Translations under genes and position numbers: made by a program
Shown here: in pieces, positions 1 to 64,000 of the stretch
Layout: each line of letters starts with the position of its first letter
How positions within the stretch are numbered: the stretch's first letter is position 1
The notes under the pieces: model-generated
Told to the model about the DNA's origin: nothing
The model's database searches: none
What the model saw: only the letters and a program-made list of their open reading frames with translations
From: Chlorokybus atmophyticus
Lineage: Eukaryota > Plantae > Mesostigma and Chlorokybus algae
Assembly: GCA_009103225.1 (NCBI GenBank)
Contig: RHPI01003516.1
Span: 148,062-212,061, forward strand
Direction: 5' to 3'
DNA: 64,000 nucleotides

Positions 1-51
1 GGTCATCGGCTGGCGGTTTGGCTGGAGCCTTGCACACCGATTGACGTCAAA

Positions 52-316
52 GGACCATAAATGGTCCGTACCCTCGAACCGGGATTTTCCCCTGCTAAGT
101 GAATTCCGTGGACCATGTCTGGTCGGACTGTCAATGACAGTCCGACCATGCATGGTCCAAAACTCACGTGAACGGTCCCATGTTTTTTTGGGGTCGCACC
201 ATGTCTGGTCCGGCCTGTTTACGGTCGCGTCAGGACCAGGTACGAGCCAGTTAGCGGACCAGGGACTTAATAAAAACATTTAGTTTAAGAATCATTACTG
301 GTCCGGCTAGCGGACC
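52..316. repeat. Cluster of 10 GGACC/GGTCC motifs in both orientations, plus a perfect 14-bp inverted repeat (120-148)
   Basis: GGWCC at 52, 63, 110, 154, 174, 207, 233, 256, 300 and 312. TGGTCGGACTGTCA-A-TGACAGTCCGACCA at 120-148. Resembles a DNA-transposon subterminal region. Confidence 0.6.
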
Positions 317-3139
317 ATTGACCGCAATATTTATTCATAAGCATCAGATGTAATGCAAATGACGGAAATGTGCTCTATCTTGAGCCGGCAGCACCGGCCA
401 CGCCCAACCTGCGGGGCCGCAGGCTGCAGCGCACGAGGCCGCGGCGTCTTAGAAATGATTAGTGAGGAGCGCATACATCCACCGAAAGGCGAACCCAAGA
501 CCTTTGGAATACAAACACGACACCCTAACCACTAAGCTACATGTGCACGTACCGGTAGAGACGATGCAGTGTTTGCATAATAGACTGTACCGACGGCCGC
601 TTGGCGACTGTCGGCGGCGGAAATTGCACAGGAAGTCGGCATTGTGAATTGACAGGCCCATAGGCAGTGCATGCGCTATCAATGTGCATAGGCTGTACAG
701 TGTTAACTAGGATGGAGGCTGAAAGGTCATCACCCATTTCTGCTTGGGATATGCGGCGGGTTGTTTTTAGTTCAGGGTCTGTTCAGACCATGCGATATGC
801 GGCGGGTGTTTTTCCCGTTGTTTAAGGTTGTCTCCTGGCGCAGTGACCTGCGACGTCTGGTCGGGGGCGTTTGTGGCGGTGGCGGCGGCGGCGGCCGCGG
901 CGGGGGCGGTTGTGACGTTGTATCGTTGTAGGGATGTTGGAGGGTTGTTTGTGCTAGGGTTGACGTGTTACACTTGGTGTCAAGGGGATAGGTCTGTTCA
1001 GTTAGTTTAGGTGTGTGGAGCATAGTTGTAGTGACTGGTGGTATGTTGCAGCTTCGGGGCGGCGTGTGAAGGTATGGTATCTGGTGGTGAATGGTTTCAT
1101 TACACATAAGGTAGTTTGTATCTTGCATTTATTGTGGAAGATGGTTCGCAGGTGCTGTCATGGCCTCATTTTGCGAATGGGGTTGTCTTTTTTGCCGGTC
1201 CAATGTGAGAGAGGGTGATATCTTCAAAGTGCGTCAGCATGTGCAGACTGCTACCTGCCGTTACTTCCGTATGCGGTTTCATGGAGGGGGCGAGGAGTCT
1301 GTTGATGATATGAAAATTTTAGCTAAGGCTATTGTTGTTGCAATTCAAGTGAGTATGAACGAACTCTGATGTATTACCTTTTGGCCTTGCCTGGCACATG
1401 CTATCATCTGTATGCTTTGTCAGGCGGGAAAGCGCCCTCCTCATGCATCTCCATTGGAGCGGTCCTTTATGAAACAGCCAGATTTTGTAGGTGTTGCTAT
1501 TGTCTTGGTGTTTTGATTTGTTTAATGTGCCATTGTTGATTCACTATGGTTGTAGTGTGGTGTTACTTGGGCTCGAGCTAAGCGCGCCTTCAAGGTTTGT
1601 ATCTTGTGTTGTGTGTTGTGTGCACTGTGTATGTGCTAATTTTGTGAGTGGAATGGTTGCAGGGCAAAGAAGCTGAAGTTGCTTTAGATTCTGTGGTGGA
1701 GGGGGTTGATGGTGGCATTGCTTTGATGGTTGCACCATCTGCACCGCTAGAGCTGCTTGCGGCTAACTCAGTAAGTGTATGGTGTGCGTGTTTGTTTGGT
1801 TTTGTTGTTGTGGCTAACTTAGCAAGTGTATGGTGTGTGTGCTTCTAGTAACCAGGTTTTGTTTATTTTCAAGGTTCATGAGCAACCTGCAGCTTGTGGG
1901 GGTGAAGTGCGACAGCTGCGTCAGAAGATAAATGACATGGTTGAGAGTTGGGAAGTGTCAAGTTTGATGATGCAGGAACAGCTTGACGTTTGTGAGCAGG
2001 AGGTCTCGCAAATTCGGCAACAGTTGGTTCATGCTCATGCGCTTATCGCTGGGATGTCGTCTCGTTTGCAACAGTTGGAAGATGCAGCGGTGCGCAGTAC
2101 AGGTGGGTCTTGTCTTGTTGTGCTAAGTGTGAGTGCATTGAGCGTTGTTTTGCCATTGCTAATGTCTCTTACAGATGTTCATGATGGCGTTATTGCTGAT
2201 GGCCATGCTGGTGATGGCCCTTTAGGTGATGGTCCTGCTGGTGATGGCCATGTGGTTGTTGCCATTGGATGTACGGCGGCTTCACCGGTTGTTTTGAGTG
2301 ATACGGGTATGTTTAAGGGAAATGTGTTGTTCTCTTCAAGTTCAATTGCTGATTCCATTTGTTGATCAGGGGCATGTGCGGCCGATGTCAATACTGATGT
2401 GGTAGTGCGCGTTAAGAAAACAAAGAAGCGCCCCCTTGATGTAGATCTTTCAAATGTGCTATCCACTAGGCAACGGAAGGTGCGGCGGTAAATGCTTGTT
2501 TCTGCTTTTTGAGTGAGTACTATAGTCGATGTATTGCACATCTCAGGTGGATAGTGACACACCAGCAACGCTCAAAAGTAGGCAGTCGAGTGGGGTGAGA
2601 TTTGCGCTTTACATATTGCAGCATGTTGCCATGGTGGTGGTTTCCATTATTAAGCTTCAAATGGACGCCATGTTGTTAGCAAGTAAGTGTTGTGGTTCTG
2701 TAATTGTTGTTTGAGTTTTTTAATGGTGTTGGTATTGATGTTGTGTTTGTAGAACAACACCAGCTTGTGGATCGTTCCATTGCGGTTGGCATACGTTTGC
2801 TCTGGTAAGCTTTTGTTGCTGTGCTTTGTGGTTTGTGACATTGTATAGTTATTCACGTTGGTTGGCAGCAATCGATGTGGAGGGAGTATTGAAGATGTTC
2901 ATTGCACCTGTACAATGTGTAAAGGCTTTGACATTTGTGCACAGTGCTTCTTGCACGGTTGTAGTTCATCTTGTCTAGCGGTTTGCAATGATGCTAGCCA
3001 TGTTGGTGGAGTTTGTGTGCAGCGACTTTTTCGGTTAGATCTTGCTGCCTTACAGTTGAAAGTCTGCCAATATATAATCACTCCTATCGTCCTTGGTGTT
3101 CACGAGGTAAACTGATGTGTATTCGGCCCATATCTCTGC

Positions 3140-3290
3140 TCTTGCCCCTACCCCTTCCCTTTCCCTATCCCTGCCCCTGCATCTGCCTTTGTCCCTATCC
3201 CTATCCCTATTCCTGTCCCTATCCCTATTCCTATCCCTATCCCTATCTATCTCTAGCCCTATCCCTATTTTATCCTTATCCCTATCCCTG
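3140..3290 (+). repeat. Degenerate (CCCTAT)n microsatellite in a JmjC intron
   Basis: Direct reading of the hexamer repeats. Confidence 0.9.
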
Positions 3291-4320
3291 CTGTAATTTT
3301 GAAGGTTGTATGTATTGTCTTATACTTACTTTTGTTCTGTTTGTACAGGGTTGCGAGCAATGTGCGGAGATTCGTTCGAGTCGCACATTTTCACCAGGAT
3401 ATGGGTATAGTGTGTGTGATGCGTGCTGTTGGTTGAGTTTGTGGATAGTTATTGTTTATGTCGCAGAGATGTTATCGTGCATTTTCATTGGGAGCATGCG
3501 GCAGTGCAACCTATCTACTTACCTGTGTATGCAACCAGTGTGGTAAGGGTTTCATGTTGTGTATATTCCGCCATTGCATATGTTTTGTTTTGCTGGTTTT
3601 GTGAAGCTTTTTATGTTTGTTTATAGGACTACGATGTGTGGCGTGTCCGAGCAGTCAAGCTCAAGAAAGGTGAGTACTGGACCCGTCACAGAGTCCATAT
3701 TTTGTGACGCTGTTGACGTATCTTTATTTTATCGTGCGTAAACAAGGCGAGATTGAACCATTTTCAATGGCATTGGCAACGTGGACATCCTATTGTTGTG
3801 GAGGATATTAGGGGACGCGGTGAATCTAGATGCTCATGGAGTGTGCGCAGCTTACGAAACGATATCTCGAGCATTTCTCCCTCTGTTGTTGTGTTGGATT
3901 GTGATGGCTGGTGTGAGGTACGGCTGTTAATCAGCAAGTTGTTATGCTAACATTGTGAATGTTTGCTTATTAATTGCATTATGTTCAGGTCAAGATGACA
4001 ACTGAGGAGTTCTTTCAAGGTTTTGTGCATGGATATTACAGCGATGACCACACAAAGAAGTTTTTCAAGCTCAAAGACTGGCCGCCTAAGGTACATTGGA
4101 TACTGAGATTGGGTATGCAAGTTACTGATGAGTTGCTACTGTTAGGCCTCCTTGCAAGATGTATTGCCTGAGCTCTATGCAGATTTCATTGACATGCTGC
4201 CATTGCATGAGTACACGCACCCCAATGGTGAATGAAATCTGGCCAATTATGTACCCAAGGTATTTGAATTCTTTTTTGTTTATATCGTTGTTGATTGTGT
4301 TGAATGCAAGTTTTTCCTGG

Positions 4321-4710
4321 CAGGGATAGGGATAGGGATAGGGATAGGGATAGGGATAGGGATAGGGACAAAGGCAGATGCAGGGGCAGGGATAGGGAAA
4401 GGGATAGGGATAGGGATAGAGATAGGGATAGGGATAGGGATAGGGATAGGGATAGGGATAAAGATAGAGATAGGGATAGGGATAGGGATAGTGACAGGGG
4501 TAGGGGTAGGGGTAGGGGTAGGGATAGGGATAAGATCGGGAGAAAAATAGGGATAGGATTAGGGATAGTGATAGGGATAGAGATAGAAACCGGGATAGGG
4601 ATAGGGATAGAGACAGGGGTAGGGATAGAGATAGGGATAGGAATAGGGGCAGGGGCAGGGGCAGGGATAGAGGCAGGGGCAAGGGCAGGGATAGAGCTTA
4701 GGCTAGGGAT
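4321..4710 (+). repeat. Degenerate (GGGATA)n microsatellite in a JmjC intron; reverse complement of the 3140-3290 array
   Basis: Direct reading; 4365-4403 is the exact reverse complement of 3157-3195. Confidence 0.9.
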
Positions 4711-5471
4711 GGTGATTGGTACTGGGGAGTGGTGGGCAGTATTGTGGGTGTAGTGGTTGTGATAGGTATAGGCGATAGGAATCAGGCATAGTCCATGAAG
4801 CTTCTTCATAAATGTTTGTTGATGTTGTGCGCAGGAACATATTCCCGCAGATTTAGGTCCCAAGTTTTACATCGGCTATGGCTGTGAAGAGGAACATGAG
4901 GTGGGGAATTCTGTTACACATTTACATTGTGATATGTCTGATGCGGTAAGTGAGTGGTGGTGATTGGTGGAAGCTGTTTGCATCAATGCATGATCATTTT
5001 TAAGCATTACTGACAGCCTTGATTGTTGTTGGCAGGTTAATGTTTTGTTGTTCACTCGGGATCCCTGTGGTGATGAAGCGCGTGCAGCCAACAAGTTGGT
5101 AAAGCCAGTTCGTATGCAACATCAGGTGTGTATATATGGGTCTATAACTTTTTTCTTCATATATATTGTAGTCGTTTGTTAATTACGTCTTTAGGTTGAT
5201 ATTGGTGGAGCTGTGTGGGATATTTTCCAGCGGCAAGATATCAACAAGATGGCTGTAAGCTAGACAACCAAGCTTACATATTAGCAATGTGTATAGCTTA
5301 CGCGCTGCTTGCTAAAGTAGACATGTGTAGTCTGGCTGGTATAAAGGCCAACAGAATTAACAAGTTGTTGGTTCGGGTGAAACCCCTTTGCAAGCCTTAT
5401 GTGCACGCCTTGTGTGCATGTTTTGGTGCATGTGTATGCTGTAGTTGGCCAACGCTAGCTCGGTGTTCAAC

Positions 5472-6153
5472 GGACAAAGCCTTGAAGGGGCTGGACTTCG
5501 CGCGATGCTGCATTGACGACATTCTCATCTTCAGTCGCAGTAACGACGAGCACCTGCAGCACATCGAGGAAGTGCTGGAAAGACTCAAGGGGGTGGGCAT
5601 GACAGTGCACCTCGACAAGTGCACCTTTTTCACTCGCAAGGTACCCTACCTAGGGCACATGATTGTGCCCCACGGTGTGTACGTACATTAGGCAAAAGTG
5701 GAGGCTTTGGCGGCTATCCCTGCTCCCACAGACCTTACGCGTTTGTGTGCCTTTCTGGGCCTTGCCAACTACTATCGCCGGTTCGTGAAGGACTTTGCAA
5801 AGATCGCGCGACCCCTCAACGAGCTTCTGAAGACGGAGGTGGAGTTTGCGTGGAAGGAGACACAACAGCAGGTGTTTGAGGAGCTAAAGGGCAGGCTCAC
5901 CACCGCTCCCATCCTGCAACGTCCTGACTACAACAAGCCCTTCATCCTCCACACCGACTGGAGCAAGCTTGGGATGGGGGCTGTGCTGGTACAGCACGAT
6001 GAGAACAATAAGGAGCGGGTGGTGTCGTACGCCAGCCGAAGCAACAACAGCGCCGAGGTTAACTACAGCAGCTACGAGGGGGAGTGCCTCGTTGCAGCAT
6101 GGGCTATCTCCTTCTTCAGACCTTTCCTCTTCGGTCGACAATTTCAGCTGATT
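5472..6153 (+). mobile_element. pol: Ty3/Gypsy RT-RNase H fragment (5' truncated); left half of an element split by the CACTA
   Basis: CIDDILIFS, KVPYLGH, FILHTDWSKLGMGAVL, EGECL, RQFQLI. Clearly similar at the DNA level to 26640-27330. TAG stop at ~5688. Confidence 0.9.
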
Positions 6154-6192
6154 CACCAGTAATTCTGGACTCCTCGAATTTTTAAAAATTCA
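6154..6192 (+). repeat. Left TIR of the CACTA element (CACCAGTAATTCTGGACTCC...)
   Basis: Aligns with the reverse complement of 48226-48264. Confidence 0.85.
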
Positions 6193-6199
6193 GCGCATT

Positions 6200-6830
6200 T
6201 GCCCTGAATACTCATCTGTTTTATGTGTGAACTCGCCACTTGCGTGGCTGCAGAGGTCGCTGTTACAATTGCTGATTATCCAGGCCAAATGCCCTGAATA
6301 CAAGCAATGGATATTCACACGTTTTGGTCATGAATAATTGTAGTTGTCCATCTCGCACACAACCTCCTACATGTGAGTAGTTATTCACTCGCAACAGAAC
6401 TGCGTATTCAGTCTTCTTAGGTATACATGGTCCTGGACTTGTACCAAGGCACCAAGTGATTATTCATACTTTGTGTGCGTGAATATTTACAGCGCCTGCT
6501 CTCAAACTAGGTCCTCCTTATAGGTAATTATTCACACGCATATTGGCTTAATGTTCACACATACTAAAGCTGTTTCAACAGCACATGTACCATACTAGCG
6601 AGTGATTATTCATACGATTTGTGATTGAATAATACAGCATATCTGCTCTCACACATAGTCCTATACATGAGTGGTTATTCACCCATAGTATGGTTGAACA
6701 CTGCTGCCTTTGGTTGATTTTTCACGCGAATTATAATTGAATAATACAGCACTTTTGCTCACACACACAGTCCTACATATAAGTGGTTATTCACTCACGG
6801 TTTGGTTGAATAATCACTGCATCTTGCTAT
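6200..6830. repeat. Left subterminal repeat region (many TGAATA/TATTCA motifs)
   Basis: More than a dozen TATTCA/TGAATA-like motifs in both orientations, mirrored at 47680-48230. Confidence 0.75.
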
Positions 6831-6970
6831 CGTCAACAGCTGTGACATAGCATAGCTGTGACATAGCACATAGCAATCAGTCCAGCCTGTGAATTTGGAC
6901 AGCAATGTCAGCTGAATGGCAGCTGACTTGAACAACAAATTCACTGATGTCTACAATGTATCTCTGCTAC

Positions 6971-8871
6971 CTACTTCTTGCTGCCTCGACCACGCCCACC
7001 GCGCCCACCCCGCCCACCCCGGCTGCCCTTCCCACGGCCCCTCCCGTGCTGTGTGGTTGTGCCTTCCTTTGCTGGCTCCCTTACCTTGATACTCTTCAGC
7101 AACCAAAGAGGCCAAAGTAGCAACAAACCCGGCTCGCACTCTGCGCATACATAAACCACACATGAAATCAGGTGAGCTGACTTGCACAATGTTGAAACTG
7201 TTCATGCAATCGCATGCACACAAACGCGTTCACCTTTCAAGTGGGTCACTTGCACTCCAACCCCATCACGCTTGAAGCTAATTGGCAGAGGCAAAACCTC
7301 TTCTTCCCCTGGTCCGGGATGTCTGGTCCTAGTGATGGGAAGACTGCGGCTGAACTGGACCACCATGTTGCCCTCTCGAATCTTCTTGCCATGAAACTTG
7401 TTGACAGGATTGATGTCGCTTACGTGCGCCTCCCCTACTGGTTCTTTGCGCCCGTTAATGAACAGTTGGACTTCACTGCCAACCTTCATCGTCGGTGCGG
7501 TGTCATCCTTGTCGCTCAGCTCTTCCTGCGCACGCAAGTGACAAACACATCAAGAGGTACACACATACACAGATGTGATCTCTCATACAGCGCTTGCGAA
7601 GCGACCTGCCTTCTGCGAGTCGCTGTTGTTGGGGCTGTCCCCCTCGCCGTCCGGGGCGCTGTCCTTGGCGCCATCTTCACCGCTATTCTCGCTTCTATCT
7701 GTCTCAGGCATTTTTGAATACGTTGGCTCATCCTGCGCGACAAGGTGACACGACGTGTTAACAAGCTTACAACCGTCACGCAACGAATGCGTGCCTGCTG
7801 CAGGTGACAGTTTGTGTGCAGCCAGAAGAACGTATGAAGCCCATAAGATCAAGTACATGGTGCTTTCATACCTCCTTTTGATTGCCGCTCTTCTTTTCTA
7901 ACACCGTCTCCTGCTTGCCAGTCGAGTGGCCTGCCTTATGAGACTTGTAGGGAGCCGGTATCGAGCGAATAGTTTTGTTTGTTTTCTTTTTGGGGGGGCT
8001 TGACACCTCATCCTCCTGCCAACAGCATGAAGTCAGATGGTGAGCCACAACTCAGTGCATTGCCGCTCTATCAAGTCCAATGCTGCGTACCTCACCAAAC
8101 ACTTTGCGCTTCCCCGAGCTGCTGTCACGCACATCAGCACCCTGCTTGGCACGTGCCTGAACACAACAGTCATGAACGATCATGAACACATGTTTAGCAA
8201 AGTACAATGAGGAGCGGCTTCTGACCTGTGAACCAGTAGCAGGAGAACTTGAGGGTTGTGGTGCAGTGCCTTCCTTGTTACCTATCACATACACAAGGCA
8301 CCAATCACAAAAGCCTGCATATACACACAGTACTCCAGCAGCTGCCTGCGCGCGCAAGACGCGGCTCACGCTGCGAGGTGCCATTTCTGTCATCGCTGGC
8401 GTTGCTGGCGGGATGTGAACGCATGGGCGCCGTGCAATTACAAGGGGTCATCATACATACCACACAACCTGCATACATAAGGCACCATTGAACACAAAGC
8501 ATCGTTCTCAACACGACATTAACAAAGCCAACTTTGTGCAAGCTGTAGGTCACCCTCTGAGGTGGCATCCTCGTCGTCGCTGGCTAGATTGTACTTCTTT
8601 GGACTTCTTGGGCTTCTTCTTGTTGGCTTTCCATCAAGCACATGGCAAAGGCACTCAAGACATGCACATCGCACAAACACCTTAGTCACTACATGACACA
8701 CACCTTGTTGTTCTTGTCGCTAGGCCCTCCCCTGCGCCTTGGCACAAAGCCCCCCGCGCATGCCTTCTCCATCATCTCCTTGTAACGCTTTCGACTCTTT
8801 TCTTTCTGCTTCTCTTCGTGCTTGGGGTTGCTGTATCCCTTTTTGTTGCCCAAATACTGTTGAATCTTCAA
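6971..8871 (-). pseudogene. Multi-exon TnpA-like (TNP1/En/Spm-type domain) gene with charged low-complexity exons and an RGG tail; the 5' end probably extends further right
   Basis: 7202-7537 encodes KVGSEVQLFINGRKEPVGEAHVSDINPVNKFHGKKIREGNMVVQF, resembling the Transposase_23/TNP1 domain. K/E-rich ORFs at 8519-8871. GGRGGRGGRGRG at ~7000. Confidence 0.5.
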
Positions 8872-11307
8872 ACGCGCCTACCCACCAATGAAGAAGTTGT
8901 GAAGGCCAACACATGTAAAGCAAACTCCTCCCAGCTCAGACAATGCTGCCATATTGCATGACGGCTCATGTAACTGTGGGAAATTGCCAACCATTTGATA
9001 GGAGAGCTCTGGATTCAGCAAATGCTAGCATTTGGTTGCAAGAGCGAACTTGAATGGGTCCTGCTTCGTTTGAGTCTTCCCCGGCATCATGCGACAGTAC
9101 TCATAGCAAATCCGGCCTTTATCGGCCACCTTGGTGACCTTGCGACGATCACGGGCATGATGCTTCCCACGCCAATGTAGGACCTTCAGTGCCTACATAG
9201 TTTACATTGGTGCACTAGTACAACATGGGACGAAACAGACTTCGGCAGCAAGTTCTGACATTGATTGCGGATGCTTGATGCATAAGCTCACTTTTAAGGA
9301 GACCATTGTTGTGGTCTCAAGATCACGCAGGTGAACAGTCGCCTCATTGGTTTCCCACTCATGCTGCAGCTGCTCATCAGAAAGACCACCAGCATTCTTC
9401 CCCCATATCTCTTCGTCCAAATTCTCCCATCCTTCCCTGCAGTTGCTGGACCGCCCGCCCAACGTGGTGCCTGACATGATGATGCCCTCCTGTAGATAGA
9501 TCAAGCTTGCTTTACAAGTCAGTTGCAATTGCAACCCTAATCAACCTCAAGTCTTGGTTGACTCAAGTGACTGCAGGTTGTAAGCCATGTGGACTTGCTT
9601 GTTGACTTGTCACAGCAAGCAAACCATGTACCTTGCAAAAGAAGTGTCTCTCAGCTGCTTGCACAAAGGCGTGCTTGTGAACTTGTCAAACAGGCACCCA
9701 GCAAACCAAACACCCAGTACCTTGTAGAGTAGAAGCTTCTTCAGCTTCTTTCCAGCTGAACACGACAAAAAGTAAGCCTAACGGCAAGCTAGCAGGCAAA
9801 TGGCATGTGCATGCACAAACATGTGCTTGTGAACTTGTCAAACAGGCACACTGTAAGCCAAACACCCAGTACCTTGTAGAGTAGAAGCTGCTTCAGCTTC
9901 TTGCCAGGTGAACACGACAAAGGTAAGCCTAACAGCAAGCTAGCAGGCAAATGGCAGCCCAGAATGCTAGCGGCACAATACCATGCTGTATTTGCTAATT
10001 GCAACGAAGTGACCCAGCATGCAACCACTAGAAGAGCAGTGCGATAAGACAAGATCCATGTGGGCAGGTGATGCGCGTGCATGCATGCTTGTCTAACGGG
10101 GTTTGGGCTAGTAGTTTAGTTAGGTAGGTAGTAAGTAAGTAGGAAGAGCACCCGGTGGTGAATGTAAGTGTTGTGTGCTGTTGTGTGTGGTGTGCAATGC
10201 ATGCCTCACATTGTGATACATGCCACAACCTCTGCATCCTATACATTGTACAGCTGACAACGCTCGCTCACCTCGCCACAGCGCCGCCGCCGCCAACACA
10301 ACCAGCAAGTACGCCGGTGCTGTGGGACAATCAGTGCAATTCCCGGTGCAGAAATCCCTGCATTTAATGGAAGTGATCATTCGGAAAATCCACATCAGCA
10401 ATTGTGCTGGTCGGACACCAGTCGCGTCTCCGCTTGCTCCGACCGCAATAGGCCGCACGAGCAATTGCCGTGGAAATTGCCTTTTGTCGAAACTTTGATT
10501 GCCAAATGAACTCTATGTTTATTGGTCCATACAAACCAAGCGAAATTACATTCTCTATTTCCGATGAAATCGTCCATGTCCGAAGACGGTGTCTATATGG
10601 CTTACCCCAAACCATAAGTAACCATAACCCAAACATCCAATGCATGCTGGTAGTTGTGCTGCAACAATGGACCCCCCTTGTACCCATGCGCACCATGAAT
10701 GAGGCTCTAACGCGGGCGCTCCTCGCAGTCGGGCGGCGATTAGTGGGACTAGGTTAGGTCTTGACACAACCGTGGAACGGCTATGTGGACTCTGGCGATG
10801 CTCGCTATCATCAGGTATCTTTCTCGCTATTCATGGTGTGAGTTGCGTGCGCTATGTCACTCTGCATGCTACTGACTATGCATGCCACTATGCATGTGCC
10901 ATACTGTTGCGCATTGTGTGTACATGCGTATGCTTTGTGTGCGATTTGGGTTGAGTTTGCCTGTGTAGTGTATATTAGGGGTATGGTACAGTGGCAGCAT
11001 GCATGGTGTGGACAATGCGAATGGCATGCATCAGCACAAGCATACACACGCTTTACACATCAAATGTGCATATGTTTGTCCTTCTATGATAGGAACGCCT
11101 ATATATATGCACAGCTCTGATTGCTACCATGCAACACCCTTGCGCGTTACATGCCGTGCATGTCATGCCATGCTACTGCCTGAATGCGTGTCTAGTTCAT
11201 GTCCATAACAATAGAGGCGCTGCCTATGCATTTGCATCAACTTCTGGCGCATGTTTATAAATGAATGCGATGCAACATGCGAGTTAACCTGTAAACTTGT
11301 TTGTCAG

Positions 11308-11673
11308 GTCCAATTATGCAATTGGGAGCTTTCAACTCGTGGAATTGTTCATCAGGCACCCATTGCGATTGCAGCTACTGTACAAACCGGTGTGTATGTG
11401 GCAGTCTCCGTGCATGAGAACACTCCTTCGCCTCCTAATGCGCCTCTTCCTACTCGCACTACCATTGACTTGGGCACCAATGGCGCTGCTGGCCTGCGCA
11501 TTGTGATTGAGTGCGACAACAATATTGCTGCGCGCTGGAGTGTGTTTACTGGCTCCCAAGTCCCTGCACCTGGTGCAACGCCCGGTACCAGTCTCACACC
11601 AACTTGTAATGGAGTTTTCCCTACTCGCGACCCTCCTAGTGAACTTAGTGACTCAAGTGACTCGTCGCAATGA
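11308..11673 (+). CDS. Possible exon of unknown function within the CACTA
   Basis: About 120 open codons after a CAG acceptor, with protein-like composition; no motif recognised. Confidence 0.3.
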   Translation, partial: VQLCNWELSTRGIVHQAPIAIAATVQTGVYVAVSVHENTPSPPNAPLPTRTTIDLGTNGAAGLRIVIECDNNIAARWSVFTGSQVPAPGATPGTSLTPTCNGVFPTRDPPSELSDSSDSSQ

Positions 11674-12789
11674 CCATTGGTCTACACACACTTTGTTTGC
11701 CCTATACACTCTGGTTACCGCTGAGCTGCTCTACTGGTAATTCTCCAAGTGTGGCTGTTGCTTGTGCAATTACTGATAACAGTGGAGTGTGTGCCTTTGT
11801 GCAACTTGGAGATCTAGCAGCAGATCAGCTCAGGCACAATCGCCACAATTGTGTTCACAACAACATAGTGACTTGCAGATTAGCTACATTACAACTATAC
11901 TACACAACAACTACCAAACTACTACCAAACTATACAACTACACAACAACAACAACTACACAACTACCAAACTACCACCAAACTATAGGCCTTGTGCAAGG
12001 ATGACGCAAAGATCTGACCTTGCACTTTGTATTACCTCATGGCCATAACACAGCCTGCAAGGCAAAGCGGGTTGCGCTCAAAACTGTTGGACACAAATCA
12101 GGCATGCAAGCGCCTAACACTGGCAGTAGAATTGCCCAAACATGCTGTTGGAAAAACCCCTCACAACTGCACTCGCATATGCACAAATACAAGGTATGTT
12201 TGCGCAGCAGAAGAAGTGAACACGGACTTTTGCGACACACGCGCGCATACACACACATGAGGGCTTGCAATCAACTGCCCCAGCTGACTGGACACCATAC
12301 ACACACATGCACATTCATGTGATACGCATGCAAGGATGCATGTATCTGTCCCTGTTGTCGCTGGAGCTCTTGCCAACTTCTTGGGCACCGTTACTGGCGG
12401 TGTCCTGCAAACACGCTGCAGGCAATGCTCAACCTGTTGATAGCAGCTGTAAGAATGCCAAGACACCCAAAACACAGAGCCAAATACTCTGATCCGAGTC
12501 TCATCCACAAACACACCATGCCTGGCATGCGAGCTCTGGTTTGCCTGCTGTCTTGAAAGCAGCCGGCTGGATCATCATACCCTCTGTTGAATGCAAGCAT
12601 CTGAGTCAAGACCAAATACCTACCTCATGTTCGACGATTACTACACTGGACCTAAAGCGACCGGCCATTGATGAATGGTAGTTGTGTACCTGTGGATCAC
12701 ACACCGTAGTAAACAAACAGTAGAGTCAGAAATAGAGCAGGGAAATAATTTTTGAGAGACACAATGCTAGCGCAAGCACACACAGAAAG

Positions 12790-14060
12790 AACACCTTTGC
12801 CGCAAGGCCACTGAGGGGTTATGCCCAAGGCTGCCCCAGCGGCTTGCAGCAAACACCTTTTTGCCGCAGCACATGCAAGGCCACTGAGGGGTTATGCCCA
12901 AAGCTGCCCCAGCGGCTTGCAACAAACACCTTTTGTGCCGCAGCACAGGTAAGGCCACTGAGGGGTTATGCACAAGGCTGCCCCAGCGGCTTGCAGCCAA
13001 CACCTTTTTGCTGCAGCACAGGTAAGGCCACTGAGGGGTTATGCACAAGGCTGCCCCAGCGGCTTGCAGCCAACACCTTTTTGCCGCAGCACAGGCAAGG
13101 CCACTGAGGGATTATGCACAAGGCTGCCCCAGCGGCTTGCAGCAAACAACTTTTGTGCCGCAGCACAGGTAAGGCCACTGAGGGGTTATGCACAAGGCTG
13201 CCCCAGCGGCTTGCAGCCAACACCTTTTTGCCGCAGCACAGGCAAGGCCACTGAGGGATTATGCACAAGGCTGCCCCAGCGGCTTGCAGCAAACAACTTT
13301 TGTGCCGCAGCACAGGTAAGGCCACTGAGGGGTTATGCACAAGGCTGCCCCAGCGGCTTGCAGCAAACACAGCACGCACAGCACGCACACACATGCATGG
13401 CATGCACAAGGAAGCACGGCATGCACGTGTCTGCTTTGTAGCCGCTAGCGCTCCAGCATCGCCGCCGCCGCCGCCGCCGACATTGCCTAAAACCTGCATG
13501 CGAACTGGCTGCTGTAACTCCAAAACCCTAAGTCCATGACCTAAGTCCATAGACCTAAAGCGATCGGCCATCGCTGAATGGTAGCTGTTTACCTGTACAT
13601 GTAGATCACACACCGTAGTTAACCAACAGTAGAATCAAAAATGGAGCAAGGAAATGACTCTTGAGAGACACAATGCTAGCGCAAGCACACAGAAAGAACA
13701 CCTTTTTGCTGCAGCACATGCAAGGCCACTTAAGGGTTATGCACAAGGTTGCCCCAGCGGCTTGCAGCAAACACCTTTTTGCCGCAGCACAGGCAAGGCC
13801 ACTGAGGGGTTATGCCCAAGGCTGCCCCAGCGGCTTGCAGCAAACACCTTTTTGCCGCAGCACAGACAAGGCCACTGAGGGGTTATGCACAAGGCTGCCC
13901 CAGCGGCTTGCAGCCAACACCTTCTTGCCGCAGCACAGGCAAGGCCACTGAGGGATTATGCACAAGGTTGCCCCAGCGGCTTGCAGCAAACCCCTTTTTG
14001 TCGCAGCATAGGTAAGGCCACTGAGGGGTTATGCACAAGGCTGCCCCAGCGGCTTGCAGC
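12790..14060. repeat. Tandem array A: 13 units of 73-74 bp in two blocks (8+5); core GAGGGGTTATGCACAAGGCTGCCCC
   Basis: Cores at 12813, 12886, 12960, 13033, 13106, 13180, 13253, 13327, ~13731, 13804, 13877, 13950 and 14023. Confidence 0.95.
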
Positions 14061-14509
14061 AAACACAGCACGCACAGCACGCACACACACACACACACAT
14101 GCATGGCATGCGCAAGGAAGCATGGCATGCACGTATCTGCTGTGTAGCCGCTAGCGCTCAAGCATCGCCGCCGCCGCCGCCGATGACGACGACCTTGCCT
14201 GCGCCGCCGCCGCCGACTTGCCTAAAATCTGCATGCGAAATGGCTTCTGTAACTCCAAAACCCCAAGTCCATGACTTTGCTTATGGTTTTGGAGTTACGT
14301 ACGGTTGTGAGCGACGTGGGCGGCGGAGTTGGGTTGGTGTCGTGGGCTGGCGCTGTGCTTGCTTAAGTACTTGCATCTTTGTTATTGGGTGCGCAATTCG
14401 CGGCGTGGAGCAGTCTTGCAGTGCGGCGGCTTGCTCCAGGGTTTTGACAAATGTGCAACAAGGTGCAGAAAACTCCGTGCTTGTTTCTGTTTGCATAAAT
14501 GCTTGTTTG

Positions 14510-15080
14510 TGCACAGGGGCGACCTCGTGCTTAAGGCCTCGTGTTTGTGGTTGCAAGAATGCTTGTTTGTGCACAGGGGCAGCCTCTTGCTTAAGGCCTC
14601 GTGTTTGTGGTTGCAAGAATGCTTGTTTGTGCACAGGGGCAGCCTCGTGCTTAAGGCCTCTTGTTTGTGGTTGCATGAATGCTTGTGCTGGTTGGTGCAG
14701 AGGGGCGGCCTCGTGCATTAAGGCCACTTGTTTGTGGTTGCATGAATGCTTGTGCTGGTTGGTGCACAGGGGCGGCCTCGTGCTCAAGGCCTCTTGTTTG
14801 TGGTTGCAAGAATGCTTGTGCTTGTTTGTGCAGAGGGGCGGCCTCGTGCTTAAGGCCTCTTGTGGTTGCAGGTATGCTTGTGCTGCTCTGGTTGGTGCAC
14901 AGGGGCGGCCTCGTGCGTTAAGGCCTTTTGTTGGTGTTCCTCTTTGTGCTTGTTGTTTTGCTGAAAACACCAGAGCAGCCTGAGAAGCTTGAGGCAACTT
15001 AGTCCGACGAATGAATGCTTGTGCTGGTTGGTGCACAGGGGCGGCCTTGTGCTTAAGGCCTCGTGCGTTAAGGCCTCTTG
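14510..15080. repeat. Tandem array B: 8 units of 60-67 bp; core GGGGCRGCCTCGTGCTTAAGGCCTC
   Basis: Cores at 14516, 14576, 14636, 14702, 14769, 14835, 14902 and 15038. Confidence 0.95.
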
Positions 15081-15287
15081 TCTGTGTTCCTCTTTGTGCT
15101 CGTCGTTTTGCTTAGTGGCTTACTAGGTTGTTCATCATGCCTGCCAAGCGCAAACTGGTTCGTATTGGAGACCAGCTGCCTGCAGGTAACTTTGTGATGT
15201 TTTAGCTTCTCAGCTCCAATCTCATATTTCTCATGAATTACATGCTTGCTCATACTGGTGCTCAACATGTATGCCCATTCTCAACAG

Positions 15288-17708
15288 AGAAGAAGATGAA
15301 AACACCAGAGCAGCCTGAGAAGCTTGAGGCAACCCAGTCCGACGAAGACGTCGTGGCTAAAGCAAAAGCTTATTATAAAGCGTTATTCAGACAGTGGAAA
15401 AGTGCCAGACGGACCAAGAAGCGCGACGTGATCTCATGGCCATGATCCATGGGACAACATGGTGCTCGACATCAAGGTAGCTCTGCAGAACAGCATGGAC
15501 TACTGCGCGCTCGATGATGATTCAAAGATGGAGTTATACAAATTCTTGGTGAAGGAGCTCACTCAATGTGATAAGAAGGCAGCAGCTGGCGGCATAGACC
15601 TGGGGGACTTCGTCGACAAACCTGAAGCTAGCCCTTCAACCTCGCGCACTCACATTTGGGAGTCTGGTTTGCCTGCTGAATAAACGGGTGCTGAGAGAAG
15701 GCTGGGTGGGTTGTTGAAGGAGAAAGGCCTGCGTGTGTTTAATGCCTATGGTGATGGGAATTGCATTTACTACTGCATTGCCCAGTCGCGCCCCACCATA
15801 AACGCTGGATGCCTGCAGCACGAGAAAGCACTTGACAAAGAGGATTTTGGGCGCAGCATTGTGCTGGACAAAGGACGAGAGCTGCCACTCGCAGTGCAAG
15901 CAGTCAAGCCATGCAAGTTGTGTGCCAAGCAGGTCAACCTTGATTGGTTGAAGAAGTTTCGCAACTACCTAGCTTCAGACATGGGCAAGGACTACGAGCA
16001 TTGTGCTGCAAGATTGCATTTGGAGGAGCATATCAAGAACGATGATGATAAAGGCGTTATTGCTCTATCCAAATTGATTGCTCACAAGACTGTTTATGCA
16101 GATGAACTGCACTTGGCTTTTATGGCGCAAATGCTCGGCATTCGCATCGGCACATTGCAGAATATTGCAGATGCAGCTGGCAGGTACTGCTTAAACGGAA
16201 AAATTGGGCGCACTTTTCGAGGGTGCAGATGGGAGCTACTTCCAAACAACCACCAACAAAAAAGGTAAACAAGAACGGAAGTACGTGAAACCGGTCATGC
16301 TGCTTGGCGAGGATGTTGATGACCCGGCCGGTCATGTGATCATTGGCAATACGAGTCCGGGCTCGAAGGAGGCGCATTACTTGTCCATTGGTGATCACAG
16401 TGGCAAGCTCTCCTAGGAGTTTGGTGACATGCCATCAGAAATCAGCCATTTCCTTTACCCCAATGGTTTGCCAACATCAGCGCTCAGCGCAAACTCTGCG
16501 CCTCTCCATACGCCCTCGTCTTGCAGTAGACCCCCTGTGCAGGAAGCTGAGGGCCAGGCCAAGCAGGAAGCCGAGGCGGAGGCCAAGCAGAAAGCTGATG
16601 CCGAGGACCCTGCAGCCAAGGCAAAGCAGGAGGCCGAGCACAGGGCCAAGCAGGAACCTGATGCCAAGGCAAAAGCCAAGCAGGAAGCTGCTAAAGCCAA
16701 GGCCAGGCAGGAGGCAGAGACCAAGGCAGCTGATGGTAAAGCCAGGCAGGAGGCTGCTAAAGCCAAGGCCAGGAAGGATGCTACTGCTAGGGGCAAGCAG
16801 GTACTAGTACTCCGGATGTACGGATGAACATGGTCCACATGTCTGCGCATAGTCCACGTGGAACTAAGCGTGATGCTTTGCAGGTTGATGAGGAGGCTGA
16901 GGCTGCTGGGGATGTTCCTTCCGACAGTTCCGACAGCAGTGCTCCAGCACCCGCCACCAAAAAACAAAAGTCGACGCCAACAAGCGGCCAAGAGCAGACA
17001 TGCAGCCACTTTGCACGGGGCAAGTGCTGATTCGGCAATCGCTGCAAATTTTCACATGCTGTTGAGAAAGAGCAAACATGCAGTTACTTTGCGCGTGGCA
17101 AGTGCTTGTTTGGCAATCGCTGTAAATTTTCTCACGCTCCACAAATGGCCACCACGCATGCCAGCGCTGTTGAGAAACTGCATCAGCTGCAGCAGGGCAC
17201 TCGTACAGTGCAAGGGTTTCACAAGGAGTTTGCACCGTTGTGCATTGTTGCAAAGGTGCCTGAGGCTCTCAAAGTAGAGCTGTTGCTGAAGGGACTTCGA
17301 AAGGAGGTGTTCATTGGGGTCCGAAAGGGTCCTTGCAATCGAGATTGGCGGGGTGATCAGTTCACCCACCTCGTGCTTGAAGCCCGACAGTTTGAACATT
17401 CCCTGCGTGATATCCAGGATGCAGGCAAGCTCAATCGCAATACCTTTGCGCCAGGCAAAATATCTCGTCATAACATGCAGAAACTGGATCGCCTGGAGCG
17501 CACCGCAGGCCGAAGGCAGAGCAGGAAGCTGGCCATGAAACTTCACCATAAGCGCGAGCGGGAATTGATCGCCGAGCAGCCGACACCTGAGCAGCAGCTG
17601 TTCGAACAGCGGGAGGAGGAGCGGCGAAAGAAACGAGAGCACTGTCAGAAGGAGAAGGAGCAGCGGAAGCAGCGGCAAGAGCAGAAGCAGCAGCAGCAGC
17701 AGCAGTAG
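15288..17708 (+). pseudogene. OTU-like cysteine protease - Ala/Lys/Glu-rich linker - 2x CCCH zinc finger - Gag-like helical region - coiled coil
   Basis: LRVFNAYGDGNCIYYCIAQ, ADELHLAFMAQMLGIRI and AHYLSI (OTU). CSHFARGKC*FGNRCKFSH and CSYFARGKCLFGNRCKFSH. One intron at ~16801-16883. Stops at 15681, 16414 and 17028, plus two frameshifts. Confidence 0.75.
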
Positions 17709-17946
17709 CAGTGAAGCACTACACGCCTTGCAGGTTTTTATATACACCTTGCATCAGGCACATAATTGTTGGCATTGCTGTTATTGACATTTACTGTTGC
17801 AGTGCCTGTGCATCTTGGCATTGACAAACAACACTTTGTCTGTTCGTCATACCAACAAGTGTGCTGCAAGTCATCATTACTACACTCTGACCATCTCAGT
17901 AAAATGGTGCATAGTCCACTATGAAGCCCATGGCCTCTAGCAGCAG

Positions 17947-18189
17947 TCAACCTACATGCTCAGAGTAAGCAGGTGGAATTGCATTTCTTATTTCATGTTC
18001 TTCTTCCATCCAGTCAACCTGCATTACTGACTGCCATTGTGCAACCGTGCCACGACAGGATGCCTGGCCATACACCGGGTAGATCTGCCTCTCTCCAGGT
18101 TGCAATTGCTTGCGCTGTTCCGTGTGGGTGGACAGCTCTCCAAGGGCAGAGTCAGCGTGGCTGCATCTCAAGTCTGAGCGTAGCGGGGG
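17947..18189 (-). pseudogene. 3' part of the CACTA-borne C5 DNA methyltransferase gene (detached by the chromovirus insertion)
   Basis: PPLRSDLRC...QSVMQVDWMEEEHEIRNAIPPAYSEHVG*; motif IX/X-type end; in frame with the 5' part at 38821 onward after removing the insert. Confidence 0.88.
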
Positions 18190-18831
18190 TGTAACGATGC
18201 TCGTGCTCACATACACAGCACACAAGTCATACAACACATGTGTGCAGCTGAGCACAATCTTCACACCGGAACCTTGCCTTCACTCGCGCACGCACGCACG
18301 CGTCGAGCGCGCACACGCACACGAACACTACTACTTCTCACGCCAAGCAAGAACGCAGCAGTGTGCCTTGGACCACAACTCCCTCAAGCATGCACCAGCA
18401 TACTCACAGCAGAGAGCAGAAAACAAAGTTGGTTGCATTACACAGGGTTTTTCTATTTATACAAGCACTAGGAAGAAATAGCCTAATTAACAGGCATTTC
18501 ATTATTCACTACCAAATCTAAAGGCAGGTCCAAGTGCAGGCTCCCCGCCACGCGCGTTGGGCCTTCGGCGGCTGTGTGACTGTGCAGTCCGCGTCACCTG
18601 GCACTGCACAGCGCGTGTCCAGTCAGCGGCTGTGTCACAACCGCGTGGCAGGTGGGTCACGTCGCCGAATTAGCTGCTGTCGAGCAGGTCGCAGGCGAGT
18701 CGCGCGCGGCAGCACAGGCAGGCGCCACATGGGCTTAATAAAGCTCATAAAAGCCCTCATCAAGCCAGCAAAAAAGGCAAAATAAGTACTTTATGTACAA
18801 TAAAATACAAAAAATGCCCCAGGCTGTTACA
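18190..18831 (-). repeat. 3' LTR of the chromovirus (642 bp); PPT at 18832-18848
   Basis: TG...CA ends; near-identical to 38181-38820; purine tract adjacent on the minus strand. Confidence 0.95.
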
Positions 18832-18834
18832 CCC

Positions 18835-19304
18835 CTTCCCCCCCGGGGGAGCTTCGTCCTCGAAGCTGACGACTGCCTCCTCTGGCCTTGTAATGTTGCA
18901 AGACCTGTTTGGCATTGGTAAAGCTCTCCTCGGGCTGGTATGTCGCCTCGTGCATTGGATAGCCACGCCACTTCACCAAATACTTGCGCACGCCTCGGAT
19001 CAGCTTGTCCGTGACATTGCTTCCACTTCCCACTCAGCCTCACCTTCACGAACCACATCTGGAGGCGGACGAGCTGGTGGCTCCCCTCAATAACTTTTAA
19101 GAAGCGAGACATGAAAAACAGGGTGCACATGCATGGTATTGGGCAGCTCCAGCTTGTAGGCCACCTTCGAGATGACCTTGATCACTTTAAAGGGCCCAAA
19201 CCATCGCTCACTCAGCTTGCGCACCCCCGTGACCAGCTGCACATGCTTGGTTGAAAGCATTACAAGGTCACCCTCCTCGAACACAACATCCTTGCGACGC
19301 GCAT
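18835..19304 (-). pseudogene. pol: Chromovirus integrase C-terminus (GPF/Y) and chromodomain, degenerate
   Basis: ERWFGPFKVIKVISKVAYKLELP, HPVFHVSLLK, EWEVEA, KYLVKWRGYPMHEATYQPEE; one stop and one frameshift. Confidence 0.9.
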
Positions 19305-20168
19305 TGTCATGCCATCTACCCTCGCATGCCAGTTCTTCTCAAGCATGCCTACACCCAGCCCCACGCCCGGGCTACCAGCATGAAGACCGCGCGAGCCCCA
19401 GCCTACTGCTAGCTACTGTATCACTCATGTAGCATGTAGCTAGGGCTACTTTATAGACCTGTCTGTAGGGACCGCGCGTAGCTGATCAGTTGTAAGTCTG
19501 TCAATCACGCATGTGCTATATCAAGTCTTAGGAGATTTCCGAAATAGCATGAGGCCTCGATGTGACCGTTGGCCTAGTGCCCGCGTGGCACTGCACAGTT
19601 ATGATTTGACATGTATAAGTAGGAAGTCACGTCACCAGACTGGCTGGTGACACTGTAAGTGAGTACTGTGAGTACTAGGAGTACTAAGAAGTAAAGACTC
19701 TGTTTCTAAAGAGCTTGTAAAGCGACTTGAACTGGAAGCACGCTGCCCCGGTTGCCAAGAATTCCCTTACTGCGTGAGACACGGTGCATGCTCTTGTGCG
19801 CTGTGCCTGCCATTGCTGTGAGCTTGACGGTGGTGTGTTGTTTCAGTAGTCAGGGTGTTGTATCCACGTGTTGCACACTCATTCACCTCACTTAACAGTG
19901 TATCATTCTATCCACTCATGCAAAGAACTGTGTCCACAGCACTACCTATCGTAGTGGCTTGTTGACTTACAGTGTCACCCTCTTTGCACAAGTGAGTGTG
20001 TTGCAATCTGCATCAGATAGTGCAGTCTGCACCCAGGGATACATCGCTGGGCATTCGTTATCATTGTCATCACATAGTGCGCACAAGCACTAGTGTGTTG
20101 GGTGGTAACAGCATCAGGATAGACGGTAGAGCACAAGCACTCTACCCTTTCACCTCTGGACCAGCTGT

Positions 20169-23100
20169 ATGAGCAGGCCCACCCCGTTCTCCCCAATAGA
20201 CGAGGGTGACCTCAGCAGTTGGAGCCCAACCACCAACCTCACCTACGAGCGGACCAGTGACGGAAGCATCGACCGCAGCAGCAGAGGCTCGCGCTCCATC
20301 TCCAGCTTCACCCCGCTCCACTCTACTCCTCGTCATCCAGCTTCTCCACTATCATCGGACAGCGACGACAACGAGATGGAATCTTCCAGTTCAACCACAT
20401 CCCTGCGCTTCTCCGGACGTGCCGGCACCACCTCGCTGGATGAGTTCATCATCAAGTTCCACTCCAAGATGCGGCAGCAAGCACTGAAGAACAAAGACTG
20501 GTCAGATGAGATCTCTTTCCACATTGCTGCTCAGTATCTTGATCATGAAGCACACGATGTCTGGAAGTCCGTTGCTGAACTGCATCGAGTAGACGGCTAT
20601 GGCGAGCTTGCCAGCACCATAGCATCTGCATCCCTGCACCGTCCAGCAGGTGTCATTCCACCTGCCACTTCAGTTGCAGTAACAGGCTTGACCATAGCTG
20701 CAGCTCTCAAGCAGGCAGAGGAGGAGGAACCAGAGTTGGTACTTGTCAACTTGACCCCTGCAGAAGTTGAGTCCAAGGAGGCCACACGTCGAGTCCGCAT
20801 CCTTGACCGTTCTGCCAGCATCATTGAGGAACAAAGAGCTGTACAGCAAGCGGCAGCCGCAGAGTGGGGTACTCCTCTACCTCCAGCAACACCTGGCTCT
20901 CGTGCAGGAGGCATCACTTTCACCCTCGGGTCAGTAGCACTGCGCGCACCAGCCATCACCGTAGGTGCTGCCATCTCTGATTCTCCACTCAAGGACCTGT
21001 ACGCTGCCCTGCGCCGTACCTTCCCTCCTCAGACCACCAGCAAGGTTGAGGAACTGAGACGCTTCCGACGCAAGCCTCATGAGGATCCCCTCCGCTTGTA
21101 CTCCAGACTGGAAGGTCTGCTGAAGGACACTGACTACAAGATTGTCAGTGAGGAGGCTGCTGCAGTGATATACGTCAATGAGTTGGATGCTGCTCTGAGC
21201 GAGTCGACACGCCTGACTCTGAACTACAGCAGGCCCCTTGGCTACACCCTCAAAAAAGCCTTCGAGACTGCACAAGCCATCCACAAGCGCTTGGTGTATG
21301 AGAAGGCTGTGCTGGACACCAACCGCAGCGCCGTACGGCCTGTAGTCAGCACGACAACTGAGCCTCCTCGCCGCGACCGTGGCCGGGACGCTCCACCAGC
21401 ACGCGACAAAGGGAAACGGTCAGCTCATGCTGCACTTGCTGCCCCTGTGCTGTGTCATCGCTGTGGACGGCATGGGCACTACCAAAAGGAGTGCACCGAT
21501 GAATACTCAACTTTAGTTTGCGACCACTGTCACAAGACTGGTCATTTGGAGTCAGTCTGCTGGCTCAAGTTCCCAGAGTTGAGGCCCGCCAACAGCTACA
21601 ACCACCCTGCCAACAACTTCAGTGGCTACAACAGCAACAACACTGGGGGCCACACTGGCAACCACTTCAGTGGCTACAATAGCAACAACACTGGGGCCCA
21701 CAACAGCAACAACGCCAGTGTTCGCAAGGAAGAGCAAGGCTACAGGGGGAAGAACAGACCTCCTCAGCGTAAGGGACCAGAGACACGTCCGCGCGCTGCT
21801 GCTGTTGCCGCCAAGGCTTCAGCCAACCCACCAGCTGATGACCATATGGCAGCCCTCATGGCGCGTATGGCACGCTTGGAGGAAGACAAGGAGCAGGACT
21901 ACCGCGCCTGCTACACTGCCCGATGGGCGCTGATGGCTGCAAAACGCGAGAGAGACAGGAACACTCCGTCCCGCGTGCAACCATCACGACGAGCACGAGG
22001 GGAAGCTGCAACAACATCAGCAGGCACCTCCTCCGAAGCCACCAGTGGTGCTGCCTCCGCAGCAACAGCCACACCGGCTACAACGTCGACTCCACCAATG
22101 TCACCAGCACCCACTCCAGTTGCACCACAACCTGGTACACCGATGGGCACCGTGACGCCGACGCTGGTGAGCACACTGGCAGCAGCCGCCATTTCTACCG
22201 AATCTGCACCATTGGGCGGTGCACTTCCCACTGCCGCAGTGCCTCTCTCCGTAGGCGTTGAGACAACTCTCGCACCACCGACCGATACCGTCACAACTGC
22301 CACAATTGCCATCGTCGAGCCCGCTGTCTCTGCAGCGACGCGCGCAGCCACTCTGCCCGCTCTCGACATCACTCAGGCTGTCCCAACTGGTCCGCAAGCT
22401 GAGCGAGCATGGGAAACCATCCTGCGCGAAGCAGACCCCACTACCATGGCCTTCGGTCGGGGGGGGGAGCGCACCACACGTGTCGCCCGCAATGATCGCG
22501 TCTTCCCGTTACCAGAGGTTCAGACCCTTCCAGCACTCACTCAACACCAGTTAGAAGATGAGATCCTTGCTGGCACTGCACCTCCGGTGCGTGACAGGGT
22601 GTTTTTAATCAGCTACAGCCCACCTGTAGTGTTGGAGTTGGCTCTGCAGCTGTTCTGGGCGTTGCACAACAACATGCAGACCGCCCCGCGCCAGCCTGCA
22701 CGCATGCCAACCACCACCTTTGAACCCAGCCCGTAAGACACGTATCGGGACCGCCGAGACGCCGTCCAGCAGCGCATCGCCGCCGCAGCCGACCTGCCTT
22801 TGGGCACTGATGAAGCACTCGGACCTCCTACAATCGCTCGTCTTCATCAGCGCTACCACGCACTGGAACAAGCATATCATTGGCGACAGGATCAAGCTGC
22901 CGCCATTGCTGCACGTGAACAAGCTCTTGAAGCTACACGTGCACCAATACCTTAGTCACCAACTGCTGGTCCATCCTCCAGCACCACTCCGCTCTTCGTC
23001 GAGACCAACTCTAACCAAGCGAGGGCGTTGGCTCAACAAACCAGGGGGGTGATCGCCCCGTTGCTGCCTGCGCTGGTGGAGGATCTACCTGAGGACCAAA

Positions 23101-26100
23101 GGGAGCCAGGGAGGGGCTACCTTACACCACAAGGGTGTACACAAAGAGATGGAGCAGGACTGGTTGGAGAGCAACAACTACGCACTGCTCTGTTGCGACA
23201 AGCAACCATGCTGCATCGTCAAGAAGGCATCGGACTCAGGCAGATGCTTGGGATGGGAGACAATGGCAACGCGGCACGCGCACGGTTAGTGACGTGGCTG
23301 GTCACCAACCATCCCGCAGTCCCGTTGTTCGCTTTCGGCGCCAGAATAGCGTGGGTGGACGCATTCCTTCGCTCCATACGGCAAGCCTATGATGAAGTGG
23401 CTTCCGCCACCACTGACACTCTGGAGGGAGCTCTGGAGGCGATATTGAGTTTGCCAGGAGTGGAGGCAGGACGTCAGCGCAGGCGCATCGCCGCTGCTTA
23501 CGAGCAGCATGTCCAACAGCCAGAGACCCGCCTCACTGTACGCACACGAGCAATAACAGTGCTGGAAGTGGGAGTGGTCAACGGCAGATGGGATGCTTAC
23601 ATGGCAGGGATCCTCAGGGTGCCCACCATCACCCACGACATGAGAGCGCGGCTCCTACGCGCAGTGTACCTGCAGCCCATGCCTCAGAACCATCGCTATA
23701 TAGACGTGGACAACAATGCGACGGCTACATGGGAAGGTACACTAGTCAGAGAGGCAGCCCATGCTGTGCGATGGACCTATGCAGAGGAGCAGGCTGCACG
23801 AGAGGCAGTCCCGCAAACACCAGGTCCTCCAGGGTTCCCGCCACAGCCACTGGCCACACCTCCTGGTATGACAACAGCTGCACAGAGGGTCAACCCTCCT
23901 GCACCTCCACTTGGACAGGTTGCAGCAGCACCTCCTGTGCCTAGGCCACCACGCGTGTACCAGCAACCGCGACAAGGACGGTTTGGACAAAGCCGAGGAC
24001 AAGGAGGCCCACAAGATCCATCAGGCAGAGGAGCCCTGGCTGCCCTACGGTCAGGCCCCGCAGATGAGAATAAAGCAACAGTCTCTCCACGCAAGAGGTT
24101 CCGTCGCTTCAAGAGGCTGCGCATCAACGCCAATGCAGCCATGATCGCCAACCAAGGCAAGCACGTGACCGTCAATGGGCGGGCACCCAAACGCGTGATG
24201 CTGGACACTGGAGCACAGCCTGTCATCATTGGGCGCTATCTCGCACGAGATCTCGGCATCACCAGCGCTGAGCTGCTTCCCTGTCCCTACCAGCTGGACA
24301 CTGCAACCGGCAACCGCGACAAGGTGCTCGGCCTTACCAAGCAGGCTGTGAGCATCCGCCTCACAGGACTAAACCCTTCCCACAGCACCGAGATTGTACA
24401 ACGGTGTGTGGTCACCGATGCCGGGTCCTTTGACCTACTGCTGGGACAGGACTGCAACTTCCCTGTCGGCATGGGGATGGACTGCTGGATTGAGCAGGCA
24501 TGGTTTCGATCGCATTGGGATGAGGACGATGAAGAGGAGCAGGGATTCCTACCTCTCGAACTGGTGGCCAAGGCCCGCTCGCAACGAAGATCGGCCGCAG
24601 CAGCCACCTACAGTTCTACAAAACGCTCACGTGTGCCTCGTGCCCGAACGCAGCCAAGGACAACTGCAACAAGCTCGAGCCCGAGCCTAAACGCTGGAGG
24701 GGCCTCTCCTACACCGTACGATGAGTTTCAAGAGACTGTCACCAAAGAAGTGGCCTTTCAGGAGCCATCCGAGCGTCGCTGGAGCGCACAAGTAGCAGCA
24801 CACATGCTGCTGACCAGGCCTCAGCTCACTGCACACTTCCCTGTCTACAAAGACCAGGCTACAGTGCAGGAGCAGTACCACATAGCTACGGGAGTTGTGG
24901 AGTTCCACATGTTCCGCCAACAACAAGGCATCACCGTGCTGGAGCTGTTCGGAGGCATAGGCAGTGGGCTTGCGGCGGTCCTCAACACAGGAACAACAAT
25001 CACCAAGTACCTCTACTGTGACCCTGACCCTCATGCACAGGAGGCTCTGAGCCATCATATACGACAGCTGCACCAGCGCTACCCGCAGCAGCTACCACTG
25101 TCGGCACTGCAAGGGAGCCAGAAGGCTCTACCACAGGACATCCGCTAGATTACCAAGGATCACCTGCAGGCAGTCGGCAACGTTGATCTGCTGATAGCAG
25201 GATGGGAGTGTCAAGGGCACTCCAGGGCAGGCAGAGGCCAAGGGCTCTCTGATCCTCGCTCACAGCTGTTTTGGGAGCTAATGAGAGTCATCAAACTCCT
25301 ACAGACCAGTCAGATCGCTAGGCCCTTGGGGTACATCATCGAGAATGTGCACTCCGAGGATGACAAGCGGCATCACGTCGCTAAGGCCTATCGACAAGTA
25401 TGCTCCTTGCTGGGGCATCCTCTCATAATCAACGCCGCGCGTCATGGATCTCGCGCACACCGCGTCCGCGCCAAGTGGACCAACCTGGCCATTGTGGAGG
25501 ACCTGTTTCTGGCAGAATACCTATACAGCAATCGGCCACGAAATCTCGTCGTCAATGACATCCTGGACCCTGGACGCACAGCGCAACCAGTCACACGCCG
25601 TGACCGCCACCACTTCTACTAGTGCAACCAGCCTGGTCAGCCGCGCCGCGCACTACCCACGCTTGTATCCTATCCAAACTCCTACACGTTCCGCAATGGA
25701 GGCGACGGCATGGTGTTGGACTCAAACACTGGATAGCTGGAAGAACCCAATGCCCGCGAGCGCGAGCGTGCTATGGGATTCTTTCCAGGCAGCATCACAG
25801 GCTCCACGCTGACAACCAGTCAACAGTGTCAGTTGTTAGGGCGCGCCATGGATCAGAACAGCATGGTGTGGTACTTGGAAATGTGCTTTGCTCTTTAGGA
25901 CCGCCATGTGTCCTTCCAGGAGCTCGAACACCTGGCTGGGGGGTGGATTAATCGCTTTTCAGAGACCAAAGCAGCACACACCGCCCTCGAGACCGCCCAC
26001 ATGGAGGAGCAGGCAGCAGTCACTGTGGTAGACATTCCAGTGGTCGCTAACGCTACCTCGTGGTCCCACGCCATTGGACCGCTGGCCATAGGCCAGACTC

Positions 26101-27398
26101 GAGAACAACTCGAGGCTCTCCTCAACAAGTGGAGGAGCCAATTCAGCTTCAGTGTGAAGGAGCTGGGCATCTGCTCAGCATACCAGATGGACATTGAACT
26201 AGTGGACACCGAACCGGTGTTCAGAAGACAGTACCGCCTCTCCAAGCTAGAAGAAGACTTGGTGGAACAGAGGTGCAAGGCGCTGCTAGATGCAGGCCTG
26301 ATCGAGGAGTCCACATCGGACTTTGCGGCCGCGACCGTCATGCCCCTGAAGAAAGATTCAGCAGGCAACTGGACAGACCGGCGCATGTGTGGCGACTATC
26401 GCCCCCTCAACAACAAGACCAAGCAGGACAGGTATCCAATGCCTACCGCAGAAGGCATCTTTTACGATGTAGGAGAATGCACGGTCTTTAGTATCCTGGA
26501 TATGCGCCAAGGGTACAACCAGATCGCCATCAAGGAGGAGGACAAGCACAAGACTTCCTTCTGGGGAAACCGGCAGCTGTACCAGTGGAAGGTCATGCCC
26601 TTCGGACTGAAGAACGCTCCGGCCAAGTTCCAGCGCGTCATGGACAAAGCCCTCAAGGGGTTGGACTTCGCGCGCTGCTACATCGACGACATCCTCATCT
26701 TCAGTCACAGCAATGAGGAGCATCTCCAGCACATCGAAGAGGTGCTACAGAGGCTGAAGGAAGTCGGGATGACGGTGCACCCTGACAAGTGCACCTTCCT
26801 CACCCACAAGGTACCCTACCTAGGACACATGATTGTGCCCCATGGTGTGTACGTACAGCAGGCCAAAGTGGAGGCACTGGTGGCTATCCCTGCCCCCACA
26901 GACCTCACGCGGCTGCGGGCCTTCTTCGGCCTTGCCAACTATTACCGCCGATTTGTCAAGGACTTTGCCAAGATCGCGAGGCCTCTCAACGAACTACTGA
27001 AGAAGGACACCGAGTTCTTGTGGAAGGAGGCACAACAGGAGGCCTTTCAGGAGCTGAAGCTCCGCCTCACCACAGCTCGCATTCTGCAACGCCCTGACTA
27101 CACCAGGTTGTTCATCCTGCACACAGACTGGAGCAAGCTCGGCATGGGGGCCGTGCTCGTACAGCATGACAACAACAAGAAGGAGCGCGTAGTGTCGTAC
27201 GCCAGCCGCAGCAACAACAGTGCTGAGGCCAACTACAGCAGCTACGAAGGGGAGTGTCTCGCCGCAGTGTGGGCCATCTCCTGCTTCCGACCCTTCCTGT
27301 TGGAACGGCAGTTCCAACTGGTTACTGACCATCAACCCCTCAAGTGGCTAATGAACAACCAGCACTTGACAGGAAAGTTAGCACGATGGGCGCTGCTG
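20169..27398 (+). pseudogene. gag-pol: Single-frame polyprotein: Gag (2 CCHC knuckles) - aspartic protease - DNMT3-like C5 MTase - RT - RNase H
   Basis: ORFs 20169, 23028, 25281 and 25908 share one frame. Six in-frame stops (22734, 22953, 25146, 25620, 25734, 25896) and no frameshift. CHRCGRHGHYQKEC, CDHCHKTGHLESVC, VMLDTGA, RMCGDYRPLN, YIDDILIFS, TDWSKLGMG. Confidence 0.92.
24930..25870 (+). other. DNMT3-like cytosine-5 methyltransferase domain within the Gypsy polyprotein
   Basis: I: VLELFGGIG; IV: DLLIAGWECQGHS; V: DPRSQLFWE; VI: YIIENV; VIII: SRAHRVRAKWTNL; IX: ERERAMGF; X: QLLGRAM. Confidence 0.9.
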
Positions 27399-27839
27399 TG
27401 TTGTCTATCAGAGCTAAGCAGTGTTGAACGTGCTACAACACTAAGCCTATCTCACACACACGAGCATGCACAGCAGCAGCTTGCACACGTAAGGTATGCA
27501 ATGTGGATCATTAACTCTGGCCCGGCACACTCAATATATAGTCCTAGCCACTATCTAACCAGATGTACACAAGAGTTCCTATTGGTTATACTAGCTATGA
27601 CAGCCTGTGCTAGCAGACAAAGGACTCTCCTATCTAGGACCTTCTAGCGCCGCCAGAGATCTGCTGCATTGATATCGATGCCACACCTTCAGTCTTGCAG
27701 ATATCTCCTACTGACAGTCAGGGACTGTCAATGTAGGCGACTGTCAATCCAGGGGCTGTCAATGTAGGCGACTGTCAATGCAAAGGGGCTGTCCAAGCTG
27801 ACTGTAGCTGGTGAGGACAGTCGGGGCTGTCCTCCAACA
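27399..27839 (-). repeat. Copia 3' LTR (441 bp)
   Basis: By eye identical to the 5' LTR except for one substitution near the start and one extra 33-bp repeat unit. Confidence 0.95.
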
Positions 27840-27879
27840 CTCCCACGCAGGCAGCTTGACAGTCTTCATGCTTGGACCT

Positions 27880-30800
27880 TCACTTGATGCCAAGCCCTGT
27901 GCAGCAACCCTTGAACTTGGATGGGGGAAGCGTCTTGGTCATGCAGTCCGCCAACATTGCCTCGGTGTTGCAGTAGACAAATTCCACCTCCCTCCGTGCT
28001 ACACGCTCACGCACAAAGTGATGCATAACATCAATGTGCTTTGAGCGAACAGATGCAATGGGATGTTTCAGCAACTTGATTGCTCCCTGATTGTCACAGT
28101 TGATGATGATTGTGGATGCCTTGTAGCCCAGGTCTGCTACCAGCTTGCGAAGCCACAGTCCTTCCTTGACAGCCTGTGATGCAGCCATGTACTCCGCTTC
28201 GGCTGTTGATGCTGCCACAGTGGGTTGTAGCTTGCTACTCCAGCTCACAACTCCACCATTCACCAAGAAAGTATAGCCCGTGGTTGACTTCCTTGTGTCC
28301 AAATCTCCAGCGTAGTCAGCATCGCAGTAGCCATGCAATGCAGTGTCTCCTCCTCCATACGTGATGCCGACAATAGGTGTGCCAGCAACGTAGCGAAGAA
28401 CGCCCTTGGCAGTCTTCCAATGCTCCATGGTTGGTGCGGACATGTGCTGTGCTAGAACTCCAACAGCAAATGCAATATCCGGCCTAGTGCTAACTGATAG
28501 GTATAGCAAACTCCCTACCAGCTCTCCATATGGGTAGGTAGCCTTGTCTGACAGTCCCTCTCCGTCGACAGCCCTGCTCATCCGTGCTCCAACAGCCATA
28601 GGAACCGACTTGTACTTGGCCTCCTGTAGCCCAAACTTGTCCGCCAACTTTAACACCATCTGCTCCTGGCTGATGTTGACAGTCTTGCGCTCCCTGTCCC
28701 TCGAAATTACCATGCCAAGAAAATACTTGGCCTCTCCCAGATCTCTAGTGTTGAAGGTCTTCATGAGCGACTCTTTGACGTTGCTCACCTCCTTCATCTC
28801 CCTTGCAGCAACGAGAATATCATCCACATACACAAGAAGCCAGACCTCCTTATTCGGGTGGATGAACAGGCCTGGGTCAGCTCCGGATGCGGTGAAACCC
28901 AGTCCCTCAAGCTCCTTGCTCAGACGAATGTGCCACACCCTGGGTGCTTGCTTCAAGCCGTAGAGCGCCTTCACTAACTTGCAAGCAGTCTTCGGTCCTC
29001 CCTCTTGATAGCCCTTGGGCTGAATGTAGATTTCCTCCTCAAGTTCGCCATAAAGGAAGGCTGTCTTCACATCCAAGTGATGCAACTCCAAGTCCTCAGC
29101 TACAACGAGAGCAAGCATGGTGCGGAACGTCACATGCTTACTAGCAGGTGCGAAGACCTCGTTGAAGTCGATACCTTCTTGTTGCAGGAAGCCCTTCGCC
29201 ACCAGCCTTGCCTTGTATCTCTCGATGTTGCCGTTGCCGTCACGCTTGATCTTGTATACCCACTTGACTGGGATAGGCTTGACTCCATGAGGTACCTTCT
29301 CCAATGTCCAGGTATGGTTGGCATGCAGTGATGCCATCTCCTCATCCATTGCTTGTTGCCACATCTCTGCGTCAGAGCCTTTGAGCGCCTCTTCATATGT
29401 GGTGGGTTCGACAGTCCCTCCCACGTTGGCGCTTGCGACCATAGCCTTGTAGAAGCCTTGTGGGTGATGTCTCCCTCTCAGGTTGTAGCCCCCTTGCTCC
29501 TCTTGCTGCTGGTCATTGTTGGGTGTGTTGGTTTTGCTGCTGTCTGCTGATGATGCGTCGGGGTCAGCTCCATATTGACAGTCCAGAAGGTTGACAGCCT
29601 GCAGGGACTGTCGGTTGGGACTGTCAATGGCAGTAGGGGCTGTCAATGAAGAATCTTGACAGGCGCCTCCTTCTTGAGCTGGTTGTGCTTGAGCGTCTTC
29701 CTTGCATTTTATCACAGTGTTTCCAGCAGCAGGTGTAGTGCCTCCCTCAGCAAAAACAACATCACGACTAATAACAATCTTGCCAGTTTCCTCCACCAGC
29801 ACGCGATAGGCTTTGCTATTGGCTTCGTAGCCAAGAAACACTCCCTTTTTGCTGGCAGGTTGCAGCTTGTTCCTCAACTGTTTCGGCACGTGTACATACG
29901 CTCGCGAGCCCCAAACCCTCAGCATTGACACGTCCGGCTGTCGACCATAGAACAGCTCCCACGGTGTCTTGGTTTCCATGCGCACTGGTGATCGGTTGCG
30001 GACATAGTTGGCAGTCAGCAATGCTTCTTTCCACCAGTGATCTTTGAGTTGAGCGTCCGTAAGCATGGCTCTCACTTTCTCCAGAAGTGTGCGATTGAGC
30101 CTCTCTGCAGCTCCGTTTTGTTGAGGTGTATATGGTGCGGTGGTTTCATGGGTCAGGCCTTTGCTTGTGAAGTATGCTTTGAGTTCGTTATTGACATACT
30201 CGCCTCCTCTGTCGGTGCGAACAGTAACTGTCTTGTGTCTTGATTGCGTCTCCAGCATAGTGAGGACCTTCTTGACAGTCCCAGCAACTTCGGACTTCAG
30301 CTTCAAGGCACAATGACAGACAGCTTGCTATAGTCGTCAAGGAAGGTGCAGAAGTACAGGCTTCCCTCTCCCTTGGCAGCAACAGGCAAAGGACCGCAGA
30401 CATCCATATGCACCAGCTCTAACACCCTCGTGCATACATGTGCTGATTGTGGGAAGGGCTGTCGATGCTGCTTGCCAAGCACACAGGCTTCACACAACAC
30501 ACCTTGCTGAGCATGGAACTCCTCCGCTTTAATGTTGATTCCTTGAACCATGTTCTTCTTCACCAGCCTTGCAAGGTTGTCGTACCCTAAATGTGAAAAA
30601 CGGCGATGCCATAGCTGAGCTGTCTCTTCCTTGGCGCGTGCAGCAAATGCGCGGCTGTCAATCTTCTCATTGACAGTTGCAGCCTCCCTAATGTGGTAGA
30701 GGTCTTCCTTGAGCGTGCTCTCCACCAAGGTGACGTCATTCTTCACAATGTAACCCTTATCACCTTCGAACACAACTTTTCCTCCACTTTTGGCAGCAAC

Positions 30801-31979
30801 TCGTACAGAGAACAGACAAGTGCCAAGCCTGGGGACGTACAGAACATCCTTGAGAAGAATGTGTGTCATTGCATTGCCAACCTTGCAATGCAGATGGACA
30901 GTCCCTCTGCCAGTAGCCTCCAGCAACTCCTGGTTGCCAAATTCCACCATGATGGGGGAGGAGAGGGATTGATAGTCCTCCATCTTGCTCTTGTTGTTGG
31001 TGAGATGACGCGTGCAGCCTGAGTCCAGGACCCATGACGAAGACGATTGAACAGCCCCTATATAGCTCAGAGCCTTGGGTTGTCTTTCAACAACTAGTGG
31101 TGCTGGAACCTTCAATTGCTCCCCTTTGCTCCGTCTACCAGAGTCTTCAACTTGTTGACAGGCTGTTTGTTGACAGCCCGTATTGACAGTCCTTGCAGCA
31201 AATGCGACAGTCTTCTCGCTTTGCTGTCCTCCTCCCTTTCTCTTCGCTTCATCACGCTGCAGTTTCCTACACTCCTTCTTCCAATGGCCCTCCTTCTTGC
31301 AATAGTGGCACGTTCCCTTCTTTCTTTGAGGACGAGAACTGCCTCCCTGTTGTTGATAGCCCTTGAAGGGTGTTGTTGCAAAAGCAACTGCATCTCCACC
31401 GCTGTCCGCCTTATTGGCCTTCCGCTGCTCTACTTGCAGCAGGTAGGGTGTCACAGCATCAAGGAGAAGCTCGGTTGATGATGACTCCAGCACTGTGACC
31501 ACCATCTCGTACTCTTCTGGCAGGCCCGCCAGGATAGCCCATACCATCTCCGTTTCTTTGACATCATGCCCAACTCCTGCAAGGTCTCGTTGCAGATCTC
31601 TTGCTCGGGCAATGTACTTGACGAGCGGCTCTCCGGGATCCTTTTTGAATGCACTGAGGTCCTTGCGTAGTTGCAGCCTCCTTGCATTGTTTCTGGCATT
31701 GAAGAAGTCCTGCAACTTCTTCCAACACTACCGACCAGTCTTGCACTCATTAATCAAGCCAAGGTGATGCTCCTTCACATGCAGGCCAATGCGTGCAAGA
31801 GCCTTCAAGCTATTCTTGGCATAAGCTGACTCTTCACCTGCCCGTGCCTCCGCTCCGTCAGGATCCACATACTCCCAGAGCTGCTTGGTAATCAGCACCA
31901 TCTTCATGCGTACACTCCATGTGTTGTAGTTGTCTAAGTCCAGCATCTCCACCATCATCTTGTCGTCACTGGTAGCCAT
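27880..31979 (-). pseudogene. gag-pol: Copia gag-pol (Gag CCHC, PR, INT, RT, RNase H) with one stop and one frameshift
   Basis: CHYCKKEGHWKKEC, WVLDSGCTRH, LWHRRFSHL, VRTDRGGEY, QNGAAERLNRT, KARLVAKGF, YVDDIL, CDADYAGD. TAG at 31728-31730; frameshift at ~30305. Confidence 0.95.
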
Positions 31980-32104
31980 GTAGCCTTCTCCTGCTCCTCG
32001 TGCAGACGGCTGTCGGCTGTCCCTCAGCTCCCACGCTGACCCAGCTAGAGATGTTGTGGTGGTCCTTAGCTAAACCTCAACCCAGCTAGTGTGGGCCCAT
32101 AACC

Positions 32105-32512
32105 TGTTGTCAATCAGAGCTAAGCAGTGTTGAACGTGCTACAACACTAAGCCTATCTCACACACACGAGCATGCACAGCAGCAGCTTGCACACGTAAGG
32201 TATGCAATGTGGATCATTAACTCTGGCCCGGCACACTCAATATATAGTCCTAGCCACTATCTAACCAGATGTACACAAGAGTTCCTATTGGTTATACTAG
32301 CTATGACAGCCTGTGCTAGCAGACAAAGGACTCTCCTATCTAGGACCTTCTAGCGCCGCCAGAGATCTGCTGCATTGATATCGATGCCACACCTTCAGTC
32401 TTGCAGATATCTCCTACTGACAGTCAGGGACTGTCAATGTAGGCGACTGTCAATCCAGGGGCTGTCCAAGCTGACTGTAGCTGGTGAGGACAGTCGGGGC
32501 TGTCCTCCAACA
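32105..32512 (-). repeat. Copia 5' LTR (408 bp)
   Basis: TGTTG...CAACA; PBS adjacent. Confidence 0.95.
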
Positions 32513-32517
32513 TGCTG

Positions 32518-33756
32518 CTCCAGGAGTACGACTTCGAGGTGGAACACCGCGCAGGCCTTGCCAACCAGGATGCGGATGGCCTCAGCCGTAACCCCCACCT
32601 CAGCACCAACGACGCCACAGGCGCCCGACATGAGTTGGGTCCTACAGCTGCACCTTCAGGTGTGGCCACCATGTTCGCTGTTGCTGCGCTACGCTCGGGA
32701 CGCAGGACTCAGACCGCTGAGGCAGCAGCAGACGGGGACATGCCCGCTCTCGAGCCCGCCATCACCACCACCGATCCTTTATCAGACGAAGCAATCGCTG
32801 CCGACCCTGAGGTGGATGATGAGGAGCTGGCACCCACCGACACACAACAAGACATCTGGCTGGACGAGCCATCCCTCGCACGGCTTCAGACTGGACAACT
32901 TCCAGCAGGCATGAGCGCACGCAAGAAGGACCGCGTCCGACAACGCACTCAGCGTTACCGCTGGGCCAACGACAGGCTGTATCGACGGATACAGATGCAG
33001 ATCAGGAGGTCCCCACACCAGCTGCACGTGAAGGCATCATCTCCTCCCTTCACATCGAGCTCGGGCACTTCGGTGTCAAGCGCACGGTCAGCCTGGTCAG
33101 GACCCATTACTGGTGGTATGGGGTGCACAGACAGGTGCGGGAGTTCGTCAGCAACTGTCAGCAGTGTGACATGGTTCGCGCCAGCCTCAACACGCGCAAT
33201 GCCACCTTGCATCCCCTTCCCATTTCCGGGTTGTTCTACCGCTGGGGACTGGACATCCTCGGAGACCTAGCGCCCTCAGCGCGAGGCAACCGCTACATCC
33301 TCGTCATGATCGAGCACTTCTCCAAGTGGGTGGAGCTGGTGCCCCTGCCCGACAAGAGCAGTGAGGGAGTAGCCCAGGCTTTCCTCTCCCATGTACTCGG
33401 ACGTTTCGGCAGCTGCGCTGAAGTCATCACCGACCAGGGTACGGAGTTCAGAGGAGCCTTCGATAAGCTTATCGACAGATGCTTCATCGACCACCGTCGC
33501 ACCTCACGCGACCACCCGCAGGCCGACGGCCTCGCCGAGCGTACCGTGCAGACCATCAAGAAGGCACTGCGCAAGTACGTCCTTGCCTACGAGAAGAATA
33601 CCTGGGATGATCACCTCCCATGGGTAGCAATGGGCTACCGGCTGTCCAAGCAGGCAGCCCTGCGAGAGTACAGCCCATACTATCTACTGTTCGGAAGGCA
33701 GCCATTGCTCCCTTTCCGCGCACAGCAGGAGGTCGACAGAGTGGTGGACAATCTCG
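32518..33756 (+). pseudogene. pol: Continuation of the DNMT-Gypsy pol: RNase H end, linker and integrase (HHCC + DDE core)
   Basis: LQEYDFEVEHRAG, HIELGHFGVKR, CQQCD, RWGLDILG, ITDQGTEF, DGLAERTVQ; frameshift at ~32990. Confidence 0.92.
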
Positions 33757-33757
33757 N
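33757..33757. other. Single-N assembly join; 33758-33818 repeats 19244-19304
   Basis: N at 33757 separates two different elements; 61-bp overlap. Confidence 0.85.
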
Positions 33758-36700
33758 TGCTTGGTTGAAAGCATTACAAGGTCACCCTCCTCGAACACAA
33801 CATCCTTGCGACGCGCATCGGCGTATTGCTTTTGCCGGTTTTGCGCCACAAGCAGAGCCTCTCGAGCTGCCTTGGTAATGTCGGCACACCATTCAAGAAA
33901 GCCGTCCACGGCCTCCACATCTGAACTTTGCATGCTAGGCACCCACGCCGTCAATGGCGTCAATGGATGTTGCCCATAGTTCATAAGGAAAGGTGTCACG
34001 CCCGTGCTTGCACTCTTGTGGTTGTTAATGGTGAACTCAATCAGCTCCAGCATGTCTCCCCAATTGTCTTGGCGGCTGTTCACATAGCACCGTAGCATGT
34101 CTTCGATGACGCGGTTGGCGCGCTCCGTTTGGCCGTCCGTTTCAGGGTGGTACGCGGTGCTGAACTTCAAGCTCGTGCCTAGAGTTGCGTGGAGAGCTCT
34201 CCAAAAGTTGCCAGTAAACCGCGGGTCTCTATCACTGATAATGCTTCTTGGAAGGCCATGAGAGCGCACCACATGCTTGATGAACAACTTGGCAGCCTCG
34301 GGAGCTGTGCAAGTCTCCGTACATGGCGCCAATCGCACCATTTTGCTAGTCTTGTCCACAAACACCAAGATAGCATCATGCCCTTCACGTGTCCGTGGCA
34401 GCCCCGTGATGAAGTCAAGAGTAACTTGCTCCCACTTCGTCAAAGGTATCGGCAATGGTTGGAGCAGCCCACTGGCGCGTTGATTGCTCGCCTTCACCCT
34501 TTGACAAGTGTCGCACAATGCCACATAGTCCTTAACGTCACGATGCATCTCCGACCAGAAAAATTTCTGTTTCAACAAGGCTAGTGTCCGTTCCAGCCCT
34601 TGATGACCAGCCATTGGCACATCATGCGCTTCCTTCATCAATGCCACGCGCATGTGCGCAATGTTGGGTATGTACATGCGATCGCCATGCCATAGCAGCC
34701 CGTCCTTCAATGCCCAAAGGCCGCTATGTTCAGTCCCATTCTCCAACGCCTCAATGGTCTTCTCCCCCACCGCGTCCTCATGCAATAAGGCACGGATCTG
34801 GTCAAGCCACTTGGGCTGCACTTGCACCACCGTTTCAAGCGCGTTGAGTTGACGGCTTAATGCGTCCGCAACCTTATTTGAAGAGCCCGGCTTGTACTTC
34901 ACTTCAAAGTCGAAGAGTTGGAAGAACTCGAGCCAACGAGCTTGCCGCCGTGAGAGGTGAGGCTGCGTTTGAAGGTACCTTAATGGCGAGTGGTCCGTCT
35001 CAAGTGTGAACCGCTTGCCTTCAAGGAAACAACGCCATTGCCGTAGCGCTAGCACCTGCGCCAGCAATTCCTTCTCATGAACGGGGTAGTTGAGCTCAGC
35101 CCCGCTCATCTTCTTGCTGAAATAGGCCACCGGTTGCAAGCCGTTGCCGTGATCCTGCTGCAAAACAGCCCCAATAGCCTTGTCGGACGCATCACACGCC
35201 ACCACAAAGGGCAATTGCATGTTGGGATGCAGCAGCACGGGAGCCGATGTCAGGGCCTCTTTCAAGTCGGAAAATGCCTTTGTTGCAGCCTCCGACCAGC
35301 TCCAAGCCACCCCCTTCCTCAACAATGCCGTCAATGGTGCCGCCAAGTGCGAAAAGCCCTTTACAAACTTACGATAGTAGCCGGCAAGCCCTAGGAACGA
35401 CATGACACCCTTCACGTCCTTCGGGGCAGCCCAATCGCGCACCGCGGCAAGCTTGCTTGGATCTGCCTTGATTCCTTGCTTGGATACAATGTGGCCAAGG
35501 TATTCTACCTCTTCAAGCAAGAAGCGGCACTTGTTGAGCTGAGCAAACAACTTGTGTGTACGTAAACGCTGCATCACCTCGTGTAGCAATGCCACGTGCT
35601 CTCTCTTGCTCTTTGTGTACACAAGGATGTCGTCGAGGTACACTAGCACGCCCTTGCCAATCAGATCAGCAAAGACCTCATTCATCAAGGTTTGAAAGGT
35701 TGCCGGAGCATTTGTCATGCCAAAGGACATCACCAACCACTCATAGTGGCCATAGCGAGTGTTGAAAGCCGTCTTCTCAACGTCTTCGGGCGCAACACGG
35801 ATCTGATGGTAGCCACCAGCTAGGTCCAAGCTTGAGAAGAACTCAGCACCCTCGAGCTGCTCCAACAACTCATCAATGCGTGGCAAAGGGAACACATTCT
35901 TCTTGGTGATGTTGTTGAGTGGCCGATAGTCGATGCACATGCGCAAGGCTCCGCTCTTCTTACGTACAAATAGGATAGGTGCACCGTAAGGAGACTTGCT
36001 GTGCCTGATGTACCCACGTTGTAGAAGGTCCTCGACTTGGCTCCTCGCCTCTTCGAGTTCAGCCGGAGACAACTTGTACACCGGTCGGTACGGCGGCTTG
36101 TGCACGCCCTCTATCAGTTCCACACGGTGATCAACACTTCGCGTGGGTGGCAGACCAGCTGGTAGCCCATCCACCATGACGTCTTTGAACTCTTCAAGCA
36201 ACCTCTGCACCTCGGGGTCCTTCGAACTCTCCGAACCAGTGCCGACCAGCTCCAAGTCCGACTTGGGAGGTGTCTCACGCACCATGCACAGCCATGCATC
36301 CTTCACATTGTTCCCGGACCAGATCTGCTCCATCTTGGTCTTAGAAACTTGTGACACCAGCTCTGGAACCCCTCCCCTTGAGCTAGAAGCATGTTGTGGT
36401 GCAGCTTGCTGGCGCGCCGTCGTGTCGTGCGCGTCACGCGCATGCAGCACATTGCTAGCAGCCTCGACGCAGCTCACACGCTCTTGAACCACACACGCGC
36501 CTTGCATTGAAGCATTGAAGCACATCAAAACCTCACCACCAGCTTCCGGGGTAGTGAGCACCCGCTTCCTCCAATCAATGGCGGGGTTATGTGACCAAAG
36601 CCAAGGCAGCCCCAAAATGCCATCAAAGCCGTTGTTCAGCTCGATGCAGCAAAACCGTAGGCGATCCTTCATCATCCCCACGTGCATTTCAAGCTCTTTG

Positions 36701-37026
36701 CTTTGCTTGGAAGCTCCTCCTGCTGGCGCATAGCCGTCCGCTAGAGCCACCGAGCCGGCATTTGCCCATGACAACCACTTGTGCCGACGCGCAACCTCAC
36801 GACTCATGAAATTGCTGTTCGCGCCGCAATCCACCAGCATCTTGCACTCCATCCATGGCCCATTGCCCTCACGGATCAGAGCCATGACTCCCAACAGCTG
36901 CCTCGCCTTGTCGGGCACTCGAACCATACCGCTTTGCGTTGCCGTTGCGCACATGCCGCCAACCGTCAACAACGCTTCCACGCCAGCCGCTGGACATTCA
37001 ACATCATAGTGAGGCTGCATCACCAC
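33758..37026 (-). CDS. pol: Chromovirus pol (PR-RT-RH-INT), uninterrupted here; probably expressed by -1 frameshift from gag
   Basis: LVDCGANSNF, RMCIDYRPLN, YLDDILVY, VACDASDKAIG, HDVPMAGHQG, CDTCQ, TLDFITGLP, ISDRDPRF, DGQTERAN. Confidence 0.95.
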
Positions 37027-37046
37027 CTCAGCAGGAGCCTCTCCAG

Positions 37047-38093
37047 CTACTGAGGTGAGCCGTTTCCCGGCTGCAACATCTCCTCCTCCACCATGTTCAC
37101 GCGTCCACCGCTGCGAGCGTTGCGGGCATGTGCAGCAGACTTTGCCTTATAGATAGGGCAGTTGGAGCGCACGTGATCAGCAGAAGAGCACTCCCAGCAC
37201 TTCCGAACAGCCTTGGCAGCCTCCCGACCCTTTGGGGCCTTCATAGCAACATGGAGCGCACCCAATTCCATTGGAGTTGGTCCCAAGCCAGCCCCCTGAG
37301 TTGCTGCAGCTCCCGAACCAGCCCCAACAGATGCGTATGAGCGATACGAACCTCCACGGAAGTGATTGTAATGTCCACGATCAGTGTTTTTGGCAGCCCC
37401 CTTGAAGTACAACACGTCCGTGCGCTCAGCAATGCGAATGGCCTCCGCGAGAGTCTTGGCGTCACGAAGCTCAACTTCCTTGCGACAAAGAGTCTTCAAC
37501 CCGCGCGTGTAGCGGTCCAGCTGCTCCTCCTCAGTCATGTTCGGTACAGAGAGCACAAGACGCTGAAACGCAGAGGTATAGGCCATCACGGACTGCGTTT
37601 GCACAAGCGTAGAGAGCTGGTCGCGTGCCGTCTTCACACTCTCCACCGGTACGAACTGTTTCTTCACCTCAGCAGCCAGCTCAGCCACGGTAGTGAAAGG
37701 AACCTCAAGACCAGCTTCCACACGAGCACAACGATGACGCCACCACACAAGTGCAGCTCCCTCAAAGAAAGTAGCAGCCACATCGACACGGAGATGTATA
37801 GGTACCTCGGTGAGCTTTAACCATGTCGAAACGGCAAACACCCACTCCTCCACACAGTCACCGTCCCTCTGACCCTTGAATGGCTTTGGTTTTGGTAGCT
37901 TCACATGACGAGAGGCTGATGGGGCAACCACAGGAGCTGTAACGGGCGTGGACGCGCGCGCTTGCGCCATGGCTTGTTGAAATTGTGCCGCTTGAGCTTG
38001 GGCAGATGCTTGGACACGTTGCAGCTCCTCATGAGCAGCTACCAGCACTTGCTGAAGCTCCACAACACGTGCATCATCCATGGTAGCGTCCAT
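37047..38093 (-). CDS. gag: Chromovirus gag
   Basis: KLPKPKPFKG, capsid-like helices (ARDQLSTLVQTQSVMAYTSAF), PTPMELG, CWECSSADHVRSNC. Confidence 0.93.
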   Translation of the reverse strand: MDATMDDARVVELQQVLVAAHEELQRVQASAQAQAAQFQQAMAQARASTPVTAPVVAPSASRHVKLPKPKPFKGQRDGDCVEEWVFAVSTWLKLTEVPIHLRVDVAATFFEGAALVWWRHRCARVEAGLEVPFTTVAELAAEVKKQFVPVESVKTARDQLSTLVQTQSVMAYTSAFQRLVLSVPNMTEEEQLDRYTRGLKTLCRKEVELRDAKTLAEAIRIAERTDVLYFKGAAKNTDRGHYNHFRGGSYRSYASVGAGSGAAATQGAGLGPTPMELGALHVAMKAPKGREAAKAVRKCWECSSADHVRSNCPIYKAKSAAHARNARSGGRVNMVEEEMLQPGNGSPQ

Positions 38094-38165
38094 AAACAGA
38101 AAAATACCTCACACACCAAAGAGATAGTTAATATCCCCTTAAAACAAGAAACCCAACCCCTCCAA

Positions 38166-38179
38166 GGGCTCCGATACCA
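38166..38179 (-). promoter_or_regulatory. Primer binding site TGGTATCGGAGCCC (tRNAiMet 3' end type)
   Basis: 1 nt from the 5' LTR; one mismatch to the canonical TGGTATCAGAGC. Confidence 0.85.
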
Positions 38180-38180
38180 C

Positions 38181-38820
38181 TGTAACGATGCTCGTGCTCA
38201 CATACACAGCACACAAGTCATACAACACATGTGTGCAGCTGAGCACAATCTTCACACCGGAACCTTGCCTTCACTCGCGCACGCACGCACGCGTCGAGCG
38301 CGCCCACGCACACGAACACTACTACTTCTCACGCCAAGCAAGAACGCAGCAGTGTGCCTTGGACCACAACTCCCTCAAGCATGCACCAGCATACTCACAG
38401 CAGAGAGCAGAAAACAAAGTTGGTTGCATTACACAGGGTTTTTCTGTTTATACAAGCACTAGGAAGAAATAGCCTAATTAAGAGGCATTTCATTATTCAC
38501 TACCAAATCTAAAGGCAGGTCCAAGTGCAGGCTCCCCGCCACGCGCGTTGGGCCTTCGGCGGCTGTGTGACTGTGCAGTCCGCGTCACCTGGCACTGCAC
38601 AGCGCGTGTCCAGTCAGCGGCTGTATTACAACCGCGTGGCAGGTGGGTCACGTCGCCGAATTAGCTGCTGTCGAGCAGGTCGCAGGCGAGTCGCGCGGCA
38701 GCAGGGGCAGGCGCCACATGGGCTTAATAAAGCTCATAAAAGCCCTCATCAAGCCAGCAAAAAAGGCAAAATAAGTACTTTATGTACAATAAAATACAAA
38801 AAATGCCCCAGGCTGTTACA
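38181..38820 (-). repeat. 5' LTR of the chromovirus (640 bp)
   Basis: Near-identical to 18190-18831. Confidence 0.95.
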
Positions 38821-40192
38821 GGGGGGGTCGTCTCAAAAATGTGATGCCAATACACGTCAAGGTTGAACATGCCGCATAGCTTGAGGTGTGCAGTCATGTG
38901 CGTAAATGCCCCTGCTACGTTCTCTATGACCCATGGCTTGCCGCTCAACTGCAATCTTGTTCTCATGGGTGCAATTAGGTTGACGTGATCCCGGCGATCT
39001 CCAACAATGGCTTGTTGACAAGAAGGGATGGCACCACCGAGCGCTTGACATGGAGGACTCGCCCATAATGCATGGTATGGGGACAGGGCGGCGTCTAGTG
39101 CATTCAGCTGACTGAAATTGAATGGGTATGATGGTTGAGGCTTGTTGTCTATGCCCTCAACATCAAAACCTGCCCTGTACAGGCCCATGGCTACTCCACC
39201 CGCGCCGCAAAAAAGGTCCAGTGCACAAGGCATGTAATGTCTGCCGCTTGGGTCGCATGGAGTTCGCGTTAAAAGAAGTGGCGGTGGCTTGGGCCAAGGA
39301 TCCAGCTCTCTCCCAGGCAAGTCCTGCAGTTTCAGGCAAGATTGACCCCCAACGCGAACCATCACTACCTGCATGTCCGAAACAAGGCTCTGCTTTGGGA
39401 ACGCCGCGATGTTCCACTTTTTGATCAAGATGTGGTGCAGCCGTGGATCCTCATTGTAATCGTCGTACTGGATGATATGTTTTCCTATGCCACGGCAAGT
39501 GCTTAAATGAGTACACATATGTACATTGCATACTATGAAGTATATGATTACCTGTATACCTGTATTTGCATCAATTTTGATGATGCGGCCTGAATACCAG
39601 GTGCTCATTCTAGGCTGGTACACCGCAACATGACTTGCCACCAAAGCCTGCCCCTCATAAATGATCTCCTTTCGCCAAGCAGCCAGTGTCGCGACGTCGT
39701 CGACGGCGTCGACAACTGTGTTTCCCTACCATCCATCAGAAGTGAGTTGTTCATGTATGCGCGCACTATTTTGCTGCTTGCAAGGACAGTTGAACTCACT
39801 CTGTGGTCATGATTAACTTGGGCAGTAGTGGACTTGCCGCGGCCATTGCGTGCGAGCTGACGTCGAACCACATTGCACACCTACCCATCTCGATATGCTC
39901 CAGGCCGAGCCCAAGGCAGGTGATCCATAGGCTCGCCGTCCCACTCGAACTTGGAGAGCGAGCAATGCAGGCAAGTGCACTCCTCCCAAAAAAAATCTGG
40001 CCTCATGCATTTTGCCAGCAGTCTGCATTGCCTCACATTGTCTCCCCTGGCCTTGTGGTGCCAGCAGGCTTCATAAAAGCCATACTGCTCACTGTACAGC
40101 TTGCACTTCTCTTCATGCTGTTGCAGACGTTTGTTGTTGCCATTCCTAACCAAATATGCTTTGCAGAAGCTACACACTTTGATGCCGCGCAT
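38821..40192 (-). pseudogene. 5' part of a CACTA cargo gene: Cys-rich N-terminus - Tudor-like domain - bacterial/phage-type C5 DNA methyltransferase
   Basis: GQALVASHVAVYQPRMSTWYSGRIIKIDANTG/KHIIQYDD (Tudor-like). ALDLFCGAGG (I), WASPPCQ (IV, 39045), WVIENV (VI, 38916), KLCGMFNLDVYWHHIFET (VIII). GT-AG introns preserve the frame. TAG at 39881-39883. Confidence 0.88.
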
Positions 40193-40480
40193 GCTGGCGC
40201 CACGCTACCTGGCACACAAACCTTAGAAGCTAATGCACTGGACGGAAGAAGAAAAGGAGCACGTACGCAAATTGTGGAGCATATCCGGTTTGACTTTCCG
40301 GCTTGTTTTGAATCGGGAATTGATGTGTCCTAAACCCTAATTTACGGTGGGCAGTCATAACGGCGGCGACGGCGGCGGTGTCAGCGGCGGCAGCGTGCCT
40401 GCAGGTCTTTGCTTTGGCTGTATGGAAGTTGATTGAAAGTTGCTTGCAGTATGTAAGATGACTGCTCTAATGTTTGTAGC

Positions 40481-43400
40481 ATGAGCTACTTTCGCAGGTG
40501 TTTTTGCCGCGACCGCAAAGGGAGCAAAGTGTTCACACACAACCACATTAGAAGGGCTGAATATCATAAAAACTTTGGCAAAAACATGTGGTGTGGCACT
40601 CCAGAAGCTGTTGCTCCTGAATACCGTGACCGACTACAACCCCATGAACTTGAAGAAGCTGATGCTGCTGTTGCTGCTGCATCCTTACACATGTCGTCAG
40701 GTACAAGAGCAACTTCTCTACAGCTGTGAATCTATACAACAGGCTGTCTGATCATTGATCTGGCTTGCCCCAGGTGAAGCTCTCTATGACACCGAACAAT
40801 TGCTAGTTGGGAACGACGCTACTAAACATGTTGACACATGCACGGCGTTGCAACCGAGTGTTGAATCTCCTTTCAATGTTGCAGCAAACTTGCAACCAGC
40901 AGGTGCGACCTGACTTGCGTGGCATGTTGACATTGCTGATGCCGTGCCTCTCATTGTTCATGTGCCACTAGACTCATTGCAGCTGGCAGGTTGTAATCCG
41001 TGTGCTCATGAAGGGCAATGTGCTTATGGAGAACAACGCGGATCTCACCCAGCATTTTGTGGAATTGAGAACGCTACATTGCAAGAGCATCAAGGTGCCA
41101 GAACCAAATCCACAAATGGACAAGTAGAACCTGAGACGCCAGTGCACTGCACACCTCCACTGCTGAGCAAGTCAATGCGGAGCAAGGTGATGCGGAGCAA
41201 GGTGATGTGGCCGGCGAAGACCAAGACTATGAAACTGATGTGGAATCGCAGCCGGACGAGGCTGAATGCGTTGATGATGCCATGCTACTTGACAAGGTAA
41301 AAGCTGCGTTGCTGGATAATGCAAGCAACCTTGTTGTTTTCGGCTCTCGTACAACCCCTCTAGGCATTTTCATGCTGCTATTAGTTCTGGCGCAGCTACA
41401 TCGAATACCCTTCAATTTTATGAATAAGCTGCTTAGGTTGGTGGGCAAATTATACTGCTAACTGCTGAAACATCAGCCTGTTTAGAACTGATGTGTTTCT
41501 GTGTGCCAGGTTGTTGCATGGCATCCTCTTGCCTAAGGAGAATAAGATGCCAGGCAGCATGCACGAGCTATTGAAATGCCTTGAAGGCCTCAACATGGGC
41601 TTCCACACATACGATGCCTGTCGCTGTGATCGCATGTTGTATTGTGGCCGACATGCCAACAGGATACTTTGCAAAGGTGAGCAATTGATGTAAACTTTCA
41701 CTACAATGGGATTTGATTAGCATGTCCCATTTGCATACGACTTGCTTATGCAGTCTGCAAGGCCCCTCGCTACCGCAACATAGGAGGTAGACAAGTTGCA
41801 TGGAAGATTGGGCGTTACTTTGACATGCCTGCTGCGCTAAGGGCTCCTACCCAAAACCTAGTGTTGCTGCAGAGATGATGGCGCACACAAATCGAAGTCA
41901 GGATGGGATTATGCGATCTATACACGGTAACATTGCCAAGTTCAGTGGTAAATGAGGCACGACTGTGTGCATGATTATGTTGGTAAGCGGCTGGGGCAGT
42001 CCAATGTAAGCCCTCAGTGTCCGTGCCTTGTGCTTTTGTGTGCGTGGCGCTGAGGCGGCATGTAAGACCTCGGTGTCCTTCCCTGTGTTTGTTTCTGTGT
42101 CGGCGAGGTGCTGGGGCGGTATGTAAGACCTCAGTATCCAGCCTTGCAATTGTATGCATGTTTAAATGTATTGTGGAGCTGGGGCAGTTGGTCATAAGCC
42201 CTTGGTGTACTTGCTGCTGTCAGACTCGCCAATGTTCAAGGACACTGAAAAACGCTACAGCCGGTTTGCCAAAGAACCACGCAATGTGCGCCTAGCAATG
42301 TTCATCGACGGGATGAGCCCGTTCAAAGATCCGCACAAAGGTATAAAAGAGCATTTTTAATCCTGTATGCTCGTTGCAGTGTAACTGTACGGATGGCAGC
42401 AAAGGGTTTGTTAACTTGCAGGGAACTATGAGTTTTGGGTTGTCACAATCTCAGTGTTGAACCTGCCCATTGCCAAGATGCACAAAACAGACACTACATT
42501 TCTAGCTGCTGTAATCCCTGGACCCAAACAGCCAGAGAATCTACAGGCTTATCTCAAGCCAATTATTGACCAGTCGGGAGATCTCTAGAAAGGTATGGTT
42601 TCAACGCAACTAGGATAAGCAGCTTCCATTACTGCAGTCATGCTTGACAAATGCGCATAACTGAGGCATGTAATCTGCTGGCATTTGTTGTAGGTATAGA
42701 CATATATGACAGCCACCTCGACGCAGTTTTTCGTTGCAGATCTATTCTGGAGATTGTAATCCATGATTTCCCAGGTACGCAAGCAGCAGCAGTGTTTGCA
42801 CTTACTGTTATCAGTGTCTGACTGTATCTGTATATCGGACTGTCCTTGCAACTATGGTTGTGGCTACTGAAGTACATCATGTTGGTTGCGCAGCTCTGGC
42901 TGCCTTGCAGATGGCGCATGGAGCCATCTTTGGCTGTTCAAAGTGCGAGTGCAGTGGAGAACATGTGGAACTTCTCAAAAAGGTCATCTATTAAGGCCAC
43001 CGCCGGTACCTACCTGATGACCATCCTTACAGAGTTGATGAGCATTGGCCGCAACCAGAACACAGATCTCCACCACTCATGCGGACTGCAGAGAGCGTGT
43101 ACAGGTGAGCAATCTCAGTTGATTGCGCATTCGGTTGCAGACCATAGGTATGTCAGCAATGGATGCCATGTGATCACGTATGCTATGACATCTCGCAACA
43201 GCAAGCGTCCACTGCACTCCAAGAGACATCCTTCAAAGTCCTCCGGCATCCTTGGACTTAGCTGTTTTCACGACCTTCCATATTGGCTACCGTTACAAAA
43301 ATCTGTCAAAGGTCATGTGGTTGGCCCTATGCACATTTTGGCCAACCTGGCAACCAACTTTGCAAATCTCCTAGCTGGCTTGCGCGACAGCATCGAGTCA

Positions 43401-45470
43401 CGAGAGGATCTGCAGCAGCAAGGCCGCATGCCTGAACTTCGGCTAGAGGTACGTATATAGTCGGCCTCGTTGACATGTACTATAGTTGGATTTAACTAAG
43501 GACTTGAACCTATGTGCTGTAGACAGAGATGAAGATGAAGGATGGAAAGGAAGTCGCAGTCAAGGTAAAACCCCAGGCTCCATGGACAATCACAGATGTA
43601 GGACTGGTTGAGCAATTGCTCTCCGGCGTGAGGGTTTCAAGCACTTTCGGCTCGAAACTGCAGTCTTTTACAAAGCATTTAGGTGAGATAACCGTTACAT
43701 GTTTTGTGTTTACGCTAAAGCAAAAATTTTCCATGCATGGAACTTTTGGCATGGAGCATGCAGGCTCGATGAAATCGCACGACAAGCACAACTTATGGTC
43801 GTTCGTTTTTCAGTACGTGCTGCGCTCTGCACACGACATTGGAGAAGATCAAAAGAGAACCATTTTCAAACTATGCGACATCTATCAACGGCTGACTGCA
43901 TTGGAAGTAAAGCAGTCACACCTCGAAGAATTGAAGGTTGGCTTTAATAACACTTACTGTGCATGCCCAGCTCCTATGGCATGCATAGCTTATTACTTAG
44001 TGCAGGTGCTGGTGCATGAGGCACATACTGAAGTGGAGCTGTTCTTCCCTCGAACTTCTCTCACAATGATGCTGCACCTCCTTGGCCATCTACCAGAGCA
44101 GTGCATGTGGCTTGGTCCAACGCGTGACCACTGGGAGTGGGCACATGAACGCTTTATGCAGTGGGTGAAGCGCATGATATTTGCAAGGCAGCATGTGGAA
44201 GCAAGCATCTGCAGAAGGCAAGTTTTGTGTGAGCCCATTGAGAGTTACGTGCAAACTTTTAACATTGTTTGCCTTGTTCAAGTGCCAGTTGCATCTGCAG
44301 ATACTCTATCCAGCTCATGCTGAACACTTACATGGACACCTTGAAGCGACTTTTCTCCGACATCAGTTTGCGATCGGGCAAGCAACGAGATGATGACGAC
44401 TATGTGCTCTACGAACGGAGACACCGTATCGAGGTTGGGGATAAAGATAGTAAGACAAGGCAGGAGCTCGAGTGGTGGTTGGCTGAAAATGACGATGAAT
44501 ACAGGCTGTTAAAAGAGTAAGTTGCTTTGGGAGTTGCTGTTTTGTACGTGATGTCCAACGCGCAGACAGTATGATGTATTGATGGGTTGCTGCTACACAG
44601 AGAGTTCAGTCGGGAGGTGAACAAACGCAAGATGGCAAGGGAAAGGGCTCAAAAACAAGGACATGTCGTGGCAAAGGACATGGAGCATATGACTGAGCTG
44701 CATCACTGGCGTAGACCTGCTAGGGAGCTTACAAAGCCCGAGATGGAGCTGTTGAGCGGTCCAATCTTTCTAAAGTACACCAAGCGATACTTCAGAGCAC
44801 GCTACAAGGACATCGGTCAGTTCAGAGCAGAGGAAATGGAGCAGAAACTCCGCACCATGGACCGTGGCGTGTTTACCGTTGGGCGTGACTCAGATGACCC
44901 AACCAAGAAGATCCATTGGTATGGCAGGGTGCAATCTTTTTATGTTGTGGTGATAGCTGGTCGGGAGCACTAGCTGCTCAAAGCTAGGTGGTACATGAGC
45001 AACCAAGTCCAGCACAGTGGAGGATTTGCAATCCTAAGAAAAGACAAGCCCCGCTTTGCAGAATAAACCTACCTTGATAGCAACTTGGTAAGTGGCTGTG
45101 TTGCAATCGTTTTGGCGTGTGCTTGGTGTGATGATAGTAAATTGAAATAGTAGTATGAAAATGGCTAATGAATATCCCTTCTTGCTGGCAGGTCAAGGGC
45201 CAATGGTTTGAGGGAATTGATCCCCATGACAACAAAGTAACAGTAGCGCTTGTTAAAGACAGGCGCAGTCTCATGCGTCAAGGCATGCACTGGGACACTC
45301 CGGTAAGAGGAGAGTTAACAACGTTATCCATTAGAATCTGGATGTCCTCATATATCCTGGGTTTTGGCATCACATACAACCATCTTGTGTACTTGGTGCA
45401 GGTTGCCCAAAGCGAAACCAAAAGCGCCTCGAGTGAGGTGTCATGGACCACACGCCGCGACTGGCATTTT
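40481..45470 (+). pseudogene. Multi-exon CACTA TnpD transposase (Transposase_21, DUF4218-like and DUF4216-like regions)
   Basis: LPKENKMPGS...FHTYDAC, RNVRLAMFIDGMSPF, IPGPKQPENLQAYLKPIID, DFPG, HRRYLPDDHPYR, LPYW, MKSHD, HLLGHLPEQ..GP..W..ERF, WYGRVQSF; several stops. Confidence 0.9.
41990..42210 (+). repeat. Four copies (~60-68 bp period) of a GCTGGGGCRG-N-TAAG-CCTCRGTGTCC motif in a TnpD intron
   Basis: Copies start at 41990, 42049, 42110 and 42178. Confidence 0.7.
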
Positions 45471-45565
45471 TAGTACAAGAGGTACTGTTTGCAATTGTGA
45501 TGTCTCTCATATACTCATATCCTACTGTAAACTGTAGACCTGGCCACTGAACCTTTGTTCACAGG

Positions 45566-47445
45566 ATGAGACCGAGACTGGAGCTGGATGCGTTGGTACA
45601 TCGGGAACATGAAGACTACTGCTTTGTCTGCAAGGATGGGGGCACCATATCCGGCTGCGATGTGAAAGGTTGCTGGAAAAGCTACCACGCGCACTGTGTC
45701 TCTATGCCACCTGTGGAGGATGAATGTTGGGAGTGCCCAAAGCATGAGTAAGTGGACTTCATTGCAGCAAAAGCTTGGCATCTTGTTGTGAGGAACTTCA
45801 CTCCTAGAACCATCATCACGTACTGAACCAAAACACAGGTGCCATGTGAAGAACTGCAATGCAGCAGCTTTTCAAGTCTGCGCGACGTGTCCAAACAACC
45901 TCTATCGACGGCACGCTGTGCACACGTGGGTAGCATGGTTGAGGTTACGTGCTCACGATGCGCTGCGTACGAAGAAGGTGGTGCTCCAGCGCAGCTCTTA
46001 AGGGAGAGCCTTGCTCGTCGTTCTTTGCCGGGCAGTTGCGGTAGGGTTTCACAACTTGTGCCGAGTGGGGTTCAACACGTTAAAGAGAGTGGGGATGAGG
46101 CTAACAATGGTAAGCTGCTGTGTGCTTGAGCTTGTTGATTTGCGTTGTGGTTCTTGCCCAATTAAACCATCTATGGCTGCAGAGGCAGTCACGATGGAAG
46201 TTGACGATGAAGACGAAGAGGGTTATAATCAGCAACCCACGACGGCTGCGGCAGTTGTGGACCTCGTGGGCAGCGATGATGATATCATGGTGCTGGACGA
46301 TCCAGTCAGCAACCCGCAGCCGTCAACACCGCAGCCACTGTTCATTTACACTAGTGCAAGTGCACGTGATGCGGTGCCAGTGCTTGAAACGGACAGGAGG
46401 TTGCTGGATGGCAGACAATAGCTCAATGACACCATCCTCCACTTCTTTTGCAGGTATGTGATTTGTTGCGTCTGTGTTATTCGTGTAATTATATGTACGT
46501 GGGATGCACATGCAGATGCAAGGAAGAGGAAATCTTAGGCAGAGCAGATGGCATTCAGGTGAAGCTGTTCCACCCGCATTTCTACACCAAGATCGTGCGC
46601 TGCCATAGACAAAATGACTGGCACACGAGCAATCACAGGATATACAGGTGGGAGAGTGATCCGTTTGCCAAGGACTTGCTGGGAGTGATTGTTAACCCAG
46701 ACACGCGGTGAGAATTAGCGCCAAGAATATTCTGCTGAATTGCTGCTGTATTTGCAAACTGAAATTATTGCTGCAAACTGAAATTATTTTTTTTGTGTAC
46801 ATAGGACTCACTGGAGTCTGCTGCTTGTGTGCAATCCTGGAGGCCAACTTGGAAGTGACACGCCGCCTTTACTCGTCCATCTCGACTCCCTTGGCCTGCA
46901 TCGCAACGTTGATGGACCTATGCGCGCTTACCTTGACTACATGTGGGGCAGAAAGCATGGAAGTGACTCACAACGACGCTTCTCTCCCGAAAACGTACAG
47001 CTTCTTGTACCACAGGTAGCACACGTTGCATTGCACTAGTGATGAGTTTGCATGCATTCTGTCACAAGCACTGATTGGATGCATGCACATGCATTTGGTT
47101 TGCAAGCATTGACACATGTTTGTGCAGGTCCCTCAGCAGAAAGATGGAGTTGCGTGCAGGTTGTTTGTCATGCTTTATCTTAACAAGTTTATAAATGGGG
47201 TACAAGCTGGTCCAATTGACCCAAACGCACGGATATTTCAACAGGTACAGTTCATGCATGTGCACTGCAATGTTTACAAGTGGAAGGTGCTTCAATGGCA
47301 CCGTCGTGTAGGCCGACACGTGCTTAATAACCGCATGTTATTGCTGTGTGGTTGTGTGCAGATGCAAAGGAGTTGGTTTCATCCTCAAGTGGCAGACATG
47401 TTGAGAAGACGATTGCGAACACTCATGGACAGTATGTTAGCATAG
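45566..47445 (+). pseudogene. PHD-C5HCH module followed by a Ulp1/SENP (C48) peptidase; one gene or two adjacent genes
   Basis: HEDYCFVCKDGG..CDVKGCWKSYHAHC...WECPKHECHVKNC....CATCP. Ulp1: *LNDTILHFF (TAG 46419), THWSLLLVCNPG, HLDSLG, VPQQKDGVAC. Confidence 0.82.
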
Positions 47446-47679
47446 CAAAGACACGAGTTGAGCTAGTAGTAGTAGGTGGTGTGTAGCATAGCAATGCTGT
47501 AGTCCATATCGGAGCTGTGCCCCACCATTAACTCAAACCAGCTGTGTAGAATTGCTGAGCAACTTTGGCTTTTACATATATTAAACTGTATATTAGAATT
47601 AGCAGTGCAATCTACTTGGTTTTTAATCACATTCGGGACTTGGCTAAAATGAGAGTATATGTTTATTCGTGTGGGGTTG

Positions 47680-48264
47680 AATATTCACTCACAGCTAGGA
47701 GTTAGTGCAAAACGTATTGCTTGGTTTTGAAATGGTGTTGAAAATTCACTCAAAGCTAGGACTTAGTGTGAATCGTATTGCGTAGTTTTATATTGGTGTT
47801 GAATGTTCACTCACATCTGTGGCATGAAACTGATGAAGGTTATGAATATACATGTGTGACAAGCTGATCAATTGATTATTCACGGGCGGTTGGGACTTGG
47901 TGAGTTTAAGCTGTCTGTTATAGCCACAAGCTTATGCCCCTTCATGAATGTTCAGGCAATGTATAGCTGAATATTTAGCAGAGCACATGCTGTGTCCATT
48001 CACAATTGCATGCCCTTAAACATTCAATCGATTTCAACTGAATACACGAGGTATATGGGTCTTAAAAGGTGGCATTGATTTATCGTGTGAATATTCACGC
48101 GCTTTATAAGTAAATGTCGCGATTTCATTTTGGCAGGGATCGCACAGAATGTACGAAAACACCTGAATATTCACTCGATAAAAAGCTGAAACGGTAAATC
48201 AAACGAATATTCAGTGCCTTTGCCATGAATTTTCATAAATTCGGGGGTCTCAAAATTACCAATG
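47680..48264. repeat. Right subterminal repeats and right TIR (48226-48264) of the CACTA
   Basis: Repeated TGAATATTCAC-like motifs; the TIR reverse complement reads CATTGGTAATTTTGAGACCCC... Confidence 0.85.
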
Positions 48265-48270
48265 TAATAT

Positions 48271-50200
48271 ATTACCGATGGTCAGCCACTCAGGTGGTTG
48301 ATGACCAACCAACATCTAACAGGGAAACTTGCTCACTGGGCCCTGTCGTTGCAGGAGTATGACTTCGAGATCGACCACCGCGCGAGCCTCACCAACCAGG
48401 ACGTTAATGGCCTTAGTCGCAACCCTCACCGCAGCACCAACAATGCAACCCGAGCTCGGCCCCACAGCAGCAGCTCCCACCGTGGCGGCCATGTTGGCTG
48501 TTGCCGCGTTACGGTCAGGGCGCCAGATCAACACCACCTCAGCGACAGAGGAGATTCCTGCCCTTGAGTCTACCGATACCACAGTGATCACACCCTTAGG
48601 GGACGTTCATGCGATTGACATCGAAGTCGATGACACCGAGCTGGCACCCACCGACACACCAGGCAGGACATATGGCTGGACAATCCATCACTCTCCTTCC
48701 TTCAAAGTGGCCAGCTTCCCTCCAACATGAGTGCACGAGAGAAAGATCGTGTCAGCCAACGCACCCGCCACTATCGGTGGGCGGATGACAAGGTGTACCG
48801 CCGCGTCTAAGACGAGGACAAGGAGGTGCCAACACCAGCCACACGCATGGGCATCATTGATGCCCTCCACGCTGAGCTCGGACACTTCGGTGTTAAGCGT
48901 ACCATCAGCCTGGTAAGGGCGCAATATTGGTGGTATGGGCTGTCCAAACAGGTGCACGGATTTGTCAGTCGCTGCCAGCAGTGTGACATGGTACGCGCCA
49001 GCCTCAACGCACGCAGCGCCACCTTGCACCCTCTCCCCATCTTTGGGCTGTTTTATCGATGGGGACTAGACAATTTGGGAGACTTGGCACCCTCGGCACG
49101 GGGCAACCGCTACATCCTGGTCATGATCGAGCACTTCTCTAAATGGGTAGAGCTGGTGCCATTACCCGACAAGAGCAGTAGGGGGGTGTTACAAGCCTTC
49201 CTCTCCCATGTCCTCAACCGGTTTGGCAGCTGCGCTGAGGTCATCACCGACCAGGGCACTGTGTTCAGAGGGGAGTTCGACACCCTGCTGGACAGATGTT
49301 ACATTCAATGTAATGATGATCAAGTTGATCATCGCCGTACTTTGCGTGACCACCCTCAGGCCGACGGTCTTGTTGAGCGGACAGTACAGACTATTAAGAA
49401 AGCACTCCGCAAGATCGTGTTGGAGTAATAGAAGAACACCTGGGACGACCACCTTCCGTGGGTGGCTCTTGGTTACCGATTGTCAAAGCAGGCGGCTCTG
49501 CGCGAGTACAACCCATACTACCTGCTGTTCGGGCGTCCGTCATTGCTTCCCTTTCGCGCACAGCAAGGTGTAGACCGTGTGGTAAACAACCTCGACGATC
49601 CCGACTGGATGCACCACGACAGTATCACACGCGCCACGCTGTTCAAACGCACCGTCCCGATGGCCTTCACCAACCTGCGCATCGCACAGCACCGCAACAC
49701 CCTGCGCTACGAGCGCATGCGGAGCGGCTTCTACAAGGAGCGCCAACGGCAATTTCAAGCAAGGGACTTTGCCTACCGCATGGCAGCCACCAAGGACACG
49801 TTTAACACCTCCGTGGGCCGCACCGTCTACAAGGTACTCAAGGTGTATTCCACATGAGTGCTGGACCTCTTTGGTTAGAGTGGCGAGAGGTTGAAAGACA
49901 ACATGGTAAATCGCGCGCCATGTCACCTCCCTTACATAGCGGGCTTCGCGCGCATCCAGCACCCTTGCCCCGCCCGCAGCACACGCTGTGAACACTGCGG
50001 CAGTGCCGGCAACGACGCACTTATGATGCTCTGCGATGGCTGCAACAAGGGCCTGCATTGCTACTGTTTGGAGCCCCCATTGGACGCAATACCCATGGAG
50101 GAGTACTGATGCAACGATTGCCGCACCAACGGTCCTCCTCACCTGCGTTAACAGCTAAGCTCTGGAGCTGGAACCTCCCCAGAAGCTCAGGGGGGGTGGC
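48271..50200 (+). mobile_element. pol: Right half of the outer Gypsy: RNase H end, integrase, C-terminal PHD finger, PPT
   Basis: QPLRWLMTNQHLTGKLAHW, HAELGHFG, RWGLD, ITDQG, CEHCGSAGNDALMMLCDGCNKGLHCYCLEPPL...*CNDC (49987-50121), G-tract at ~50190; multiple stops and frameshifts. Confidence 0.9.
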
Positions 50201-50527
50201 TTGTTGACTGTGTGTCCTTCAGCACAGCATGTACACTAAGGAGGACACCGCCTCCACCTGTCCGTGTGAGTCAGCGACAGCGGAGCAGCTCCACCAATCA
50301 CTCCTCGCCATACAAGCTGGGTTATCTTTTACTTTTGCTACATGTTATAACATGTTGCAGCAGCAGGGCTAGCAAGCATGACTTTCCCTGCAGCGGCCCG
50401 AGACAGTGTGACCCTCGACTTTCCTCGACCCGACTCAACGTAGACTCAACGCAACAATGCGTAGTTCATGCTTAGCATCGCATAGCTGCTCATTACAAAC
50501 ACTGCTTGCAAAGCCCCCCCCCTCCCC

Positions 50528-50851
50528 NNNNNNNNNNNNNNNNNNNNNNNNNNNNNNNNNNNNNNNNNNNNNNNNNNNNNNNNNNNNNNNNNNNNNNNNN
50601 NNNNNNNNNNNNNNNNNNNNNNNNNNNNNNNNNNNNNNNNNNNNNNNNNNNNNNNNNNNNNNNNNNNNNNNNNNNNNNNNNNNNNNNNNNNNNNNNNNNN
50701 NNNNNNNNNNNNNNNNNNNNNNNNNNNNNNNNNNNNNNNNNNNNNNNNNNNNNNNNNNNNNNNNNNNNNNNNNNNNNNNNNNNNNNNNNNNNNNNNNNNN
50801 NNNNNNNNNNNNNNNNNNNNNNNNNNNNNNNNNNNNNNNNNNNNNNNNNNN
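50528..50851. other. Assembly gap (324 N) flanked by poly-C
   Basis: Direct reading. Confidence 1.
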
Positions 50852-50891
<40 letters not shown>

Positions 50892-52779
50892 GGGGGAGTG
50901 CGATAGTCAACTTATTGATACTTTTCTCTTGGTTCAGCTACTGAAGCTGCTGGTAGTGTTGGTCGAAAATGCTAAGTTAATTGTTGTCGTTGAGCAGACT
51001 GTGGAAAGACATGCCGCCGAATGCCGTTGCGCGACAGTGGCAGCTGCTGCCAAGTGTCTGCTGAATAAAATGCACAACCAAGGCAGGTGGCTCGTACCAG
51101 TCATCTCAAGGTTGGTTCGCTCATAGATATACCCCTTGCTGTCACTGCTATTGGCAAACGGGTTTTAAGCTACGGCGTTCAGTGCCCCGCAATTGTTGTG
51201 TTTGGTGCGCAGGCTATCCCCCGATTGCATTTCTCGTAGAGGCTACGGTAATTCAGATGCTACAAGATAGATCCCGATTTGGGTATATCTCACTCGGAGT
51301 TCTCGAGCTTCTTGGCTTGTTTGCAGAATGATCGATGTTTTTTCCTCGTCAATGCCACGTGACGCATGTGTCAAAGGTGTTAATGTTGGCAATAATTGAA
51401 TGCAGGCCATTCTGTGATATGATTGCTAATTGTTCCTACAAAAGTGCAATGTCCTCTTAATACATGCAACAAGCTCATCTCGTGGTTGCATTAACGTGCA
51501 GGTGTCTCAGCTTGCAGAGGATACATGCTTGTGGATTTAAACTAGTCATTGATCATATAAAGCCTCAATCCATGGCATGGGCTCAGTTCACTGCGCAGGG
51601 GTTTGTGGAAGGCACCAAGGTTTGCGCACACGTCTCTTTCTTGAAGCTGAGAACGTTTACGATGTCATGTCGGCTCTGTGGTCATTTATTCAATGCAGGT
51701 TCTCGTGGTACCACCAGTGGGAGATCCAAATCATGTGCGGATTGCGGAATGGGACAGCACGAGCACATATGATGATGGGCACGGAGTATTAGTGGAATGG
51801 CTGCAGATAATCACAAGAATTGTCAAGAAGCACAATGCAGGCAGCTGACTTGTACCGGTTCTTCAAGGTTCATTTCCTTACACATCAATGTTCCCAACAG
51901 ATGTGCTTGTAGTACGTCTACGCAAGCGCAAAGGCAATTGTGCAGACGCCGTTGAGTGCTGGGTGGCACTGCTGCCATTACAGTGCATGTAACCCTTTGA
52001 GCTGCTCGAATATGCAGGGCGGTAAACAGGAAGCCTTTCCGAATTGTTACACTTGTGGAAGTATCATTGGGTCGACCTCGTTTCTGAATCTGCTCCAGCT
52101 TTTTAAGGGTTATTGGATTGCTTACATGACGTGGTGCCCAAGTCCGCGCTGGCGTACACAGAGAGACACACAGTCACGCACATGCAGGTATAGGCTCGGA
52201 TTTTGAGTCTAAGCACATTCAGCAAACACATTCAGACGTGCACACATATGCAACGTTTACATAGAACCTTGTTCGGTGGAGTATACCTGGTCAAGAAACG
52301 AGAGCAAAGCTGCAACTCATGACTTTGCTTCGATGGCATCCCTTTCCTCCGATGCGTGTTGTGTTGACGATGGCGCAGCCTTCTTGTTATGTTCTCATAC
52401 TGCAGGTCTGGGACGCGTAGTAATCTGGCCGGTTGTGTGCCTCAAGGTATGTCGATTGCCAACGGGCCACTGCGTCCAATGGGGTAGAATGCCGTCCAAT
52501 ACTCTGGCACATGCTGGAACAAAGCGTGCGATCACCGTGAATAATAGATTGAGTGAGAGTAAATAATGCATAATGCACTCGATGCAGCCACAACTACATA
52601 CAGAAGTGTACACGGCTGGTGATGCTGACAGCATGCAAGAGGACGGCAGCTTTGGCAAGTGTTAGTACAATGATATCACTAATAATTACAATGGCATCAA
52701 CATGGTGCTGCTCATGGTTGCTTATGGTCGACAACAGAGCAGATACATGTGCAAGAGGCCTTCAACATGCATAGCAACT

Positions 52780-53403
52780 CATGAGTTTGCTTCGATGGCT
52801 TCCATTTCTTCCACTGCATGTTGTGTGGACGACGGCGGAGAAGTCTTGTTATGTTTCTCATACTGCAGCTCCAAGAACGTGCAGTACTCCGGCCGATTAT
52901 CAGCTCTTGCGGAGCAGGTCATGACGATTGCCAACGGGCCACTGCTTCCACAGCTCGAGCCGATAGTAGTTGTCAATGGGCTCAACCATTAGTCGGAAAG
53001 TATTGCCTCTTGCACACCAAACATTCGACCTGCTGAAAAAGTCAGGAGGCAACATGCCATCCATGTACCATTGGTAAGCTGAATGCCAGAAGTCCCGCAG
53101 ATTCCTGTCATGTCAGGTTGGTAAGGAAATCATATCAGTACTTTGCAATTGTAAGCCATCATGAGAAGGCTAAAAAGCGATGCATCACATGTTGTCTAAC
53201 CTGCGTGCGCTCTCGACTCTTTTCAAGAGCCCTTCTTGCGAGCTAACATCTCTAGCGCGGTATGCTCTGAATTCGGCGTAATAGTCCGGCGAGTTCTGCA
53301 TAAAGAAGTGTATTGTGTCCATGGTGTCTTGTACCGCATTGCGCCACTTGTCAGTAAACTCTGTCTCATTCTTCCGCTGCTCGGCGACACTAAGCACGCC
53401 CAC
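52780..53403 (-). pseudogene. Intron-containing paralogue of the 54933-55661 gene
   Basis: VESAR/RNLRDFW...GMLPPDFFSRSNVWCARGNTFRLMVEP aligns with VEDARRLLAGFW...GSFPTGFLSSRRSTWLQRGNNDRVAVEP; GT-AG intron at 53200-53105. Confidence 0.65.
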
Positions 53404-54932
53404 TCGTGGTGACTCAGAAGCGCTGCAAAGGCAACTGAACTCAGAACACGCGCGTCATGTCGTAAGCTAACACTGCATACACATGCAAGCCAGGCCGCAA
53501 TGCGAACCTATGTGGTGATGGCATGGGCTGCACGTAGGCCAGGACAATACCCAAGTGATTCACGAGGGTGTTATATCCAACCCAGGGTTCCTGGTGCACG
53601 AAAATGGAAACAATAAACCAATCTGATTGCTGGTACGCAGTTTCTAGGCAATGCAAGGTGACTGTGCGCATGCTGCAAGCGCATGTCTCCCAAACAGAAG
53701 TGTACAGCTTGGAGCAAATGCAACAAACCCTCTTATTTGTGAACTTGCCTCCTGATCGCCAAGGGTGAAGTAGCTGAACTTCCTGATCCCGTTGGGTGCA
53801 TGCTTTCTCGCTCCAGGGGGGGGTGAAGATGACCGGAACCAACCAGCCGGAGCGATTCTGCTGCTCGTAAACCTTGTTCGCTATGTTGGTGTACTCGTCG
53901 TGCGTTCCCGCTCCCATCTTGTCATCCTCGGTCGGCTCTTTTTGTGGAACCCGTTTATAATGCTCATCACAGGCAACAATCGCTTGCAATTGCTCAGCAA
54001 GGCTCCGCACGCGCTCTACGTGATGCTTGTCAAACTGGCAATAGCTGATGAACACTGTTTACCTTGCCTCCGACGTTGCGGACAGTGCCATTGTTGCCCT
54101 GCGTTCCTCCCTGCTATTTGCCACAGCACATGCGCAATATGTCAGACAAGGTACAGCACTTGTTGTCATAGCCGTTCCATGCATGCGTAAACAGCCGTCG
54201 CACTTATGCAGCATTGGTGAGAGTGAGGCCCCCATGACGTTGACAACAGCTAGCCACTAATGCGCATACTCAATACCACAGCATGCTTTAAGTTAGGCTG
54301 CTGCGCTCAAGGAGCCAAGATATTGAATGGCTGCAAGAAGCACACAGTGTTCATGCAAGTGTCTGCGAGGATGTGTGTGTGCGCACGCATCTGCATACGC
54401 AAAGACGCATGCATATGCATGCACACACACGCGGGCAACAAGGGGCAGTATGCGCGGGAGCAATGAAAGGAGAAGGCACTGGGACGCTAGAATGGCGAGG
54501 CATTGCAAAGCACCTGCACAACAAGGCCGAACCCTAAGCGCCTTGCTTGCAGCAGGCGCCGTCTACGTCAGACGGTCGGGTGTCCAAGTTGAAAGGGTGC
54601 AGCGTTTTCCCACACATGCTACTACTTGTTATTGCGTGTGGGTGTTGTTCTGCTGTTGTCCTTTTGCCAACAGCCACTTCTGTATGCAGTCGACAGCACG
54701 CCTACACACTACCATTGTCAACGCTGTGCTGTGTTTGCATTGCGCATGTAGCATGGCACAGCACTGTACAGATAACCTTACTCGCTCCCATGGATGCTGC
54801 AAGTTACGTATACAACACTGCAGCTCCCCTGCAGCACGCCCACTGCACCATCCAACCAATTTTGTTTTTTGGTCACAGGCAAGCGCCGCAGGGAGAGCCG
54901 CAGTGATGTATACGTAACTTGCAGCATCCAGC

Positions 54933-55661
54933 ATGGCGGACTCCATCAGCATTCTCGGCGCTGTGTTAGGTGCGCTCGGATTTGCTCTTTCGCTGGTCAC
55001 TATATGGATTAGCCGTCGCAACCGCAAGCTGGAGTTGATGTTTCAGTTGAACACGCAGTATACGAGAGCAATGATGCAGGCCATGTCGACCATTTCTCGC
55101 TACAGAGACAATCAGCAAAACTGGTATAATCGCTTCAAAACTGGCAGGAACAGGACAGCCCCTGCAGATGACGAAGTCCAGCAAGTTGAAGACGCCCGAC
55201 GCTTGCTGGCAGGGTTTTGGGACTGGGTGGCAGATGTTCATGACAGCGGATCATTTCCTACTGGGTTCCTATCTTCACGGAGAAGCACATGGCTACAGCG
55301 TGGCAACAACGACCGCGTAGCTGTTGAACCCTTCAACATTGCTAATTGGTACGGGCGCTATTACACGAGAGAGAAACCCAAGCATTACCTCCGCAATGAC
55401 CCAGCGGACAGTTGTACCCGGCCAAGACGGTATTACCTCCTGCAAGAGCTGTACAGCCAAGTGTACAATCGAGAAGGTGACATGGTGGAGAGCTCGCTTG
55501 ATAAAGCTTGGAGTGAGCTTTATGGTACCCAGCCTGCAGCAGCGGACCTTGCTAGAGCACATTGCCTCAGCAGCGTCTATAGTCAGCCATTGAAGCTTCG
55601 CATATTGGATTACCTAACCCAACTAAGAATAGCTGTCCGGCAAAAGGTTGGTAGCCTGTGA
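54933..55661 (+). CDS. Intronless 242-aa protein with an N-terminal transmembrane/signal-anchor helix; unknown family
   Basis: Intact ORF; ISILGAVLGALGFALSLVTIWI followed by SRRNRK; homologues nearby support coding status. Confidence 0.7.
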   Translation: MADSISILGAVLGALGFALSLVTIWISRRNRKLELMFQLNTQYTRAMMQAMSTISRYRDNQQNWYNRFKTGRNRTAPADDEVQQVEDARRLLAGFWDWVADVHDSGSFPTGFLSSRRSTWLQRGNNDRVAVEPFNIANWYGRYYTREKPKHYLRNDPADSCTRPRRYYLLQELYSQVYNREGDMVESSLDKAWSELYGTQPAAADLARAHCLSSVYSQPLKLRILDYLTQLRIAVRQKVGSL

Positions 55662-58600
55662 CAAGGGGGGGCTGCGGTTGCATGCGCACGATCACACATG
55701 CACATGGGGTGCCAAAAGACTTGCCATAATGTATAGTATGCAAGTGTGGAGTAAGATCTTGTCAGACAATGAGACACACGGTATCAATACTAGTTTTGCA
55801 TACTTCATTGATTGCGGAGGGGATGGGACATCTGCATCTTGGGTTACCCTTTCAAGGGTGTAAACCAATCAAAGTACAAGATGTAAGGTGTCGTTGGTAC
55901 ACTGACAGGCCCAACGTCTCCAGCCAGCGCCATACATGTTCAGTTAGATCGCTCTCATGCAGGTAGACTTTGGGACAAGAGGCCTCTTTACTAGACGCAG
56001 CATTGCAGGCGCCAATGTGCGGAGTGCACTGACCGCGCTGTTTTTGCAGCAGCAGCTGATCCCTCTGGTGTAAACGGCCAATGCGGCCCCTACTGCAGCT
56101 CCTGCCAGCATCAACGCGCCAGTGCCGGACGCCACGAGCAAGCCGCGCAGCTAGTGAGCGCCAACCGCTTCGACAACGTGTGCAGACTGTTTCCCAAACT
56201 AGCCACAGGAGGCTTCTATGAACTGCAGAACGGACTTGCGCCTCCTGATCTTCATCACCCCCACGCTTGCATGGTACTGTGCATGCTTACCGTATTCGTG
56301 TGGGATCGCGTTCTGCCTAATCTCGCGGGTAAGAGGGGCCTTGTTGCCTAGTAGGCGATAGCTGTCAAGGCAGACACCATCGGGCATTAATGCGCGGCTA
56401 GGTAGTTGTACTTGGGGTGTCCCAATAAGACGAAAACTTCAAGGCGACTTCGTTGCAGCGCTCATTATACTGCCACGCCGTGGATGCAGGCAGCAAAAGG
56501 CTTGCCCAGGCCCCCCTTCTTACATGTGTGCGCGCGCACGCATGCGTCGATATGTGCGTGTGTATATTCGTGCACACGTTCACGAAGCATATTTGTATGT
56601 AAGCCTACGTGTGCAAACGTGCCACACAAGCATGTGTTGAATGTGCTGGTTGAAACAACGCCACACACAAAACACATGCGCGCACACACGCATAGACGTC
56701 AATGCAGCGTGGTTCATGTATGAGCAACTCCTAATGTAAATGGGCAATACAGCGACTGCAACAGCCATACATTGTAATGTTGTGTACTGCAGTCTATACA
56801 CACTACGAGCATACCATCTTTTGTACATATGTAGATGGGTGCGTGCCGCGCTATGCTGCTCTACATTACACGGCTACGCGCACACACCGCACGCATAGCA
56901 CACACACCACGCCCAGCGTTACACACGTCACGCCGCTGCGTTACCCACGCCCACCATGCTGCTGCACCGCCCAGCGTCAAGCCAGTCAGTCGACCCTGCA
57001 ACCCACCTGCAATAGTATTGATAACACGTTGCAATCACAAGCTAGTGTTTAAGAATGTTGGGATGGTAACTGCTTCTGTTGAGCTATTGACGCATTCACA
57101 TGAGGCATGTGTGCACATCTGTATCAGAACAGTTGTCTGCAAGCCAACTGTTGGTGGTTGCGAGACGGGTCGAGACAAGTACTATTCGCACGGGAAGCAT
57201 ATGCAAATTTGCAGGTCATACGATGGCAACAACAACAAAATCTAATACATGTACATGACCTGGTATGCTGGCTGTAGTAAAGTCAAGACACGGCGTTACA
57301 AGCATGGCGACAACAACGCCAAACAAACTACTGATACTCAGCCAGCCGTCCATGCACCTCAACATTCTTGTCACCAACACTGCCACAATGTACCTGGCCT
57401 GCCACAACCCCGCGGTCGTCGCTCAACGCCCACGCGCACGCCCACTCGCTCGCGTCAGTCTCATGCATGCACAACAACGCGAGGCGTGCAGCCACTACCC
57501 CCCTCTGAACATTCACACGTAAAGTGCAAGTCAGTACAATCGGTCTTGTTTCCCAAGCATACAAGTTAAGTTGTGTACATAACGCACACACGAGTACGCA
57601 CACGCACAGTGTGTACTGATGCGGTGGGTATAGGAAACTCCTAAACAGTACAAGCGGCACAATGTCTGGAGGTAGTGCGTACAAGTGCATTGCATGTATC
57701 CAGATGATTCAAGAGACAATTGACAACCACCTTAGGACAAGCGATGGGCGCCTAGAGCAAGCATGGGTTGCATTGCAGAATTGCATCTGTAAGATCTTGA
57801 GGTGATGAAACTCGGATTTGATTGTCTGCTTGACACTTGGGCTGCCATGCCACGCGCATGCAGCCAAGTGCATGAGTGTGCGTGCAATTGCTGTGGTGTA
57901 CAATGAGTGTGTGCATAGACGTACCAGAAGAGCCAGCAGTGAATCAGGGTGCAGCGGCGTGCATGCACGAGAAAGCAACAAAGAATGGGGAGAAGGCAAA
58001 GGTGAAAAGGGGGCGAGAAGAGAAAGGTTAGAAGGGGGGAAGAATGAACGAGAGAGAGATGGCAAGACGGCAGGTGGACTTCTGCTAATTACCAAGGAAA
58101 CAGCAGTAGTTGCTAGTCACCCGCCTCAACCCACTGCTTCCGCCCTCATGCGCCGTCCCCGCCAGATCTTGTCGCGCTGCCACTGTGACAATGATCATCG
58201 GCTTGTCCTTGAGGGCGGGGGCGGCGGCAGCGTTGTGGTCGTCGCCGTGGGATGAAGTAGGCGTCATTTTTGCCACCTGGCCAGTGGGCATACCACCACC
58301 GCTGCAGCATAGGTTGGCACTCACTCCGCCGCTTTTGATGCTCTCATGGCCACACTTGCATGCACCCAGCGGTCTGATCAGGTTTGTGTGATTAAGAAGA
58401 CATGTTCATGGGGCGGGTGATTGCACAAATGGGCGTGTGGGGTGAGTGTATTGAGAATATGTCATCGCGTGCAAGTCTGCGAGTATCAACGAATAGAAGT
58501 GTTTGCGAGTGTCAGTGCGAGAGAGAGTACATGTCTGTGACTGAAGAGCATATGCATGTGGAATTGTATGTGGGGGACTGCATGTGTAGATGAGTGGTGC

Positions 58601-58689
58601 GCTCAAGTTTGATCGATGCAGTGGATGTGTATACGTTTAGTTGTAGGATGCAGCGTTTTTGCAACAGATGCATAATGCACGGGTGTCAT

Positions 58690-59350
58690 GCTGTTGGCCT
58701 TCCGCTGCAACACCAGATCCGCATGCAGCTGACAGCATCCCTGAAAATTGTACCATGCTCTGTGTTGCAATTGCTTTGCGAGTGTAGCCTGTCTCAGCAA
58801 TGTACTCAATTTGCTTGCTCGCATGGATGCAGCATGCTTAGGAAGCCACCCAACCATCATTTTCTTGACAGGGCAGCACGGAGAGAGCCGCAGTGATATA
58901 CGACGCAATAATACATCATTTGCAGCATCCACCATTGATTGCAACAGCGCGTCTCGGCGCTGTCTCGTCCGCTCGAAACGCTTGTTATTTATTTTATTTC
59001 TTCCCTGGGCACACTGCCTGCACCAAGAGGACAGGCTAGTGCGCATAGCCTCGCCTAGCAGTGACTATAGTCAGCTAATGATGCATGGCTTGTCACATAG
59101 CCTTACCCAACTAGGGATAGCTGTGCGGCAAACGGTTGGTTGGTTGCCTATGACAGGGGGCGATGTGGTTGCACATGCCCGATTACATGGGTAGAGACTT
59201 GCCATCATGTGTAGTGTACGACTGTAGAGTACAAGTGTAGAGTACAAGTGTTGCTAGACAATAATACACACGTCATTTGGATGGCAGTTTGTATGCTTTC
59301 ATATGAAGAGGATGGGACATCCTGGTCCACCCTGCTTCGGGTGTAAGTGA
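58690..59350 (+). pseudogene. Internally deleted duplicate of the ~54690-55870 locus
   Basis: Shares GAGAGCCGCAGTGAT, CTCGGCGCTGT, CTATAGTCAGC, ACCCAACTARG-ATAGCTGT-CGGCAAA and GGATGGGACATC, but lacks most of the ORF middle. Confidence 0.65.
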
Positions 59351-59351
59351 G

Positions 59352-62300
59352 TCAACCGAAATTGTACATGTATAAATCAGAAGCCAGCTGGCGCCCTACC
59401 CGTGCAGTCAAAACTTTGTCAGGAAGGCAGGACGACGCCAAGTTGTCGCACCCAAGTAGGTCCAACTGTTGCAGAGCAGCGAGGTTGCCGAAGGACTCCG
59501 GCAGCGACGCCAAGCTGTAGCACCCAAATAGGTCCAACTGTTGCAGAGCAGCGAGGTTGCCGAAGGACTCCGGCAGCGACGCCAAGCTGTAGCACCCAAA
59601 TAGGTTCAATTTTTGCAGAGCAGCGAGGTTGCCGAAGGACTCCGGCAGCGACGCCAAGCTGTAGCACCCAAATAGGTCCAACTGTTGCAGAGCAGCGAGG
59701 TTGCCGAAGGACTCCGGCAGCGACGCCAAGCTGTAGCACCCAAATAGGTCCAACTGTTGCAGAGCAGCGAGGTTGCCGAAGGACTCCGGCAGCGATGCCA
59801 AGTGGTCGCACTCGGATAGGTGCAGAATATGCAGAGCAGCCAGGTTGCCGAAGGACTCCGGCAACGCCAAGCCTTTGCACCCGAATAGGTCCAGAGTGAA
59901 GGACTTTGGCAGCGATGCCAAGCTGCACCTGGTTAAGAGCAGATTTTGCAGAGCAGCGAGGTTGCCGAAGGACTCCGGCAACGATGTCAAGTTGTCGCAC
60001 CCGGTTAGGTCCAGAATATGCAGAGCAGCCAGGTTGCCGAAGGACTCCGGCAACGCCGCCAAGCTTTTGCACCCGATTAGGCCCAGAATATGCAGAGCAG
60101 CCAGGTTGCCGAAGGACTCCGGCAGCAACGCCAAATTGTCACACTCGGTTAGGTCCAGCTCTTGCAGCTTAGCGAGGTTGCTGAAGGACTTTGGCAGCGA
60201 TGCCAAGCTGCACCAGATTAGGACCAGATGTTGCAGAGCAGCGAGGTTGCCGAAGGACTCCGGCAGCGACGCCAAGTTGTCGCACCCGGTTAGGTCCAAC
60301 TTTTGCAGAGCAGCGAGGTTGCCGAAGGACTCCGGCAGCGACGCCAAGTTGTCGCAACACCCCGAGTCCAACCTTTGCAGAGCAGCGAGGTTGCCGAAGG
60401 ACTCCGGCAGCGACGCCAAGCTGCAGCAACTCAAGTCCAACCCTTGCAGAGCAGCGAGTTTGCCGAAGGACTCCGGCAACGTCGCCAAGCTTCTGCACCC
60501 ACTCAGGTTCAGCGCTTGCAGCTCAGCGAGTTTGCTGACAGACTCGGGGAGCATGCTCAAACGCCATGCAGTGAGATGCAGAGCCTGTAGCCTAGTAAGC
60601 TCGCCAAGCGCAGGCACCTCCTTAAGATCTAGACGGTTCTGTCTGTAATTGCCAGTGGGGTAGACCCGCAGCTCCAGGACTTGCAGCTCCTTGAGGTTTC
60701 CTAAGAACTCAGTCCGCAGCCTTTTGACATTGAATCTGGTGATGTTTACATGTACGATGAGGACGACCAATGTTGTGTGTGCAGCGGCATTGCATAAGAA
60801 ATTGTTCAAGGCTGAACAGCTCGCACTTTTCCACTCCAGATATACAAGGTCTTTTAAAACCCACTTGGTCACGAAAAATGCTTTTCTGATTGTTTGCACG
60901 AAAGAGTCGCACGCAGTGGTTGCACGCAAGAGTCGCACGCAGCAGCCTTCTTTCTTCCTTGTTTCTCTTTGTTGTTGGCACGCAAGAGCGTGAGTGTAAA
61001 CTTCGCCATCCCAATCAATCTTGCCAAGGTCCAGCATGCGGAGGCGAGGCATGAAGGCCATGCCTCGTAATGGTGGGCAGTTGACACCAGTCCAGGACAT
61101 AGTCTCGGCGTTGTCAAAGCCCTGCATGCAACAACAACAACCCAATGATCAGCAAAACCCACGTGTTCACTCCACCAGCATGTTGTAACATACTCCTAGG
61201 ACACCGTGGATTGCAAGTTCTTATTGGATGCATGCATGCAGCAATCCTTGACAGGCCAGTAGAAAGGGACATGAGGTGAAGGAACCAAGATGGAACGTGG
61301 GCATTGCAAGCACCTTCATGGATATGGCGCTCAATGCCTTTGGCGACCAGATGTGCCTGGGCGGGTTGGCACAGTTGGCAATCATTCGTCCCATGTCGCG
61401 AAGTTGGTCATGCACCGAAAGTATTGTAATTTTGCCACGACGCAGAGCTATATAACTCACATCCAAGCCCTGCCATTGGTGATCTTTGGACAAATCATCC
61501 AGGGCTCCACTTAAGCGAACGAGGGACCACTCCACCAGGCAATTCAGCGCATCTGACCCGCCCCACGCTGGAAGCAGCTTGTCCTTGCTCTTCCCCAACG
61601 CAAAGCAGCAGATATCCAAAAACACTTGCTGCGTCTCGGGTTGTAGGTAGTCGTAGCTGAGCTTGAGCTTGTCCCAGAGCTTGTTGTCAGCTGTACCTGC
61701 CACTGCGGTTGCCTGCTGCAGTCGCCACAATGCGTCTTTCCAAGCCTGTACATCACCCTTTCTGCGCGTGTGGAGAAAGGAGCCCACGACCTCCAGTGCA
61801 AGCGGCAGGCCCTCACACGCCTCGATGATATCTTCAACAATGGTCTTCAGATCTGCAGGCACTACTTCCGATCTGAAGGCATGTTGACAGAACAGTTCTC
61901 TAGGGTACTGACCATCGAGTGGACCAACATCCTCCACCAACGTATGCTTCTCATGCCCCTTGATTAAGTTGCAACTACGAGAGGTCACCAGCACACGACT
62001 GCCGGTACCAAGCAGAGGGCTGGCGTCCTCCAAACCGAAAGGACCAAGCAGGGCTGCTTCTTGATCGTTGCTCCAGATGTCATCAACAACGAGCAGCACC
62101 TTCTGCCCCTGCAAGCGTGCCTTGAGAGTTGCCTTTCCTTCAGCAATGGAGTTGAACTTATATGTAGAGTTGGGATCACTCCCAAGCTGTTCAAGCATCT
62201 GCTGTTGCAGCTGTACCAGCCTCCCATTGTTTTGGCATGGTTCGTTTCCGACCTCTAGAAAGCAGCAGCTGCCAGCAAATTCGCTGCGCAGCTTGTTGTA

Positions 62301-63207
62301 GATTGCCATTGCCAGCGTAGTCTTCCCAATGCCACCCATGCCCCATAGCCCTAGTAAGACGACCTTGCTTCCTCTGGTAGCAGCACTCAACTTCTCGAGT
62401 ACAGCTTTAACGCGGCGATCGATGTCCACCGGGTTTGCGGCAACATCCAAAGGTGGGCGGTCCAACGTTTCCAGCACGTCGTCCACCACTTTCTTGGCTA
62501 AACAAACCGGGTCACTGACAAACAATAGCAACCATCAGGAAACCACACATGACAACCTTAGTGGAGATGTTTCCCAGTGACACCTTACCCATTCTCAAGC
62601 CTCAGGCCCGTTTTTCCAAATGCTTTTGCGAGCGCATCACGGTATGCAGACTCATTCTGGATATATCGCTGCTGGCCACTCAGGCATGCGCTGAAAGCAC
62701 AAAACGTGTTTGTAACCAGGAACGCAGCTGCCTGACTGACAAGTGACAGAGTGTAGGAAAGAATGCTCACCTGCGTATACTTTGCTGAATTGTGACTTGT
62801 AGGCTGTCAAAGTCGTCATCGAAGAAGATGGGCTTGACGATGTTGGTTGGATTCTCCATCATGATGCGCAGCTCTTCCAGGCAGTACCAGGAGTCCCCGT
62901 AGTTACGTGACAGAACAGGCATTCTGATGCAAGCGGACTGTACATTTTGGGTGATCACAGTCCAGGCTTCGTCCCCGGGCTGCAAGCTGAGCTCATCCAC
63001 AAAGCAGGTCAAGTTCACTTGCTTCAGAAGGTGACTTAGAAAGTAAACGAAGTTCTTCTTGACGTCCCCTCTATGGCTCAAGAAAATGTCACTGCCAGGG
63101 CGAGGGATGGTCTTCGACGGAGTCCATTTGCCTGTGATGTCAACGTGTAAGTTGGTTGTCAGTGGACTCAAGGTGACTGTAGACAATGGCACTTGATGAA
63201 TTGAAAT
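59352..63207 (-). CDS. TIR-NB-ARC-LRR (TNL-like) immune receptor gene, 4+ exons; the 5' end may be frameshifted
   Basis: TIR exon (~63130-62771): DIFLSHRG, FVDELSLQPG, YCLEEL. Short exon ~62730-62591. NB-ARC exon (~62516-61313): GMGGIGKTT, LLVVDDIW, GSRVLVTSR, GLPLAL, FLDICCF, VHDQLRDMG. LRR exon 61121-59352. Confidence 0.92.
59440..60560 (-). repeat. About 16 tandem 69-72-bp coding LRR units (LPESFGNLAALQxLxLxxCxxLAS)
   Basis: Direct reading of the 59352-61145 translation. Confidence 0.95.
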
Positions 63208-64000
63208 CTGCAACCTTCTTGCACATCAAGCTGCAAAGAGTAGCGCGAAACACATGCGCAGCATATGCAGCACCACAATCAGAAAGGCGCATCTGTGTTG
63301 TTCACCAGCTTACCGTCCTGATTTGCATTTGGAGCAGACATTGAGACAACCAAGCAAGCTCCCCGGTGTTAGCCTGCAGCAACAAGTGTTACTTGAGCTC
63401 ACAATGCCTGTGCGCAACCATGACACACGCACGCAACCACATGTATAGGCTGCTGATACTCAAGTATATAGCTGCACTAGCAGCACGGTGCTTGCCAGCG
63501 GAATGCAATGGAGGGCATGGACTGCACACTGATGACAGGCAGCGTGTGCTTGTGCTACCTGCGCATGCAGTCTCTGGCCGCAACAATTCCGTGCGCAACT
63601 CTAACGACAATGCACCAAGCAAGCCCTAAAGTGAGTGTACCAAGAACCGTACATGGCTGCAGGCGAGTTCGACTCTACGCGCAATGTATCGTGAACGGCC
63701 ACTTGTAATAACTCACTACCTATGAGGCTGCGGCCTAGCACAATGATAAACTGAACGTTTGCCGACCAGTGGAGTGGTTTTCGCTGACGGATGCGCTTGG
63801 ACAATATGTAACGAAGTTAATTTCCTGCCATGGCGCTGCCGTCCAACGCCAGCACCGCCAGCTTGCAAGTGGCATGCATGTCTGTCAAGCATTGCATGGC
63901 CTATCTGCGTTTGGCTAGCTAGCTGGCATGCTGCTCTGGCATGTTTGCTCGCGACAACCAGCGGCGAGCAAACATGCCGCACACGACCAGAAACGGCAAC

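Follow-up and report, generated by a model that had tools for sequence, protein, structure and literature searches.

Retrotransposons of Symbiodinium and Klebsormidium were described to encode DNMTs (de Mendoza et al., 2018, PMC5890265), and Mariner transposons in giant-virus genomes carry an endonuclease together with a C5 methyltransferase (Bao & Jurka, 2013, PMC3627910). In both of these kinds of methyltransferase-bearing mobile element, the enzyme is uncoupled from a histone reader. Fungal DNA transposons (EnSpm, Plavaka, KDZ and others) encode TET/JBP dioxygenases, and this cargo moves between transposon lineages (PMC12730594). Fusions of a DNA methyltransferase with a reader of histone marks are known from DNMT3 (PWWP/ADD), plant CMT (chromodomain), bdelloid N4CMT (chromodomain) and ChloroDNMT-PWWP; orphan viral DNMTs are reported to be generally without companion domains (PMC12344493).

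The locus described here, located in a window of 64,000 nucleotides (the whole stretch of DNA that was analysed), is probably a pseudogene copy of a multi-copy gene that travels as cargo on a DNA transposon of the CACTA/EnSpm type. Like the retrotransposons of de Mendoza et al. (2018), it represents a protist or charophyte mobile element with its own C5 cytosine methyltransferase; however, their enzymes are domains within retroelement ORFs and are either of eukaryotic DNMT3 type or orphans, whereas here a minimal enzyme of phage/giant-virus type is encoded in a separate, spliced Tudor gene on a class II, CACTA-type element. The giant-virus Mariner elements likewise combine a C5 DNA methyltransferase on a DNA transposon with a giant-virus context, but these are restriction-modification-like cassettes in viral genomes, without histone reader or introns, and the carrier at this locus is CACTA-type and resides in a cellular genome. 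The suggestion of the first-pass annotation that this is a candidate for an undescribed system needs amending, as a DNA transposon with a C5 methyltransferase has already been described in giant-virus genomes (PMC3627910). With the fungal TET/JBP transposons the locus shares a cut-and-paste element of the CMC clade with a DNA-modification enzyme as separate cargo gene; there the enzyme removes 5mC, whereas the cargo here would write it and is fused to a chromatin reader. It resembles DNMT3, CMT, N4CMT and ChloroDNMT-PWWP in the fusion of reader and methyltransferase, and N4CMT and the orphan DNMTs in a catalytic domain that appears to be horizontally acquired, but its catalytic lineage is another one and its reader is a PDS5C-type Tudor. 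The short methyltransferases of actinobacteriophages and the MBD-linked giant-virus enzymes belong to the same catalytic family (41-55% identity, same motif order), but Tudor, Cys-rich N-terminus and introns are absent from all of them.

The gene lies on the minus strand and is rejoined in frame once positions 18190-38820 and one CCCCC copy are taken out (Table 1). As proposed in the first-pass annotation, 38821 joined to 18184 reads ...HHIFETTPPLRSDLRC... in frame. Without its two predicted GT-AG introns, the rejoined gene comprises 1380 nt and 459 codons with a single internal stop; the Cys-rich exon is followed by a Tudor domain and then by the C5 methyltransferase core of 229 aa. The join is beyond chance, because homologues picked with the N-terminal piece only have C-termini that match the C-terminal piece on its own, and because residues 15-229 of the joined 229-aa protein form a single aligned block with homologues of 200-240 aa. 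The 20.6-kb insert that had been postulated to split the gene was confirmed and measures 20,631 bp, with LTRs and a target duplication. The description of the methyltransferase as intronised does not apply to its core, as both introns of the gene are located in the N-terminal part. Joined and spliced proteins were analysed by script alignment, and Pfam was run on ORF fragments. For the Cys-rich exon, comparison with Pfam and the Atlas gave sub-threshold leads only.

Table 1. Features of the methyltransferase locus, its carrier and its inserts in the window.
Feature	Position	Strand	Basis or remark
Left target-site duplication copy, ATT, 3 bp	6151..6153	.	colinear gypsy flanks
Left terminal inverted repeat, begins CACCAGTAATTCTG	6154..6215	+	local alignment with reverse complement of right end
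Left subterminal repeats, GAATATTCAC-like motif	6309..6817	.	
Neighbouring cargo gene, tail to tail: OTU-like (DGNC motif), CCCH fingers, gag-like segment	15233..17708	+	ORF translations
Exon 3, C-terminal part: short variable region, motif X (NAIPPAY), stop	17947..18184	-	
Target-site duplication of insert, CCCCC	18185..18189 and 38821-38825	.	
Outer Ty3/gypsy insert, 20,631 bp, TGTAAC...GTTACA	18190..38820	-	
LTRs of outer gypsy	18190-18831 and 38181-38820	-	
Inner gypsy-like segment (protease, RT-RNase H, integrase), without LTRs	19305..33757	+	
Nested Ty1/copia, target duplication TGCTG	27399..32512	-	
Outer gypsy pol	33556-37026	-	
Outer gypsy gag	37047-38093	-	
Exon 3, N-terminal part: second Tudor half, linker, methyltransferase motifs I, IV, VI, degenerate VIII	38821..39484	-	
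Intron 2, 75 nt, GT..AG, phase 1, within Tudor	39485..39559	-	sole in-frame GT-AG combination
Exon 2: first Tudor half	39560..39725	-	
Intron 1, 155 nt, GT..AG, phase 0	39726..39880	-	
Exon 1: Cys/His-rich region; last codon TAG (39881-39883)	39881..40192	-	
Multi-exon transposase gene, head to head with methyltransferase gene	41207..47445	+	
Transposase_21	42166-42360	+	29.6 bits, cut-off 28.6
DUF4218	43529-44323	+	35.1 bits, cut-off 27
PHD finger in transposase gene	45566-45751	+	
Right subterminal repeats	47677..48214	.	
Right terminal inverted repeat, ...CAAAATTACCAATG plus 6 unexplained nt TAATAT	48205..48270	-	
Right target-site duplication copy, ATT	48271..48273	.	inferred from colinear gypsy flanks

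All motifs quoted in the first-pass annotation were found on the minus strand: DLFCGAGG at 39195-39218, SPPCQ with its Cys codon at 39048-39050, IENV at 38916-38927, and NAIPPAYSEHVG, which is followed by the stop at 17947-17949. Motifs I (FxGxG), IV (PCQ, with the catalytic Cys) and VI (ENV) of PF00145 are all there and align with those of the homologues; the N-terminal fragment scored 18 bits against PF00145 (cut-off 22), a cut-off that the homologues exceed. The joined core is colinear from end to end with phage-type enzymes of ~200-240 aa, at 41-46% identity. Altogether 4606 relatives were found, the best of which are 49-55% identical and 200-240 aa long. These relatives sit on phage-like contigs, and tblastn returned 310 phage records, mostly from Mycobacterium, Streptomyces and Arthrobacter phages (mostly actinophages). 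No eukaryotic DNMT was matched among all PDB chains using phmmer, the best match being a bacterial methyltransferase (E 0.027) over motif I only. The structure predicted for relative P0126 (residues 1-200, pLDDT 85) matched C5 DNA methyltransferases only, with DNMT1, M.HaeIII, DNMT3A/B and M.HhaI at the top (probability 1.00, TM ~0.5). Sequence comparison thus supports the initial proposal that the methyltransferase is a member of the short phage/actinobacterial family and falls outside DNMT1/3, CMT and DRM. In some relatives PCQ is replaced by PCL, PCH or QCH.

Within this family, the window protein was placed in a quick tree as sister to P0203, P0131, P0126 and P0124 (SH-aLRT 96), and the same sister group was obtained in a careful tree (UFBoot 83 / SH-aLRT 82), with moderate support overall and a long window branch (1.1). 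An N-terminal P-x-x-P-x-G motif and indels are common to the window protein and this group. Genes neighbouring the group encode mRNA triphosphatase, topoisomerase II, YqaJ, capping enzyme and MBD, the methyl-DNA reader to which the giant-virus-like relatives are fused or which they adjoin. One clade member is an annotated gene of the green alga Chromochloris, where it lies on an unplaced scaffold. With moderate confidence, tree, shared indels and N-terminal motif point to a small giant-virus-like, MBD-linked group as the nearest clade, and not to the actinophages directly; the actinobacterial/phage affinity noted before is therefore retained at the family level but not for the nearest kin.

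A PDS5/MSH6-like Tudor had been proposed upstream of the methyltransferase, and alignment of the spliced domain with the Tudor of Arabidopsis PDS5C (PDB 7DE9_A) supported this: 55 residues were aligned with a Smith-Waterman score of 87, which was reached by none of 20,000 shuffles (mean 24, maximum 57), and E was ~0.005 after database correction. Atlas matches of the region fell in Tudor-clan families but stayed below threshold (0.82-0.87). Pfam Tudor_KDM3B scored 13.9 bits on this copy against a cut-off of 27, and the fold predicted from the intron-containing Tudor ORF was unusable (pLDDT 44). Neither the exhaustive homologue search nor a search from a giant-virus relative revealed Tudor- or PWWP-fused relatives; a search with the Tudor region gave no matches, and local BLAST of the N-terminus against 266 matches detected no fused relative. 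As no PWWP-bearing relative was found, membership in ChloroDNMT is unsupported.

The methyltransferase gene is located inside a 42-kb element (6154-48270) that sits within an old gypsy pol gene. On either side (5472-6153 and 48352-49594) the sequence follows one and the same gypsy pol colinearly, and removal of the element restores the gypsy reading frame ...FQLI|TDGQPLRWLM.... The ends were located via these colinear flanks; searching for termini of the CACTACAA type had given no information. The inverted ends are imperfect, with ~70% identity over ~60 nt by eye, and GAATATTCAC-like motifs occur 19 times in the window (2.4 expected) and cluster at both element ends. The observations support a position of the gene within an element of the CACTA superfamily whose ends can be demonstrated. 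The initial claim that a CACTA carries the gene is upheld by the Tnp2-type transposase, the ATT duplication, the inverted ends and the subterminal repeats, but not by the termini, which read CACCAG.../...CCAATG instead of CACTA. These fit the looser 5'-CA..TG-3' end rule followed by the CMC clade (PMC12730594). Pfam gave no match for the neighbouring cargo gene. The value of the locus is that the clean empty-site comparison offered by the colinear gypsy flanks places the gene within transposon ends.

The locus also provides a dated order of nested insertions. The outer LTRs (640/642 bp) are 98.9% identical, with 7 mismatches and one 2-bp indel, and the inner gypsy-like segment lies between exact 61-nt direct repeats. 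A DNMT3-like domain in the inner gypsy is unconfirmed, since Pfam gave only a faint Methyltransf_12 match (E 0.24). A retrotransposon-borne DNMT was considered and rejected, because the methyltransferase gene lies apart from any RT/integrase ORF and the retroelements are later insertions.

This copy is a pseudogene that cannot make the protein, as it is interrupted by the insert, contains a premature TAG and has lost two conserved arginines of motif VIII. Codon 104 is TAG where related DNA contigs carry CAG (G at 39883, plus strand), and motif VIII reads WHH (38841-38849) where the family has a conserved RHR; one of these arginines is present in 74 of 74 aligned homologues and the other in at least 90%, and here they are W and H. 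Assembled contigs of two sequencing runs, one labelled 'DNA?' and the other of unrecorded kind, contained multi-copy LTRs and diverged exon copies; an empty site was not found in these contigs.

The ancestral gene encoded a ~459-aa protein in which a minimal C5 methyltransferase follows a Cys-rich N-terminal region and a PDS5C-like Tudor. The methyltransferase may have been acquired from an algal giant virus or an integrated remnant, and may have been joined to a host-type Tudor by exon addition. A gypsy retrotransposon later separated motif VIII from the C-terminal part by its insertion and was then itself invaded. In intact copies, the Tudor may bind methylated H3 tails (H3K4me1 if PDS5C is taken as model), and chromatin with this mark would thereby become the target of de novo 5mC, which would perhaps tune the silencing of the element itself or mark host DNA. 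Tentatively, we propose that intact members are active chromatin-guided 5mC writers, built from a giant-virus enzyme and an H3K4me1-type Tudor and spread by several DNA-transposon lineages, so that an early-diverging streptophyte would owe part of its methylome to transposons; we regard this as possible rather than likely. If true, foreign DNA-modifying enzymes would be wired into eukaryotic chromatin along a new route, namely as a Tudor-methyltransferase fusion of viral ancestry on a class II transposon in a basal streptophyte, and this cargo would parallel that of the fungal transposons, which carry the opposing enzyme TET/JBP.

Since CACTA elements are known to capture host sequences and this copy is triply broken, the gene could be a passive passenger, that is, a host gene or fragment captured as in Pack-CACTA, with no role for the transposon, in a family that is simply decaying as junk. 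We consider this unlikely: it is a complete gene that has its own start and stop as well as GT-AG introns, it is arranged head to head with the transposase, and no host-type homologue of the same architecture was found in the exhaustive, Tudor-region and giant-virus-relative searches. It is less probable still that the gene is a remnant of an endogenised giant virus, present among transposons by accident and not as cargo. The nearest relatives are indeed on giant-virus-like contigs, one of them in an algal assembly, but the surroundings contain no other viral hallmark genes, the gene itself combines spliceosomal introns with a eukaryotic Tudor, and the two inverted ends between which it is located belong to one element that is flanked on both sides by colinear parts of a single gypsy pol.

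Cargo of a CACTA-type element thus remains the preferred reading of the locus, and a separate question is what the intact protein does. Instead of writing 5mC in DNA it might methylate RNA, as DNMT2 does, or be an inert chromatin binder, which appears improbable. The substrates of orphan DNMTs of viral origin are unclear (PMC12344493), the motif VIII arginines are missing in this copy, and the catalytic motif varies among relatives (PCL, PCH or QCH for PCQ). Against this, the phage relatives are annotated as DNA methyltransferases, the giant-virus relatives are fused to or adjoin MBD, and the fold modelled for P0126 was best matched by DNA methyltransferases.

The methyltransferase gene was found on the minus strand in two pieces. 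An open reading frame at 38724-39644 contains DLFCGAGG, GFDVEGIDNKPQPSYPFNF, SPPCQ, KPWVIENV and LCGMFNLDVY, and a second one at 17947-18264 encodes a C-terminal end that reads VMQVDWM...NAIPPAYSEHVG. When the insert and one CCCCC were deleted, position 38821 joined 18184 in frame to give ...HHIFETTPPLRSDLRC.... Homologues had been gathered with the N-terminal piece alone and their C-termini independently match the C-terminal piece, while the joined 229-aa protein aligned in a single block (residues 15-229) with proteins of 200-240 aa at 41-46% identity, demonstrating that the frame of the join is not due to chance. The in-frame join and this end-to-end match bear out the first-pass annotation, which had proposed a hidden gene split by an insert. 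Just one combination of GT-AG sites kept the frame, yielding a coding sequence of 1380 nt (459 codons) with one internal stop. The methyltransferase core lies entirely within exon 3, and the N-terminal part contains both introns. Searches including Pfam recognised no protein family in exon 1. Taken together, the hidden Tudor–methyltransferase gene is real, its family is unusual, and the initial reading of it as a whole was largely correct.

Coordinates of the split gene, the transposase domains and the nested retrotransposons
Feature	Position	Strand	Description
Exon 1	40192-39881	minus	GT-AG gene model; Cys-rich
Intron 1	39880-39726 (155 nt)	minus	GT-AG
Exon 2	39725-39560	minus	gene model
Intron 2	39559-39485 (75 nt)	minus	GT-AG; inside Tudor
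Exon 3	39484-38821 + 18184-17947	minus	gene model, insert removed
Transposase_21	42166-42360	plus	domain of transposase gene
DUF4218	43529-44323	plus	domain of transposase gene
PHD finger	45566-45751	plus	domain of transposase gene
Outer Ty3/gypsy	18190-38820	minus	gag, RT-RNase H, integrase
Inner gypsy-like segment	19305-33757	plus	no LTRs; 14.45 kb; flanked by exact 61-nt direct repeat
Copia (Ty1)	27399-32512		within inner segment; target duplication TGCTG

In Pfam, PF00145 was weak in the N-terminal fragment (18 bits, cut-off 22). A word-seeded search returned 4606 relatives, many with PF00145, the best being 49-55% identical and 200-240 aa long. Contigs of the best relatives are phage-like, with HNH, Thy1, RusA and N6/N4 methyltransferase genes alongside, and those from IMG/VR are mostly 20-70 kb. 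The 310 records that tblastn matched in phage genomes are 44-46% identical, carry the annotation DNA methyltransferase and are led by phages of Mycobacterium (187), Streptomyces (52), Paenibacillus (28) and Arthrobacter (22). Among PDB chains, none was detectably similar in sequence to the methyltransferase past motif I. Therefore, the proposed likeness to short actinophage-type enzymes rather than to DNMT1/3, CMT or DRM was right at the family level.

To this family belong four relatives brought out by an exhaustive HMMER search (P0124, P0126, P0131 and P0203), a small group that in the alignment has specific features in common with the window protein: an N-terminal P-x-x-P-x-G extension, an ungapped stretch past motif IV, and RC-H...LG and PVYG...RGT segments. 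The window protein was placed as their sister with an SH-aLRT of 96 in a quick tree and with UFBoot 83 / SH-aLRT 82 in a careful tree with an unconverged bootstrap. An MBD domain is fused onto the methyltransferase in P0126 and P0131. P0124 adjoins an MBD gene; other genes of its 25.7-kb contig encode an mRNA triphosphatase, kinases, topoisomerase II, thioredoxin and YqaJ. P0203 has UCH and capping-enzyme genes as neighbours; it is annotated on a scaffold that is unplaced in the assembly of the green alga Chromochloris zofingiensis. We read this as a giant-virus-like branch within the phage radiation, which could be donor to, or recipient from, the algal transposon. A predicted structure of P0126 (residues 1-200; pLDDT 85, pTM 0.83) matched C5 DNA methyltransferases only (DNMT1, M.HaeIII, DNMT3A/B and M.HhaI). 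In giant-virus-like contigs (locus L007 9239-10534; P0126, P0131) the methyltransferase was fused to, or directly preceded, a methyl-CpG-binding domain, a pairing that would unite a viral 5mC writer with a 5mC reader.

For the Tudor region, the unspliced form had a sole PDB match, 7DE9_A, in two colinear stretches and at a non-significant E of 1; this structure is the Arabidopsis PDS5C Tudor in complex with H3K4me1. The spliced 72-aa region aligned with 7DE9 over 55 residues with a score of 87, compared to a mean of 24.3 (sd 4.8, maximum 57) in 20,000 shuffles. The corresponding Gumbel p of 2.6e-8 translates to an E near 0.005 once scaled to the size of the PDB search space. Tudor_KDM3B in Pfam (13.9 bits) and Tudor-clan families in the Atlas (0.82-0.87) were leads only. 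The exhaustive HMMER search, against 1.84 billion representatives, contained no Tudor-fused relative among its best 150 matches.

The gene lies head to head with a multi-exon transposase gene, in which the NSD-like PHD finger exon represents a second chromatin-reader module on the transposon. A subterminal GAATATTCAC-like motif was matched 19 times (2.4 expected), with clusters at 6.3-6.8 kb and 47.7-48.2 kb. On the two sides, 5472-6153 and 48352-49594 align colinearly with a single gypsy pol, as judged against a related copy inside the insert, and the frame of pol picks up exactly where the element had interrupted it (...FQLI | TDGQPLRWLM...). The carrier element therefore extends from 6154 to 48270 with a 3-bp ATT duplication, which places the methyltransferase gene inside the transposon. 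The element interrupts the RNase H region of this older gypsy pol (5215-6153 and 48298-49594), which thereby serves as a built-in 'empty site' and defines the ends. The ends are imperfect inverted repeats, beginning CACCAGTAATT, and can be aligned for about 60 nt. Six nucleotides (TAATAT, 48265-48270) separate the ATT duplication from the last base that pairs with the left inverted end; candidate explanations are filler, a footprint or a piece of the terminus. The element measures 42.1 kb, of which about 21.5 kb remain once the insert is subtracted. Its features fit the EnSpm/CMC group, which has 5'-CA..TG-3' ends and 2-5-bp duplications (PMC12730594), yet its termini are not CACTA. Thus, of the proposed carriage by a CACTA transposon, a gene within an element with defined ends, duplication and transposase stood, whereas CACTA termini did not. 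A plus-strand gene (15233-17708), arranged tail to tail with that of the methyltransferase, combines an OTU-like DGNC motif with two CCCH-like fingers and a gag-like segment, and had no Pfam match. Two large tandem arrays of about 73-nt and 60-67-nt units (12712-15090) lie within the transposon, left of this gene.

The 20,631-bp insert starts with TGTAAC, ends with GTTACA and lies between two copies of CCCCC. Its direct LTRs (642/640 bp) are 98.9% identical, with seven mismatches and one 2-bp indel; the 20.6-kb insert reported earlier is thus real. Copies of the 61-nt repeat at 19244-19304 and 33758-33818 are far too long for a target duplication of an LTR element, candidate origins being recombination, template switch or assembly. 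Except for a single indel of about 33 nt (441 versus 408 nt), the copia LTRs look identical. Being nested deepest, copia was the last to insert, and the order is old gypsy, CACTA-type element, outer gypsy, inner segment, copia. In the inner gypsy (23028-26375, protease to RT) Pfam gave a faint Methyltransf_12 match (E 0.24, approximately 24939-25124), and a DNMT3-like domain was not confirmed.

In the published literature no Tudor-fused methyltransferase within a DNA transposon was found described. Closest to it come retrotransposon-encoded DNMTs (PMC5890265), the Mariner elements of giant viruses that include a C5 methyltransferase (PMC3627910), orphan viral DNMTs, generally without companion domains, together with PWWP-bearing ChloroDNMTs (PMC12344493), and fungal transposons that encode TET/JBP (PMC12730594). 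The product of an intact copy would recognise a methylated H3 tail through its Tudor, and its minimal methyltransferase would thereby be recruited to chromatin bearing the mark; methylation there may serve self-silencing, camouflage or manipulation of host loci. Across the whole window, every component had a CpG observed/expected of 0.47-0.81 and an excess of TpG and CpA (1.2-1.6), which is compatible with, and not specific to, CpG methylation and deamination in the genome.

The copy in the window is a pseudogene and cannot be a functional copy, since it carries three independent lesions: the insert, an internal stop and a changed motif VIII. The stop is a TAG at codon 104, the final codon of exon 1. 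As contigs of two public runs (at least 85% alike) have G at plus-strand position 39883, giving CAG, the TAG is probably a mutation particular to this copy. Of the two motif VIII arginines, all 74 aligned homologues share one and at least 90% of them have the other; in the window protein W and H stand in their place (VYWHHIFE). Assuming CGG and CGC as ancestral codons, each replacement would come from a C-to-T or G-to-A transition, and the change from CAG to TAG is likewise a transition. Contigs of two public runs also skip 145 nt at 39682-39828; the boundaries of this gap differ from those of intron 1, and it is probably a deletion in a diverged copy.
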